58,665 nucleotides of DNA from a virus (taxonomy: Duplodnaviria > Caudoviricetes). The position numbers and the translations under genes were made by a program. Shown here one piece after another: positions 1-58,665 of this stretch. Where the stretch lies: positions 1 through 58,665 of the IMG/VR virus record IMGVR_UViG_3300036766_000466; one strand, 5' to 3'. Each line of letters opens with the position of its first letter. Positions within the stretch are counted from its first letter, which is position 1. The notes beneath the pieces are model-generated. The model made no database searches, was not told the DNA's origin, and saw only the letters and a list, made by a program, of their open reading frames with translations.

Positions 1-238
1 CTCCCCGCCAAAAGGCCCCCGAATGGCTGGAAATGGCCTTAAAACCATATACCCCCTTGAGGGTGCCCCGGTTCCTTAGCCCAAAAGCGACAGCCTCCAT
101 CCCGGCATACCCCTGGTTTTCGGCCTCCCCGAGGACGGTGCGGATCGCTGAGGCTTCCGATATTCCCGCCGCCAACGCAGGGCTACAGCCGCCCAAGAAC
201 ATCACCGCCACAAGCATCAACCATTTGATTTTATGCAT
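1..238 (-). CDS. SleB/Hydrolase_2-like cell wall hydrolase, N-terminal part (runs off window; not in ORF track)
   Basis: Manual translation MHKIKWLMLVAVMFLGGCSPALAAGISEASAIRTVLGEAENQGYAGMEAVAFGLRNRG matches the RT.xGEA..G..GM.AVA...NR motif; signal peptide; alternative in-frame ATG at 250. Confidence 0.7.
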   Translation of the reverse strand, partial: MHKIKWLMLVAVMFLGGCSPALAAGISEASAIRTVLGEAENQGYAGMEAVAFGLRNRGTLKGVYGFKAISSHSGAFWRG

Positions 239-245
239 GGGTATA

Positions 246-275
246 ATCATATAATATTATATTGTAACAAGTCAA
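246..275 (-). promoter_or_regulatory. Sigma70-like promoter TTGACT-18-TATGAT
   Basis: Hexamers read directly; ATG at 238 lies 7 nt after the -10. Confidence 0.5.
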
Positions 276-319
276 TCATTTGTGGACTTGTCCAAACCCA
301 AATGTGAAATAGAATTTTT

Positions 320-682
320 TCAAGATGCCCACTCCTCATATTTTCTCCAGTTCGCCTCGACGAAACTCCGCACTATGATTCTGCGCCGGCCTTCGTCAAG
401 TACCGTCCACAAAAACGTATCGAATAAATCCCAACATTCGCCGAGCATGTCCGGGTCATGCGGCCATCTTAAAATCTGCTCGGGGTGAAGCTGATATTTG
501 AAAAGATCAACAACGTCTTGGAAATTCTCCCCGACGAACACCGCGAAATCCGCTTGAATGCTGTCGTCTGAATCGATCCAGGAAACCGCGTCGTCGTAGT
601 TGTAGTCGGGCGCGTCTCCGGTTCCGTAGATTTCTGGTTCTGTCCCAGAAACCCCAGGCGGATAATTTTCGTCGTAGATCAT
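320..682 (-). CDS. Hypothetical acidic phage protein
   Basis: 120 aa ORF with ATGA overlap to the upstream gene. Confidence 0.7.
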   Translation of the reverse strand: MIYDENYPPGVSGTEPEIYGTGDAPDYNYDDAVSWIDSDDSIQADFAVFVGENFQDVVDLFKYQLHPEQILRWPHDPDMLGECWDLFDTFLWTVLDEGRRRIIVRSFVEANWRKYEEWAS

Positions 683-996
683 TTTCCCTCCGCCTTTTTG
701 ATCGCGGCCATCAGCTGCTTAAATGTAGGACTGTTTTGATAATTCGCGTTCAGCATCTTGCCTAAGTCCGCTATGTGAAGACATGCGTCCTTTGCGGCCA
801 GGAGAAGGTCTGGGGCCGCGGCGATCAGATGGGCATTTGCCAATGCTGTTTGTTTGCCCACCCCCCCCATCCCGTGTAACGCTTGGGCTATTAAAGGGTG
901 CAATGGCCTAGCGCCTTCTGCCATAATTGCTACTGCGTGGTGTCGGCCGTCAACCTCGACTTCGCTAGTCCACGGCCCAGGCGTATGATTGGTCAT
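679..996 (-). CDS. Conserved phage hypothetical protein (HTPGPW...ANAxLIAAAPDLL type)
   Basis: Both hallmark motifs present; AGGAG SD upstream. Confidence 0.85.
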   Translation of the reverse strand: MTNHTPGPWTSEVEVDGRHHAVAIMAEGARPLHPLIAQALHGMGGVGKQTALANAHLIAAAPDLLLAAKDACLHIADLGKMLNANYQNSPTFKQLMAAIKKAEGK

Positions 997-1025
997 TTCT
1001 TTGTCTCCTGTGTGAATCTACGGAA

Positions 1026-1054
1026 ATCATACACGATATATTATTATATTACAA
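1026..1054 (-). promoter_or_regulatory. Sigma70-like promoter TTGTAA-17-TATGAT
   Basis: Hexamers with 17 bp spacer in AT-rich intergenic DNA upstream of 996. Confidence 0.55.
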
Positions 1055-1070
1055 CATTTATTTTAGGCAC

Positions 1071-1113
1071 AAAAACCCTCCCCCGCATAACGACCAATTA
1101 TAGAGAGGGAGGT
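1071..1113 (-). terminator. Probable intrinsic terminator ending the tail/lysis operon
   Basis: Imperfect GC stem CCTCCC...GGGAGGG followed by TTTTT on the minus strand. Confidence 0.5.
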
Positions 1114-1136
1114 AAAAACGGGCCCAAGCCCGTTGT

Positions 1137-1874
1137 TTAAATTGTGGGGGAGCCGGAGCGGAGTTTTGAGACTAGGAGCTTTGTCGATTCGTCTTGTTTG
1201 GTTTTTAGGGCGTCAAGGAAGGCCGCCTTCGTGTCCGTGAGGGCTTTTGATACTGCCTGGTAGGTTGTCCGGATCGCGTTGTGTGAAGCGAGCATTTGAG
1301 GATCGGTTGTTATAGCCGCCGCCTGGGTCGCGGCATCGACGGACGCATTCGCTGATTTGATCGCGGCGTCAAAAACGTTCAGCCCTTCATCGACGGAGAG
1401 CACGATCCTCTGTGCCTCGGTTGCTAGGTCAGCGTGTTTCTTTCCAAGCTGATCTGCTATCGCAAGGGCCGCTTTTTTTGCCTTCTCGTTAATTTTATTC
1501 ATCACAAGGCCAAGAGGCGCGAAGAACATCCCGGCGATTGTCAGGGCGATCCACCACCATCCGAGTTCTTTTAATTTTTGCCAGATTGTTTTCTTTGGAA
1601 TGACTTGCTCGTCAAGGGTTTCGTTGGATACCACCCGCTTGAATATCAGCCCCTCGGAACCGTCCGAGAGTTTCACCTTCACCGGCTTTCCATCCTCGGT
1701 GTACGGCTCCATCGTCTCGCGGTAGTTAATCTTCTGCGTGGTTTTCTGTCCGTCCCCTCCACCGAGATTGACGAGATTTTTTGCCGGGGTCAGGGTGAAT
1801 ACAGCCAGTGTCGCCGCGCTGATTAAAAAGATGATCGCAAGCGTTCCTTCGATTACGAATCCCTTGTTTTTCAT
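1137..1874 (-). CDS. Membrane protein with two hydrophobic segments and a helical C-terminus (possible lysis/spanin-like)
   Basis: TM segments TLAIIFLISAATLAVFTL and WWWIALTIAGMFFAPLGLV; position after tail genes. Confidence 0.6.
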   Translation of the reverse strand: MKNKGFVIEGTLAIIFLISAATLAVFTLTPAKNLVNLGGGDGQKTTQKINYRETMEPYTEDGKPVKVKLSDGSEGLIFKRVVSNETLDEQVIPKKTIWQKLKELGWWWIALTIAGMFFAPLGLVMNKINEKAKKAALAIADQLGKKHADLATEAQRIVLSVDEGLNVFDAAIKSANASVDAATQAAAITTDPQMLASHNAIRTTYQAVSKALTDTKAAFLDALKTKQDESTKLLVSKLRSGSPTI

Positions 1875-1883
1875 TTGCCCTCC

Positions 1884-2135
1884 CTATGCGGCATATCTCG
1901 TTTCGGTTTTAAAATTCATGTAGGCGGCCCTGATGTAGTGCTCGGCTTTTTCGTTCAGATCTGGGAATTCTTTTTTTAATTGTTCGATGGCCCAGACTCT
2001 TTTCTCGGCGCCCTTCTCGTCTCCCATTTTGTCTTGGGCTGATCGCACAAGTCTCCAGGCACAACGCTGGATGAGTTCTTCATTGCTATTTTTTTCCGCG
2101 TTCTGACAGTCGTAAGACAGTTCTATGAATGCCAT
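1884..2135 (-). CDS. Hypothetical protein resembling the soluble part of LL-H-type holins
   Basis: LVRSAQ...GAEKR.WA...IRAAY pattern; no TM segment. Confidence 0.5.
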   Translation of the reverse strand: MAFIELSYDCQNAEKNSNEELIQRCAWRLVRSAQDKMGDEKGAEKRVWAIEQLKKEFPDLNEKAEHYIRAAYMNFKTETRYAA

Positions 2136-2144
2136 ATTTTCCTT

Positions 2145-2675
2145 TTATTGAAACCGCAGGAAGGGTCTTAAATCCTGGTAGATATATCCATCTCCTGTGT
2201 TTGATTCCGCATCTTCAAAATTCACGATCTTCGTTTCTGTTTTCTTGTGCCAGATCGCGCAGATTGGAAGACGCGTGTCCCCGGAGGGCGAGAGACTCGG
2301 AAGGGTTGGGCTTGCCGCTTCTGTCCCAGTTACGATTCGTAGATCACCCGATGGAGTGAGATAAACGATGTCTATTCTTGGGCTAACGGACGGGGCGGCC
2401 ATCGATGGAGAATCCCCGGAGCTGAAGAACGTGCGCTTGTCGTTATTCCCAGAACCGTAGTAGATCGGGTTGTAGTAGGAGGAGGCATCGCGCCCGCGTA
2501 CCAAGATTTTTAAATCGGCTGGATTGTGCGCCCTTGGCTGAAGAGGGATCATATCCAAAAATGCCAGGGCCTGAAGCTGTCGTTTTATATTCGCAATTAA
2601 AAATAATGCCGAATCGCCGGATGAGGGGAAGGTAACGTCGAGGTACGGGCGTGCGTTTGTAAACGGGTCAGCCAC
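2145..2675 (-). CDS. Minor tail/fibre-attachment virion protein
   Basis: PRIDIV...VTGTEAASPTLP motif typical of minor tail proteins; five [ST]GD motifs. Confidence 0.7.
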   Translation of the reverse strand: MADPFTNARPYLDVTFPSSGDSALFLIANIKRQLQALAFLDMIPLQPRAHNPADLKILVRGRDASSYYNPIYYGSGNNDKRTFFSSGDSPSMAAPSVSPRIDIVYLTPSGDLRIVTGTEAASPTLPSLSPSGDTRLPICAIWHKKTETKIVNFEDAESNTGDGYIYQDLRPFLRFQ

Positions 2676-2746
2676 TAATCAATCCTTTCGGTTTCATTGA
2701 TTCCAATAATTCTACAACCAAAAACCTATTTTTTCTATTAATACCG

Positions 2747-5700
2747 TCAAGGCGATGTTACCGTCAATTTCGCGTAGATGAGACGAATAATGGCGGTCGA
2801 TATTTTTGCCTGAATCAAGAATTTGAATTTCGCGTACCTTGTCGTATACGTCCCGGCGATAAAATTAACGAATGAGCTGAATGTAATCCCATCGGCGGAG
2901 GTCGCCCACTGCGCGATCATCGACCCCTGGCTATTCGAGGAGTATGCCTGCGTCTCCAAAATGAATGTTCCGGTGGTTGATACAAGGAGATCGATTATTT
3001 CGGTCGTGTAATTTTCCTGCGTCGTGATAAATGGATCAAACCCGAATCGCACCCCAGAGTTTTGGATGGCCAGCCACGTCGCGTAGTTTACCTGTAACGA
3101 CAACCACGTGTTGATTGTCTTTGGCTGGATTGTCATTCGGTAATACGCGGGGTTGTAATCAGTCGTCGGAACGAGATTAAGCCCGGATGAAATCGAACCG
3201 AATAGCGGATGAGGGAAATCTGTGATCCTGGAGAAAAGATCAAACTCGAACACGACAACCGAGCCCACCGGGGAGGTGGCCGTGACACTTGTACATGCGG
3301 CACCTGACGAATAATTCCCGCTTCGGTCGATGGCCTTAATGCAGTATTTTTTTGTCGCGGCCGGGACATTAAAAATATTGTAGTTCGTACCCCCGTATCC
3401 CGTGACAACAACCGACCCGGTTTCCCAAACCGAGTTTACATCGCCCTGCCTTACTTCGTAACCGAAGAGGTCTGCGTCCGCGATTGGGTTCCAAGATAGG
3501 GCAACGTGATCGACGGAGAAGACCCCGGATAAGCTCAAAACGTCCGACGGGGGGCTGACGTTTCCAAGAAGTGTGATGCTCGCCGTATTATTTCCGGGAG
3601 AGATGACCCCCTTTATCGTGACGGCCCTGACGCGCACCTTAACCACCGTTCCGTTCGGCGCGTTCCCGACCGTGACTATAAATGACGTGCTATTGCTGTT
3701 GGCCACGCCTGCGTCGCCCCAAGTCGATCCCTGATCGAGCGACACCTGGATGAGATAATAATTCAGGTTCAACAAAATATCGGCGGGCACTGCCGTCCAC
3801 GATACGGCGATATTTGTGATATGAGTGCCGTCGTTTAGTTGAAAACCCTGCTCCACAAGCGTGATATTTGTTGGGTCTGGCGGGACGGCATACGGGTTTG
3901 AGAAGGCCGGGATTATCATTTGTACCGGCCCGGCTCCGACATGATCGTCGTACAAGGACGGATTATACTCTTTGCAGGAGAACCTTATCTCTTCATTATC
4001 AGATTCTTGTGCGTTCGTAATTCTGAATAACTTTCTCGTGAATCTCGCGGACTGTTGGGTGACGCAAATAACATCACCCACCTCGCAATGAATCGAATCA
4101 AGCCGTGCGGAAAATTCAATATTGACCGCCGCATACTTCATGCTCGCCATTAAAAACTTCGCCATTCGGGAGGCTTGGCTCGCTCGCGTAATTCCCAAGA
4201 GTGATACATCCCTGGTGATGATGGTGTTCCTGTCGTCCTGATCTATTCGGTCGTCAACCTGCGTGTACACCTTCACGTAGTTTTGGTCAGGGTCAACCCA
4301 CTGCACGCGGAGTCTATTTGGGCGGTCGTCGATGGAGGGCATGTTCCAACTGAATGAATCTTTGACGATATTCCCCGGGTCGAAAGTCGCATTGGCCGCT
4401 GTCGTTGACCCATCCCCAAAGTATTGGGTGATCGGAGCGATTTTTTCAATCATCAATTTCACCTTGCTTCCCGAGTACACTAAAAAGCCACCAAAGGTGG
4501 CGAGCATGTCATTCAACGAATCCCCGGCCGGGCGTTGAGTATCAAGAATGTAATCAAGACGAAAGCGATGGTTTAGGCCGTCGTCTTGGCATATCAGAAA
4601 AGGATCAAAACCGTTCCACTGAAGTAAAATCCCCCACAATATTACTGGCTTCGCCGGAGACCCAGATACACTACTGCGAAGATAGAAATAAGTGTCTTGC
4701 GGCACAGCAACCTGGTTTGTGATGTCATTTGCGTCTGTATCGGTATTACTTAATGTGACGGACAGCGAGCTAACATTTTGCATTCCGGTTGCCAATGCGA
4801 GGGTGATTGATGCTCCTGCGCCTGGCGGAGCGTCGAACCCGCCATAAATATATAGATTTTTTAAAGAAACATTACCGAGCGCATTCCATTTTCCAATATT
4901 ATCTGTGCCATTATCTTGAAGCTCAGTCAGACCCAAAATACCTGTCCTAGTCGGTGGAGAGGAGGGAGTGAGACTATACGACAACGAAAGAAGTGGCATC
5001 CACGTCTGTCCGTCGGAGGTAAAAGTTAAAAGAACCGGATCGTATGTTCCTGATGCAAAACTACAAGACCACCTAGCCTCAGTGTTCGGCGGGAAGGCCC
5101 CAGTCCTGCCACCCTCAAAAATTATTTTATCCCCGGTGGCCACAGGAATCACTGTTGTGACATCTGTGATAAGGGTATCGGCTTCCCCAAGAACGTATGA
5201 AAATTGAACCGCGCCATTCTTGTGCAGTTTGAATGTTCTGCCAAATCCTACTCCGGGTGGAGTGTCTATTTGAAAGTAAAAGTTTTTAAGTATCCCGGTG
5301 GACGGAAAAGGAAATCCACCTCCCGCGGATACCTCCGCGGCAGTAATATAAAGACTTGTTCTATCAAAATTAATACCTGTCCCGCCCCACCATCCGCTGA
5401 ATAATCCGGCAAGAGTTCCGTTAAGTCTCGCTGAAGTACACCCCATCAACATAAAACTCGCCGAATTAAAAAGTATCACTGCGTCGAATTGTAATCCACT
5501 GGAATCCGGCGTTCCAGTCGGAACTATTTTCAGACTGATGGTGTCGCCCTGCGCGAAAGTGAGGATGGTTGTAAAATCAAACGCGGTTAGGCCCGTGTCA
5601 CTGATCGTAAGAGTTAGGCCGGTATCAATCTGGTTTTTCCTAACGGTAAATTGCCAAGATTTTCCTGCGCCTGGAATCACATTCAGCTTTATCTTAAATC

Positions 5701-5866
5701 CACCGACAAAGCACGCCTCAGAGCAAATCAAAAGCGATTGCATCTCATCCGATGAGGAAGTATTATCACCATTATCATTTGTAAACCCGAACGGAGAATA
5801 ACCCGTTACAGTATTGCTTCCAATCCTCCCCGACCCAATGAAATAAGGATAAGTAACGTTTGCCAT
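2747..5866 (-). CDS. Tail tip/host-specificity protein (J-like, Phage-tail_3 + FN3), C-terminal chain with ~430 aa N-terminal triple-repeat domain
   Basis: RPNRLRVQWVDPDQNY, GITRASQASRMA, CEVGDVI, EYNPSLYDD and FN3-like repeats; start placed at the TAATG overlap (5866). Confidence 0.85.
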   Translation of the reverse strand: MANVTYPYFIGSGRIGSNTVTGYSPFGFTNDNGDNTSSSDEMQSLLICSEACFVGGFKIKLNVIPGAGKSWQFTVRKNQIDTGLTLTISDTGLTAFDFTTILTFAQGDTISLKIVPTGTPDSSGLQFDAVILFNSASFMLMGCTSARLNGTLAGLFSGWWGGTGINFDRTSLYITAAEVSAGGGFPFPSTGILKNFYFQIDTPPGVGFGRTFKLHKNGAVQFSYVLGEADTLITDVTTVIPVATGDKIIFEGGRTGAFPPNTEARWSCSFASGTYDPVLLTFTSDGQTWMPLLSLSYSLTPSSPPTRTGILGLTELQDNGTDNIGKWNALGNVSLKNLYIYGGFDAPPGAGASITLALATGMQNVSSLSVTLSNTDTDANDITNQVAVPQDTYFYLRSSVSGSPAKPVILWGILLQWNGFDPFLICQDDGLNHRFRLDYILDTQRPAGDSLNDMLATFGGFLVYSGSKVKLMIEKIAPITQYFGDGSTTAANATFDPGNIVKDSFSWNMPSIDDRPNRLRVQWVDPDQNYVKVYTQVDDRIDQDDRNTIITRDVSLLGITRASQASRMAKFLMASMKYAAVNIEFSARLDSIHCEVGDVICVTQQSARFTRKLFRITNAQESDNEEIRFSCKEYNPSLYDDHVGAGPVQMIIPAFSNPYAVPPDPTNITLVEQGFQLNDGTHITNIAVSWTAVPADILLNLNYYLIQVSLDQGSTWGDAGVANSNSTSFIVTVGNAPNGTVVKVRVRAVTIKGVISPGNNTASITLLGNVSPPSDVLSLSGVFSVDHVALSWNPIADADLFGYEVRQGDVNSVWETGSVVVTGYGGTNYNIFNVPAATKKYCIKAIDRSGNYSSGAACTSVTATSPVGSVVVFEFDLFSRITDFPHPLFGSISSGLNLVPTTDYNPAYYRMTIQPKTINTWLSLQVNYATWLAIQNSGVRFGFDPFITTQENYTTEIIDLLVSTTGTFILETQAYSSNSQGSMIAQWATSADGITFSSFVNFIAGTYTTRYAKFKFLIQAKISTAIIRLIYAKLTVTSP

Positions 5867-6600
5867 TAGGTCGCTATGATCTCCTCGCAATAATCATACG
5901 CGGCCCCAAACGTCGCATCATCCAGGGCAGATACCGGCATCCCAAGTCCATATCTTTCGTTTGTCAGCACGTCCCGGATGATGGCGGCCGGATTTCTGGA
6001 GAATGAATCTCCCGTACTCCAAACCCCACCCTGCCAAGTCTTAATTTTCTTCCCCGCGCCAATGGATGTAATCGTTGGGTTTCCGCCTTTTAGCTGATCC
6101 GATGATGCGAGAGTTACCGAAAGATAGGCGAGATTCCGAAGGTTCATATTGGCGCTCAGAGAATCCCCTGAGGAGTTGACTGTCGGAACCCTAGAATCCG
6201 CGGTTTGCGTGTTCGTGCCAACATAGGCCGTCGCACTGCACCCTGGGGCTTCCTCCCCATTGGCTATGAGTAAATCGTTCGCCCTGATGTCTGAAAGGCC
6301 GCAAATCTCCCCCTCGCAGACACCGATAATTTTATTGATCGTAAGCCCCGCCTCGGATTGCCAGACGGTGTTCCCGGCTACTTTGAGGCGTCCGTAAAGG
6401 ATGGGAACAGCCAGTTCGTTGGTAGTCGTATTGTCCAGGAAGAAGGAGCCGTACCTGGGAGACCCACCCAGATCACCCTGAGACCCAAAACTGATCGTCG
6501 AGGGTTTTGGAGGGTTAAATATACTGTAGATGGCTATTCCGGCGGAGATGATGGCGAAGCCAGCGGCGATATATGGGAGCGCGGGAATCAAAAATGGCAT
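5866..6600 (-). CDS. Tail tip protein N-terminal chain
   Basis: VPILYGR..AGN, CEGEI, NLAYL, NPAAIIRDVLTNERYGLG, YDYCEE motifs of J-like N-terminal regions. Confidence 0.85.
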   Translation of the reverse strand: MPFLIPALPYIAAGFAIISAGIAIYSIFNPPKPSTISFGSQGDLGGSPRYGSFFLDNTTTNELAVPILYGRLKVAGNTVWQSEAGLTINKIIGVCEGEICGLSDIRANDLLIANGEEAPGCSATAYVGTNTQTADSRVPTVNSSGDSLSANMNLRNLAYLSVTLASSDQLKGGNPTITSIGAGKKIKTWQGGVWSTGDSFSRNPAAIIRDVLTNERYGLGMPVSALDDATFGAAYDYCEEIIAT

Positions 6601-6601
6601 T

Positions 6602-7072
6602 TTAGTCTGTCCTATCTATGGCTTTATTTAATCTCATACCGCCAAAACAGCGATTCTTGACTTCCGTATCAAGAATTCTCACAAAACTTTTGTTGTCCAA
6701 TTCGCTTGAGAGATAGTGCCTGTTGTCCACCATCACCCCAAGCCCTGTCGGATACCGGCTGACTGACGCGTGCGCGTACAAAAGAATAAGATCAAACTTC
6801 CTTAGCTCTTGAAACGAAATAAGAGACCCATGTTTTTTAATTATTTCTAGCGTCTGAGACGGTTTCTTTTTAAACCAATGCTCTAACACCTTTCCGTTCT
6901 CCTGAATGTCTCTAGTAAAATCGTTATACGAAACTTTGACCCCATTGTCATTTAACCAAAGAAGTGCGATTCCCACGCAATCGGCGCCATCGAGCTTGCT
7001 ACCGCCATATTTGAAAGGAACATCGATGAATTTTGGATTGACCATGCTGTTCGCATCTATTTTTATGCTCAT
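6602..7072 (-). CDS. NlpC/P60-like tail assembly protein
   Basis: PFKYGG...GADCVGI motif; position between DUF2163 and the tail tip. Confidence 0.8.
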   Translation of the reverse strand: MSIKIDANSMVNPKFIDVPFKYGGSKLDGADCVGIALLWLNDNGVKVSYNDFTRDIQENGKVLEHWFKKKPSQTLEIIKKHGSLISFQELRKFDLILLYAHASVSRYPTGLGVMVDNRHYLSSELDNKSFVRILDTEVKNRCFGGMRLNKAIDRTD

Positions 7073-7986
7073 GCGCGGCGGACAAGCATATCCGGGATCG
7101 AAATAAATCCACCATACTCCGAATTATTCTGAAATCTATCCGTGCAATTTTGGAGTGTGTGGTCGCAGTCCCTCTGGATGGTGTACTGATCTCCGGCCAC
7201 CACGACGAAAGGGAAATTCGATTCGAGGTATAAATCACCCGTCGCGGTGGATTGGATAATGCGCCGTTTCACGCCGATGTTACCCGCCGTGCCACCCGTC
7301 ATTTGGATGATGCCTGGCGCCCAATAATCCCCGGACGCTCCCTCGCTTCGGGCCCCGTCCGTAAGGTGAACCTGGCTCGGGGTCGAATCGATTGTCTGGG
7401 CAGTTTTGGTGTCGAATAGCTGTGTCTGGTTTAGGTGTGCCGCGCAGTCCCCTGTATGACCAAACCTCCAATTGCAGACCCCCTGGTACGTCCTTCTCGG
7501 GATATTGAAGGCGAGGGATTGGAAGAAATTATTCCTGGCCTGGGCGGTGAACTTTGATTGGTTGAGCGCGGGCGCGTCAAGTACCCCGTCAAACATGACG
7601 ACAAAATTATTGCCGTCGCCGTCTGCGGGACTAGCTAGATAATCCGCAAACACCTTTCGGATTATGATTCGCTTTCCGCGTAGATCTAAATTTAAAAAAT
7701 ATTGGGAAAGGGTTCTGTCTACATTGTCGAGAGACAGGCTGACAGAATCAATCTTGGAATCGATATGCCGAGCGATTGGGCTTCGCCCTATTCCGAGACT
7801 GTTGAACGTTTTTGGAGTGCCGTCAACGTATGAAAAAAATTCTAATGCCCTATTTGTTACGGCAAAAAAAACGGTGTTGGAGTCAACGGTGGTGGTTGAC
7901 CCAAGATGGATATCCCACAATTCGATTGGCGCACTTTGTGGTTCTGCTTTACGTCTTAGAAATGCGGAGGACGGTGTGCGTGGCAT
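7069..7986 (-). CDS. DUF2163/BR0599-type tail hub protein
   Basis: Cys set C.WRF...C, CDHT..NC..RF.N...YGGF..IP. Confidence 0.85.
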   Translation of the reverse strand: MPRTPSSAFLRRKAEPQSAPIELWDIHLGSTTTVDSNTVFFAVTNRALEFFSYVDGTPKTFNSLGIGRSPIARHIDSKIDSVSLSLDNVDRTLSQYFLNLDLRGKRIIIRKVFADYLASPADGDGNNFVVMFDGVLDAPALNQSKFTAQARNNFFQSLAFNIPRRTYQGVCNWRFGHTGDCAAHLNQTQLFDTKTAQTIDSTPSQVHLTDGARSEGASGDYWAPGIIQMTGGTAGNIGVKRRIIQSTATGDLYLESNFPFVVVAGDQYTIQRDCDHTLQNCTDRFQNNSEYGGFISIPDMLVRRA

Positions 7987-8577
7987 TCAAATTATTTCCT
8001 GCAATTCCATCCCGTAATTCCACAACTCCCCCGTGAATGCCTCCCGGCTGATATTGTCGTCCTTAAATCTTGTCGAATAATAAAATCGGTAACTCGTGGC
8101 CCTTAGAACATCCCCCGACGGAAGCGCGGGACTGGTCGTAATCGCACCCGTATTGTTATTTATCGTGTATGTCGAATAAGCCAGATAGTCGCCGGTGCCT
8201 TTAACTGACCGCGTTAAAGATTCGCTCCCCGAGACGACAATTAAATCCCCGGTCGCAAAATCGACCTTGCCCCCAAGATAAAATAAACTCCTGACTCCAT
8301 CACCAGATCCAATGGTCTCGGCTGTTACCGGATTTTCATTTGGGTTCTGGAATAGGAATGTATTGAACGATCCCTTCATCCGGGTATAGAAACGCCAGAT
8401 GCTGTCGGTCTCTACCACCTGACGGGCGTCCAGCTTTACGCGAAAGGTGCGTCTAGGTTTTAACCATTTTTGATAACGCTGTTCCTTGCCGCTTTCACCT
8501 TCTGAAACGATGGTGAAAAATTGGATTGATTCTGAAAAAGGCGTGTCTAGTGTGTAGCTGAATACCTCGTTTCCCAT
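7987..8577 (-). CDS. DUF2460 (TIGR02217-like) distal tail protein
   Basis: GKEQR...W, G.GDG...F, RF..D motifs; position after tape measure. Confidence 0.8.
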   Translation of the reverse strand: MGNEVFSYTLDTPFSESIQFFTIVSEGESGKEQRYQKWLKPRRTFRVKLDARQVVETDSIWRFYTRMKGSFNTFLFQNPNENPVTAETIGSGDGVRSLFYLGGKVDFATGDLIVVSGSESLTRSVKGTGDYLAYSTYTINNNTGAITTSPALPSGDVLRATSYRFYYSTRFKDDNISREAFTGELWNYGMELQEII

Positions 8578-8585
8578 AGGTCAAG

Positions 8586-8837
8586 TTATCCGACAATCTC
8601 CTGTCCACCGTTTGTTGTAACATTCGCAACAGTCACGCCGAGAAGACCGGCCAATGCCTGTGCTTTTGCCTCTGGATATTTCGCACTAATGTAGCTTGAG
8701 CCATCGCGTCCACCGCCAGCAAACACGATGATTGGAACGCCGATAGCTGCCGCCATCTGTTCATTCGTCACCGGGACGTTGAGCGAGTTTCTATAATTCA
8801 CAAGACGTTTTCCACCTCTCAAGCAATAATCGGACAT
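8586..8837 (-). CDS. Small tail-region protein, paralogue A
   Basis: 83 aa; aligns end to end with 8981..9229. Confidence 0.75.
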   Translation of the reverse strand: MSDYCLRGGKRLVNYRNSLNVPVTNEQMAAAIGVPIIVFAGGGRDGSSYISAKYPEAKAQALAGLLGVTVANVTTNGGQEIVG

Positions 8838-8956
8838 TGGTTTATTACCTTTCTATATTCTTCCTCGGTTTTTGTTTTTTTCTTACGATTGCATAGTGGA
8901 CACGCCACCGCAAGGTTATTGTTTTTTCCTGACCACCTTACAAGAATGTGTCGCAC
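8819..8956 (-). pseudogene. HNH endonuclease remnant
   Basis: Manual translation VRHILVRWSGKNNNLAVACPLCNRKKKTKTEEEY is the C-terminal half of an HNH domain. Confidence 0.6.
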
Positions 8957-8980
8957 CTTTAATTCCAACCATAAATTCCT

Positions 8981-9229
8981 TTAGATTAAAACCTGATCCC
9001 CGCTCAGGTTGATGTTGTTGACTGTTGTACCCATAACAACCGCAAGATTCTGCGCTTGGACTTCTCCGTAGGTCGCAGTGAAACTATTTTTGTCTTTCCC
9101 GGCGCCCATGAAATTTATTTTTGGAATACCCGTGGCGACGGATAAGTCTCGGATATCACACGGACGTCCCAGGATATTCCAGTATTCTAAGAGCTTGCGA
9201 GTTCCCTGTAGGACATAAGGCATCGTCAA
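8981..9229 (-). CDS. Small tail-region protein, paralogue B
   Basis: 82 aa; ATGA overlap with the tape measure stop. Confidence 0.75.
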   Translation of the reverse strand: MTMPYVLQGTRKLLEYWNILGRPCDIRDLSVATGIPKINFMGAGKDKNSFTATYGEVQAQNLAVVMGTTVNNINLSGDQVLI

Positions 9230-11190
9230 CCCCCGAAGTTTTTTATTGCTTTTCTAAGTGATCCATTCGCCATAATAGCACGCGTTATTTGCATCTCCAT
9301 CGCCGCCTGCGCGGAAGGGCTAGATAGCATATCCGAGAAAGATTTGGCGTCGTTTGCCGTAATAAAATAAATGTTTTGCCCGCTCTTGGATTGCGTGGCG
9401 CCCGCATTGATAGATTTTAAAAGCTCTTTATTTTCCTGTGCGGCGGACTTTCGGACGATGAATTCCCCGGATTGGGCCATGACTGGGACTTCTCCTCCGG
9501 ATGGGAATTTCATAATCTCGCCCCCAGAGTGCTTATCAAGAACGAACGCGTCTGGGTTTTCAGGGGTTCTGAGATCAACGCCGAGGGCGGCTTGAGATGC
9601 GGAAGTGCCTGCGCCGAGAGAGGAAGATGCAATCGAACTAAGCCCCCCGGCAATCCCACTAATGGCTCCAAATATAGAGCCAACCTTTGAAAGCGTACTC
9701 GTCTTCCCCGGTGTGATCGTCGCCGTCATTATCCCGCCAGTAGACTTGGCAGCGGAGCAAGTACACTCGGCGATCTGGTGGAGGAGGGTAATCATCATTT
9801 TTTCATTATCGAGACTTTGGGACGACAAACTATTTGCCAGTCGCGCATTAGATTCGACGGGACTTTCTTTTCCGGCGATGCTCGCCTCGAGAGAATCGGT
9901 TGGTTTCTTTCCAAATAGACTGGAGAATATATTTCCAGTTCCACCCTTGCCAGTCATGCTTGAAAATAGACTTTCTGTTATTGCATCAGACACCGCCCGG
10001 TTGAACATGGATTGAAAGGATTTCAAGACATCCATCCAAGATTGTTTCTCGCCTTGAAGGAATTTAAAAAGGACATCGCTTGAGGTTTTTTGAGTGCCAC
10101 TGACGACGTTTTTTATATAATCGTCATAAATCTGTTTCTGATTTTTTAGACCTAACTTTGTGAGTTCAAAGGCATCTCTTTCAGCCTTCTGTTTTTGCTC
10201 TATCTCTGCTTTCACAACAGCTATTCTGGCGGCGCTACCCGTGTTTGTGGCGCTTAACATTTCGGCCTCTTGCTTTTTTTTGAGAGCTAGCCTGTCATCA
10301 CCCATAATCCTAAAAGTCTCTGCCTCTATGTTTAAGTCTTCTATCTTTTTTGTTAGGTCAAATTTCCTAAGTTCAGCCTCCTTTTGAAGCTCCGCGTCAC
10401 GAATTACATGCTTAGTCCTGACCGTATCTTTTGACAGACTAACTTTTTCTATTTCTGCTTGATATTTTTTTTCTATCGCTAATCTGTCATCACCATTTAG
10501 TTTGGCAAGTGTCGATTGAGCCTGGAGATCTTGAACCTTAATGGACATGACCAATTTATTTCTTTCTTGCTCCTGCTTGGCCATGAGCAGGGTGTTCTGC
10601 TGAAAAAACTTAAAATCATTTCCTGCGGTTGACACTTTGAGAGCCACTCTCTCCGCTTCTTGCTTCAACATGAGAGCGGTTATCTCGTCACCCTTGATCT
10701 GCTGTGTCTGGGCCTGAAGAGTCAAATTCTCGATTTTTGTTTTATCTGTTTGGGCAAACATAACCTGGCGAACCGCTACATCCAGGGCTTGGGATGGATT
10801 CACTTTTCCGGTAGTCAGGGCTCCTAGAAATGCGTAATAAATGGATAGGTAATTTGCTATTGCACCGCCAGTTCTGGAAACGCCAGCTTGAAGATTTTCT
10901 AGTGCTTTTCCGGCAGACTCCGAGCCTTTCGCCATCGCACTTAAAGTGAATGTGATAGCCGCTAAAGGAATTGCGAGGGCAAAAATTTCCTTATGTAGTA
11001 ATCTAGTTTCCTTCGATGCTGCCCTTAAAGCATTGGTGTGCTTTTCTTGTCCGGCTGTACCTTCCTTTAATTTTTGTTGATATCCATCAGCCTGTTTTTG
11101 AAGTTCTGCATTTTGAGCTTTTAGGGCAGTTACCTGCTCCAAGCCCTTAACAAAAACTTCATAGCTTATTTGTACTATGTCTTCTGGCAT
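9226..11190 (-). CDS. Tail tape measure protein
   Basis: Long helical/coiled-coil protein with C-terminal HSGG...GEVPVMAQSGEFIV and ITANDAKSF motifs. Confidence 0.85.
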   Translation of the reverse strand: MPEDIVQISYEVFVKGLEQVTALKAQNAELQKQADGYQQKLKEGTAGQEKHTNALRAASKETRLLHKEIFALAIPLAAITFTLSAMAKGSESAGKALENLQAGVSRTGGAIANYLSIYYAFLGALTTGKVNPSQALDVAVRQVMFAQTDKTKIENLTLQAQTQQIKGDEITALMLKQEAERVALKVSTAGNDFKFFQQNTLLMAKQEQERNKLVMSIKVQDLQAQSTLAKLNGDDRLAIEKKYQAEIEKVSLSKDTVRTKHVIRDAELQKEAELRKFDLTKKIEDLNIEAETFRIMGDDRLALKKKQEAEMLSATNTGSAARIAVVKAEIEQKQKAERDAFELTKLGLKNQKQIYDDYIKNVVSGTQKTSSDVLFKFLQGEKQSWMDVLKSFQSMFNRAVSDAITESLFSSMTGKGGTGNIFSSLFGKKPTDSLEASIAGKESPVESNARLANSLSSQSLDNEKMMITLLHQIAECTCSAAKSTGGIMTATITPGKTSTLSKVGSIFGAISGIAGGLSSIASSSLGAGTSASQAALGVDLRTPENPDAFVLDKHSGGEIMKFPSGGEVPVMAQSGEFIVRKSAAQENKELLKSINAGATQSKSGQNIYFITANDAKSFSDMLSSPSAQAAMEMQITRAIMANGSLRKAIKNFGG

Positions 11191-11191
11191 A

Positions 11192-11785
11192 TTAACGGAT
11201 TCCTATGATGTAATCTTTGACCATTTTATTAATATCATCAATATCCTGATCTTGAAATAAGACAAATGGTCGCGCTGGAATATTAATCGTCCTGGCACCC
11301 ATAGAAAATCCCCTGGCTCTGAAACCAAACCCAACCCTGTTCGGCCCACTCAATTTTATTCCCCTCTTGAAACTTCCCGCTCGGATTCCTCTGAGATATC
11401 TATTGCGTTGGAATAATTCATTTCTGGCCCCTTGATTAATGACCCCGCCGAATTGATGGATGGCCGCATACTTAACGGACGTTCCAAGTGTCAAACGTGT
11501 TGAGGATGTCCTATAATGAATGCTCCCCTTTAGAATTCCACCGCGAATCAACGGCTGAGACGAATACCCATTTCTAACTTTTTGTTTTAGCGTTGAAGAT
11601 GAAAGAGGAGCCCATGAATTCGGTCTACCACTTTCCAAAAAATTCTGATTTATGGAATAGAGCATTAATTGACCAGCGCGTTTTAGTGGAATTGATAAAT
11701 TTTGAGAACGGCTTTCCACGCCGTCTAATTTGACGGTGAGTTCATTTGCGCCATTCATATTTATCTTGATTCCAATATCAGCCAT
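11192..11785 (-). CDS. Phage virion morphogenesis protein (Mu gpG/tail completion S family)
   Basis: WAPLS.ST, YAAIHQFGG, IPARPF motifs. Confidence 0.9.
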   Translation of the reverse strand: MADIGIKINMNGANELTVKLDGVESRSQNLSIPLKRAGQLMLYSINQNFLESGRPNSWAPLSSSTLKQKVRNGYSSQPLIRGGILKGSIHYRTSSTRLTLGTSVKYAAIHQFGGVINQGARNELFQRNRYLRGIRAGSFKRGIKLSGPNRVGFGFRARGFSMGARTINIPARPFVLFQDQDIDDINKMVKDYIIGIR

Positions 11786-12024
11786 TATTTCCTCGCCCCT
11801 ATTTCCTTGAGCTTATTCTCAATAATATTAAAATCAATCACGTCTCTTAATCTCTGGTCGTAATATCCGCCGGTCGAAGGCAGACACCGAAGCTCATAAT
11901 CCCCTTTCGGGGAACAAAAAAAGTATTTGGATATTGCGGATGGGAGAGAGGCTAACCCGGCTTTTTCGAGGATTCCTTTAGTCGGAATGCCCGCAAAAAT
12001 GAGTTCAATGCAGAGTTCTAACTT
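11785..12024 (-). CDS. -1 frameshift extension of tail assembly chaperone (gpGT-like)
   Basis: Open -1 frame after the A9 run, containing LPSTGGYYDQ and ending in a TAATG overlap with the next gene. Confidence 0.75.
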   Translation of the reverse strand, partial: KLELCIELIFAGIPTKGILEKAGLASLPSAISKYFFCSPKGDYELRCLPSTGGYYDQRLRDVIDFNIIENKLKEIGARK

Positions 12025-12365
12025 TTTTTTTCCTCAGCGGTGATTCTCAGGCCCGCTCGTTCTTCGATTTCTTTCACAAGCCAGACGATCACGCCGACGG
12101 GAAGTTTTCTTTTGTTCTCGGCATTGCACTCGACCTCTTGCCCATCAGACACGATCCCTTTCCAGCCAGAAACACATTGCTCGGTTTTGATGTCCCGATC
12201 CCGGCTCACGTCATATCGGAATCCACCCTTGCCGTCTTGGACGATACATTCCTTATCGATCATCTCCTGGATGGCCGGGGTCATGTGACGCATAATAAAC
12301 GTCGCCCCAAGCCAAGGGTGTTTAAGTTCGTAATTTTTAGCCGGGTCTACAAGCTCAATGCTCAT
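12018..12365 (-). CDS. Tail assembly chaperone (gpG-like)
   Basis: VSGWKGI motif; ends EEKKS on a slippery A-run; lies downstream of the tail tube. Confidence 0.8.
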   Translation of the reverse strand: MSIELVDPAKNYELKHPWLGATFIMRHMTPAIQEMIDKECIVQDGKGGFRYDVSRDRDIKTEQCVSGWKGIVSDGQEVECNAENKRKLPVGVIVWLVKEIEERAGLRITAEEKKS

Positions 12366-12820
12366 TTAATTTTTGACCATCTTTTAAAGTTTATAATCAT
12401 ACAAACTTCCGCTCTATGTACACCAAAACGCTTGGCAATCTCTCTTTGAAGAAATTGTCTCGTAGAATAAATTCTTCTTATCATCCTAACATCGCTGATT
12501 GAAAGTTTTGTCGTGCCATTTTTCGTTCTGCCCTTTAGCATACAATCGTGCATATTGTCTTTTTGATTGCCAGAAAATAGATGATCTGGATTGCAACAAG
12601 GCGGGTTATCACATTTATGGCATACCATCAATCCACGAATATCCTCACCAGTTTTTGCTTTGTAGACAGCACGATGAGCATATTCATAATTACTTTTTCC
12701 GTTATTTTTAGAAAAAAATGTTCCATAGCCAGTGCTTTTATTTATGGAACCCTGCCAAACCAGGCATCCTGTTTTATTTTTTTTAGTTCTTAAAAGAATT
12801 TGACTGAGAGTTTTGGTCAC
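12362..12820 (-). CDS. HNH homing endonuclease (HNH_3 type + C-terminal HTH)
   Basis: AHR...VCHKCDNPPCCNPDHLFSGNQKDNMHD; AT-rich. Confidence 0.93.
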   Translation of the reverse strand: MTKTLSQILLRTKKNKTGCLVWQGSINKSTGYGTFFSKNNGKSNYEYAHRAVYKAKTGEDIRGLMVCHKCDNPPCCNPDHLFSGNQKDNMHDCMLKGRTKNGTTKLSISDVRMIRRIYSTRQFLQREIAKRFGVHRAEVCMIINFKRWSKIK

Positions 12821-13707
12821 ACAACCGTCACTTTCATAGAATTCTGGACGCTCGCGTCGTCAACAAAAGCTGTAAAATTCAGCGTCTCCATAACGTATGA
12901 GGTCTGACTTTCCATCGGTCTGTCTGACGAGTCGTAGTTGATATTCAAAAGTTCGATCTTGAAACTCTTCGACCCGCGCACGTAATTGGCCGTGACCGCA
13001 GATATTTTGTTATTCATAAACCGATCACGGAAGGTCGTGGTCTCAAACAAGATTCCGATAGACCCTGAAACAAATGCTTTGGTGGCTAAAATATCCCGGC
13101 GCGTTCTCAGGTTTCCAAAGAGGTCAGTGACGAGATTATTTTCCTTCGCAACGGAGAAGGACACCACGGCTGTATTGACCACCCCGTCTAGGGTGAAGGT
13201 ACATTCCTCATGGCGGTAGGGGTCATCACCCGAAGGAAATGCCCCACTCGGAATCGTAGACGCGGGAACCCTGGCGTCCATGTCCTTGCCTTCGAGCGCC
13301 ACCGTACACCGAAGGTAGTCCCCCTGTTTACTTGAAAACTCAATACGGCCCACCATGTCGCCGGATGAGTAGACTGCCGCCAGATCACCCTCCTGAGCCT
13401 CAATAGCAAGCGAGGAAAGTGGTATTTGGGGGGTATACGGGCCCGTTCCTCCGATACCCGCCTCCCACCATTGGGTGGGGTTCTGAGGGGATACTGGGAA
13501 GGTAACACTGCCGGTTAGAAGGGAATGGACAAAACGGCCCCCGGTTTGTTCGGGGGTGGCACGGATGCGGTCGTTATAGGCGTAAATATTGGAGGCATTA
13601 AAACGAGAGGATTCGACGACTTGCCAGGAATCGATACCACCGCCAGAACCGAAAGAGGCTTCTTTTCTAAGACCTACAGCACCACGAGCGACGATTGAAA
13701 CGGCCAT
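12817..13707 (-). CDS. Major tail tube protein
   Basis: KEASFG N-terminal motif, size and position upstream of the chaperone. Confidence 0.8.
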   Translation of the reverse strand: MAVSIVARGAVGLRKEASFGSGGGIDSWQVVESSRFNASNIYAYNDRIRATPEQTGGRFVHSLLTGSVTFPVSPQNPTQWWEAGIGGTGPYTPQIPLSSLAIEAQEGDLAAVYSSGDMVGRIEFSSKQGDYLRCTVALEGKDMDARVPASTIPSGAFPSGDDPYRHEECTFTLDGVVNTAVVSFSVAKENNLVTDLFGNLRTRRDILATKAFVSGSIGILFETTTFRDRFMNNKISAVTANYVRGSKSFKIELLNINYDSSDRPMESQTSYVMETLNFTAFVDDASVQNSMKVTVV

Positions 13708-13755
13708 AAGGAGTCGACCCTCTTATCTAGGGTATGTCTATGCGGTCGTATTAGG

Positions 13756-13784
13756 AGTATAGCATATTTTTTGAAAGCAAGTAA
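13756..13784 (-). promoter_or_regulatory. Promoter for tail module (TTACTT-17-TATACT with extended TGn)
   Basis: TGcTATACT extended -10 in intergenic DNA. Confidence 0.55.
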
Positions 13785-13793
13785 TTTTTTGGG

Positions 13794-14816
13794 TTAGATA
13801 AAGGCGAGGTCTTGTTCGGTTCCTTCAAGCATTTCGACGGCTTGGTTATTGTACAGGTGCCACCGACAGTCAAATTTATTACACCCATCGACTGTTTTAT
13901 TTCCTTTGACCTCAGCATGCTTTGCGGATTTCCACACCGTCAGAAAACCATCATCAAAGACATTCCCGATTTGGTCTTGTTTCTCAGTAAAGTAACAACA
14001 CTGGTTTAGGTTTCCTTTGGCGTCCAACACAGCGTGGATGTCGGCCATGAAGCAGTGGTGCTTGCCTGTAAGGAAATTAAGATCACCCTTTACAAAACCA
14101 GAATATTTATTTTTCAGCTCATCCAACACTGCCCCGTATTCAATGCGCTCCTCGGGCGTGAGCGCGGCAGGGCTGTTATGTTCTGCCTTAAAGTGGACAT
14201 AGTCTGCGTCGATTGATTTCGCCCACGCGACAAGCTCGGCCAAGAAGCCCACGTTCTTTCGTCCGATTAAGTGTTTCACGCCGATCCGTGGGGCTTTGAG
14301 CCCGGCGTCGTTTCTCGCCGCGATAAGATCGAAACAGTTTTTTTCTGTCTTGGCAAACGTCCCAGCGGTTGTCCCCTTTACGATTTGGTACAGCCCGTCC
14401 TCGTGTGCATCGACGCCCAGGCGGATATAGCGAAAGGATTCAAGCGCCAATGGAATGTCAAACCTGGCTGCGTTGGTGAGCATACCGACTTGGAGCCCTT
14501 TGTCGTGGGCGTACTTGGCGATTTTGAAACAGTCTTTGTGGACTGTCGGCTCGCCGCCGCCTCCGAACTCGATGGACTCGACACCGAGCTCTACGATCTC
14601 GTCGATGAACCTTAAAAACTTTTCTGTGTCCACCATGTCACCGAATTTGTTGTGGCTCTCGGTGTACAAACAATAATCACAATTTAAATTACAGCGGTGG
14701 GTCAGCCAGCAAGAAACCATGCGTGGGATGACCATTCCGCCCGCTTTTAAAATCTTGGCGTCTTTGTAGAATGAGAGGATGCGGTTGCCGTTGAATGAGA
14801 CGGTATCATTTGGCAT
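13794..14816 (-). CDS. Radical SAM protein with SPASM/twitch domain
   Basis: CNLNCDYC, GGGEP, C-terminal C...G...CC...IGN...W...C..C; start moved to MPNDT. Confidence 0.9.
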   Translation of the reverse strand: MPNDTVSFNGNRILSFYKDAKILKAGGMVIPRMVSCWLTHRCNLNCDYCLYTESHNKFGDMVDTEKFLRFIDEIVELGVESIEFGGGGEPTVHKDCFKIAKYAHDKGLQVGMLTNAARFDIPLALESFRYIRLGVDAHEDGLYQIVKGTTAGTFAKTEKNCFDLIAARNDAGLKAPRIGVKHLIGRKNVGFLAELVAWAKSIDADYVHFKAEHNSPAALTPEERIEYGAVLDELKNKYSGFVKGDLNFLTGKHHCFMADIHAVLDAKGNLNQCCYFTEKQDQIGNVFDDGFLTVWKSAKHAEVKGNKTVDGCNKFDCRWHLYNNQAVEMLEGTEQDLAFI

Positions 14817-15315
14817 TTTTTTTGATTTTCTTTGTCTGTATCTCAAATTCAAAAGCACACTCTGGGCATACAGCGAATTTTTTATTTACAATATTGGTTT
14901 CGCTTTTATCGCCACCAGTGTCTAGTGGGGTTACGTCGAAACCAAAAGCTAATTCGTCCGGTGTAAATCCTGCATCGAGTAAAATCTCTTTATCGAGGTT
15001 TGCAAGGCTATCCCAATCCCACGATCCAATATTTCTGTTCAATCGCAAAGACAGATCCTGCTCTTTTTTTAAGTCTGGAATATTTTTATAGAATACAGGG
15101 ACTTCTTTATGGCCTAGCTTTTTGGCAACCTCAAATCTTTGATTGCCGCCGATGATTACACCCTCCCGCCCTGGCGCGGAGTTGACGACGATGTTTTCAA
15201 CGAATCCGTATTTCTCGATGGATGTTTTAATTTGATCGAATTGCTCTTTCGTTAAGCGACGTGGATTATATTCGGAGTGTTTTAGCGCCCCGACCGCCAC
15301 CATTTTTATTTCCAC
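14806..15315 (-). CDS. ParB/Srx N-terminal domain protein with C-terminal CxxC
   Basis: YNPR...SIEKYGF...IIGGNQR...LN...G.WD; CPEC. Confidence 0.85.
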   Translation of the reverse strand: MEIKMVAVGALKHSEYNPRRLTKEQFDQIKTSIEKYGFVENIVVNSAPGREGVIIGGNQRFEVAKKLGHKEVPVFYKNIPDLKKEQDLSLRLNRNIGSWDWDSLANLDKEILLDAGFTPDELAFGFDVTPLDTGGDKSETNIVNKKFAVCPECAFEFEIQTKKIKKNAK

Positions 15316-15318
15316 GGA

Positions 15319-15519
15319 TCAGACCTTTCTGACGTTTGTCGCTTGATCCCCTTTTGGCCCTTTGGTCACCTCAAACTCAACGGGCTGCCCCTCGTCGAGG
15401 GTCTTGAAACCCTGGCCCTGGATTGCGCTGTGGTGGACAAATACGTCCTTCCCGCCGCCGTCCGGTGTCACGAAACCGTAACCTTTTTCGTTGCTGAACC
15501 ACTTCGTAATTCCCTTCAT
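15319..15519 (-). CDS. cspA: Cold-shock protein
   Basis: KWF, RNP1 KGYGFV and RNP2 VFVHH; 66 aa. Confidence 0.97.
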
Positions 15520-15534
15520 GCCATGTCTCCCCTG

Positions 15535-15882
15535 TTATTCCTGGTACGTCTCTTTTATGCCGAGCGCCAACGCGATCTCAGCTTTCTTCAATTCCTTTCC
15601 CAAGTACGCGGCATGTGTCAAAGAAGTAACGTATGCCGTGCCGGGGTTCGGGTTATTGTTCTTAAAAATTCCTTGGTAGATGTCTTGAGCGGAGGAGCCG
15701 AAGTAGATCTCAGAAATATTTTTAGGGTTTGGAGATGCCTTGTGGCAAGCAGCCACTTCGATCACCCCCTGCTCAAAGTTTGGCCGGATTAGAAACCAAT
15801 ATCCGCTCGCGTCCATCTCTTGTAGATCGCGGTCTAGGTGGGGACATTCGATCATGGTGAAACCTTCGATGCTACTTTGCAT
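15535..15882 (-). CDS. DUF4346 domain protein
   Basis: DASGYWFLI...HAAYLGKELKKAEIAL...YQE signature. Confidence 0.8.
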   Translation of the reverse strand: MQSSIEGFTMIECPHLDRDLQEMDASGYWFLIRPNFEQGVIEVAACHKASPNPKNISEIYFGSSAQDIYQGIFKNNNPNPGTAYVTSLTHAAYLGKELKKAEIALALGIKETYQE

Positions 15883-16022
15883 AGAATTTACATGTGTTCA
15901 TTGATGGCAAGCTGGACATAGCTCCACTTGTTTATCAATTTCAAGTTTTTTAAAAAATCTTCCTCCATCTTTAGACAAAATCCTAAGAGATGGAATAGGG
16001 TTGTGTGGAGAAAGAAGAATTG

Positions 16023-16316
16023 TTACTGTGTCACCGTTTGTGATTGCATATGCTTTATTTTTAAATTTAGAGGTTTTTTTACCAAATTATTTACATCATC
16101 AATCACTAGAAGACTGAATCCAAGTTCGCGTATTCTTAGAGTATCGCCTTTCTTTGTGGCAGCGTCTTGAGTAATTCCAACGATATTATCAACTGACCCA
16201 AATTTTACGAATCCAGGTGTTTTTGAATATGTGACAATGCGATATTTTCCAATAGGATATTCTGCGCTAAATGTATTTTCCATTATATTAATTTCACCTA
16301 CCAAATCCATCATCAA
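16023..16316 (-). CDS. Second, diverged copy of the capsid cement protein (C-terminal motif lies in the -1 frame, ending at 15898)
   Basis: GEINIMENTF...KYRIVTYS..GFV...GDTLRIRELG aligns with 35209..35601. Confidence 0.75.
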   Translation of the reverse strand: MMMDLVGEINIMENTFSAEYPIGKYRIVTYSKTPGFVKFGSVDNIVGITQDAATKKGDTLRIRELGFSLLVIDDVNNLVKKPLNLKIKHMQSQTVTQ

Positions 16317-18373
16317 TGCACCGACGTTTCGCTTGGCGATTCTTTTCGTGTCTTTACTTTTAGTTGCTCCGATGAATCGATGCTACTTATTCGCTCCTCT
16401 TCCTCGGCTTCGATGGCCATTTTCCTTTGCATTTCTCTTACATCAGCACGGCCAAGAGAAAAATCAACTTCTGCCATTGACGTTGTTGCTTTACGCTTCA
16501 CGATAGCACCAACGGAATCTACATCATAATCGCCCATCTTCTCAAGGGCATTGAATATCGTTTCTATTTCCTCCCTGGTCTTGAAAACGTGTTCATCCAA
16601 AGCAATGCCACGGCCTTCAAGTTCTTCGAGTATTTCAGGAAAGAATTTTTTAAAGATAAACTCCTGGGCTTCCATGATCGTATAGCTGTAAAAATTTTTC
16701 TCTTTGTGCCTTACTTCTTTTTCTTTGGCATACACCCACTTTTTGTATCTGGGAAAGTATTTCTCGAATTTCTCAAAGATAGCTAATGAATCCGCACGGA
16801 CTGGCATCCAGGCAGAACCTTTCTTGATTGTTTCTCGGCTCCCCTCGATGGGGATTATTTTATACCTAGTTGGAACATCAGCCTCAAAAAAGATAGTGCC
16901 GTGAAGCGGCATAAGATAAGGTTCAATGGATAACCCAACACCCATTTTGCCCATCTTACGAAAGCCATTTATATCAATAATCATGTCTTCTGGACGTTCA
17001 TAAGGAGTATGAATCAAAAGAGTGTAATAAGGTTTGATACCGGCATCGAGTATCCACTGCGTAGTTTTCCATATACGCTCAGGGGTTTGCGGTTTGTTCA
17101 TCGAATTCAATTTCCATTGGGATACAGATTCGACACCAATCGAAAGCACTCTCATACCGGCTTTGGCACAACGGGCAACACCATCTTGATCTAGGCGATT
17201 TATATTCGTGAGACAGATGAATCCTAGATGCTCTGGAATTTCTCCAATCGCTTTTGCCGCGATGACGGATTCTGTGAAACCGCGTTCCCATTGTGGCGTA
17301 AGCAAAAAATCGTCGTCACAAAAAAATATCTGGTGAGTATCTGGATATTTTTCTATGACACGTTTTATTATTTTTACCGTGTCTGTTCCTGCCAAGCCAA
17401 CCGCTTTTGTCGGCTTGCCTGTGGCCGCACGTTGAAGGCCGGTGAGGGTGCAGTAGGCGCAATTGACTGGGCAGAACGAATGCATGAACAACCTAAATGT
17501 GTTTATATCTTGGAATTGTGGGTTATCATAAAGACAAGCTGTTTTTTTCCAGTAGTAGTCCTGGTGCATGGCCTGAAAGTCGAGTTCAAATATCCAATCT
17601 GTCCACTCTTCTGTCGTAATCGCCTTCGCATGGTTTCGCATAACAATCCCTGATGCGACAGTAGCCTTTGGTTCGAATAGAGACACCTTCTCTTCGTTGG
17701 CGATGTTGATGAGCGCCCACGGGTCTTGGCCAAGGACGACCATGTCCAGCGGCGACTTGTCGAAAATGGTTTGGTAGTTCAGGGTGGCCTGACTTCCGCC
17801 TCCAACCAGGATCGACTTCAGGGAGAGTTGTTTTGCTTTGATTATTTTTGAGATGTCATATTCGATTGTGGCGTCGAGGATTGAAAAGCCGATGATGTCC
17901 CAGGGTTTCCAGATGATGTTGGTATCTTCAGTAGCTCGTTTTTGAATTGTGAATAAATCGAGGAGGTCTGTATCAGGTCTCCAACACGTGCCATCTTCTA
18001 TTTCTAATTTTGTATCTGAGCAATAAATGCATCTAGCTACTGACCCCCATACGTGATTGCAATCATGCGCACGCACAATATAATGCCCAGGCATCCCTCT
18101 CTTAAATATTTCCTCAAGCGAAACATGCGGATGATCTTGATTGTCCGGATCTTCCCCAGGCTGCATATTCATGTCGTAGGTGGATGCGTAGTGTCCGTGG
18201 GCGTTAAGGCGGGAGGCTTGCCAGTGGCTTCCTTGGTGGGCCGTGACCCAGCGAGAGTCAAAAATAGATTCTTTGGTGTTCGGCCCGACGATCAGGATAT
18301 TCTTCGGCCTGATTCCTTCGGGTCTATTTTTTGGCGGGTTCAAACGAATTGCGGAGTCGTTGGTAATGCTCAA
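16313..18373 (-). CDS. Cobalamin-binding radical SAM protein (class B-like)
   Basis: DIIGFS...LVGGGSQAT B12-binding region; CPVNCAYC; DDDF; IGVES. Confidence 0.85.
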   Translation of the reverse strand: MSITNDSAIRLNPPKNRPEGIRPKNILIVGPNTKESIFDSRWVTAHQGSHWQASRLNAHGHYASTYDMNMQPGEDPDNQDHPHVSLEEIFKRGMPGHYIVRAHDCNHVWGSVARCIYCSDTKLEIEDGTCWRPDTDLLDLFTIQKRATEDTNIIWKPWDIIGFSILDATIEYDISKIIKAKQLSLKSILVGGGSQATLNYQTIFDKSPLDMVVLGQDPWALINIANEEKVSLFEPKATVASGIVMRNHAKAITTEEWTDWIFELDFQAMHQDYYWKKTACLYDNPQFQDINTFRLFMHSFCPVNCAYCTLTGLQRAATGKPTKAVGLAGTDTVKIIKRVIEKYPDTHQIFFCDDDFLLTPQWERGFTESVIAAKAIGEIPEHLGFICLTNINRLDQDGVARCAKAGMRVLSIGVESVSQWKLNSMNKPQTPERIWKTTQWILDAGIKPYYTLLIHTPYERPEDMIIDINGFRKMGKMGVGLSIEPYLMPLHGTIFFEADVPTRYKIIPIEGSRETIKKGSAWMPVRADSLAIFEKFEKYFPRYKKWVYAKEKEVRHKEKNFYSYTIMEAQEFIFKKFFPEILEELEGRGIALDEHVFKTREEIETIFNALEKMGDYDVDSVGAIVKRKATTSMAEVDFSLGRADVREMQRKMAIEAEEEERISSIDSSEQLKVKTRKESPSETSVH

Positions 18374-19031
18374 TGCCTCTCCCTATGTCATACGCGTCTA
18401 CATGCCCTATCACGCGCATTTGTCCTCCCATACGAGGAAAGACATCTTTTGCTAAGTCCCGGTCACCTTCCAAAATGTGATCGAGGAAATCTGGACGAGC
18501 GAACATGACCCCCATCCAAGATACTGTTCCGCCGTCTTGCTTCTCCGTAAAGTGTAACACTTTTCCGTTTGTATCCAAAACTATTGAAGACGCTGACCCG
18601 TCGTTTGGGTGATCCATAGAAAGAAGCCCTGCGACGACCGAAGCGCGGTTGTCATTCCACAAACCAGCATAAAAGCACATCTCATCCAGGATTTTCGTTG
18701 AGTATGTGTCCGTATAGGCGACCATAAAATCTTCGTCTTTGGGCGCGTACTTTCTTATTGTCCCGGCGGTTCCGAGTAGGCCGGCGCTTTCGTCGATGAT
18801 CGTTACTTTGTTTTTTGTTTTTGTCTCATATCGGTAAATCCAGCGAATGACATCTTGGGAGAGATAGTGGACGTTCACCATGACTTCGTTAAAAAAGTTT
18901 GAATCAAAAACAGAATCAAGCCACCATTCCAGCATCGGCTTTCCACCTATCGGAAGTAGACATTTTTGAATGTCGTTTGTGAGGGGACGAAGTCGCATGC
19001 CATTGCCGGCGGCGAGAAGAATAGCTTTCAA
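18324..19031 (-). CDS. hddC: Sugar-1-phosphate nucleotidyltransferase, HddC-like
   Basis: LLAAGNGMRLRPLT...KCLLPIGGKPML, LLGTAG; clustered with hddA and gmhA. Confidence 0.75.
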   Translation of the reverse strand: MKAILLAAGNGMRLRPLTNDIQKCLLPIGGKPMLEWWLDSVFDSNFFNEVMVNVHYLSQDVIRWIYRYETKTKNKVTIIDESAGLLGTAGTIRKYAPKDEDFMVAYTDTYSTKILDEMCFYAGLWNDNRASVVAGLLSMDHPNDGSASSIVLDTNGKVLHFTEKQDGGTVSWMGVMFARPDFLDHILEGDRDLAKDVFPRMGGQMRVIGHVDAYDIGRGIEHYQRLRNSFEPAKK

Positions 19032-20053
19032 ACCGAAACCGTCGCCTTCCTAGCTTGCTTAGAAAACTGCGCTCTTTGAACCGCCTTATAAAATCTTTGT
19101 TTCGTGTTGGCGAGATTATAAAATTGGGCCTCTTTAAATGCGTTTTCAGCGACTTCTTCGTATTCGCTGACGTTTAATAAAAGCCTCTTTGCTGCCTCCG
19201 TCATTCCGCTAATGTCATACGGGGAGAACCAAAGCCATTCGGGATATAACCGCCTTTGCGTATGACTCTCTCGGCTTCCTATACATGGCGTGCCTGTGAT
19301 CGCGCAGGAGATATTCTCCCTGGCGGTTCCGATCCACTCGGTTGGGTAGAAGTGAACTCCCGATCTTCCGAGTAACCGAAGATAGGAATACTGAGACAGT
19401 TTTGACGTTGACTTGAATCCGATGTTAGGGAATAGGCTCTTAATCTCTGCCAGCTTCCCATCCCTGTCCACGTCAACCACGATCACATCCAGCCCGAGTT
19501 TGGCCGAACATGCGATGGCGATCAACGGATGGTTTGGATTGTTGTCTCCATAAACAACGGATAGATTTTGTCCCTTCTGAACGCGGTCAACCATGAACCG
19601 CCCATTTTCCATTTCAGCCCGGAGCGGGACGTGGATAAAAGAAACGATGGTTTCGGGCGTCACAAAGGATTTGTAGTATGAAACTTTATCCTCTTCTGCC
19701 GACGAAAGGATGTCGCACGCACGCCATGCGTCGTAATATATCTTTTGGAACCCATTGATTGAGTTATCGTAAAGTTGTGTTGATCCTTCAGGATAAAACA
19801 TAGAAACCGTATCTGTATCTTTTAGGAATCGGGCGATTGTAATAATGTCCGCGATGTGAGACGGGTGCCCTGACATCATAACAACATCAAAGTTTTTTAG
19901 AGCCCCCAAATCTTCTAGGATGCGCGTGTAGTTAAAGTGGTATCCCTTCCACACGTCCACCCAGTTCATAAAACTGGTGCCATCCCCCTCCTCAGGGTTA
20001 ATAATAAATTGATTACAGTGGCTTGGGTCGGCTGTGACTAGAGCGAATCTCAA
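19028..20053 (-). CDS. Divergent GT-B fold glycosyltransferase
   Basis: C-terminal GT-B-like region (ISCAITGTPCIGS, PYDISGMTEAAKRLL). Confidence 0.6.
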   Translation of the reverse strand: MRFALVTADPSHCNQFIINPEEGDGTSFMNWVDVWKGYHFNYTRILEDLGALKNFDVVMMSGHPSHIADIITIARFLKDTDTVSMFYPEGSTQLYDNSINGFQKIYYDAWRACDILSSAEEDKVSYYKSFVTPETIVSFIHVPLRAEMENGRFMVDRVQKGQNLSVVYGDNNPNHPLIAIACSAKLGLDVIVVDVDRDGKLAEIKSLFPNIGFKSTSKLSQYSYLRLLGRSGVHFYPTEWIGTARENISCAITGTPCIGSRESHTQRRLYPEWLWFSPYDISGMTEAAKRLLLNVSEYEEVAENAFKEAQFYNLANTKQRFYKAVQRAQFSKQARKATVSV

Positions 20054-20259
20054 ATCGTCACCTGTTGGACGATCCGATCCTTCGGAATGTGTTTATATGT
20101 TTTCATATCGAGGACTATCTTTCCGGAGGCGGAACTAAGGACTGGGTGACATCTAAAATCATTCCCACCATCCTCGAATATCTGCATGATGGTATTGTGG
20201 TCTTTAGGACTGCGGATGAAGTTTCCGACGGCGAGGGTTCCGATGCGGAGTTTAGACAA
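20050..20259 (-). CDS. Hypothetical protein
   Basis: 69 aa ORF overlapping both neighbours. Confidence 0.5.
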   Translation of the reverse strand: MSKLRIGTLAVGNFIRSPKDHNTIMQIFEDGGNDFRCHPVLSSASGKIVLDMKTYKHIPKDRIVQQVTI

Positions 20260-21049
20260 TTTCTTTTTCGCATTTCTGTTCTGACGTTTTAAGTTTCCAC
20301 AAGTTCGTGTCTATTCTTTCATCGTCTTTATGTAGCCACCAATGTTGCCAGTGCTCCTCCCCAGGGTGGATTTGGCGACTCCCGTCGTTGTTCTTTGCTT
20401 CGCTCTCGCGCACGACGCGCCGGTAAGAATCCAGAAATGTTTTATAAGGCTCGATGGTCGTATCGCGGTACTTCCACAACAGGTGCTTCATTTCTGCATA
20501 GGTACGGACACCATCGAATGTTTGAGCCACGTCGGTCTTTCGGTGCTCCATAAAATATTCGGACGGAAGATAGCACGACCGATGTCTACCGTGAAGCTCG
20601 GCATGTACAAGTTCGGTGTAGAAAATCCCCTGTCCTTTTCGGTGAAGCCGATTTTGAAAGTTCGGGCTTTCATCAGTCCCGTGCGGCATGAGGCGCGTAC
20701 CATCTCTGTATTCATGACGCATGACGGCATAGGCATCGTATTTATCGGAATCTGTAAACTCGTGCATCTTCTTTAGGAACGATTCCCCGAATCGCTCATC
20801 AGGATAAAACCACAAAAGCCAGTCGCCTTTGGCCGTGTGTGCCAGAAAGTCTTTGTACTGATCCCCGCAGATCAAGTGCGGCTTCTTATAAATCTCCTTC
20901 GTGAAATCATAAGCTATCTCGGCTGTGTTGTCGGTCGAATCCATATCCACGATGAGGATTTCGTCCACGTGCGGAGCGAGATTTTCTAAACACTCCTTGA
21001 TATCTTTCGCTTCATTCCATACAAACGAAACCGCGCTGATTTTTGACAC
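20252..21049 (-). CDS. GT2 family glycosyltransferase
   Basis: NEAKDIKECL...DEILIVDMDSTDNT...DER...VHAEL. Confidence 0.9.
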   Translation of the reverse strand: MSKISAVSFVWNEAKDIKECLENLAPHVDEILIVDMDSTDNTAEIAYDFTKEIYKKPHLICGDQYKDFLAHTAKGDWLLWFYPDERFGESFLKKMHEFTDSDKYDAYAVMRHEYRDGTRLMPHGTDESPNFQNRLHRKGQGIFYTELVHAELHGRHRSCYLPSEYFMEHRKTDVAQTFDGVRTYAEMKHLLWKYRDTTIEPYKTFLDSYRRVVRESEAKNNDGSRQIHPGEEHWQHWWLHKDDERIDTNLWKLKTSEQKCEKEIV

Positions 21050-21052
21050 CTA

Positions 21053-21574
21053 TTAATCCTCCAATCCAATGTTGATTAAATCTGCGACGATTCCAAACGC
21101 CGCCTCGCAGACTTTATAGTCTTTACTTTTTACGTGGACGCAAACATCTGCCGTGTCTTTCATAAATCCACCGGCCGTCCCGACAATGGCTATTTTTTTA
21201 TTGGTCATGTGGTTAAAAATAAGCGAATAGTTTGATGATTTCCCGCTACAGCTGAACGCAATGATGAGGTCTTCCGGCTGGATCAGCTTCGAAAGCGGGC
21301 CAAAGAATGCTTCCGAGAATCCGTTGTCGTTGGCATACGCTGTCAGAACCGACGGGTCATTTAAGCATTGGGCCCGGACGCCATGGGTCTTTAGAATATC
21401 CTGAGCGAAATGTTGCGCGATGGCAAGAGACCCTCCGTTACCCAATACCCAAATCCGGCCGTTGGTTTCCTTGGCCACGCGAACGGCATTCACGGCCTCT
21501 TGGATACTGTCCTCCTCTTCCTGTAAAGCCGAGAGGACGGTTGCGACGTAAATCTCAAGCCCTGGCTTCGACAT
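21053..21574 (-). CDS. gmhA: Phosphoheptose isomerase-like SIS protein
   Basis: GNGGS..IAQHF, TAYANDNGF, SCSGKS; start at MSKPG with GGAGG SD. Confidence 0.8.
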   Translation of the reverse strand: MSKPGLEIYVATVLSALQEEEDSIQEAVNAVRVAKETNGRIWVLGNGGSLAIAQHFAQDILKTHGVRAQCLNDPSVLTAYANDNGFSEAFFGPLSKLIQPEDLIIAFSCSGKSSNYSLIFNHMTNKKIAIVGTAGGFMKDTADVCVHVKSKDYKVCEAAFGIVADLINIGLED

Positions 21575-22592
21575 GTTCCTCCGCGCTATCAAATATCACC
21601 TCGACACCTTTTTTATCGAATCCGAATTTAAGTTCATTCAGTTCGGACAACTCTCTACGCACGTCATCTTGCATGACCTTGGGAACCAGGAGATAAAGAA
21701 ATCCGCCACCACCGGCCCCGCACACCTTCGCCGCAGTCGCGCCGGATTTGTATGCCCTCTGAATTATCGCATCGATCTCCGGGTTCGTAATATCATCGTG
21801 AAGACTTCTTTTCAAACGCCAATTCTCGTTTATGTGATCCATAAAACGCTCAGGGACGGCATAAGTCATGTTTTCCCAGAGCCTGAAAGCATTGTCGCGC
21901 TGAAGAGTGTGCGTGTTTTTGTTCTGTTCCATCTCCTCGATCTGATCCTTTAAGACTTTCTGAATAAAATGGCCCCCGCCCTCGTGGTATGCGTGTTCCA
22001 TATCGAGATAAAAAAGCATTGATTGACCCTCAATCTCGGATATGAAATCGCTGTCCTCGAAGCTCTCCCCTTCGACTGTTCCATCTTGCATAAATTTTAT
22101 TCTATTGAGACCGCCAATCGCGGAAGCATAATGGTCTTGTTTTCCTATCGGTGATCCGACTTTTTTTATTTCAATATTGGATGCTGTCTCCGCAAGTGAT
22201 TTTCTGTAAAGGTATGTGTTGCTTGCGTGGACGCCGGTGAATCGATCCATGGCCGCGCATAGGGCCACGGCGAGTGCGGATGACGCCCCAAGTCCTGAAC
22301 CTTTGGCCGGGACTTCGCTGATAATAACAATCTCAATGCCGTGGATTACTCCATAAAATTTTAGAATCTCCCGGATGAGCGGATGCTTCAATTCGCGCAC
22401 AGTGTCCGCGTTTTCGTGAATCCGATATCGAACCGAAACCTTCCCGTCAAACTTTTGGTTCACTGTCACGTACATATGCCGGTTGATAGAGGTTGAGACG
22501 ACAACCCCCGGGCCATATTTTTCGTAGAAGGCCGGAAGGTCAGTACCGCCTCCGGCGAAAGAAATTCGAAAAGGGCTTCTAGCTACGATCAT
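21555..22592 (-). CDS. hddA: D-glycero-alpha-D-manno-heptose-7-phosphate kinase (GHMP family)
   Basis: RISFAGGGTD, GSGLGASS, GKQDHYA, GAGGGG. Confidence 0.9.
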   Translation of the reverse strand: MIVARSPFRISFAGGGTDLPAFYEKYGPGVVVSTSINRHMYVTVNQKFDGKVSVRYRIHENADTVRELKHPLIREILKFYGVIHGIEIVIISEVPAKGSGLGASSALAVALCAAMDRFTGVHASNTYLYRKSLAETASNIEIKKVGSPIGKQDHYASAIGGLNRIKFMQDGTVEGESFEDSDFISEIEGQSMLFYLDMEHAYHEGGGHFIQKVLKDQIEEMEQNKNTHTLQRDNAFRLWENMTYAVPERFMDHINENWRLKRSLHDDITNPEIDAIIQRAYKSGATAAKVCGAGGGGFLYLLVPKVMQDDVRRELSELNELKFGFDKKGVEVIFDSAEEHVEARA

Positions 22593-23236
22593 TGTTTGTC
22601 TCCTTTTTTGACGTAGACAAGCGCGATATCTTTACTGGCTCCGGTTCCTAATATCTCATGGTGGGCGAGGTGAGCCGTTCCAAAAAAATCAATCCACTCC
22701 GTCGCCGTCGCAAATCTCTCATTCGTGACCTGGTTTTCCTCCTGCCTTAGTTGGCCAAGGCAGTCATCAAAGACCAAAGGAACCAGCACAAGAAGTGATC
22801 CACCTGGCTTTAGGAGGGCCAATAGGCAATCAAACGCCTTCTTCGGGTTCATCGTATGCTCCAGGACGCCAAGCGTTGAGATGTAATCGAACACAGGCTT
22901 GTCCCCAAACACCTCATTTGCCGTCTCTAGGTCGCCGCACACAATGGTCGCGTTCTGGCCGCTAAAGCGGGCCTTCGCTAGGCGCACGGCGGCGTCGGAG
23001 GCGTCTATGCCGTACCTGACCATAAATGCCGGCAAATAGGCCAGAAACTCCCCATTCCCACACCCTGCGTCAAGGATTGAAGCCCCATCGGAAAAGGTGC
23101 CCCCAAAATCCTCCAATAGATCTGCGTACGGCCGCCGGTCGTTATTTGAGAAAGTCCCATAACCAGATGATGAATACTTTTCATTGTAAAATGCCCCAAC
23201 GTCTTTATGGCTTCCTGCGCGTTTGTGCTCGATCAT
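22589..23236 (-). CDS. Class I SAM-dependent methyltransferase
   Basis: ILDAGCGNG, GIDAS, VLEH, LKPGG. Confidence 0.9.
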   Translation of the reverse strand: MIEHKRAGSHKDVGAFYNEKYSSSGYGTFSNNDRRPYADLLEDFGGTFSDGASILDAGCGNGEFLAYLPAFMVRYGIDASDAAVRLAKARFSGQNATIVCGDLETANEVFGDKPVFDYISTLGVLEHTMNPKKAFDCLLALLKPGGSLLVLVPLVFDDCLGQLRQEENQVTNERFATATEWIDFFGTAHLAHHEILGTGASKDIALVYVKKGDKQ

Positions 23237-23385
23237 GCCCCGAACCCTATTCCGCTGTCTTTTGTCTGATGGTCTTTTTTATAAATATCCTTGCATTTTT
23301 CGCTACAAAAATCGACTCTGTATTTCTTCGGGTCAAAATCCGCGTCATAACTTTCAAAACAACGGGAGCATATTTTTCGTGTCAT
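23233..23385 (-). CDS. 50 aa zinc-finger microprotein (not in ORF track)
   Basis: MTRKICSRC...FCSEKC; ATGA overlaps at both ends. Confidence 0.6.
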   Translation of the reverse strand: MTRKICSRCFESYDADFDPKKYRVDFCSEKCKDIYKKDHQTKDSGIGFGA

Positions 23386-23425
23386 GTGACGCTCGATGAT
23401 TTCGTGCACTGGCTACAGTGTTTGG

Positions 23426-24124
23426 TCATTTTAATATACCCATTGCTTTTAAATCTTTTCCTTCTAAGAGCATCATCGGATATATTTTAGATGCTTGATT
23501 GAATTTTATTTTCGCATCATTTCGCCAGTAGCCTTTAATCTCTACATACACATTAAGGTCAATAAGGTAGAAATCTGGAAAATAAATACCATATGGTATC
23601 TCTAGCATTGGCTCATATTGCCAGATGATTTTCTGTTCATCCAAATATTTTGCGAATTTTGCTTCCCAGCTTGATCTGAATGACATTCCATTATAGTTAG
23701 TCCTATGGCCATAGTTAAATTTTATAAAGAACTTATTGCCAAGTTTCTTAATATAATTAACTCTTGATTTTGACATCTTTTCTTTTGTGCTCTTTGATGC
23801 CTTCAATCCTCTATGAGAGATTCTCAATTTTTCTCTAACTTCATAAGATACAGGATGTCCCATTGCCGACGTTGACATTTTTTTTCTAGTCTCTATTGAA
23901 TGCACCCAGCCAGTGTGATTTTTAAGGATATCCGATATTTTTTTCTTAGTTTCAAAAGAATGATGTTTTCCTTGCATTGGATTAATAATTTGTCTAGCTC
24001 TGGCTTGTTTTATTTTATCAATAGTATCTTGAGAGTGTATTTTACCGAACATAGGATTTAAAGAACCCGCCCTCCCAAACATTCCATTTTTGCATCCGAG
24101 CCTTGCAAATTTTGAATTCTTCAT
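23426..24124 (-). CDS. NUMOD3-repeat homing endonuclease with PD-(D/E)XK domain
   Basis: Repeated H S.ET(K/R)KKIS units, then RSSWE...YEP...PDFY...EIKG; AT-rich; ATGA overlap. Confidence 0.85.
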   Translation of the reverse strand: MKNSKFARLGCKNGMFGRAGSLNPMFGKIHSQDTIDKIKQARARQIINPMQGKHHSFETKKKISDILKNHTGWVHSIETRKKMSTSAMGHPVSYEVREKLRISHRGLKASKSTKEKMSKSRVNYIKKLGNKFFIKFNYGHRTNYNGMSFRSSWEAKFAKYLDEQKIIWQYEPMLEIPYGIYFPDFYLIDLNVYVEIKGYWRNDAKIKFNQASKIYPMMLLEGKDLKAMGILK

Positions 24125-24648
24125 TTTATACATTCCATTACTAAATGATTTTCTTCAGGATCACGCCACTGTCTTCCGGTCATATGGATCGTTGAAAAAT
24201 CCCACTTCGGATCACTCAAAAATTTAGTCAATCTTTGCTCTGACCAGCCCCATTTATGATACATGCCCGGCCCATCTTGCCCGCCAAACAGTGAATGCAT
24301 TATCCATTTTTCGTCTCTATGGGGGTCGAGTTTAAGTCCCGTGTTGCGATCCTCGCCTGTGAGATAGGCGTGGATGAACCAGTCGAAGTCCGGGGCGTCA
24401 AACTTGAATATGCCTCCGCGTCGAAGGACTCTTGAAATTTCAAGCAACGCTTCTTGAATTTCAAAATAACCAAAGTGTTCAAACACCCCGAACATAAGGA
24501 CACTGTCAAATTCACCATCAGGAAAAGGCAGCTTCCGAGCATCACAAACAACGTCGATAAAATGGCGGTTAGTATCATCCACGTAAGCGTCAGTGTGAAT
24601 ATACCCAGGCTGAGGGTTGTTTCCTGAACCAATCTCCAATGATGGCAT
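24121..24648 (-). CDS. Methyltransferase (Methyltransf_11-like)
   Basis: LEIGSG, DARKLPF, FEH, RVLRRGG, PD. Confidence 0.85.
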   Translation of the reverse strand: MPSLEIGSGNNPQPGYIHTDAYVDDTNRHFIDVVCDARKLPFPDGEFDSVLMFGVFEHFGYFEIQEALLEISRVLRRGGIFKFDAPDFDWFIHAYLTGEDRNTGLKLDPHRDEKWIMHSLFGGQDGPGMYHKWGWSEQRLTKFLSDPKWDFSTIHMTGRQWRDPEENHLVMECIK

Positions 24649-24649
24649 T

Positions 24650-25267
24650 TCATTTCACTGCTTCTAAATACCAACTCATCACTGGGCGATTATCCAATGA
24701 ATGCTCATAATCTCCAAAAAATTCTGGGAATTCTGTATTTGTATACGCCATTTCAGTGATTTTAGAAAATCCTGCGCGGACTAAAAAAATCTGAACCATA
24801 TCAATCGATGGCGCGAGTAGATGGTCATAATGATCCGAATAGAACATATCCGCGAAGGCGAGTGCCGGATTATCATCATACCCATACAGTTTCCTATTGT
24901 CCGGCCCGTAGCAGTCGTTTATGAAATTCTTATTTTTAGCCTGCCAATTCCGAAAGAATATCCGAGGGTCAGGGCAGATGATCCGCATGGGCGCACCTGG
25001 CTTCAGCACCCGGTAACACTCCTCGTACACCTTCCGTTGTTTGATGTGTTCAATATGTTCAAAGATGTGAGAGGCAAAGATGCAGTCAGCTACCTCACGC
25101 GGAAGAGGCCAGGTTTCTCGAAGATCGAATTTATGATAGACGGACGGCGGTGCCCATTCCGGAAGTCCAGGCGTGTAAGCATCATCAACACATTCCCAGT
25201 CATTGCCTGCGAATGGAGATCCTCCTACATTTCCTGAGCCGATGTTGAGTTTTCTTAAACTTGACAT
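24650..25267 (-). CDS. Methyltransferase (Methyltransf_11-like)
   Basis: LNIGSG, SHIFEH, RVLKPG, CPD. Confidence 0.85.
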   Translation of the reverse strand: MSSLRKLNIGSGNVGGSPFAGNDWECVDDAYTPGLPEWAPPSVYHKFDLRETWPLPREVADCIFASHIFEHIEHIKQRKVYEECYRVLKPGAPMRIICPDPRIFFRNWQAKNKNFINDCYGPDNRKLYGYDDNPALAFADMFYSDHYDHLLAPSIDMVQIFLVRAGFSKITEMAYTNTEFPEFFGDYEHSLDNRPVMSWYLEAVK

Positions 25268-25289
25268 GATATTGACCTTAATTTATAAT
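25261..25289 (+). promoter_or_regulatory. Perfect consensus sigma70 promoter TTGACA-17-TATAAT
   Basis: TTGACA 25261-25266, TATAAT 25284-25289, ATG at 25296. Confidence 0.8.
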
Positions 25290-25295
25290 ATTCTA

Positions 25296-25703
25296 ATGTT
25301 AAGTCATAAAGAAATACTACGGCGCAAAAGATTAAGAACCCACCCATCACATTTAGGAATCCCACATTCTGAAAAAACAAAACGCATACTATCTGAAAAA
25401 GCAAAATTACGGACAGGCATAAACTCAACTCACTGGCACGGAGGAAGAATGATGATAGGTGGCTATTGGTATATTCTTTCGCCTGGCCATCCAAATAAAA
25501 CTCAGATGGGTTATGTCGCTGAGCATCGGTTAATGATTGAAAAAAAGATAGGGCGTTTTTTAACAGCTCAAGAAGTTGTCCACCATATAAACGGAATAAA
25601 GACTGACAACTTAGAATCCAATCTAGTAATGTGTCAATCACAAAGCGAACACGCCAACCACCACAATAAACCAAGAAATAAAAAAGGTCGGTTTTACTGT
25701 TAA
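25296..25703 (+). CDS. HNH homing endonuclease with NUMOD3-like motif (only convincing plus-strand gene)
   Basis: HSEKTKRILS; GYVAEHRL...EVVHHINGIKTDN..NL...EH..HH. Confidence 0.9.
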   Translation: MLSHKEILRRKRLRTHPSHLGIPHSEKTKRILSEKAKLRTGINSTHWHGGRMMIGGYWYILSPGHPNKTQMGYVAEHRLMIEKKIGRFLTAQEVVHHINGIKTDNLESNLVMCQSQSEHANHHNKPRNKKGRFYC

Positions 25704-25706
25704 TTT

Positions 25707-26828
25707 TTAGCATGACAGCACCACTGGAACCTCCCACGTAAATTCTGGTTCGTTTCGTCCAAAATGCCCGAACGCCGCGGTCTTCTGGTAGATGGGCCTC
25801 AAAAGGTCAAGCGAGGTAATAATGCCCTTCGGGGTTAAATCGAATGCCTTATGGACGGCCTTCTCGATGTCTCCGATTGGCACCGTTTCTGTTCCGTATG
25901 TCTCGATGGCAACGGAAACGGGCTCCGCGACTCCAATCGCATAGGCGATCTGGATCTCGCACTTTGATGCCGCGCCGGAGGCCACAACGCTCTTTGCGAT
26001 GCGCCTGGCGACGTAGGCGGCTGATCGGTCAACCTTTGATGGGTCTTTTCCGGAGAAGGCTCCTCCGCCGTGGTTTGCAGCCCCGCCGTAGGTGTCACAG
26101 ATAATCTTGCGCCCGGTCAGCCCAGTGTCTGCCTGTGGGCCCCCAACCTCAAACCGTCCGGTAGGGTTCACGAGGATTTTCATTTCTCCTGACAATTCCT
26201 GTGGGATTTGATTACGAACGAGGGTCTCAATTTCAGCCCGCATATCGCCCATAACAACGTCTGTCGCGTGATGAGCACTAACAACGACCGTTCGTACTGC
26301 CACTGGTTTCCCGTCCCTATATTCGACAGTTACCTGGCTCTTCCCATCCGGCCGCAGATAGTCGATAACGCCACTTTTTCGGCTCTCAGATAGGGCCCGC
26401 GTGATCCGATGGGCCAGCGTGATAGCTAAGGGCATAAGCTCCGGAGTCTCATCACAGGCGTACCCAAACATCATGCCCTGATCGCCCGCGCCACCGGTGT
26501 CCACGCCCATTGAAATGTCTGGGGACTGCCTTTGGATCGACGAGAGAATTCCACAGGTCTTCCCGTCAAAAATCCCCCCTTGGCCGTTGTAGCCGATATC
26601 TTTCAAGACCCCGCGCACAAGGTCAGCGACATCAACGTATGCCTTCGTTGTCATCTCGCCCGACACAACCACAAGTCCGTTTGTAACAAGAGTCTCGCAC
26701 GCAACTCGTGACAGTTTGTCTTGGGTTAGCGCGGCATCAAGTACCGCATCTGAAATTTGGTCGGCAACCTTATCTGGGTGTCCTTCGGTGACACTTTCGG
26801 ACGTGAACAGGCAATTCTTTCTTAGCAT
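25707..26828 (-). CDS. metK: S-adenosylmethionine synthetase
   Basis: [40 protein letters not shown]. Confidence 0.98.
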
Positions 26829-28228
26829 ACGATGGGTTCTTTCTGTTTATTGCGTACAAGTTCTCCGCCAAGACGGTCAAGTCCTTGATGGCTTGTGATA
26901 GCGACGTGCTTTTCCATGTGTTCGATCCGCCAATATTCTTTTTTGTTGATGTAGCCCTTCGTGATTTCAAATATTCGGTTGTGTGTCTTTCTCCCAAAAT
27001 CGATATTGATTAGCACGCGCACTAGACTATACAACCACGGCCACCGGACAACAGCAGACCAGTATTTTTGCAGACGCTCGATCTGTTTTTTTCCTTTGAT
27101 CGGAAGCGACCCTTCATCAAAAAAAGTCGAGTTTACAAGAGGCATCAAGTCTTCCTCTGATTTTACAAGACCCATTTTAACGACCCGCTTTGCTATTGCT
27201 GTACCTGGGTACGCTTGAAGAATGCTACACCATGAGAGCGTCGGTTTCATTTTCATATTAAATCTCAACGTTTCGAGTGCATCCGCGAGCGGGTCTTTAA
27301 CAGGGATCCCAAGCATGTTCTGCATGCGAAATTTAATTTTATATTTATGGAGCAACCGGCATCCAGCCTCAATAATCGCGTTTGGTTCTTCGCGGTCTAA
27401 AAACTCTCGACGTGTTTGTTCATTCCCGCTTTCGATGGCAAAGCTGACGATATGAATACCGGCTTCTTTAAGCAACTTGACCCTATCCTCAGTGATGAGC
27501 CGGGGACGGAGTTGTGCAAAGAAAGGTATTCGGACACGTTTGTAGAGACGGGTAAACTTCTCAAGCCACTGAAGGTCGATTCCAAAGATATCATCTTGAA
27601 AAGAAACAAGCTGTCCTCCGTAGTCATGAAATGTCCTTTCAATGTCCTCGATCAACCATTCCGGAGAGTGATATCTGAGCCGCTTCTCCTTCACCATATT
27701 CTGCCAATTGGTATTGGAGTTAAAACAATACTCGCATTTATAAGGGCACCCCTGGCAAGCAATGAAATTTCGGATGACGTTATCTCTGACCCCAGGAAAC
27801 TCATCATTGTAGAGTAGCAATCTGTCCGGGTGCGCCCGCGAGTCCAGGTCATCAATCGGAACGAAGTCAATCCACGGCTTCCCCTCAATGGCATGGAGAA
27901 CCGCCTCTTCAGCATCCCCCCGAATAATGATATCGGCGAAGTCCTGCTTTGACTTTGAAAAGTAAAGAAAGTGCGGCCCCCCGAATATCGTCTTGACGTG
28001 TGGGTATTTATTCTTGACCGCTCTCGCAACCGCCCCCCACCTATCTTGATCTCCTGTGAGGACTTGGAATGCCACAAAGTCCGGTTTCCACGTGGAAACA
28101 AAGCTCATTGTATTTTTTTCTTGGCAGGCTTTTGTTCGATGACCGGCACGGAGGAGGGACGCGCTCACATATTCGAGGCCAAGCGGCTCATGTGATGTGC
28201 CATCGTGAGTGATAAAAAGAATCTTCAT
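26822..28228 (-). CDS. Cobalamin-binding radical SAM protein (class B methyltransferase-like)
   Basis: EPLGL, PDFVAF, FGGPH B12 domain; GCPYKCEYC; DDIF; AIESG. Confidence 0.92.
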
Positions 28229-28238
28229 TAAAACCCTT

Positions 28239-28490
28239 TTAGTGGGTGATAAAAATCAAAGCCTTTGAAAAGAATTGAACGACTACAGGCAAAATAAGCA
28301 GAATTATTATCGCGCCGCATCCCTGGAGAAACGCCTGCCATCTTTCTATCTTTCCAACGCGCCCGTTTTGAACACCAACTTTTGTATCTAAATTGCTCAC
28401 CGTTGTTCTTGTATCAGAGGCAAGTTGGCTTATCTTTCCAAGTTCGATCAAAACCATTTCTATGCTTGCCGTTCGACGCTCTTCGGACAA
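28239..28490 (-). CDS. Small coiled-coil/TM protein (XhlA/holin-like)
   Basis: QNGRVGKIERW followed by a C-terminal TM helix. Confidence 0.6.
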   Translation of the reverse strand: MSEERRTASIEMVLIELGKISQLASDTRTTVSNLDTKVGVQNGRVGKIERWQAFLQGCGAIIILLILPVVVQFFSKALIFITH

Positions 28491-28491
28491 T

Positions 28492-29400
28492 TCAAACCCC
28501 CGTTGGTATCGGCTTTTTCCAAGTTTCTAGTATTGGTTCGAGCTTACTAAGGACATCTTGGACTGAAATCTTGGTGTTGCAGTTGACCTCATGGCGGCAG
28601 TTCGCATGGCACCGGATCACCTGGCAGTCGGCATACCCTGTTTCTTTTGCAAACAGGTGAATCACTCGATTTGATATTGGCCCGGACGTAAGAGGATTCG
28701 TAGACCCTTGAATCACGATTGTAGGCGTCTTCATGGCGTCCGCGATATAGCTCACTCCTGAATCAAGCCCCACAAAGGCCGCCGTCTGCGATAGAAAGGC
28801 CGCCAGTTCGAGGAAGGTCATCTTTCCGCATAGATCGACGGCTCCCTTCACTTTCTTGTCGTCTCGGCCCCCAACCTGGACGACCCCATAACCGGCCACT
28901 CTCAGCTCTTCGACCAGTCGATCGAAGTAAGGCCAGTCCTTTGATTCAACACCGGACGTGGTGTGAATGGCCACGCGAGGGACATCTAGGGTTATGTGCT
29001 CCGATGCCTTTAAAAAATCAGCATCCGTTGGAAACAGGTAGCACTCGCGCTCGGTAATTGGCCTGTGTCGTCCCATGCGCATCCAGTAAAAATCCAAAAG
29101 GTTCTGGTGGCGCGTCTCCTCGATCTGGTGCCAGGCGTTACACTCTCGCCTTTGTTGGATGGGACAAAACACTTTGTCGTATTCGCCTGACGCCATCTGC
29201 ATAAAAAGAAGATTCGGGTTCCAATCATCAGGGGCGTGTATCTCAAAAACTTCTGGGTTATTGGAAAAAAGCTCGCCATACATTTTGTTTGTGAACACGT
29301 GAATTTCTGAATCGGGATAGTCTTTTTTTAGCTCTCGGACGAGAGTCGTCCCGATCAAAACATCCCCGAGCGTCTTGAGCATGCAAAACATTATTTTCAC
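28492..29400 (-). CDS. GT9 family heptosyltransferase
   Basis: LGDVL, K.WP, DLCGK..LELAA, DSG, PTIVI motifs of WaaC/WaaF-type enzymes. Confidence 0.9.
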   Translation of the reverse strand: MKIMFCMLKTLGDVLIGTTLVRELKKDYPDSEIHVFTNKMYGELFSNNPEVFEIHAPDDWNPNLLFMQMASGEYDKVFCPIQQRRECNAWHQIEETRHQNLLDFYWMRMGRHRPITERECYLFPTDADFLKASEHITLDVPRVAIHTTSGVESKDWPYFDRLVEELRVAGYGVVQVGGRDDKKVKGAVDLCGKMTFLELAAFLSQTAAFVGLDSGVSYIADAMKTPTIVIQGSTNPLTSGPISNRVIHLFAKETGYADCQVIRCHANCRHEVNCNTKISVQDVLSKLEPILETWKKPIPTGV

Positions 29401-30560
29401 GCTGTCACCTCTTCCGCTCTCACAAACGCAGGCTTTGTTTTTGGCTTGTAGAGGTTAGCGACCTCCGATATAAACGCCACAGCCATATTCGCCCATGTCG
29501 CCTCACGCGCCCATTCCATCGCTTTCGCCGCCTTGTCTTTTGCCTCGCCATAGTTTGAAACAACATGCCGCATTGCCCCGCGCAGATCGTCAATATTCAC
29601 GTGACACCATTTGCTGTTTAGGGCCGCGAGACACTTTGAAATGTAGTTCGGGTCGTCGATTATTTTGAGAGACGCCTGGACTGGGTATGAATTAAACGAA
29701 TTCAAATAATCCGTGTGTGCAGACCAGTCGGCATGAATCACAGGCACCCCGGATGCCATAGCCTCAAGATATTGCATTCCAAGACCTTCTCCGCGTGAGG
29801 TAAGGACAAAGGCATCGCAAGACCTGTAAAGAGAAGCCATCGCCTGTTCTGATATCTTGTCGCCCCAGAATAAAATGCGAGGCGGGTTATCCCCTGCGAA
29901 ACGATTGGCAATTTCCTTAAATTTATTTACGCAATCCCTCCGGTGACGTTTTACGAATCCGCCAAAGTGGGATTTTATGAGTAGTGTCACCGCCTCGCTC
30001 CCGTTAAATTCTTTCACGAATGCTTCGACGACTGCCTCGAAATTCTTTCTCTCGGTGAAGTCGCCCGAAGTCAAGAATACGAATCCTTTCTTATTTGATA
30101 TGGACATCTTCGGCCCGTCCGGGTTGTACATGAACGAATCGACAGCAACAGGAAGTGCGGATATTTTATCCGCAGGTATCCCTGACTCCACCCACCCGGC
30201 ACGGTTGAACTCACTGAACACAAGAATTTTGTCCATCTCCATCAGATTGTGCATCCACGGCTGAGGGCACCGGTCAGTCTCAAAAAGGGTGTAGCAGATT
30301 GTCGGCGCGTCCTTTGTGACCGGCTGGCCTTTTGGGAGCTGGTAGATCACGTGAGGGGCGAGAGGGTTAACCCTATTTTGGGCCATACGCATAAGGCGTG
30401 ACATCACAACAGGCGACAATCCAACGCGCTCGGCATTCCAATCCTGAGACGGACGGAGTTCAATATCCACACCCATTTGGTCGAGGGCGAGAATCAGACC
30501 ACGAGAAAGCTGTTCAAACCCAGACTGGCCCCAAACGGGGGCGTAAAAAATAAGCTCCAT
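29397..30560 (-). CDS. GT4 family glycosyltransferase
   Basis: FETD, RKN, SRGEGLGMQYLEAMASG. Confidence 0.92.
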   Translation of the reverse strand: MELIFYAPVWGQSGFEQLSRGLILALDQMGVDIELRPSQDWNAERVGLSPVVMSRLMRMAQNRVNPLAPHVIYQLPKGQPVTKDAPTICYTLFETDRCPQPWMHNLMEMDKILVFSEFNRAGWVESGIPADKISALPVAVDSFMYNPDGPKMSISNKKGFVFLTSGDFTERKNFEAVVEAFVKEFNGSEAVTLLIKSHFGGFVKRHRRDCVNKFKEIANRFAGDNPPRILFWGDKISEQAMASLYRSCDAFVLTSRGEGLGMQYLEAMASGVPVIHADWSAHTDYLNSFNSYPVQASLKIIDDPNYISKCLAALNSKWCHVNIDDLRGAMRHVVSNYGEAKDKAAKAMEWAREATWANMAVAFISEVANLYKPKTKPAFVRAEEVTA

Positions 30561-31003
30561 TATTTGTGATCCCCGTCACAATTGTCATTCTTCCACGCAT
30601 CCGATTTCAGTTCATTCTTAAAATAGGCTTTCATCGCATCAAACATTTCGCCTTGAGTCTTAAGAAGATCTTTCCCTCTTTCATCTTCTTCTGGTACTGG
30701 ATCATATGTCATTCCAATAACATCTTGCATTAAAAACATTGTCTTTTTTGGCAACGGTTCATCTTCTGTTTGTGGCCGCCCATCCATGAAAAAATAAATA
30801 GACCACGGGCTATCTTCTGGTGCAATTTTTTTCCTTTCGTCTTCGCCCAAAATTAAAAACTTGATATATTTATGCCAATGATCTATGCATTCCCTTGCTG
30901 TTTTTGCCGTTGATTTAGCGGTGATGCATTGGCCAGACCTCAAATAAACAAAAACATATACTATGATATTCCCGTCCAGCTTTTTTGATACTTTTTCGTA
31001 CAT
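30560..31003 (-). CDS. Hypothetical protein
   Basis: 147 aa, TAATG overlap, SD present. Confidence 0.7.
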   Translation of the reverse strand: MYEKVSKKLDGNIIVYVFVYLRSGQCITAKSTAKTARECIDHWHKYIKFLILGEDERKKIAPEDSPWSIYFFMDGRPQTEDEPLPKKTMFLMQDVIGMTYDPVPEEDERGKDLLKTQGEMFDAMKAYFKNELKSDAWKNDNCDGDHK

Positions 31004-31004
31004 T

Positions 31005-31250
31005 TTATTTTTCCTCTTTTATTAATCCGTCAAGAAACCACGAAGCCCCTGAAGCCATGATCGCATACGCTGTTACATCCGGCCATCCGGTAATTGGAAA
31101 GAACATTCCACAGAAAGCAAGACCAACCCAAAAACTAAGACAGGCTGTGCATTTAAACGGCTTCATGTACCGAAGCGGGGTACCTTTAAATATTATTTGA
31201 ACCAGGATCACAGAACCGTAAACAAAAAAAACGTATTTGACGAAGTCCAC
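31005..31250 (-). CDS. Small membrane protein with CxxC (DUF1360-like)
   Basis: KPFKCTACLSFWVG and three hydrophobic segments. Confidence 0.7.
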   Translation of the reverse strand: MDFVKYVFFVYGSVILVQIIFKGTPLRYMKPFKCTACLSFWVGLAFCGMFFPITGWPDVTAYAIMASGASWFLDGLIKEEK

Positions 31251-31337
31251 GGTATTTAGCTTCCTTTACAACAATGAGATACCCTAGGCACAGAGAATCG
31301 AATAGATATGAGCGTGTTCATTTTTTCTCCTTAATTC

Positions 31338-32576
31338 TCATATAACAACTTCAAATTTCTTCGGCTTCATGAACGGGATTTCCATCTCCATAAACAATGC
31401 GTGCCAATCGTCGAGCACACGATCCCACGTGTAGCTCGTGGCAAAATCATACCCCGCCCTTGCTATCGAATCCCGGTACGGCTTGTCCTTGTATACCCTC
31501 AAAAACGACTTCAGGGCCGCGTCCGCGTCCGGGACAGGCCGTTGTGTAAGGTGGCTTCCTGTCCACGTAAGGGAGCCGCCGATGGGCACCAAATCGGCCC
31601 TTCCTGCGGCCCCAAGCTCTGCGCTCGCCGAGTGGTCAAGGAGGATGCACGGGAGCCCCGTAGCCATCGCCTCGAACGTGGGAAGGCCGAAACCCTCCCC
31701 TGACAGAAGCACGAAGGCATCGGCAATCTGGTAAAGCTCGGCCAGACGCTCGTTTGGAAGGAGCATCATCTCATGCCCAGAGTGAGCGACTTGGTCGAAG
31801 TACATAATGCTTCTATTTTTTAGCTCAAGCACCTGTAGCAGGTCGTCTATTTTCCACCCCATCGGATCGTCAAAGTACATGTGTGGCCACAGGATTACTT
31901 TTTCTTTTGTCTCCGGAAGCTCCGAAAACCGCTTCCATACCCTTAAAAGCTCCGGGATATTTTTCCTCGATTGGTTGCGACAGACGGTCAAAAATACAAA
32001 TTTATCTGTTAATCCGTACCGCTCTCTTATTTCCTGCCGTTTCTTTTTGTCACCAGGGTTAAACATTTTTGTATCGACGCCGTGGTAGATCGTGCGGATT
32101 CTGTTCCTTGTCTCCTGGTCAAATATGGATTTAAGAATGGCGTTTTTGGCATAGTCCGTGTATGCCACTGGGATATCAATATCCTCAATGATCGGTTTTA
32201 TGGCAGGGGGCAGGCCGCCACCGATTGGCTCACCATCAACTGGGCAATAACTACTCCACTGAAAAAATCTTCTCGTCCTGCAAATATTTGGGTCGGCAAT
32301 ATAATAAAGGTGCCAGAAGTCCCCAATGGTCAGGAGAACATCAGGTTGAAATTTATTCACAACTGAATCCAATATGTCCGCTCCGTAGTGTTGGTTATTC
32401 GTGAACCAACAGCGGATTCCTTCCGGGTTGGTTGCTGGAATCTCAGAGTGTTGGAACCAGCCAATGTGCCCGATCTCGTGTCCGCGCTTTTGAAGGCCCA
32501 AGCATAACTCATTTGTCAGTCGTCCCATTCCTGACATGATATTCAGGGAATCACTCATGCAGAGGATACGCATCAA
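31338..32576 (-). CDS. GT4 family glycosyltransferase
   Basis: HGVD, RNQSRKN, GEGFGLPTFEAMATG. Confidence 0.92.
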   Translation of the reverse strand: MMRILCMSDSLNIMSGMGRLTNELCLGLQKRGHEIGHIGWFQHSEIPATNPEGIRCWFTNNQHYGADILDSVVNKFQPDVLLTIGDFWHLYYIADPNICRTRRFFQWSSYCPVDGEPIGGGLPPAIKPIIEDIDIPVAYTDYAKNAILKSIFDQETRNRIRTIYHGVDTKMFNPGDKKKRQEIRERYGLTDKFVFLTVCRNQSRKNIPELLRVWKRFSELPETKEKVILWPHMYFDDPMGWKIDDLLQVLELKNRSIMYFDQVAHSGHEMMLLPNERLAELYQIADAFVLLSGEGFGLPTFEAMATGLPCILLDHSASAELGAAGRADLVPIGGSLTWTGSHLTQRPVPDADAALKSFLRVYKDKPYRDSIARAGYDFATSYTWDRVLDDWHALFMEMEIPFMKPKKFEVVI

Positions 32577-33079
32577 ATATCTCCCGGTAAAGTTTGCTGT
32601 GTGAAAAGTCGTGAGGCGATCATGTCAACTTGCGCGACCAAAATATGTGCGTCATCGGAGATTTCGCTTTTTGTATACGACACCCCTGATATATCTAGCG
32701 GCTTGTCCAAGTAGTTTTCTCCTGCTATCGCAAGGCGTGTTCCGCGCACGACGCTTAAAAAATCAACCACGAAATTCGTAATCCCCTTTCCTTCTCCAGC
32801 GGGCCGCGTTGAATCTCCAACGATTGATGTTTCGCGGGTAAGGTATTTCAAAATGAGGTAGGCGCTCACCTGGTTCACGGCCTGTTTCCTTTGGCTTGCG
32901 ACCCACGCCTCCTGTGTTCTGGCCGGCCAAAAGCACACCTTTGGCAGGGTTGGAAGGAAAACTGTGGTTAGCATCAAATCAGGGTGGATGATTTCAACGC
33001 TTCCGATGTAGGAGAGTGCGCCACCCGAAGACTTATTGTTGGCGACGAGGGTCTTTAGGCGAGGCAGGATTACATTCAC
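32573..33079 (-). CDS. Probable tail terminator/completion protein
   Basis: Size, position after adaptor, LP...(G.KGI..F..D) pattern. Confidence 0.6.
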   Translation of the reverse strand: MNVILPRLKTLVANNKSSGGALSYIGSVEIIHPDLMLTTVFLPTLPKVCFWPARTQEAWVASQRKQAVNQVSAYLILKYLTRETSIVGDSTRPAGEGKGITNFVVDFLSVVRGTRLAIAGENYLDKPLDISGVSYTKSEISDDAHILVAQVDMIASRLFTQQTLPGDI

Positions 33080-33639
33080 GAATCAGATTCCCTGTCGTCC
33101 GCGATTTCGTCCAATAGGCCAGGACTGACCTCTTGGTTTTTAATATCATCCAGATCAAATATGGCGGGGCGGCTCTGTTGCCTTATGTCATCTGCCTCGT
33201 TCGGGACAACGCCCGCAAATTCTGGCAGTTGCATCTTGCTTTGAGATATGAGGACGAGGAATCCAGGGGACATTGGGTTTGTTGAAATATATTGATCGTA
33301 ATAATTCAGCTTTTTATCGTCTGGCATTTTTCCAAGAAGGACATGGGCACTACGCCAGACAAAGAACATGCCGATGTCAGACCCTGCCTCGTCTAAAAAT
33401 TTAGGAACCGCGGCGACAGTCGTAACAGGGACATTGTCAGCGTACACGGGGGCGAGAAAACTATTTATAAGGCGAGTGGCCCGCCGGATCGACGCGACGA
33501 TAAGCGCACCTGGGATTTCCGCCTCGTCTACTACGTGACCAGGAGAGTTTGTTTGCAGGTAGGCATTGATCTCATTACGCACGTCACCGGACGAACCGTA
33601 GAGGACTTCTGTGGAATCGGAAGGATTTAAAAAAGCCAT
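33076..33639 (-). CDS. Head-tail adaptor (gp36/DUF1320-like)
   Basis: Y.S..DV...A..LINSFL...Y...P.....P motif. Confidence 0.7.
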   Translation of the reverse strand: MAFLNPSDSTEVLYGSSGDVRNEINAYLQTNSPGHVVDEAEIPGALIVASIRRATRLINSFLAPVYADNVPVTTVAAVPKFLDEAGSDIGMFFVWRSAHVLLGKMPDDKKLNYYDQYISTNPMSPGFLVLISQSKMQLPEFAGVVPNEADDIRQQSRPAIFDLDDIKNQEVSPGLLDEIADDRESDS

Positions 33640-33654
33640 TAGGAAACCCCCGTT

Positions 33655-33948
33655 TTAAGGTTGGGCGGTTTCCGTTGGCTCCGGGCCAGAGGCAATCGCC
33701 TTTTCCGCGAAGTGTTTTTTCCAAAACTCGATATCTGCGTGAACCCCAGTATAAGGCGGGAGCGCCGCGCTGACAGGCCATCCGGCATATACGAAGATCG
33801 AATAGAGTTTCGAGATCATGGCAGGCATGTTGTAACTTGGCCTGAGCTTATTCTCATTATCTTTGTCGTTTGTCAACTCGACATCGACCTCAAGAATTTT
33901 TGACAGCGCGGACAGCTTATCTTCAATCAATTTTTCCATCGAGGACAA
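33655..33948 (-). CDS. Hypothetical protein
   Basis: 97 aa ORF in the head module. Confidence 0.6.
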   Translation of the reverse strand: MSSMEKLIEDKLSALSKILEVDVELTNDKDNENKLRPSYNMPAMISKLYSIFVYAGWPVSAALPPYTGVHADIEFWKKHFAEKAIASGPEPTETAQP

Positions 33949-34213
33949 CTCCCTTATTTTTTGATTCTATAAGTTTTCTTGCTTTGTGTTCTGGTATACA
34001 CATCATCTTTGAAATAGCGACGGCCACCGCGTGACGGTGACCATCCGGCATGCGCTTGGATAATTCCTTCGCACGCTTTTCGTTATCATACTCCTGGCGG
34101 TTCTCGCGGGAGATCGATGCGCGTGCGGCCTGCGCGGGCGTACGCATGATCGCGTACTTCTCCCGCTTTCCCTTGTGCATCAAATAAACCGGAACAGCCA
34201 ATGACGACTTCAT
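33923..34213 (-). CDS. Hypothetical basic protein
   Basis: 96 aa with AAGGA SD, directly after the capsid gene. Confidence 0.6.
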   Translation of the reverse strand: MKSSLAVPVYLMHKGKREKYAIMRTPAQAARASISRENRQEYDNEKRAKELSKRMPDGHRHAVAVAISKMMCIPEHKARKLIESKNKGVVLDGKID

Positions 34214-34237
34214 GTTTCCTTTTTTTGTCCGTCTAGT

Positions 34238-34264
34238 GGTGAGCCGGGTTTTAACCGGCCCACC
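34238..34264 (-). terminator. GC hairpin after major capsid gene (attenuator/mRNA stabiliser)
   Basis: GGTGGGCCGG-TTAAAAC-CCGGCTCACC stem; no clear U-tract. Confidence 0.45.
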
Positions 34265-34278
34265 AAAAGACTAAGACA

Positions 34279-35205
34279 TTAAGATAGAACGTCCGTGCAT
34301 AGGTTCGCGGCACTCGATGACACGAGTTCCTCAGCTTGCAGAATACTCGCCGAGATCCACTCTCCAGCACGTGCCTCATCACGGTAGGATGTCACGACCG
34401 GGTTCTGAACCCGCATGATATACCCCCACGTGAGGGCGTCCAGAGAAACAGCCTGCTCTCTGTAGAAGATCGGAACCGCGTCATTCCAGATTTTAGCAAT
34501 CGTGGACGACTGGCCGAGCTTCCCCGTATCCTCAACTGCACCAGCGATAATAATCGCCAGGTTGAACATGACGGGAGGTAGTTCCCCATTCATGAGCAGA
34601 TCTTTATTTCCCGGGCCGACATTAATGACGTACCGGATCAGATCGCGCAGTGTTGAATCACGCTTTATAACGTCCTTCACGTTTTCCGGGAGAAGGATCG
34701 CATTCGGCTCAACACCCGCATTGTTGCGGATAGAATCGCGTGCCGTATCGATGTCCTTCTCAATAGTGGGCGACGTGCCATCCCACTTCGGAGCGACCGC
34801 CACAGTAGCGACGGAGTTACCGGACGCCTGGGCAATCGACTGAATCCTCTTCTCCTGGCCCAACATGATCCACTTCATCAGTTTGGCCACTGTGTTAAGA
34901 CGCGGTCTTACGGGTACATCCGCGTTTCCCACGATACGATCTGTGAGGAGATGCCGAAGGGCATATTCCTCTGCGACATACGTCGCCGTAGAAGGCACCC
35001 ACTCGATTTCCTTCGCCAGGGCTCCTTGAGCACGCCGGGTATCAACATCCCGGATTTCTTCACGCGAGAAGGTGTAGTAAAGATCAGATTCCTTTACCAC
35101 CGGGATTACCGGGAACACCTCTTCTGCGACGAATGCTCGATTGCGGAGCTGAAGGGCAAAGTTCGTCAGTGGCGCATTTACGTGTACATCAGTAAGTTGC
35201 GGCAC
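34279..35205 (-). CDS. Major capsid protein (HK97 fold)
   Basis: HVNAPLTNFA...FVAEEVFPVIPV...; PNAILL; WGY; position after scaffold and cement. Confidence 0.9.
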   Translation of the reverse strand: MPQLTDVHVNAPLTNFALQLRNRAFVAEEVFPVIPVVKESDLYYTFSREEIRDVDTRRAQGALAKEIEWVPSTATYVAEEYALRHLLTDRIVGNADVPVRPRLNTVAKLMKWIMLGQEKRIQSIAQASGNSVATVAVAPKWDGTSPTIEKDIDTARDSIRNNAGVEPNAILLPENVKDVIKRDSTLRDLIRYVINVGPGNKDLLMNGELPPVMFNLAIIIAGAVEDTGKLGQSSTIAKIWNDAVPIFYREQAVSLDALTWGYIMRVQNPVVTSYRDEARAGEWISASILQAEELVSSSAANLCTDVLS

Positions 35206-35208
35206 TTG

Positions 35209-35601
35209 TTAAGCCCTCCTGATCTGAAGGAAGCAAGTGATAGTGTCTCCGGAGGTACCTGCAGAACCTGCTCCACCCTCTTCCGAGACGCCGACGATCC
35301 CGTCACCAGTCGCTCCACCCAAATTCGAAACCCGACCCTGCGAGTCCGAAAGAATAAGAGGAACTCCCTTTGTAACGGCCGCCGAGATAACAACCAGGGA
35401 CTTCCCAAGTTGTCTCACGCGGACGGTGTCGCCAGACGCTGTCGTAGCGTTCTGGATAACACCTGCGATGCCTGCGGCCTTCGCCGTACCGAGAGTAACA
35501 AACCCCTGTGTTGAAGAGTAGGTCACAACGCGGTACTTCGATATGGCCTGGTCTGCCTGCCAGGTATCCTCCATGATATTAATGTCACCACGAAGTGGCA
35601 T
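35209..35601 (-). CDS. Capsid cement/decoration protein (DUF2190-like)
   Basis: Small Gly/Ala/Thr-rich beta protein with GD.V.V...G motifs upstream of MCP. Confidence 0.8.
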   Translation of the reverse strand: MPLRGDINIMEDTWQADQAISKYRVVTYSSTQGFVTLGTAKAAGIAGVIQNATTASGDTVRVRQLGKSLVVISAAVTKGVPLILSDSQGRVSNLGGATGDGIVGVSEEGGAGSAGTSGDTITCFLQIRRA

Positions 35602-35723
35602 TTTGGAGAACTCCTTGTTTTTTTCTGCTTCCTATTTCTCTGAAGCTAATTTTTTAATACTTAAAATGGTATCGGAGCAGTGCCCCGTCAAACTAAATTC
35701 GGCCCATAAGGCCGAGAAACTTT

Positions 35724-36404
35724 TTAGGCGGCCTGTGCCGTCTTTTGTCTGCGGCTGATCTCAACAAGGGCGTCCTCGTATGAAACAGCCCGTCCGACTT
35801 TGGCCTGGGAGTCGATGTAGATCTTCGCCTCTACGTCCATGTCGAAATCGTCCACCTGCGCGGTAACAATATTTCCGCCGCGCTTGATGTCCGTGTAATG
35901 CACTTCCGTATCCGTCTGTCCGACCTGAACACGCACGGCACCATTTGCAGGCGTCATTGAAACGAACGCCTTGTGCTTTGGCAGGCTCTCGATGAATTGC
36001 TTCATCAAAGAATACTGCGTGTGTGCCGTCTTTGACCCATCCTTCGCCTCGAAGGTATGAACGGCCACTTCCGAGGTCATGGATTCCATGAGCTTCGTAA
36101 GCGCCTCCTCCTGCGCGGGGATGATCTGGCCGGATTTCTTCATTGTGTCAACGAAGGACTTGATCTCCGTCTTACGAACCTCGGCCAGAACCTTGGTGCG
36201 ATCTTCGTCGGACTTCTTGGCCTTCGCCTCGAATTCCTTCAGAGCAACCGCGCTTTTTTCTGCCGTTTCTTTCCATTGGCGAGCGTCCGCTTTCTCTGCT
36301 TCCAGTTTAACCTCGAAGTCCTTTTTCATTCCCCCGAGCTGATCCTCGTAGGCTTTGAACTTCGATTCGATCTGTGCGTCTGTCATAGGCATTGTCTTAT
36401 TCAC
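35724..36404 (-). CDS. Capsid scaffolding protein
   Basis: Coiled coil, G.IIPAQ, C-terminal VSYEDAL motif like Mu I/Z scaffolds. Confidence 0.75.
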   Translation of the reverse strand: MNKTMPMTDAQIESKFKAYEDQLGGMKKDFEVKLEAEKADARQWKETAEKSAVALKEFEAKAKKSDEDRTKVLAEVRKTEIKSFVDTMKKSGQIIPAQEEALTKLMESMTSEVAVHTFEAKDGSKTAHTQYSLMKQFIESLPKHKAFVSMTPANGAVRVQVGQTDTEVHYTDIKRGGNIVTAQVDDFDMDVEAKIYIDSQAKVGRAVSYEDALVEISRRQKTAQAA

Positions 36405-36425
36405 CGCCCTTCGCGTTTTGCAGGT

Positions 36426-37610
36426 CTATACTGCAATTCTGTTGCGTTCAAATTCGATGGTTTGTTCAAACATACGAAACTTTAGATCGTGGTCAAATAA
36501 TATTTTTGTCTCTGAAACCTTTTCCCTGAAGCACGCCGTGCCCTGACATTCAAAACGCTCCTCCAGTTTGATCGGAGTCATGCCGGTGACGGCGGGCATT
36601 TGATGGCCGAGAAGGGCGATAGCCTTCAAAACGTTTTTGTAGATCGGGGAGTCGTCCTTCGTGCCGAGCTTAAACTCCGGGTAAAGCTCGATTGACCTCT
36701 CCGCAAACCGGCCCTCTTTTATCCAGTCGTAGACCTCAAGTGGCACGCGGGAGAGTTTGGCGAATAGACGCTTCTTCCCGTCTGAGTCTGTCTTTATGAA
36801 AACATCCACTACGTCGCCGTATGATGCGAGGCCAGCTAGTGACTCCTGCGTCGAATCTTCCGCGTGTGTGATTTTGAGTTTGGGCCTCAAGTCCTCTTTC
36901 AGAGCTTTAAAGTTGTCCGCCATTTCCTGGAGATCGGCTTCGCTGAAATCATCCCCGTTATGGGTTCCAGAACGGAAAATCTCCATCTCGTGGACTTCGC
37001 GTAACTCGGAAAATTCTTTCCGTGTCATTTCTTTTTTCATCTTGTCCATCACGACCGCCTTACACTCTTCCTCCGACATGCCCTTTGCGGCGCATTCGGC
37101 CATCGCAGATTTACAGTCTGGACAGTCCTCCATCATCTTCATGGCTTTCATCTCAAAACCGATGCCACGCTTCATTTTGTCCAGGGCCGCTTCAAGACAT
37201 TTGTCCGCGTCTCCACCAGATTCGGTACAAATAGAAATATTGTTTTTCAGTCTTTCTAATTTGTCCGGTGTAAGCCACAGCTCATCCGAGGCGATATCCC
37301 CAACGTCCTGGATATCAGCGTCGGCTGATTCGACTTCTTCGTCGGCTACAGCGATAGGGGCCGCGGGGATACCCGATCCATTAAAATTCAGATTAAAATT
37401 GACGTTCGGAGGGATGACTGGGTTGAAGCTAACTTGTGAGGTAAACTTTGAATTTGCTATCCTGATTGCCTTGGCCTGCGCGTCATAAACGTTCACGCCG
37501 CGCTTAATGAGGTCTTTTAAAACGCCATTTACGGTGGAGGCCCACCGGATTTTTTGCTTCTCGTCCAAACCTTTTATGTGCTTATCTGCTTCGTGTGGAG
37601 ACCACGACAT
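36426..37610 (-). CDS. Prohead protease (Mu gpI-like) with ChaB-like N-terminus
   Basis: EIFRSG, LKITH, G.V, RSIE, ALLG..PAV.G motifs. Confidence 0.85.
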   Translation of the reverse strand: MSWSPHEADKHIKGLDEKQKIRWASTVNGVLKDLIKRGVNVYDAQAKAIRIANSKFTSQVSFNPVIPPNVNFNLNFNGSGIPAAPIAVADEEVESADADIQDVGDIASDELWLTPDKLERLKNNISICTESGGDADKCLEAALDKMKRGIGFEMKAMKMMEDCPDCKSAMAECAAKGMSEEECKAVVMDKMKKEMTRKEFSELREVHEMEIFRSGTHNGDDFSEADLQEMADNFKALKEDLRPKLKITHAEDSTQESLAGLASYGDVVDVFIKTDSDGKKRLFAKLSRVPLEVYDWIKEGRFAERSIELYPEFKLGTKDDSPIYKNVLKAIALLGHQMPAVTGMTPIKLEERFECQGTACFREKVSETKILFDHDLKFRMFEQTIEFERNRIAV

Positions 37611-37672
37611 GTTTCATTCCTTTGTCTAGGAATCATAAGTGGACGCGGTCAGGTTCCACTTGTTAAAAGTGT

Positions 37673-37701
37673 ATCATACGCTATTTACTTTTTACAAATA
37701 A
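37673..37701 (-). promoter_or_regulatory. Possible promoter for head module (TTATTT-17-TATGAT)
   Basis: Good -10 in AT-rich intergenic DNA; weak -35. Confidence 0.4.
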
Positions 37702-37938
37702 TTATATAATCGGGTCTGCCTTTCCTACGATGCCAGACATCTTATCCGATGCCGACTGCCTCTCTTGGAACAGTTCAGACTCCATCTTTCTACAACGGAT
37801 GTCCTCGCTTAATATCAGATTGTATTCGTACTCTAGGTTTCCTGATAAGAGTTGCCACGAGGCGATGTAGGCATTGAAAAGACGGTTGTTCTCATAGAAC
37901 CAGACTTCATCACCGACGTTGTATTTATTGTCTTGCAT
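37702..37938 (-). CDS. Hypothetical SH3-like phage protein
   Basis: KYNVGDEVWF start; AGGAGG SD. Confidence 0.7.
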   Translation of the reverse strand: MQDNKYNVGDEVWFYENNRLFNAYIASWQLLSGNLEYEYNLILSEDIRCRKMESELFQERQSASDKMSGIVGKADPII

Positions 37939-37955
37939 TTAACTACCTCCTTTTG

Positions 37956-38753
37956 TCAGAGTCCGACTCCCACAAGGTTACGGGTTATTTTACGTCCGGT
38001 CGAAACTATTGCTGGTGCTGGAGCGGCGGCTGGGACGACGTAGGCATGACGGGAGAAACCACGAGGAAGATAGATACCATTTATCGGTGGGCCCGAATTA
38101 AAGAATTTCGTTCCTGTGACCGCCCCATGTTGTCTATTTCCACTATAATCTCCCTCAAATGATCCTACCCCGCTTAGGAGATATAATCTTTTTAGCCCAT
38201 TCGTGACAGACCCAGGATAAACCATCGTCCGTATAAACTCATTCCCAGATATCACTCTATTGAATATTTGAAGGTATGCCATCAGTCCGTAATAGGGCCT
38301 TATCAGATTTGCCGTATTTCCAATTATTAACGATGTATTGGAATTATCCGATGGAGACACCCCGTCTTGCTTCGCTGAATAATTCACCTCTAACAGATTT
38401 TTATACATATGGATATCCGTTGCTATGGAAGACCCCGTATGGGTGACAATCCAAAATTGCCATATATTGTAGACAACATCCGTATTTGTTCCGACTCTAT
38501 TTAATTCCGTTCCTCCTGTTATCGCAAAATACAATGCGCCATTTGCCCCGCCACCCTGATCTGCTCTAAGATCAAATCCATTGGAATTATTAAGCCCCCT
38601 GGATATTATTCTTGAATTGCCTGCCCCTGCTCCAAGTCCAAATTGGTTTAGCCAAATACATATTGTCAGGGGTTGGTTTTCTAAAAGGACATCATCCAGG
38701 GCTCCGCAATTCACGCTATCGGTTGATGCTCCACCAGCAAAGAATCTGGACAC
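37956..38753 (-). CDS. LamG/ConA-like lectin domain virion protein
   Basis: LTICIW, W...VT, MYKN, LIIG, G.MAYLQIFNR, DYSGN..HG. Confidence 0.85.
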   Translation of the reverse strand: MSRFFAGGASTDSVNCGALDDVLLENQPLTICIWLNQFGLGAGAGNSRIISRGLNNSNGFDLRADQGGGANGALYFAITGGTELNRVGTNTDVVYNIWQFWIVTHTGSSIATDIHMYKNLLEVNYSAKQDGVSPSDNSNTSLIIGNTANLIRPYYGLMAYLQIFNRVISGNEFIRTMVYPGSVTNGLKRLYLLSGVGSFEGDYSGNRQHGAVTGTKFFNSGPPINGIYLPRGFSRHAYVVPAAAPAPAIVSTGRKITRNLVGVGL

Positions 38754-39292
38754 TAGGAAACGTCTATCCTAAGAAGCGGCGGAAGCGTCAAATCCCATCC
38801 TCCTTTGAGCGTATCGCCAGATGTGCCAAGCGGCTCGCGCCTCATAATAATCACAAGGCGATCACTGGCGGCCACTGGAAGCTGTGCATCGAAACTCGCT
38901 ACACCCGCAAGAGACGACATGACGGAAACATTCTCATCACCAGACGCACCAACTCCCAATAATTTATTCGGAACGATGACAACCGGGATATCCGGTGTAT
39001 CTCCAGTCGGTTGCGTCTCGGCTGAAATATGTAAAAGAACCATCCCGGCCGACCCAGAAGCATTTACATGGTGAAGCACTAAATCCCAAGCAGGGGTTCC
39101 CGCGACATTCTTAGGTATGTTTCCTGAAAACACCATGAGTCCTTCACCGGAAGGCATTGATGGATTTGCAAAGCGGTCGAATCTATAACGTGCCTCGTAC
39201 CAAAGCGGCCCGTTTTGAAGTGTCCAATAGGCGTTGGCATTGGTCGGATTGACTACGGAAAGTTCTAAGGGAATTTCAATCGTCGTTGCCAT
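38753..39292 (-). CDS. Hypothetical virion protein (beta-sandwich)
   Basis: In fibre operon; three [ST]GD motifs. Confidence 0.7.
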   Translation of the reverse strand: MATTIEIPLELSVVNPTNANAYWTLQNGPLWYEARYRFDRFANPSMPSGEGLMVFSGNIPKNVAGTPAWDLVLHHVNASGSAGMVLLHISAETQPTGDTPDIPVVIVPNKLLGVGASGDENVSVMSSLAGVASFDAQLPVAASDRLVIIMRREPLGTSGDTLKGGWDLTLPPLLRIDVS

Positions 39293-42099
39293 TAGAAAGC
39301 ATCATCCGCTTGGTAGGTCACATCATATTTTATAGGTTTAGTAGAGCTTGATTCAAAACTAAGAGCCGCGCCTGCCGTCGTTGCAAAAAGAAACTCGCCT
39401 CCGTTTGAGTTGACCTGTTTTACAATACCTTCTCGTGACGCCAATTCCCATTCTGTCGTGAGCTGGGTTCCTGATGCCCCAGACGCAAAGAATCCTCTGG
39501 CGTTATCCCCATCACCTTGCAAAGAGTATGATAAAACCTTCAATCTTTTTCCTGCGACAGCCGCAATGATGGATGTTGAGCCCGCTCCTGAAACTCTCCC
39601 AGCTTTATTTAAAATAACAGCCACTGAATTTGAGGCATTGTATGTGTCACCGGAAGCGTTTACAAGCGCAACCGCGAGAGGATTAGACCGTGTGTAATCG
39701 AATACCGTTGTTTTGATACTCTGGTCAACACCGTCAATAAGTCTGGTATCGCCGCTTACTGGGAAACGTGTGAAGATCGTTGTTGACGGGATGACACTCA
39801 AATCACCCGATGCACTTATCCTCGCCCCGATCGATCCTCCGATGACATTCACTCCGACGGTTCCGCCAAGCTGTCCGATTACCGTAGTCGGGTTTGCTCT
39901 TAAAAGAACGTCGCCCGTTATGGCTACCGCCCATGCTCCGGCTTGTTTACTTTGCACATCACCAGACACACCAGTCGAGCCGCCAGATTGTCCACCGACT
40001 ATCTGGACTCCGACCACACCTTGCTGGATTACGTTTAACGAGTCACCGGATATCGAGACACGGCCACCTACAGAGCCACCAATCACGTTTACACCTAGAG
40101 TATTTCCGATTTGTCCGATGATGGTGTTAGGATTTGCCCTCAACAACACGTCGCCTGTTATCGCAGTAGCCCACCCGCCTTGTTGAGACACGGGAAGCGT
40201 ATCCCCTGAAACAGAAATGCGGGCTGTCCCGCCACCTACGATCTGAACCCCAAGAACGCCGGCGAGACTTACGTTCCCGATATTCACCCCAGGATTTGCG
40301 CGTAGCAAAACGTCCCCGGTGACAGCTACACCCCAAGCGCCAGCCTGTTTGGATTGAACGTCGCCTGAAACTCCGACCGTGCCGTGGCCAGTGCCTCCTG
40401 TGATATAAACTCCTGCCACGCCTTGAGGGACAACATTGAGGGAGTCGCCGGATATGGACACGCGACCGCCAGGGTTCAAAACTTGTACACCGACCGGTGT
40501 TGCGACAGTCACGGTTCCTATATTTGTTGATGGATTGGCTCGAAGGAGAACGTCGCCTGTGACTGCCACACCCCACGCGCCCTGTTGATTAACGAGAAGC
40601 GTGTCACCAGAAATACTCACGCGGGCACCGACCGACCCACCTATGACCTGGACTGCTACGGTGCCTTGCTCGCGCACGGGCCATGTTTGTCCGCCGGCGG
40701 GCCTTGTGTTGATCGGATTTACCGTGTCCCCCGTAAGAGCGACGGCCCATGCCCCTTGTTGGCTTACGGGTAGTTGGTCGCCTGAGACTGAAACCCTCGC
40801 GCCTATCGAGCCGCCAATCACCTGAACGCCTATTTGCCCGGAGAAGGTTACCGGCACGGAACCGGCTATCGAGACCGGCCAGGTTTGTCCTGCCAAGGGT
40901 TTTGTTGAAACGTCTCCAGAAATTCCAATCGGGGCGGTGACGGCACCTATCGACACGCCACCTGGAAACGATACAGCCACTGTATCATCGCTTGCGATTA
41001 CGACGCGGAGAGTTCCCGTATCTGTTGTGCCTGCCCCGACCGAGGTCGTGTTTCCTGAAACTTGGTTTAGGTTCACATTGCTCGCCGCGCCTCCCGCTCC
41101 AAGCGCGTTATAAATATCACCGGAGGCATTTGCCAGAGCGACGACCAAAGGATTCGATCTTAAAAATTGTTTTACTGTGGCCGCAATGGACGGGCTAACA
41201 CCGTCCATTATTCTTCCGTCGCCACTTGTCGGGAACGGCTTGAAATTTGTTGTGGACGGCACGACATTTAAATCGCCCGATGCGCTGATCCTGGCCCCAA
41301 TGGAACCACCGACCACGTTCACGCCGACGACATTTCCGATTTGGCCTATAATTACACCGGGGTTCGCTCTCAGGAGAACGTCACCGGTGACAGCGATCGC
41401 CCAAGCACTTTGTTGAGTGACCGCTAACGTATCGCCAGATATAGAAACACGGTTTGTACCACCGCCGACTACTTGGACACCGACAACACCTTGCTCACGG
41501 ACAGGCCACGTCTGCCCGGCCTTCGGAGTGGTTGATACGTCGCCCGAAACACCGATTGGCGCCGTCACGATGCCGATTGAAACACCGCCAGGGAAGGAAA
41601 CAGGTTGGGTTACCGCCGAGCCATCCACTTTGACAGCGAGGGCGTTTCCACCACGCACAAGAACGTCGCCAGAAATACCGACTGGGTTCGCACTGGTTGC
41701 CCCGGAGACATTCACCGTTCCCGCGATAGAGACAGGCCAGGTTTGTCCTGCTAACGGCTTGGTAGATGCGTCGCCCGTGACCGCGACGGCCCACGCCCCG
41801 GCTTGAGTGCTTGTGACACCACCTGGAAATGAGACTGGGACGGTCGGTTGATCCGTCGCCAGGACGACGCGCAAAGTTCCCGCGCTCGCGTTGCCAGTGT
41901 TTACGTCAGCCGCGGTGCCGACCCCCTGATTTAAATTTACGTTGGAGGATGCCCCGCCCGCTCCGAGGGCGTTGTAGACGTCTCCGGAGATATTGACGAG
42001 TAGGACGGGGATGGCATTGGCACGTGCGAGAGGGCGCACATGAAGTGCGGTTATTGGCGTCTCATTTTGCCCACCGCTGACAATCCGCGTGTCAGACAC
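39292..42099 (-). CDS. Gly/Val-rich repetitive fibre protein
   Basis: Repeats QQGAWAVAVTGDVLLRANP, GQTWPV, RVSISGD; 25 [ST]GD motifs counted by hand. Confidence 0.8.
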   Translation of the reverse strand: MSDTRIVSGGQNETPITALHVRPLARANAIPVLLVNISGDVYNALGAGGASSNVNLNQGVGTAADVNTGNASAGTLRVVLATDQPTVPVSFPGGVTSTQAGAWAVAVTGDASTKPLAGQTWPVSIAGTVNVSGATSANPVGISGDVLVRGGNALAVKVDGSAVTQPVSFPGGVSIGIVTAPIGVSGDVSTTPKAGQTWPVREQGVVGVQVVGGGTNRVSISGDTLAVTQQSAWAIAVTGDVLLRANPGVIIGQIGNVVGVNVVGGSIGARISASGDLNVVPSTTNFKPFPTSGDGRIMDGVSPSIAATVKQFLRSNPLVVALANASGDIYNALGAGGAASNVNLNQVSGNTTSVGAGTTDTGTLRVVIASDDTVAVSFPGGVSIGAVTAPIGISGDVSTKPLAGQTWPVSIAGSVPVTFSGQIGVQVIGGSIGARVSVSGDQLPVSQQGAWAVALTGDTVNPINTRPAGGQTWPVREQGTVAVQVIGGSVGARVSISGDTLLVNQQGAWGVAVTGDVLLRANPSTNIGTVTVATPVGVQVLNPGGRVSISGDSLNVVPQGVAGVYITGGTGHGTVGVSGDVQSKQAGAWGVAVTGDVLLRANPGVNIGNVSLAGVLGVQIVGGGTARISVSGDTLPVSQQGGWATAITGDVLLRANPNTIIGQIGNTLGVNVIGGSVGGRVSISGDSLNVIQQGVVGVQIVGGQSGGSTGVSGDVQSKQAGAWAVAITGDVLLRANPTTVIGQLGGTVGVNVIGGSIGARISASGDLSVIPSTTIFTRFPVSGDTRLIDGVDQSIKTTVFDYTRSNPLAVALVNASGDTYNASNSVAVILNKAGRVSGAGSTSIIAAVAGKRLKVLSYSLQGDGDNARGFFASGASGTQLTTEWELASREGIVKQVNSNGGEFLFATTAGAALSFESSSTKPIKYDVTYQADDAF

Positions 42100-44992
42100 G
42101 GATGCTCCTGAACCTTAATTTCTCTTTGAAATACTGCGGCATGAGACCAAGTGTCGTGCGTTCCCATTTATCTACACCGGCATCATAGAGATAGAGATCG
42201 CCTTTGGATGAGACTCGGAAAGGCATGGAGCATTTATCGCACACGAACTCGGCGATGTTGAACTTCCCGCCTGTGATGTGGATTTTGTCCGACCAACACG
42301 ACGTGTAAGGACAACGGGTAATAAGCTGAGACATCTCCTCGCGTAAACTTTGCTCATTGGCTAGGTCTTTGGCAGAGCGTGGAGCCGGAGTCAGGTCTGA
42401 GCCGGCTGGAACCACTGCCACGTCTATCGGCTTTGGGGCTTCGAGTGCTTGTGAGTCCAGTATATTTACTGGCTCACGTTTGATGTCGGTGAATCCGAGC
42501 ATACGTCCGGGACATGGCTCGGAAACTTCAACACCGTTTCTTTCAACTTCAATGTTTGTGATTGGGACTGCGAGTGAACGACAATTGTAGTGGGCAATTG
42601 GGATAAGAAGTGGCAAATCCTCTATCCTGAATATCTTTTCGTCCATACAAATACAATAATCCGTAGTTAAATCATCGAGAGTTGCACTATACAACCAATA
42701 ATTCACGAATCCCTGCACATCAGGGTCTTCCATCATCGATCGGCGCCCTTCGTTTATTGCCTCTCCCATGTTCGTTCGGATGATGGTGTAGAGACGGCCA
42801 GGCGCGAGAAGTTCTCCATCTACCATGAGTCCGGTGTCCACGTATTTCGTAAACAGACTCTTTAGGTCTTTTATGCCGCCGGTCAAATCTTGACGCTTGA
42901 TAGCGTTTAAGATAACTGCCTTCGCGTCGTTTAAAATATCATCGCGTACAATACCTGAGATTGAGAACGCTTTCGAGTCATAGTAGGCAAGCTCCTTCCT
43001 CACGGCGAGAGTAAGCAATACCTTGATACCATTTACATCCTCTATCGTGGCGTTCACTTTCTTGTTAAAGAACGTGATCGCCTCAGTCGGAGGAAGTGGC
43101 TCCCAGGATTCAAATGGCGGGTCTTGTGAATCTGCGAATTTCTTGGTTATCTGGACTTTCACACCAGAACGACCAAGCTCTTCTAAGAGGCGGAGTTTGG
43201 AATCCAAGTGAATTTTAATAAGCCATGACCTAAGCGTCTCTTTTAAGTCCGAGACGTTCATCGGCATTTCATGGACCAGCTTCGGATTGCCGGTAGCGAT
43301 GATGTCTTTCTTTTCTACCCACGAGACGACCCTATCCATGATTTTTACCATCTCGGCTTCGATGGACAGATAGAATGCCTTCTCAAGAGTATTTATTTTA
43401 TGCTCGAAGTCTTTGACCATGAGCTTCGCCTCAAACTTGTTTGGGGAACGGACGATGAATTTGACCGCTGAAGCCAGTTCCTTGCCAGGCTTATTCGGTT
43501 CGGCGCTCGACCCCTCCGGTATCTTGCCCGTCTTATCGCTTTCCTTGGCCGGTGTTGGGCTATCGGGCGTCGGAGGCCCCTGCGTGCCAGGTTTGGCGTC
43601 ACCGCCCCCAAACGGCCCCAAAAGCGACTGTGGGACTGGTAGGATTGTCCCTGCGTCCATCTTGGGGATGGTAAGAAACTCCCTGATCCATTCCTCCGCT
43701 GGGTTCACAAATCCACCACGGGCCAACATGTCCACGATCTTCCCGCGTGCGGTAATCGATTCTTCGTTGATTTCCTCGTACTTGAACCGAGGGGCGAGGT
43801 TTGGATTGACGTTTGGGAACGATAGGTTTAGGAGACGCTTAATGATCTGCTCGCCGACGATGTCCTCTGCCGTGTCACGCCCCATCTTGTCGAGCACCCA
43901 GAAGAAGGCGTCAAACTGTTTCTGTCCAAGACCAAACGACCCGCCGCTTCCGCCGCTTCCTTGGTCTCCTGTAAATCCAAGAAGATTCGGCACGAGGATA
44001 GCATGAGACATGAGTCGGTTGTGCATGTTGATCGCCTCGACGTAGACGGCGCTCCGGGCGGCTTGACCCTCTTTGATGTCGATAGTGACACCCTTTGGAA
44101 CGCGGATGCCTGCCTTAGCTGACAGATTTCGGATAAAATTATCTAACTCATTCATCACGCCTTTTTTCTGGATTTGATCCGGGTCAACCGTAATCACCGG
44201 GAACGGGGCGGCATACCGCTCAAGCCAGATGTTCCAAAATTTCATCGCGTGCTTTTTAGAAAGCCACGACCGGAAGGCGGCGAGAAGATCAGACCGACCA
44301 TAATAATTTCCGTACTGTGCATTGTACGAGTAGATGACAAACTTGTCCTTCGGGAATGGGTTATTGTTATTTCCAAACCCGCTCTGCGTGCCTGCCATCG
44401 GCCCGAAAGTTTGCTGTGATCCACCTGACGCTGGGATGAGGTTCGCACCGACGCCGGAATAAACAATCCCAAGAAGGTTTCCGTACACATCCGTTTTGAA
44501 ATCGTAGTGAAGGGGGTCACGGGTCTTGATCGCCCTTAACCCCATCTTCCCCTCAAATTCTCCATCGGGTAGAAGCTCGAATATAAGCTCGGAAATACTG
44601 AATCCCACATCGATGGCAGAATAAATATCGTATAAATCATTCTCGAATGTTCCTTCCATGCGCTCAAGGACGTGGAGAATATAATCTTTGTACATCTGGG
44701 CTTCCGTAGACTCGTCCGCGGCGACGATATTCCACGGGGTCGAAAGGCGGGACTGTTTTCGGATTTCAATACAGGCTTTTACCTGGTCGTCCTCCATCAT
44801 TTCTTTGTAAATCTGGATGCCCTTCTTACGAACTACAGGATCAGGGTTCCCTCCATAGGCCACCATAGAACGAATCCAATCGCCCTCGCTCCATGATATC
44901 TCCTGGGTGACTATGTCTTTTTCTATCTTGGCGGGTTCTTGGGACTGTGCTCCGCGTGCTGAGAGGGGCCTGTTTATTTGATAGGGATCCAT
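42092..44992 (-). CDS. Portal protein (DUF935) fused to MuF head-morphogenesis domain and C-terminal Cys cluster
   Basis: YG.SDL..A...W..K...W....ERYA portal motif; IIRTN...DDLTTDYC...HYNCRS MuF motif; CPYTSC...CDKC. Confidence 0.9.
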   Translation of the reverse strand: MDPYQINRPLSARGAQSQEPAKIEKDIVTQEISWSEGDWIRSMVAYGGNPDPVVRKKGIQIYKEMMEDDQVKACIEIRKQSRLSTPWNIVAADESTEAQMYKDYILHVLERMEGTFENDLYDIYSAIDVGFSISELIFELLPDGEFEGKMGLRAIKTRDPLHYDFKTDVYGNLLGIVYSGVGANLIPASGGSQQTFGPMAGTQSGFGNNNNPFPKDKFVIYSYNAQYGNYYGRSDLLAAFRSWLSKKHAMKFWNIWLERYAAPFPVITVDPDQIQKKGVMNELDNFIRNLSAKAGIRVPKGVTIDIKEGQAARSAVYVEAINMHNRLMSHAILVPNLLGFTGDQGSGGSGGSFGLGQKQFDAFFWVLDKMGRDTAEDIVGEQIIKRLLNLSFPNVNPNLAPRFKYEEINEESITARGKIVDMLARGGFVNPAEEWIREFLTIPKMDAGTILPVPQSLLGPFGGGDAKPGTQGPPTPDSPTPAKESDKTGKIPEGSSAEPNKPGKELASAVKFIVRSPNKFEAKLMVKDFEHKINTLEKAFYLSIEAEMVKIMDRVVSWVEKKDIIATGNPKLVHEMPMNVSDLKETLRSWLIKIHLDSKLRLLEELGRSGVKVQITKKFADSQDPPFESWEPLPPTEAITFFNKKVNATIEDVNGIKVLLTLAVRKELAYYDSKAFSISGIVRDDILNDAKAVILNAIKRQDLTGGIKDLKSLFTKYVDTGLMVDGELLAPGRLYTIIRTNMGEAINEGRRSMMEDPDVQGFVNYWLYSATLDDLTTDYCICMDEKIFRIEDLPLLIPIAHYNCRSLAVPITNIEVERNGVEVSEPCPGRMLGFTDIKREPVNILDSQALEAPKPIDVAVVPAGSDLTPAPRSAKDLANEQSLREEMSQLITRCPYTSCWSDKIHITGGKFNIAEFVCDKCSMPFRVSSKGDLYLYDAGVDKWERTTLGLMPQYFKEKLRFRSIRV

Positions 44993-45001
44993 TTGTCCTT
45001 T

Positions 45002-46582
45002 TTAATCCAAGTCCGGGGCATGACTATTACCGCTCGCTACGTCCGAATCGCCAACGCCGACCATTTCTTCGGCTTGATCTCCTCGGTATGCTCCGGCCCG
45101 CTCGATTGTCTGCTGTAGCTCCATCGAATCGGTCGTGCCTGTTTCTATCGCTGTTTCGCCAGAATTTATCATCCGCGTTCTCATCCACCAGGCCATGGCA
45201 AGGGCGTCTGATCTGTCGAACATGACGTGTGATTCTTGGATATTCTGAGATTTTGTTTTGAGCTTGATCTTTCGTTTGCCCCGACTCGTGTATTCATACT
45301 GTCTTCCAGCTAGCTGTCCGATAAGGATTCGGTCGTTCGGAATAGAGATAGGCGTTTGGGAGTTTGGCTCAAATGCTTTTCGGAGCGTCCAGTACATCTT
45401 CGCCGCGAGGTTATCGTAGTCCTCTGAGTCCTCGACCGCTGAGCCGAACATAATTCGGGCCACGGGGAGACCAGCCTCTTCCAAAAACCCGGCAATGCCG
45501 GCGAGCCCGCCCTCGTCCACTCCGTAGAGCTTGACCCCATCGGTTTTGATAAGGTTCTTCGCCCATCCCACCGTCTCGTTGATGTCCACCTTGTGGAAGG
45601 CTTGGCAAGGTAAAGCTAGGCGCCCAACAAGCTCCTGGTGAACGGTCTCAGCCGTGCCGCCCTTGGATACGTCGCACCCGGCTACACGCAGATCGTCGTT
45701 GCCTTCAAGTTCACGATCCACCGCGGCCATGATCCACTCAATCGGAATAATACAATCGGCGGAGGATTGAGGGAACTCTCCCAACACGCGGGAGTAATAA
45801 AACGGGTGATCCTTGCCCCAGTCATTTATGACGCTGTCGATAAATTCCTGGTTTGCCATACCAGGAATGATTTCCTTTTGCTCAATAACATTCGGGCTAT
45901 CAAGAGCGCATAGCTTGATGACGTTGTACCCAAAACGGGGTTGAGTGCAGTGCTCCCAAAACCTCCCTTGCGGAGACATGGGATTTCCAATTTCTAGGAT
46001 GTGTGGCTCGCCACCGGACGCCAAGCCATAAATCTGATCGTAGATGGCGTCTTCAACGGCCTGGGCCTCTGAAATTATAATTAATAGGTGGGGGGATTTA
46101 AAACCCTGGAACTTCCCAGTCAGGCCATGCGTCTCTTTTGTCGTTCGCCCAAACGCATACCAATCGGGGCCAAAGGTAAGCTGTTCGGTTGTTAAGACGC
46201 ATTCATTTGTTGACCAAGGGCTGTGATCTTTTAGGTTTTGAAATTGCTTGGCTATCTCCCCGAACATGATTTTTTTTACCTGGTCATTCGTCGGGGCTGT
46301 ACAGATAACCTTGGAGTTGAAAGGGAAACGGAATAGCCAGGTGAGGACACAAATCCCCGCTGCCCAGTCCTTGGACATGGAGTTTGCCCCCTGGACTGCC
46401 GTGCGCCTATTCTTAAACGTGGAGTTAATAACTTCTTTCGCGCCTGCCCAAAGGTTGACCTCTGGGATTCCAAGCATCGTTCTTGCGAAGTTAAGAGGCT
46501 CCGTTCGTAATAAAATTCTTACGGCCCTGACCTGCTCTTTCACTGAGGAGGGTTTCATCCTCTGTGTCCGGGGTGTTTCCAA
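45002..46582 (-). CDS. terL: Terminase large subunit
   Basis: TAPT..Q, IIISEA (Walker B-like), IGNP, RVLGEFP, GCDVS.GG, DRSDAL. Confidence 0.92.
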   Translation of the reverse strand: METPRTQRMKPSSVKEQVRAVRILLRTEPLNFARTMLGIPEVNLWAGAKEVINSTFKNRRTAVQGANSMSKDWAAGICVLTWLFRFPFNSKVICTAPTNDQVKKIMFGEIAKQFQNLKDHSPWSTNECVLTTEQLTFGPDWYAFGRTTKETHGLTGKFQGFKSPHLLIIISEAQAVEDAIYDQIYGLASGGEPHILEIGNPMSPQGRFWEHCTQPRFGYNVIKLCALDSPNVIEQKEIIPGMANQEFIDSVINDWGKDHPFYYSRVLGEFPQSSADCIIPIEWIMAAVDRELEGNDDLRVAGCDVSKGGTAETVHQELVGRLALPCQAFHKVDINETVGWAKNLIKTDGVKLYGVDEGGLAGIAGFLEEAGLPVARIMFGSAVEDSEDYDNLAAKMYWTLRKAFEPNSQTPISIPNDRILIGQLAGRQYEYTSRGKRKIKLKTKSQNIQESHVMFDRSDALAMAWWMRTRMINSGETAIETGTTDSMELQQTIERAGAYRGDQAEEMVGVGDSDVASGNSHAPDLD

Positions 46583-47015
46583 GTTTTAATATCTCCTGTA
46601 ATTCTATCTGGCCTTTGAACTCAATCGCTGTGCGTTTTAAATATCCGAGTGTTTGTAAAATATCAACTGCTTTTGCTTCGACATCAAAAGCTTCTTTCGG
46701 TTTTCCATTTCTAAAAAGCGCGGCTGACGCGAACTCTGCCGTTTGAATGATGTCAAACGCTATCTTTCTCTCATCCAGCTCGTCAAGCATCCATGAATTT
46801 TGTTCCTGAATTTTTATCTTGTCTCGGTAGACGTAAACGGGTGGGACGTGAAGGATTTCGGCTATCTCAACCTGAGTGTATTTTTTCTTCTGTAATAGGA
46901 ATCGGACGCAGACGCGACGCTGATGGGCATTAATCTTTTTAGGTTCGATCTTTCCGTCTTTGAGGAGAGCGAGGATGTATGGCGCAGAACTAGACGGCTT
47001 TTGTATATCCGGCAC
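46491..47015 (-). CDS. Probable terminase small subunit (HTH)
   Basis: YTQVEIAEILHV HTH; overlaps terL; start placed at GTG 47015 after GGAG. Confidence 0.65.
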   Translation of the reverse strand: MPDIQKPSSSAPYILALLKDGKIEPKKINAHQRRVCVRFLLQKKKYTQVEIAEILHVPPVYVYRDKIKIQEQNSWMLDELDERKIAFDIIQTAEFASAALFRNGKPKEAFDVEAKAVDILQTLGYLKRTAIEFKGQIELQEILKLGNTPDTEDETLLSERAGQGRKNFITNGAS

Positions 47016-47149
47016 TGTGGTCACTCTCCGTAATCTACGGTCGCATGGAAAGAATAACATAAAAGGCGGGATAAAACAAAAACACCGTGGTCTCTCCCGC
47101 GGCATAGTCACGCCAAGCACCCCTCCGGCGTTCGAGCCCTAGTAAAAAT

Positions 47150-47158
47150 ATTATAACA
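47150..47158 (-). promoter_or_regulatory. Extended -10 promoter TGtTATAAT for packaging operon
   Basis: Motif read directly upstream of the terS leader. Confidence 0.55.
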
Positions 47159-47161
47159 TAT

Positions 47162-48184
47162 TTATATGTACACGACTAATTGCGACCACGGAAATTCCCC
47201 ATCGGCTATCTTGGTTCCAACAACATCCCAGATGTGTTTTCCGGCAAGGTACGGAGCGAGGAAAGCATCCGTGCTTGTGATTCCGTATTGGGTGGTATCT
47301 TCAACATAAAAAACAGTGGCTGACCCGCCCGTGGTATCGCGCAAGATTATTCCGTAATCCCTTGCAGCGACAACGAGCATTTTTGTTAGTGGCGTCCACG
47401 CGGGATTAATCCAAACTGACAATGGAAAACGAAACCTGGTTCCGGCTGGAATCGATGTCGGGTCTGAGCCGTCCGAGGATTTCGCCGGGTAAACAAAGCC
47501 AGACGCGCAATTTGGGGTTGCGAAGGCCAAGGCACATGGGATGATTCCACTCTCTAGGTGTACCTTCCTAACCACTCCTCCTGCCAGTGGCAAATGCGTG
47601 GCCGTGGCACTGTTCCAATAGACTAGGCGGGCCAGTGTGCCGTCAGATACCGATACACTCGGCAAAATGCCACCGCTTGCGGCAGTCCATATTCCCGGTG
47701 TCGTAGTGGGCTTGGCCTGCCAAAGGTCGTATTCTTTGTTTGCCGAAAGGTCAATGATGCAGACATGCCCGTCGGTTCCTGGGGATGCCGCGAATTTTGA
47801 AGGGACGTGAATACCCGCTCGAAGTTCTGTGTCGATAGGACTTGAGACTGGAAGCTGAAATTTAATTATCGGGTCTGTCGATGTGACAAAGTAGATCGGT
47901 GGCCCAAATCCGACCCCGTTTATCCAAGCGTTTGTGCTTCTCAGATAGGCGGTCAGTTTTGTTTTGTATGCTGAGGACTGCGGGCTTAATACAATTCCAG
48001 TTTGTTTTGTTCCCCACGCGTTTCCAGGGCCGTAGATATCGGATGAGATTGGCAGAGGCGCGACCACGCTGTGAGCGGCTACCCAATCCTCAAGAGCTTT
48101 TACGCGGGCAGTTAGTGGGGCATCGTTATACGGATCGGGTATTGTAATTTTTTGTTGTGGGCCTTGCGGGATCAGGATATCCAT
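47162..48184 (-). CDS. Hypothetical protein with short N-terminal coiled coil and a conserved globular domain
   Basis: YNDAPLTARVKALE; DGH...EYDLWQA...LPLAGG...G.I..AL...GTRFR...YG....D pattern. Confidence 0.75.
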   Translation of the reverse strand: MDILIPQGPQQKITIPDPYNDAPLTARVKALEDWVAAHSVVAPLPISSDIYGPGNAWGTKQTGIVLSPQSSAYKTKLTAYLRSTNAWINGVGFGPPIYFVTSTDPIIKFQLPVSSPIDTELRAGIHVPSKFAASPGTDGHVCIIDLSANKEYDLWQAKPTTTPGIWTAASGGILPSVSVSDGTLARLVYWNSATATHLPLAGGVVRKVHLESGIIPCALAFATPNCASGFVYPAKSSDGSDPTSIPAGTRFRFPLSVWINPAWTPLTKMLVVAARDYGIILRDTTGGSATVFYVEDTTQYGITSTDAFLAPYLAGKHIWDVVGTKIADGEFPWSQLVVYI

Positions 48185-48186
48185 AT

Positions 48187-48411
48187 TTATACTTTCTTTT
48201 CTGGCGGCGCTGCGCCTCGCATTAATTTCTCGCCTTCTCGTGGAGGATCAAATCTATCATAGAATCCATCCATTTCCTCACTGGTTAGCAGGCGATATAT
48301 TCTGACTGTCAATATTTGAGACGCCTGAGTACCCGGACGACACAAGGCCCTCCAAATCAAATACGCTTCTGTTGCCGTAAGATTTAAAACTCTATCTCTT
48401 TTTACTCTCAA
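48187..48411 (-). CDS. Hypothetical protein
   Basis: 74 aa ORF in operon. Confidence 0.55.
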   Translation of the reverse strand: MRVKRDRVLNLTATEAYLIWRALCRPGTQASQILTVRIYRLLTSEEMDGFYDRFDPPREGEKLMRGAAPPEKKV

Positions 48412-48862
48412 CAGAAACGTATTTCCACTTTACATTGTCGCCTGATTTTAGAATTGTGTGCGCATTCGTGTTCGCATAATCCCCATTGACGGACACAATC
48501 CAGTAGCGGCCTTCGGAATAGTTCCCAATCCCATCCACAGACAAAACCCCGTATTCATCGGCACATATTTTTCCATATTTCACGTGGTGTTTTTTTGAAA
48601 GAACGTCTGCCGTAGTTGAGCCAATCGGCATGATCTCGGAGTAATGTTCTCTTGTCCCTCCGTGTTCGATCTCAACTTGAACGTCTGCCGCGTAAAATAT
48701 CCCAGGTTGTTTGGCTTCTTGTCTTGTTGGGACATCAATACCCGGAACCAAACCAATAGATGCTTCGGCCGCAAGTGAGACTCGTGCACAAAACAAAAAA
48801 AACAATGCCCCTGCTTTTATCATGCCCTTTTGGATCTGTTGGCGTCGAGTGGGCCGCATCAT
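48392..48862 (-). CDS. Secreted DUF4430 (transcobalamin C-terminal-like) protein
   Basis: Signal peptide; V.SVDGI...YWIVSVNG......LKSGD.V.WKY signature. Confidence 0.8.
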   Translation of the reverse strand: MMRPTRRQQIQKGMIKAGALFFLFCARVSLAAEASIGLVPGIDVPTRQEAKQPGIFYAADVQVEIEHGGTREHYSEIMPIGSTTADVLSKKHHVKYGKICADEYGVLSVDGIGNYSEGRYWIVSVNGDYANTNAHTILKSGDNVKWKYVSVESKKR

Positions 48863-48987
48863 TCCTTTGTGATAATAATCTTTTGTGACAAAACGTCTTC
48901 CGTGTGCATTTCGTTTATAAATTCCGTCAGGGATGTTTCGATTTCATCAAAGATTTCGTCGTCAATCTCGATGATGAGGCGTTTCAT
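48859..48987 (-). CDS. 42 aa RHH-like microprotein (not in ORF track)
   Basis: MKRLIIEIDDEIFDEI; ATGA overlaps on both sides. Confidence 0.5.
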   Translation of the reverse strand: MKRLIIEIDDEIFDEIETSLTEFINEMHTEDVLSQKIIITKE

Positions 48988-49454
48988 TTTCTTCCAACAG
49001 CCTCAAGAATACGGTCGAGCTTCTTGTCTTGCTCATCGATTCGTGTTTCGATGGCCACGATCCGCTTGTCATATTCATAGGTCTTTGGGTCGTCGCCCTT
49101 TTGGTCTTTTGACGCGGCGATAGGCACGATGCCCTTCTTCTTTGCGTAGTCGATGACTACATTTCCTGCCCGTTTGTTTCGCCAAAGGTCTGATGCTCCA
49201 GGGCCGTCGTAGACAAAGACTTCGTTTTTGGTCAGTTTTTTTTCTCCTGTTGCCGGGTCTTTCATACAAAGAGCCACGTGTGGAGCCTTCCTAAATCCTT
49301 CCAGTTGTTCCTTCGCCGTAATAAAAACTTCTTCGATATTCTCGCCGACCTTTTTGTTTTTCTTGATGTCTTCAAAGTGGATGGCCACCAGTTGGCCGCC
49401 AGGTAGGTGCGAGTAAACAGCCCAGATTTGATTCTCAGCCCTTTGGATTGGCAT
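48984..49454 (-). CDS. Hypothetical protein with C-terminal coiled coil
   Basis: 156 aa; GGAGG SD. Confidence 0.75.
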   Translation of the reverse strand: MPIQRAENQIWAVYSHLPGGQLVAIHFEDIKKNKKVGENIEEVFITAKEQLEGFRKAPHVALCMKDPATGEKKLTKNEVFVYDGPGASDLWRNKRAGNVVIDYAKKKGIVPIAASKDQKGDDPKTYEYDKRIVAIETRIDEQDKKLDRILEAVGRK

Positions 49455-49599
49455 TTTTTTGACCCTCCATGATACCGGACATTCTCATAACTTCCATTTT
49501 CGTGATCGACAATATTTTCTTTTGAACTCTCGGATCATCGAGGCAATCCAAAAACTTCAGAATGTCTCGCTCTTCAATCGGGTCTTTTGGCTGGCTCAT
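49435..49599 (-). CDS. 54 aa hypothetical protein (not in ORF track)
   Basis: MSQPKDPIEERDIL...; TGATG overlap fills the gap. Confidence 0.5.
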   Translation of the reverse strand: MSQPKDPIEERDILKFLDCLDDPRVQKKILSITKMEVMRMSGIMEGQKNANPKG

Positions 49600-49796
49600 C
49601 AGTGCTTCTCCCACGATCCACGATTTTCTTTATTTATCCGTTCCAATATTCGTTGCCTAGAAAAATGATCCCGGATAACCCAAAGCAGGTGAACGGACAT
49701 TGGACGGCCCTGTTTTTTACCATCTTTCTTGAGTCGACAAAACCAGATGTCATCCGTCGCCGCATAAGAGATCGTCCTTGTTTTTCTTTCGCTCAT
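49599..49796 (-). CDS. Arc/RHH-like DNA-binding protein
   Basis: TRTISY...LKK....GRPMS..L..VI pattern. Confidence 0.55.
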   Translation of the reverse strand: MSERKTRTISYAATDDIWFCRLKKDGKKQGRPMSVHLLWVIRDHFSRQRILERINKENRGSWEKH

Positions 49797-49799
49797 AGA

Positions 49800-49943
49800 T
49801 TATTCTTTTTCAAACGCTGTTGTTAAGCATAAAATCGCTGCTGATGGTTTAAAACAAAAAAATAAACCAATGATATCGACAATTAGCGCTGCTGGGAATA
49901 AACAGAGCCCGCCAAGAAATACTATAATTCTTAGGACAATCAT
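49800..49943 (-). CDS. 47 aa membrane microprotein (not in ORF track)
   Basis: Hydrophobic ORF MIVLRIIVFLGGLCLF...; ATGA overlap. Confidence 0.45.
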   Translation of the reverse strand: MIVLRIIVFLGGLCLFPAALIVDIIGLFFCFKPSAAILCLTTAFEKE

Positions 49944-50143
49944 TCTTCCTCTTCTTCCTTAGTTTCCTCAAAATCTCTTTTGGAGTGTCCTGCCAACGAG
50001 CATTTGTGTCTTGAGATAATTTCTTGTAGGTCGCGCTCCCGGTAAGATTCCGTGCGGTGGGCCGGGACTATAATTTTTGCACAGGCGGAGCATCTGATAT
50101 CAGCAGGTGTTTTGTCTTGCATGGTTTTTACTTTGTTTCGCAT
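49940..50143 (-). CDS. Hypothetical CxxC protein
   Basis: CSAC...H.C; acidic tail. Confidence 0.6.
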   Translation of the reverse strand: MRNKVKTMQDKTPADIRCSACAKIIVPAHRTESYRERDLQEIISRHKCSLAGHSKRDFEETKEEEEE

Positions 50144-50150
50144 AAGTTTA

Positions 50151-50179
50151 AGCTTATGACTTTAAAGAATACTTGTAAA
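50151..50179 (-). promoter_or_regulatory. Sigma70-like promoter TTTACA-17-TAAGCT
   Basis: Hexamers read directly; ATG at 50143 lies 7 nt after the -10. Confidence 0.45.
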
Positions 50180-51295
50180 GTGTTTTCCGAACTGGCTCGC
50201 GGCGGCATCCCAAGTGTATTCTCTGAGCCGGGCCGTTTCCATAGCCCATTGTTTTGTAGACCTGAATTCACGGACGTTGTGATAAGACCATCTTATTTTC
50301 TCGATAAGCTCCGCATCATTCGGTACGTTCCAATTACCACGATTGCCGTGATACCACACTCCGTCATTGGCGGGTTCGGAGTAAAAATTCTCAAGTGTCA
50401 ATTCTTTTGGGTACGAATCACCGAGATATTCTGATTGACCTGTCCAGTTGCCTACGATTGATGGGACGCCAGTTGCGAGACATTCAAGGATTGGCAAACC
50501 AAAACCTTCACCCCTTGATGGGAAGATTCCGCAATCGGAACCGGCGTAGACGGCGGCGAGATTCTCGGCCTGGGAAGATCGTAATTCTATTTTGAGTCCT
50601 GCTCTTGTCCAAGTGCTGTCAGGCATATAAACTGATTGGGAATAAATTCCGGTACCCTTATATCTAAAACCCAAAGAATTAAGCCATCGGAAAACTTCTC
50701 CAGACCAATCCTCTTTAAATGGATTCTCGCAGTGCATTTCAAGAATCGCATCTTCGTTTTCAAGAGCATCGAAAAAACATTGTAAGACTTGCATTGATCC
50801 CTTTCTGACCTCAAATTTTCCGATGTGGCAGAATTTTATGATTCCATCTGGTGTGGGAGCTATATGAAATTCATTTTGGTCATACCCTTCGTTCACAACT
50901 TGAGATTCTATACCGTGCATTCTTAGCACACGCCTTCCCCATTCGGATGGCACTAAAACAGCATCGAGAGATTTTATGGCTGCGAGTTGAACCGGATCAA
51001 ACCCATCTGTTTCAGTCACGACGAAGCCGATTCTTGGCGTTCCTGAAAATTGTGTTAAAAAACCTGAGTCAAAAATCATAAGACTTGGATTCTTTGGGTC
51101 GAATGTCTCACGGTTTTTAAGCCAACGGTATATGGATTCGTTATGGACGGAGATTGAGCCGAACGGTGGGATCAAAGTAATTTCAATGCCTGCCCTTTCA
51201 AGTGCATAGCCGAAGTTGGTCGCGTGTGTGCCGACACCCAAAGCGTTTGAAGGGGCGAAAAGGTTTAGCATTTTAATCATCCTCCCAATCTTCAC
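50162..51295 (-). CDS. GT4 family glycosyltransferase
   Basis: ETD, GKFEVRKG, SRGEGFGLPILECLATG. Confidence 0.92.
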   Translation of the reverse strand: MKIGRMIKMLNLFAPSNALGVGTHATNFGYALERAGIEITLIPPFGSISVHNESIYRWLKNRETFDPKNPSLMIFDSGFLTQFSGTPRIGFVVTETDGFDPVQLAAIKSLDAVLVPSEWGRRVLRMHGIESQVVNEGYDQNEFHIAPTPDGIIKFCHIGKFEVRKGSMQVLQCFFDALENEDAILEMHCENPFKEDWSGEVFRWLNSLGFRYKGTGIYSQSVYMPDSTWTRAGLKIELRSSQAENLAAVYAGSDCGIFPSRGEGFGLPILECLATGVPSIVGNWTGQSEYLGDSYPKELTLENFYSEPANDGVWYHGNRGNWNVPNDAELIEKIRWSYHNVREFRSTKQWAMETARLREYTWDAAASQFGKHFTSIL

Positions 51296-51944
51296 TTATT
51301 TCTGTCTTTAGAATAACTGGGCTTGGCCCATAAATAACATCCCCCACCGCCATCAAAGCCAGCGTTATTTGTTCGTTCATTTTGTCCGCAAGTTCCACCG
51401 CCATCTTTTTAAAATAATCCTCTGACGTGTTCCCAACAATATCCGAGATCACCTTGACGACTGAGTACGGGATTGCGTGCGCTTTACAAAACTTTGCAAC
51501 AGCGAAAGATTCCATGTCTGTCGCACAAGCGTCAAAATAGCCATATGGGTCGGTCTTTAAGAATTTGTCCTGCGAGATGAACGGTACTATTTTCCAATCA
51601 AAATCAAATATCGTTGGGCCGGGTTCCCCACATTTAGGTATTTCATGTTCTGCGTCGCTTTCAAAATCGCCTGCGTCAAAATCCCCCTCACGGAAAAACT
51701 CGGCCTGCACCTTTTTCCCTGCGGGTAATTCTTTCTCGTTCAATGAACCGGCATACCCGGCCAAAATCACCCATTCGAGCGAACCAAACTTATGCAATGA
51801 TTCGTAAAGGCACCCAAGCGTCCGTAGCTTTCCCATCCCCGGCGACTGGATCACAACCTTTCCATTTAATTTTTCAGGCATGATGAATTGGAGGATATTG
51901 AATTCATACTGAGTGGGGAGGATTAGGAGGATCATTTCCTCCAC
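51273..51944 (-). CDS. MTA/SAH nucleosidase-like protein (PNP_UDP_1)
   Basis: GMGK, G.AGSL, SQDKF, DMESFAVA, KVISD. Confidence 0.8.
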   Translation of the reverse strand: MEEMILLILPTQYEFNILQFIMPEKLNGKVVIQSPGMGKLRTLGCLYESLHKFGSLEWVILAGYAGSLNEKELPAGKKVQAEFFREGDFDAGDFESDAEHEIPKCGEPGPTIFDFDWKIVPFISQDKFLKTDPYGYFDACATDMESFAVAKFCKAHAIPYSVVKVISDIVGNTSEDYFKKMAVELADKMNEQITLALMAVGDVIYGPSPVILKTEISEDWEDD

Positions 51945-52141
51945 CAGTCAGCGTCGTCCACTTCTTTTCCTGACATAAAATTATGTCTGAAAATACATTC
52001 GAGGACATTATTAAATGCTTTAAGTTCCTGACTCAATTTTTGAATACGGATTATTACCGTGATGCTCAAAAAAATATGGATGGTGAGCACAGCCAACACA
52101 ACCCACAGAACTGTCGTTATCATGGCAACTCCATCAAACAC
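51932..52141 (-). CDS. Small membrane protein
   Basis: N-terminal TM helix. Confidence 0.55.
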   Translation of the reverse strand: MFDGVAMITTVLWVVLAVLTIHIFLSITVIIRIQKLSQELKAFNNVLECIFRHNFMSGKEVDDADWWRK

Positions 52142-52644
52142 GCGATTTTGTCCGGTTCGGCAATCGGTTCTTTTTGCAGTCCTGCAATGCTGGCGACAAA
52201 AATAAATCCTGCCACCTGCGCCCCGCAGTCGCGGATAAGCTCCGCCGCCGCGAACGCCGTCCCACCCGTGGCCAGAATGTCGTCCACGATTAGGATTCTC
52301 TCGCTCGGCATAATGTCATTTTGATGGATTTCGATACACCCCTGGCCGTATTCCAGGTCGTAAGCTATGCGGTGTGTCACGCCCGGGAGCTTTCCGCATC
52401 GACGGATCGGGACGAACCCAACGTCACAGGCCAGGGCAAGGGCCGAACCGACGATAAAGCCCCGCGCCTCGATCCCGACGATTTTATCGAATGGCATAAA
52501 TCGATGCGCGAGCTTTTCTAGTTGTAGGATTAGCTCGCTGAATGCGGCACCATCCGAAAATATTGGCGTGAGGTCGTAGAATAAGATTCCTTTTTTTGGG
52601 AAGTCTTGGACTCTGGCTATTTTTGATTTTAGATATTCACTCAT
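52120..52644 (-). CDS. apt: Adenine phosphoribosyltransferase
   Basis: DFPKKGILFYD, GIEARGF, YDLEYG, VDDILATGGT. Confidence 0.96.
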   Translation of the reverse strand: MSEYLKSKIARVQDFPKKGILFYDLTPIFSDGAAFSELILQLEKLAHRFMPFDKIVGIEARGFIVGSALALACDVGFVPIRRCGKLPGVTHRIAYDLEYGQGCIEIHQNDIMPSERILIVDDILATGGTAFAAAELIRDCGAQVAGFIFVASIAGLQKEPIAEPDKIACLMELP

Positions 52645-53150
52645 TTTGTTGGGTTCTCCCTGTCCTCAATCCCGTATTGTTGAAATACTTCTCTCATCCG
52701 CCAGCGTACTGCCTCGTTTAAATCAATTCCCAAAATATCGGCCATCAAACACGATAAGGAAATGATATCGACAAGCTCACGTGCGATCTTTATCGGTGCA
52801 GGAAGTTTGTCTATCATGGCCTCGGCTTCTTCCTCGTATTTCCAAAGAGCTGACGAACATTCGGCTATTTCCTCGAATAAATGCCTTAATACCAAATCAG
52901 CCCTGCGTCTATATCCTTTCTTTGTCTCGACTTCTTGTACAAACTCCATAATCGCTTCGGTGTTAAGGTATGACCCTGCACGCATGGGGACACGTCTACA
53001 CCGACAAGCCGGGCACCGAGTGGGTGGGGTGGACACCTTCCACTTTCCATCGGCGACCAACTTGTCGAATTTCCTCTGCTCGTCTGCCATCCAAACAAAG
53101 TCTTTAGAGCAGACCTGGCAGGTGAGGGTTAGGTCTTTTTTAGCGTCCAT
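52641..53150 (-). CDS. Zinc-ribbon (zf-trcl-like) fused to MazG-like NTP pyrophosphohydrolase
   Basis: DLTLTCQVC..F...EQ...PTRCPACR; HLFEEIAE...ELVD. Confidence 0.8.
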   Translation of the reverse strand: MDAKKDLTLTCQVCSKDFVWMADEQRKFDKLVADGKWKVSTPPTRCPACRCRRVPMRAGSYLNTEAIMEFVQEVETKKGYRRRADLVLRHLFEEIAECSSALWKYEEEAEAMIDKLPAPIKIARELVDIISLSCLMADILGIDLNEAVRWRMREVFQQYGIEDRENPTK

Positions 53151-53173
53151 TTAACACTCCTTTTTTAATAAAA

Positions 53174-53213
53174 CCTTGCCTTGCCTTGCCTTGCCATGCC
53201 ACGCCGCGCCAAG
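53174..53213. repeat. Pentanucleotide tandem repeat (CCNNG)x8
   Basis: ccttg x4, ccatg, ccacg, ccgcg, ccaag. Confidence 0.85.
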
Positions 53214-53236
53214 CGACTTCGTCCAACATTTGACTA

Positions 53237-55135
53237 TTAAAATTCCGTCCTTACCCCGCCGAACACCCCAAGCCCTGGCGTACGAAATCCTGACTCCGTG
53301 TACCCCTCGTCGAAGATATTTTCAATCCGTCCGTAAACCTGAACGGCCTTTGCTATTTCGTAAGACGCCCCGGCATCAACACGCACAAACGCGTCTTCGT
53401 GTATCTTGTCCGTCAGAAAGGTGTCCAGGTTAAATATTCCGACAGTCCGCGGCCCGATGTACGTTCCGCGTGTCCATGCGGTGAACTTCCCTGATTTCCA
53501 TTCGACCTCGCCGCCCCACTGGTTCTTTGGGATATCAAAAGAGCCAGTGCCTTCCGCGAGGGCTTGCGTGTAGGTGTGCGAGACGCGAGCTTTTAAACCA
53601 TCAGCGGGCTTCCAATCAGCGAAGCTCTCCACGCCCCAGGTATGCCCTTGCCCACCTATGTTTTCATACCCAAACCCGACAAAATCAATCTGACTAATTA
53701 GGTCGTGTCTGAAATAGGTCGATCCGACAAGAATATCCTCGGACAGATTCTGCTCCGCGCCGAAGTCGTACCCGGTCGATCTTTCCGGGGACAGCGTTGG
53801 GTTTCCCACGTTGAACGTGCCCCATTCGGTCAGGAAGGCTCCGTGTTTCTCGTAGAGAGACGGTGCGCGGTATGCGGTTCCGTAGTGTGCCTTGAGGTGG
53901 GTTCCAGGGACGACCCACAGCGATGTGGCGGCATCCCACGTTGCGCGGCTCTTGGTGTGATCTGGGTTAGACTGCCTGGCCCCTATCGTCGAAACCCACT
54001 TCTCATCAAACAGGCCGATTCTTTCCTGGGCAAAATATTCGTTTCTGCCTGACCTGCTTTGAAGCTCCTGGTCTCCGCCCGGGATCGACTTGGCGAAGAT
54101 CGTCTGCCATTCGGTCTCGTGTTGGTATCCGATTGTCGTCGTCAGATTGTCATTGTGGATGAAATCAAGCTGTTCATCGAACGCCAAATTTTGGCCCTTG
54201 TATCCGCCATCATTGTAAAAACCCGTTCCATCTTCGTTCGGCAGAAATTGAAACCTGCGGGCGGAGTCGGTATACCCGATCCTGGACGACAGATTAATAC
54301 TCTCCGAAATCGGGACGGACAAATGAACCCCGTAATTACGAAGCTCGTTCTCCCGGCGATCATTTTCGTCAGCCGAGTCTTTTAACGTGACGCCTCCGAT
54401 TACAAGTGGCGAATGTTTTAACGCACCGTCAGCGTTGTATCCAAGAAACGTGGTCTCAATGCGTGCTCCACCATCCCATGAATAACCAAGCCTTGAATTA
54501 AACGACGTGTTTCCGTATCCATCATGCGCGTCGATGCCATCCGAGTCCGTGCGCCCAAGACGGTTGTAAAAATCAAACCCTTTTGAGACGCCTTCGGTCT
54601 CAATATATTCCCGGAATGTCCCACGACTCCCGTACTCAAACCCGCCATTGGCTCGCGGTGCCCCGTGGCCACGCTTCGTGTAGAGGGCCACCACGCCAGC
54701 CTGGGCGTCCGATCCGTAAAGGGCGCTCCCGGTTCCACGTGTGATCTCGGTGCGACCAATTCCACCCTCCATGAGGTCGAGCCATAAAGGGTTTGCGCTT
54801 CCTTGAGGATCCGAGGGGTCACGAAGAGGAAGGCCATCCACCATGAGCTTCGTGTCGATTGATCGAAGGCCACGGACACGGATCGTTGTGAGGCCACCAA
54901 GACCGTTGGCCTGCTTTACACGCACACCGGGGATGGTCACAAATCCATCTATGATGCGCTCATTTACGGTTTCGTCAGGCCCAAGAACATCGACCGACTT
55001 TCCGACCGAGTATTTGGATTCGGACAACCTCGTCGGACTGATTACGATTGTGCCGAGATCAACGGAGTCTTCTGCGAATGCAGACCCACTTAAAAACACA
55101 GCTAATATAAAAAATAGTCTCTTTTTCATTGCCAC
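53237..55135 (-). CDS. TonB-dependent outer-membrane receptor, BtuB-like
   Basis: Signal peptide, plug motifs IRVRG and RG.GSALYGSDA.AGVV, YRAPS.Y..GNP.L.PE.S, NIFD, terminal Phe. Confidence 0.9.
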   Translation of the reverse strand: MAMKKRLFFILAVFLSGSAFAEDSVDLGTIVISPTRLSESKYSVGKSVDVLGPDETVNERIIDGFVTIPGVRVKQANGLGGLTTIRVRGLRSIDTKLMVDGLPLRDPSDPQGSANPLWLDLMEGGIGRTEITRGTGSALYGSDAQAGVVALYTKRGHGAPRANGGFEYGSRGTFREYIETEGVSKGFDFYNRLGRTDSDGIDAHDGYGNTSFNSRLGYSWDGGARIETTFLGYNADGALKHSPLVIGGVTLKDSADENDRRENELRNYGVHLSVPISESINLSSRIGYTDSARRFQFLPNEDGTGFYNDGGYKGQNLAFDEQLDFIHNDNLTTTIGYQHETEWQTIFAKSIPGGDQELQSRSGRNEYFAQERIGLFDEKWVSTIGARQSNPDHTKSRATWDAATSLWVVPGTHLKAHYGTAYRAPSLYEKHGAFLTEWGTFNVGNPTLSPERSTGYDFGAEQNLSEDILVGSTYFRHDLISQIDFVGFGYENIGGQGHTWGVESFADWKPADGLKARVSHTYTQALAEGTGSFDIPKNQWGGEVEWKSGKFTAWTRGTYIGPRTVGIFNLDTFLTDKIHEDAFVRVDAGASYEIAKAVQVYGRIENIFDEGYTESGFRTPGLGVFGGVRTEF

Positions 55136-55166
55136 ACCCCCGCTTATCTTATAAAATTAATTTCAC

Positions 55167-55403
55167 CTAAAGATAATCCATAAACATTTGTTTTCCAACC
55201 ATTTGGGCTAATTCCTCCATGTTGCTTTTGGGTGGATTACATTTTGAGCAAAACCAACGATGATCTTCAATAAAAAAAGTCATTGTTACTATGAACGAAC
55301 CTATGATTAATTGAATTATAGTTCCGTACTTTGAAAAACCAATCAACATGTTTCCAACACCAAGAAGTCTTAAACAGAATAATTTTTTATATGTTCTACA
55401 CAT
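55167..55403 (-). CDS. Small membrane protein with CxxC
   Basis: Two hydrophobic segments, CSKC. Confidence 0.55.
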   Translation of the reverse strand: MCRTYKKLFCLRLLGVGNMLIGFSKYGTIIQLIIGSFIVTMTFFIEDHRWFCSKCNPPKSNMEELAQMVGKQMFMDYL

Positions 55404-55476
55404 TTTTATCCCATTCCTTTCATATTAAAATAAAGACTTACTAAAAAGATGAACATTGGCCATAAATTTGTGCTGT

Positions 55477-56209
55477 TCATCTAATCTCATACCCATCCTC
55501 TTGAGTATAAATATCCTCTTCTGGGTCATACAGGAAGTTGAAAGAGTCATGATTGTCCAAGATAAAATGGTAGTAGGTTGAGTCACGGCTGGTCATTGTC
55601 TACTACCGAGGTCAAATCTTTTGCTGTCTTCATACCACTCTCAACCATTTTTGGAGTCCCGTCCAACATGTCTCGCAAACGTGATACTTCCAAACTTTGT
55701 CACAGTAGTTCTCAGTCGGAGGAGATAACACAATGGCCCCCGAAGTATCGAGTTCCTTGCGGCACTTTGTACAATAGACGGAGATCATTTAACCTCCCTG
55801 CATAGAACATCCTTGCCAAATTTATTACAGAATCCAACGTACTTCCCATTCTTGATAAACATGCGGGTTACAAGATTTCTTTTGTTTCTGTGAAGAATCT
55901 TTTTACACAGCGGGCATTTAAATTTCATTTCTTATAATCCCTCGTCTTTCTTGGTCGCCTGTCGCACTTATCGATAATATTTACATACCCGCGCAAAATA
56001 CAGGCGCAGTTAGGCCATGTAGTGCAAGACTTCTTCCTCTTCCTCGGACGCTTCGGGGTCATTTAAGTCTCTTGAATTATTCCAGTGCCCTTACAACATT
56101 TGCACGGATAAGACGTTCGATTGTTTGCCCAAGTCTGTTGGTCTCCCGCTACCCACGGGGGCTTAGAGATAATTCCTTGACCATCACAGACGGGACATTT
56201 CTGGAACAT
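55477..56209 (-). other. Train of micro-ORFs below the track cutoff (55477-55596, 55630-55788, 55785-55928, 55925-56062, 56063-56209)
   Basis: 39-52 aa ORFs, several joined by ATGA, four Cys-rich; 56063-56209 has CPVCDGQG...CKCCKGTG. Confidence 0.55.
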
Positions 56210-56219
56210 CGGACGCAAC

Positions 56220-56885
56220 TCATTCATGGCCCATCCCCCCATCTCCTAAGAGTTTAATCCCATACTCAAGACAGGTTTTTTGGAGTTGTTTTCTGGCGGC
56301 GGCATTGGCGGCATAGTTGGCGGCATAGCTGGCGGCATAGGCGGCATAGGCGGAATCGGCGACATAGGCGGCGGTGGCGGCGGCATCGACGACATCGGCG
56401 GCATAGGCGGTGGCGGCGGCGGTGGCGGCGGCGTCGGCGGCATAGTTGGCGGCGGAATCGGCGGCGGCGGTGGCGGCGTCGGCGGCGGCATAGGCGGCGT
56501 CGGCGGCGGCGGCGGCCCTATTATTTTTCTTGTTTGGAGTTCTTAAATACTCTTTCGCCGCTTCAATCGCTTTCCGTGGTCTCTTATCGTCAGGATACTT
56601 CTTCTCGTAAATATCAATCACCTGTTCCGCGCAGAAGATCGCATATTGGACGCACTTTGTTTTGTCAAAAAGTCGCACAAGCACCCAGTTGGCCCAAGGG
56701 TAATGGTTGCCATCAAAGAGTTCGAGGATAAACTTCTTGGCGTTCATTTTTTTGCCATTTAGCTTATTGAGCGACCACTCGTAGCCGTCAGAGCAGGCGT
56801 TGTGTTTTTTGAGCCATTCTTTTGAGATCGTGTGCTTTTTCATTTTGCTCCCTCGGCTAACTGGCCCTGAAGTGTCTTTGGTCAT
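56220..56885 (-). CDS. Phage protein with Imm5-like D.RPR.AIEAA motif and Ala-rich repeats
   Basis: WLKKHNAC.DG, YPDDKRPRKAIEAA, AAYAA repeats. Confidence 0.8.
   Translation of the reverse strand: MTKDTSGPVSRGSKMKKHTISKEWLKKHNACSDGYEWSLNKLNGKKMNAKKFILELFDGNHYPWANWVLVRLFDKTKCVQYAIFCAEQVIDIYEKKYPDDKRPRKAIEAAKEYLRTPNKKNNRAAAAADAAYAAADAATAAADSAANYAADAAATAAATAYAADVVDAAATAAYVADSAYAAYAASYAANYAANAAARKQLQKTCLEYGIKLLGDGGMGHE
56294..56517. repeat. GCC-rich low-complexity coding repeat (Ala-rich)
   Basis: ggcggc/ggcatag units. Confidence 0.8.
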
Positions 56886-57067
56886 ACACTATTTCCTTGA
56901 TAGTCAAAAGACACTCCAAAGTTTCCACATGGGAAATATTCAGCTCGTTTTAACATTGCTTTGTAGATTGGTTTGTTTCTATCAATTTTTACCTGCTTGC
57001 ACTTTTTTGTGCAAAACTTCTGATTAGGGTCGCTATTCTTGGCTCCACAGATTTGACAATTCTTCAT
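56882..57067 (-). CDS. Small zinc-finger protein
   Basis: CQICG...KFCTKKC. Confidence 0.65.
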   Translation of the reverse strand: MKNCQICGAKNSDPNQKFCTKKCKQVKIDRNKPIYKAMLKRAEYFPCGNFGVSFDYQGNSV

Positions 57068-57171
57068 TTCAGTCTCCTAGCACATTCTTTACAAAGACCA
57101 TTTTCATCAAGTTCGACTTCCATTCCACAATCAGAGCATGGAATTTCCTGTACTCCATTTGGCTCACTCAT
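57064..57171 (-). CDS. 35 aa zinc-ribbon microprotein (not in ORF track)
   Basis: CSDCG...GLCKEC; ATGA overlaps. Confidence 0.55.
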   Translation of the reverse strand: MSEPNGVQEIPCSDCGMEVELDENGLCKECARRLK

Positions 57172-57368
57172 CCAATCACTCTCCTCTGATTCTCGCAGTC
57201 CTCAATCCTCAACTCCTCAGCGGTCATTTCCCACCCGTATGAATTTTGTGGAGTCCGAGGATGGTTTCTTTGTGCGTTTTCCAAAACTCCGAAGCACCTT
57301 CTCCCATGAGCTTGATTGATGTGACATATTTTCACAGGTTTTAACTTATTGAGAGTTATCAAGCATAC

Positions 57369-57704
57369 TTAATCAGCCACCACTCTAGGAGTATTGGTCA
57401 GATGGTCATACTCAACTTTCCGCCGAACAATGTAATCCCCTGCCGGAAGAACCTGCGTATCATGTCGATCTTCCAATACACACTTCACCTGGGCCTCATC
57501 CTCGACATGAACAAACAGAGTCCCATCTACTCCCTCATAGACATCAACACCGTCCTGGGCCACTAGGATATGGTGGTTCCCTGAAATTTCAGAGTTTGCC
57601 AGAATATATCGGCCATCCTTCTGCTCAACCTTCTTCGCAGACTTTGGCTTATTAGCACCACTAATTACAGCAACCTCACCATGAAAATAGACTAGTTTCT
57701 TCAT
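57369..57704 (-). CDS. Conserved partner of DUF6745 proteins
   Basis: HGEV...SE.SGNHH...H....LPAG.Y.VRR..EY...VAD. Confidence 0.8.
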   Translation of the reverse strand: MKKLVYFHGEVAVISGANKPKSAKKVEQKDGRYILANSEISGNHHILVAQDGVDVYEGVDGTLFVHVEDEAQVKCVLEDRHDTQVLPAGDYIVRRKVEYDHLTNTPRVVAD

Positions 57705-58665
57705 TTGATTCCTCCTATGGAATACTCTTCCTCGTTAATTCCAAGCTGAAAATCCAACGCCTCTCCAATTGTCTTACATTTTGGGTCAATCCCTTCCAAG
57801 TGATAGACTCCAGTAGTCTGATTCTTCATCCAAATATAGGGACAGTAACGTTTCTGAAAACCAGTCTCAGACATAAACTTACCCATATCTAGTAGCTCAT
57901 ACTCAGACTTCGCCCACCACGGGTCATTATGCCTATCCCACTTATCAATAGTCTCGCCATAACCTTTCATCTTAACCATCCCGGCCTTTCTAATAAACTC
58001 GGCCTTTTGGTCAGCGTTCTTCAAACTATTAAACTGTTCCAGTTTTAATGCTTCTGCCGGAGTCTCAATAAGCCATCTAGGAACCCCAATTCCATTTAAA
58101 TGCCATAGTCCCCACCCATCGGGCCAACTAATTGACATCCCAGATTCTGAGTGTAAACGGCCTTGAAAGTTTCTATTGATCTGAGACGGCCTGGCGCATA
58201 CCATCACAAAGTCTTTATTAGGACAAATATAGCTAACTGATTCGCATACTTTTCTGTAAGCTTCGGCTCTCTCCATAATGTCTTTATCGAGTTTTAATCC
58301 GCAAACATCGATCATAAAACTTAAAGAGGCGGGCCCGTAATATGAGTACCCATAACCTACCCAAAACTGTCCACCTAGCCAGTAGTGCCATTCGATATCC
58401 AGTCCAAGTTTTCTGATAATCTTTAAAGCACCGTCCACAGCATCGCCCACAGCATCGCCCACAGCACCGCGCATAGCACCGCGCATAGCACCGTCCACAG
58501 CACCGTCCACAGCACCGCGCACAGCATCGCCAACAGCACCGCCCACAGCACCGCCCACAGCACCGCGCACAGCATCGCGCACAGCATCGCGCACAGCATC
58601 GCCCACATCACCGTCCACAGCATCGCGCACAGCATCGCGCACAGCATCGCCCACAGCACCGCGCA
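57701..58665 (-). CDS. DUF6745-type protein with tetrapeptide repeats (5' end outside window)
   Basis: RP..I....GRLH....I.WPDGWGLWHLNGI.VP motif; frame open to the window edge. Confidence 0.8.
   Translation of the reverse strand, partial: RGAVGDAVRDAVRDAVDGDVGDAVRDAVRDAVRGAVGGAVGGAVGDAVRGAVDGAVDGAMRGAMRGAVGDAVGDAVDGALKIIRKLGLDIEWHYWLGGQFWVGYGYSYYGPASLSFMIDVCGLKLDKDIMERAEAYRKVCESVSYICPNKDFVMVCARPSQINRNFQGRLHSESGMSISWPDGWGLWHLNGIGVPRWLIETPAEALKLEQFNSLKNADQKAEFIRKAGMVKMKGYGETIDKWDRHNDPWWAKSEYELLDMGKFMSETGFQKRYCPYIWMKNQTTGVYHLEGIDPKCKTIGEALDFQLGINEEEYSIGGIK
58428..58665. repeat. 12-bp tandem repeat, about 20 units, encoding AV[RGD][DG]
   Basis: gcaYcgNNcaca units run to the window end. Confidence 0.95.

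Follow-up and report, generated by a model that had tools for sequence, protein, structure and literature searches.

An S-G-D tripeptide enriched in the virion proteins of an uncultured siphovirus clade, a candidate sequon for a phage-encoded glycosyltransferase cassette

The autotransporter heptosyltransferases AAH and TibC (BAHTs) O-heptosylate serines in the beta-helix repeats of AIDA-I and TibA, and they do so as a dodecameric ring that transfers ADP-heptose to Ser of the beta-helix substrate. Bacteroidota use a general O-glycosylation sequon, D-(S/T)-(A/I/L/V/M/T), to which a lipid-linked glycan is transferred en bloc in the periplasm of the cell. GT9 enzymes are classically LPS heptosyltransferases. 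B12-binding radical SAM enzymes (B12-rSAM) also tailor sugars. To our knowledge, virion glycosylation by phages has been described in a few mycobacteriophages, without a tie to a short portable motif. Their capsid and tail proteins receive sugars from glycosyltransferases that the phage itself encodes (Freeman et al. 2023, Cell Host Microbe, cited in PMC12619734), and the available passages of PMC12619734 place the glycans at the C-termini of capsid and tail tube subunits. In published practice such phage glycosyltransferases are interpreted as modifiers of host LPS or DNA, and those encoded beside tail-fibre genes as agents of O-chain modification (PMC7029224, in the passages available). The passages of PMC4358343 describe the Cys4 iron finger of TibC as unique to that enzyme and involved in substrate recognition; they give no strict tripeptide sequon for BAHTs, and the word 'consensus' is absent from that text.

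The window, i.e. the whole stretch of 58,665 nucleotides analysed here (IMG/VR record IMGVR_UViG_3300036766_000466), encodes virion proteins rich in the tripeptide [ST]GD together with a cassette of glycosyltransferases. As in the mycobacteriophage passages, the enzymes would be the phage's own and the putative substrates, read from genes, its own virion proteins. The locus differs from that account in that the capsid protein carries no site in five lineages (the window, G001, G003, G005 and G006), the sites in the tube fall within the chain, at residues 115 and 159 of 296, the sites form internal loops over eight or more proteins, the enzyme set is GT4, GT4, GT9 and B12-rSAM, and a discrete tripeptide is implied. 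The tripeptide resembles the Bacteroidota sequon in combining Ser/Thr with Asp within three residues found on many unrelated proteins, but the order and spacing of the residues are not the same, and the phage has a cassette of soluble glycosyltransferases.

The cassette and its GT9 enzyme

Four genes form a core common to all lineages, GT4b-GT4a-(inserts)-GT9-B12-rSAM, which keeps its order and always lies, within the late structural operon, between the genes for the head-tail connector and the one for the tail tube. In the window an accessory island is also present:

31338..32576, minus strand: GT4b glycosyltransferase, core cassette (Pfam Glycos_transf_1)
29397..30560, minus strand: GT4a glycosyltransferase, core cassette (Pfam Glycos_transf_1 and GT4-conflict)
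28492..29400, minus strand: GT9-family glycosyltransferase, core cassette (PF01075, 74.9 bits against a cut-off of 22)
26822..28228, minus strand: B12-binding radical SAM enzyme, core cassette (Pfam B12-binding and Radical_SAM)
13794..26828, minus strand: accessory island (SPASM radical SAM, ParB_N, pterin-binding domain, 686-aa radical SAM, nucleotidyltransferase, GT2, SIS/GmhA-like, GHMP/HddA-like kinase, three methyltransferases, NUMOD3 endonuclease, MetK)

GT4b occupies the same position in G001, G003, G005, G006 and L033-L037, GT4a is kept in all cassette lineages, and the B12-rSAM gene adjoins GT9 in G001, G003, G005 and G006. The GT9 homologues of G005 and G006 also exceed the PF01075 cut-off of 22 (35.8 and 23.4 bits). 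The accessory genes are absent from the four-gene island of G003; a methyltransferase and the SPASM radical SAM enzyme recur in G005 and G006. The SPASM gene adjoins the tube gene in the window, G001, L046 and L047 and lies within the cassette of G005 and G006, and the NCBIfam models that it matches best, peptide maturases among them, all score far below cut-off. A further GT4 is encoded at 50162-53150 of the window, along with a nucleoside phosphorylase, a phosphoribosyltransferase and a MazG-like protein.

PDB matches of the GT9 enzyme are 3tov, WaaF, TibC and WaaC. Its C-terminal Cys4(His) cluster (C259, C264, H265, C268 and C274) is invariant in 56 sequences and five lineages and directly follows the stretch aligned with TibC 214-326, the cluster segment itself being unaligned. 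The enzyme resembles BAHTs in being GT9-related and in its putative action, read from genes, on multiple Ser of repetitive beta-rich surface proteins in the cytoplasm. The NCBIfam name 'strand-loop-strand O-heptosyltransferase' finds a parallel in the placement of the phage motif at loop-to-strand junctions in the DUF2460 model, and the invariant cysteines of the phage enzyme, a putative metal-type cluster, lie after the sugar-nucleotide-binding block at a place comparable to that of the TibC finger. The phage enzyme differs in length (302 aa against 406), in cysteine spacing (C-x4-C-x3-C-x5-C against Cys-339/342/358/370 in the TibC passages of PMC4358343) and in its putative substrates, which would be many unrelated virion proteins.

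Membership of the BAHT family is not supported (TIGR04414, 38.7 bits against a cut-off of 200). The enzyme lacks a TibC-type N-terminal beta-barrel (residues 1-97, preceding an atypical N-lobe, in the passages of PMC4358343); its residues 1-60 instead align to the usual GT9 N-lobe as found in 3tov and WaaC. Assignment as LPS heptosyltransferase I (TIGR02193, 56 bits against 185.3), II (TIGR02195, 56.1 against 134.6) or III (TIGR02201, 58.5 against 170.2) is not supported either; the enzyme scores higher on these models than on the Aah/TibC model, and no NCBIfam cut-off is reached. WaaC, WaaF and WaaQ (CAZy GT9) are its best sequence matches and share Pfam PF01075 with it, whereas the invariant Cys4(His) cluster and the location in a virion operon set the phage enzyme apart.

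The first-pass annotation proposed a heptose-containing, methylated coat, but the heptose-pathway matches all lie far below NCBIfam cut-offs. Equivalog models did not recognise the GDP-D-glycero-alpha-D-manno-heptose pathway (GmhA, HddA, GmhB, HddC) in the window: GmhA reached 58.9 of 209 bits, HddA 112.6 of 600 and HddC 36.1 of 300, with MurU-like models scoring higher on the last, and no GmhB-type phosphatase was seen among Pfam and NCBIfam profile matches. The cut-offs passed by heptose-pathway genes are those of superfamily-level Pfam models. No such gene occurs in the G003 cassette, and GT2, GmhA/HddA/nucleotidyltransferase, MetK and the methyltransferases are all absent from the G003 island, so that a heptose-containing methylated glycan would be at most a feature of the window's clade.

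[ST]GD in the structural modules of the window

Motifs were counted in 79 minus-strand ORFs of at least 50 aa, and every hand count of SGD/TGD in the first-pass annotation was reproduced exactly. The excess is real and exceeds what was first reported: these ORFs hold 55 [ST]GD, whereas 5000 shuffles average 11.4 (sd 3.3) and never exceed 25; when the fibre at 39292-42099 is left out the count is 30 against 10.3. The suggested comparison of structural with non-structural ORFs was made with gene classes set before counting and 3000 shuffles. Shuffling predicts 3.04 sites in the tail module and 1.96 in the head module (fibre excluded); the observed counts are 19 and 8, each reached in 0/3000 shuffles, while the island enzymes (2 against 2.97) and the remaining window ORFs (1 against 2.17) are at background. 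The motif does, as proposed, mark virion proteins, the excess being confined to the structural modules. In the same 79-ORF count no site was present in the tape measure, terminase, MetK or capsid protein of the window, and its enzymes have at most one each.

As DNA, the 55 sites take 36 different nine-base forms, and the window's remaining five reading frames hold 3-11 sites, placing the signal at the protein level. In an unbiased tripeptide scan of the window without the fibre, SGD ranks first of 5965 (18 against 5.4; P 1.4e-5, uncorrected). Ser or Thr occupies 46-60% of the x-G-D tripeptides in the structural modules of the window, G001 and G003 (52/86, 36/72 and 32/67, respectively), against 14% expected, and 3/44, 2/29 and 0/11 in their other proteins. 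The sites lie in the following proteins:

2145..2675, minus strand: 176-aa tail accessory protein, family unassigned, 5 sites
2747..6600, minus strand: J-like central tail fibre, split, 2 sites in a 244-aa ORF (the tail-tip ORF at 5866-6600) and 1 in a 1047-aa ORF
7069..7986, minus strand: DUF2163/BR0599 tail hub protein, 3 sites
7987..8577, minus strand: DUF2460 distal tail protein, 4 sites
12817..13707, minus strand: tail tube protein (Phage_tube_2), 2 sites (residues 115 and 159 of 296)
33076..33639, minus strand: 187-aa head-tail connector (weak Mu Gp36 match), 1 N-terminal site
35209..35601, minus strand: 130-aa putative cement/decoration protein, 3 sites
38753..39292, minus strand: 179-aa protein, 3 sites (P 0.0003 by shuffling)
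39292..42099, minus strand: 935-aa repeat fibre, head module, 25 sites

Recurrence over unrelated folds was also borne out, with sites in the tube, DUF2460, DUF2163, putative cement and fibre proteins, and is not a property of a fold. The DUF2460 protein (196 aa in the first-pass annotation) matches PF09343 (82.9 bits against a cut-off of 30.4) and a solved Dit structure, the RcGTA distal tail protein 6TBA (E 1.8e-9). At its four sites S/T, G and D are each kept in 318/320 cells across 80 homologues, and N, D, A and G never stand at position 1, which a role for the hydroxyl would predict. In a predicted model (pLDDT 89.3) all four sites lie at loop-to-strand junctions, a placement by secondary structure in this one protein. 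Of these four positions, RcGTA Dit has MGD at one and AGD at another, and GD is missing from the remaining two, indicating that Ser/Thr is a clade-specific addition.

The tube sites fall in two identical columns in the window, G001, G003 and G005; the G006 tube has lost both and carries one site elsewhere, and among distant tube homologues the motif stands at either column in 0/28. The three sites of the putative cement protein occupy identical columns across five lineages (31-82% identity). Its identity is an atlas lead (score 0.96): the window protein reaches 13.1 bits against a cut-off of 24 for PF09956 Phage_cement_2, which 3/6 homologues match (best E 3.1e-4), PHROGs instead place it in a 'head scaffolding' family (3.9e-10), and its structure model has a pLDDT of 31.5. 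Connector homologues with one site are found in G001, G003, L033, L034, L035 and L037, and the 179-aa protein has no Pfam or PHROG match.

Other sites are mobile. All 4 sites of the DUF2163 homologue in G003 lie outside the columns used in the window, and the G003 J homologue (1077 aa) has 12, all within residues 543-1048 and with no internal repeat. Homologues of the 176-aa protein carry 7 sites in L012 (partial) and 8 in G001 (389 aa). In the fibre each [ST]GD heads a diverged internal repeat unit at a spacing of 16-70 residues, so its 25 sites are not independent events; no DNA tandem repeat was found in the gene, and 22/22 fibre homologues carry 7-27 sites against about 1 expected. LamG-domain proteins are encoded beside the fibres in the head modules of the window, G003 and L035.

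Phages with and without the cassette

SGD is the top tripeptide in unbiased scans of four other cassette-bearing records (P 2e-10 to 9e-29), with 25 observed against 5.1 expected in G001, 26 against 3.5 in G003, 27 against 4.2 in G005 and 44 against 4.4 in G006. Five controls lack the cassette, having no GT9, GT4 or B12-rSAM, and none shows an excess: SGD ranks 656 in G002, and observed and expected counts are 2 and 6.2 in 5W, 6 and 8.2 in ctuI7215, 9 and 6.8 in KT1, and 5 and 6.8 in Effie. DUF2460 and DUF2163 homologues of cassette-less phages carry the motif in 0/7. At the cassette position G002 has a different glycosyltransferase (triple GT2) and L039 a GDP-mannose dehydratase, making the controls 'different cassette' or distant phages and not sister taxa; among the phages compared no close relative with the cassette lost was found.

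Capsid homology (36-80% identity) links all cassette-bearing phages into one clade, and the association of motif and cassette is thus a single phylogenetic contrast. Given this homology, cassette and motif may each have a single origin. From the sequences compared, the ancestral motif is S-G-D, with Thr enriched only in the window's clade. Some sites, as in the cement and tail tube proteins, stay in place, others shift position between lineages, and the motif is also dense in proteins with no BLAST match to the window, i.e. a 667-aa protein of G005 (12 sites) and a 1180-aa protein of G006 (27 sites). These comparisons support a motif that is under selection, virion-specific, independent of fold and co-occurs with phage glycosyltransferases wherever checked.

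A candidate acceptor site and its alternatives

The best explanation is that the tripeptide is an acceptor site, which we judge to be somewhat probable from its co-occurrence with the cassette within one phage clade. S-G-D (and T-G-D in the window's clade) would be a recognition tripeptide on loops of external virion proteins, i.e. the tail tube, distal tail protein, hub, J-like tip, accessory tail proteins, putative cement and repeat fibres, and would be read by the phage-encoded modification cassette. We infer the modification itself, the glycan on Ser/Thr and the initiating enzyme. Most likely a glycan would be O-linked to the Ser/Thr hydroxyl in the cytoplasm of the host; of the three glycosyltransferases conserved throughout, GT9 or one of the GT4 pair would attach the first sugar and the remaining two would lengthen the chain, with the B12-rSAM enzyme in a tailoring role. 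In some lineages methyltransferases, SPASM radical SAM and sugar-nucleotide enzymes could add further tailoring. The first-pass annotation had assigned the acceptor to the GT9, GT4 and GT2 enzymes of the island; the genes common to all lineages are the two GT4s, GT9 and the B12-rSAM enzyme, which that annotation did not name, and GT2 is missing from the G003 island.

Alternatively, the motif may be an unmodified structural or assembly idiom, a Ser/Thr-capped G-D turn into a beta-strand that serves folding, metal binding or docking of a virion partner such as the LamG-domain proteins, while the cassette does something else. The predicted junction placement of all four DUF2460 sites would suit this, as would the G-D already present at two of them in RcGTA Dit, the fixed positions of cement and tube sites across lineages, the LamG-domain proteins in three head modules (window, G003 and L035) and the fibre, where the tripeptide heads every repeat unit and could be a repeat-defining turn. 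A fold-bound turn nevertheless fails for the four new columns in G003 DUF2163 and the twelve scattered sites in G003 J, and it leaves unexplained the excess in proteins without a BLAST match between lineages. Furthermore, homologous folds of cassette-less phages lack the motif (7/7 proteins; 0/28 tubes), and N, D and G, usual at position 1 of ordinary turns, are never seen there in DUF2460 homologues. We consider this idiom unlikely.

An improbable variant makes the tripeptide a radical SAM target, in which the B12-rSAM enzyme, or the SPASM enzyme where present, methylates, epimerises, oxidises or cross-links an S-G-D residue and the glycosyltransferases act elsewhere. B12-rSAM belongs to the four-gene core of every lineage, the SPASM enzyme by the tube gene or in the cassette has its sub-cut-off peptide-maturase matches, MetK in the window would supply SAM, and G and D are invariant to the same degree as S/T. 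Against this, S/T interchange alone is tolerated, which points to the hydroxyl as the functional group, B12-rSAM enzymes can also act in sugar tailoring, no match reaches a family cut-off, and the G003 cassette has no SPASM enzyme, yet its motif is fully enriched.

It is very doubtful that the cassette modifies host LPS or phage DNA and that the motif is an unrelated host-interaction feature, e.g. a weak adhesion or ion-binding loop, even though the best NCBIfam and PDB matches of GT9 are WaaF/WaaQ/WaaC-like and the GT4, nucleoside phosphorylase, phosphoribosyltransferase and MazG-like genes at 50162-53150 would fit such a role. In every lineage the cassette sits inside the late structural operon, in the connector-to-tube interval, an unusual place for DNA-modification or lysogenic-conversion genes, and restriction of the motif to cassette-bearing phages would be a coincidence. 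The Cys4 cluster is also undescribed for LPS heptosyltransferases in the TibC-WaaC comparison within the passages of PMC4358343. Chance, a compositional artefact or a by-product of fibre repeats can be dismissed: the fibre repeat units do give 25/55 sites and the window-only P of 1.4e-5 without the fibre fails correction for about 6000 tripeptides, but the per-protein shuffles, class test and x-G-D test all hold without the fibre, the codons are diverse, and the replicated scans, with SGD first in four further records, refute it.

Returning to the acceptor-site reading, its fullest form is offered tentatively: this wide uncultured siphovirus clade could have its own general protein-glycosylation system, with a strict S-G-D sequon, that lays a coat on all exposed virion parts except the capsid shell protein by means of a soluble set of two GT4s, a new Cys4-bearing GT9 subfamily and a B12-rSAM enzyme, the sequon being rewritten into each newly acquired tail or fibre protein. 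If true, phages would gain their first example of virion glycosylation directed by a sequon, and GT9 its first protein-directed member beyond the autotransporter heptosyltransferases; the frequent glycosyltransferase islands inside phage structural operons would be explained as well. Such a tag would also provide a sequence rule to predict glycosylated virion surfaces straight from metagenomes and a small cytoplasmic glyco-tagging system for engineering. The minimal cassette is the four-gene one of G003, and the 130-aa protein with its three invariant sites would be a small substrate.

Gene layout and enrichment of the [ST]GD tripeptide

The window, 58,665 bases long, is an IMG/VR virus record in its own right (completeness estimate 64%), and its long ORFs are all on the minus strand. 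No close cultured phage was found, portal identity being at best about 28%; the fibre had no match among deposited phages, and GT9 had only distant LPS-type matches there (23-28% identity).

Genes of the window in transcription order (all minus strand)
Terminase, then portal-MuF fusion
39292..42099, repeat fibre (935 aa), then a 179-aa protein and a LamG-domain protein
Protease, then scaffold-like protein
35209..35601, putative cement protein (130 aa), then capsid protein
Head-tail connector genes, then an enzyme-encoding island spanning roughly 19 kb
Tail tube, tape measure, DUF2460 distal tail protein, DUF2163 hub, NlpC/P60 peptidase, J-like tip protein
Small tail accessory proteins, last in order

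Every hand count of SGD and TGD in the first-pass annotation was reproduced in the 79 minus-strand ORFs, which together hold 55 [ST]GD where shuffling each protein gave a mean of 11.4 (sd 3.3), or 30 against 10.3 without the fibre. Gene classes were fixed before counting and 3000 shuffles were run; the tail and head modules were in excess and the island and remaining genes were not, so the proposed division between structural and non-structural ORFs held.

Observed [ST]GD by gene class, shuffle mean, and shuffles reaching the observed count
Tail module: 19; 3.04; 0/3000
Head module without fibre: 8; 1.96; 0/3000
Island: 2; 2.97; 2394/3000
Remaining genes: 1; 2.17; 2694/3000

SGD ranked first of 5965 tripeptides in an unbiased scan, even without the fibre. 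[ST]GN was rejected as part of the motif, its sites being scattered with no clustering in virion proteins. A DNA-level signal was likewise rejected: 36 distinct nine-base words spell the 55 sites, and each of the other five frames has a background number (3-11 sites), so the signal is one of protein and not of DNA. The fibre is a chain of diverged 16-70-residue units, each opened by the tripeptide, with no tandem repeat at the DNA level; its 25 sites, though old and conserved, should not be counted as independent events. Separately, 3 of the 36 motif serines have an AGY codon, compared with 308 of all 1253 serines (one-sided binomial P 0.013), a scarcity that fits sites derived from, or interchanging with, Ala, Pro or Thr codons via single first-base changes.

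Several other features of the window were recorded. The J-like tail tip gene (2747-6600) is divided between ORFs 5866-6600 and 2747-5890, which overlap in different frames and are both matched by a single 1190-aa protein of the related record G001 (6519-5875, frame -2; 4567-2744, frame -1); possible causes of the split are a frameshift, a faulty assembly, or programmed slippage around 5866-5890. A 632-aa TonB-dependent receptor with Plug and beta-barrel domains (53237-55135), unusual in a phage record, hints at a Gram-negative host. A second cluster (50162-53150), in which another GT4 accompanies a PNP/UDP-type nucleoside phosphorylase, a phosphoribosyltransferase and a treble-clef/MazG-like protein, may be a nucleotide or DNA-modification module apart from the structural-operon island. 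The record ends with an Imm5-like immunity-protein homologue and a DUF6745/glycine-zipper protein (56220-56885 and 57701-58654). Two homing-endonuclease-like genes (12362-12820 and 23426-24133; HNH_3, and NUMOD3 plus endonuclease domain) are inserted, one in the tail module and one within the island, and a NUMOD3/HNH gene is also present at the equivalent region of locus L039. In three lineages the head module encodes LamG/concanavalin-like lectin-domain proteins beside the motif-rich fibres (window 37956-38753, L029:6367-8550 and L035:4273-7454); these proteins could be glycan-binding, perhaps recognising a glycan of the virion itself.

Relatives with and without the cassette

Relatives were recovered with DUF2460, capsid, GT9 and tube queries. 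G001 (59 kb; capsid 78% and DUF2460 62% identical to the window) has the complete island and the same motif pattern, and also encodes a 144-aa protein with three sites and no window match. In G003 and G004 (capsid 53%, tube 44% and DUF2460 31% identity; GC 41%) the island position holds only four genes, the core cassette of GT4b, GT4a, GT9 and B12-radical-SAM, and sites number 4 in cement, 2 in tube, 3 in DUF2460, 4 in DUF2163, 12 in the J-like protein and 0 in the capsid protein. G005 and G006 (capsid 36-40%, tube 37-38% and GT9 about 32% identity) keep the four core genes in unchanged order, with a methyltransferase, a SPASM radical SAM, an aldo-keto-reductase-like protein and an unknown protein inserted between them. 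The shorter loci L033-L037, L046 and L047 are consistent with this picture where they overlap it. SGD ranked first in the tripeptide scan of each sufficiently complete cassette-bearing record. The motif enrichment is confirmed and extends to five cassette lineages (the window, G001, G003, G005 and G006); TGD shows no enrichment in G003, G005 or G006, and the ancestral motif is therefore S-G-D.

SGD in cassette-bearing relatives: observed, expected, P
G001: 25; 5.1; 2e-10
G003: 26; 3.5; 1e-14
G005: 27; 4.2; 1e-13
G006: 44; 4.4; 9e-29

The GT9 and DUF2460 match lists have 13 entries in common, paired by size of the longest sequence, and fibre homologues carry 7-27 sites in 22 of 22 cases, seven of which pair by sequence size with the GT9 or DUF2460 lists, which is indirect evidence that the three genes travel together. 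Three further observations concern these records. In L046 (31.6% G+C) the tube gene follows homologues of two radical SAM genes, the 686-aa and the SPASM one, and the base composition of the clade is therefore wide, at 32-50%. The tripeptides CSD, SDC and DCI occur 13, 12 and 10 times in G001 (L018-L020), where about 1.3 would be expected, which suggests that this record encodes a Cys-Ser-Asp repeat protein. Directly upstream of the protease gene, G005 (24550-24876, 4 SGD) and G006 (13738-14064, 3 SGD) encode 108-aa proteins that, at roughly 100 residues, are the densest non-repeat carriers seen; neither has a window counterpart by BLAST.

The first-pass proposal that motif density should differ between phages with and without the island was borne out: SGD is the top tripeptide in cassette records and shows no excess in five phages without the cassette. 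G002 (DUF2460 28% identical) is without GT9, GT4 and B12-radical-SAM; SGD ranks 656 there, with one site in DUF2460 and none in DUF2163. It was rejected as a glycosyltransferase-free control because a 787-aa triple-GT2 protein occupies the same module position (L022:12960-15323), and therefore serves as a 'different cassette' control. The deposited phages 5W, ctuI7215, KT1 and Effie, whose tail tips are homologous, gave no BLAST match to island genes and contain 2, 6, 9 and 5 sites against 6.2, 8.2, 6.8 and 6.8 expected. The motif is in none of their seven DUF2460 and DUF2163 homologues, and for 5W, ctuI7215 and Effie x is S/T in 5-9% of structural-module x-G-D. Single-sequence search found no tube relatives among viral contigs, and an exhaustive search yielded 28 distant homologues (23-32% identity), in none of which the motif stands at a tube column; 26 do not have it at all. 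Since cassette-less homologues mostly do not have the motif, it is not a property of the DUF2460, DUF2163 or tube folds. L039, the one candidate for a close relative that lost the cassette, was rejected as a control, as it is only 7.2 kb long and its capsid gene is followed downstream by one for a GDP-mannose 4,6-dehydratase (L039:5577-6566). This dehydratase and the triple-GT2 protein of G002 both occupy the slot between connector and tail genes, which seems to be a general position, or hot spot, for sugar-modification cassettes.

Conservation and turnover of the sites

The G-D excess in structural modules comes wholly from dipeptides that follow Ser or Thr, against a composition expectation of about 14% S/T among x-G-D.

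S or T at x among x-G-D
Window, structural modules: 52/86
Window, structural modules without fibre: 27/59
Window, island and rest: 3/44
G001: structural 36/72; other 2/29
G003: structural 32/67; other 0/11

At the four DUF2460 sites in 80 homologues (54-82% identity), S/T fills 318 of 320 cells and G and D 318 each; N, D, A and G never occur at motif position 1, and the mean top-residue frequency is 0.98 in motif columns against 0.75 in the others. The solved RcGTA distal tail protein aligns across all four sites, with M-G-D and A-G-D at two and no G-D at the other two, so that at some sites the G-D turn is older and the hydroxyl residue before it was added by this clade. All four sites lie at a loop-to-strand junction in the DUF2460 model (pLDDT 89.3). 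There is no extended consensus beyond a small-residue preference at -1 of non-fibre sites; fibre sites have V/I there. The cement model (mean pLDDT 31.5) was left out of the analysis, and the cement profile had no significant match among solved structures.

Some sites are fixed and others turn over. The three cement sites occupy identical columns across the five lineages (31-82% identity), and the window, G001, G003 and G005 have two tube sites in common; both were lost in G006, which carries one at another position. DUF2163 of G003 has four sites, none at the window's three columns, and its DUF2460 has one column in common with the window plus two new sites, one within an inserted loop. The G003 J protein has 12 sites at residues 543-1048 in unrelated local contexts and with no internal repeat. 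S/T fills 12 of 15 x-G-D in a 667-aa tail protein of G005 and 27 of 30 in an 1180-aa protein of G006, neither with a BLAST match among window proteins. That density is kept while positions shift, newly acquired proteins included, indicates that selection acts on the tripeptide itself and not on the geometry of one fold.

Island enzymes and the sequon reading

GT9 is a clear PF01075 member, although no cut-off was reached against the NCBIfam subfamilies for LPS heptosyltransferases or Aah/TibC. A C-x4-R-C-H-x2-C-x5-8-C cluster is invariant in 56 sequences and the five lineages, down to 31% identity, and starts 20 residues past the block aligning to TibC residues 214-326. TibC binds a ferric ion on Cys-339, 342, 358 and 370, an iron finger that its authors, in the available text, term unique and tie to dimerisation and protein-substrate recognition (PMC4358343). 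The phage cluster is a suggestive parallel; however, its Cys spacing differs, its segment did not align with TibC, and GT9 is without TibC's N-terminal barrel. GT9 is therefore perhaps like the bacterial autotransporter heptosyltransferases in action, but not a member of their family. By analogy with the GtfA/GtfB pair of serine-rich-repeat adhesins, it is equally plausible that the two adjacent GT4 genes would form the initiating pair. A heptose-containing glycan, as first proposed, has accessory-gene matches, but these are far below cut-off, no GmhB was seen in the window, and the genes are missing from G003.

The main rival reading of the island is that it modifies host LPS, as glycosyltransferases adjoining tail-fibre genes in pelagimyophages were interpreted to do in the available text of that study (PMC7029224). 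Mycobacteriophage virion glycans are placed on the C-termini of capsid and tail tube subunits in a passage of PMC12619734 that cites the original study, and PMC8402811 deals with host lipid glycans of a cystovirus. The literature searched gave no account of S-G-D or T-G-D as an acceptor motif, whether phage or bacterial; supplements to the mycobacteriophage original could bear on it. The capsids of all cassette-bearing records are homologous, so the cassette may have originated just once, and likewise the motif, and no close relative that has lost the cassette is among the recovered records; the link between motif and cassette therefore rests on co-occurrence in one large clade, turnover and biochemical plausibility. 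Co-occurrence and turnover favour the first-pass reading of [S/T]GD as the acceptor site of the island glycosyltransferases, with heptose a candidate sugar and GT9 one candidate initiator. On balance, we infer that a glycosylation sequon is the best available explanation of [ST]GD. If so, this would be protein glycosylation of a phage or bacterial type with an unusually crisp, portable recognition motif.
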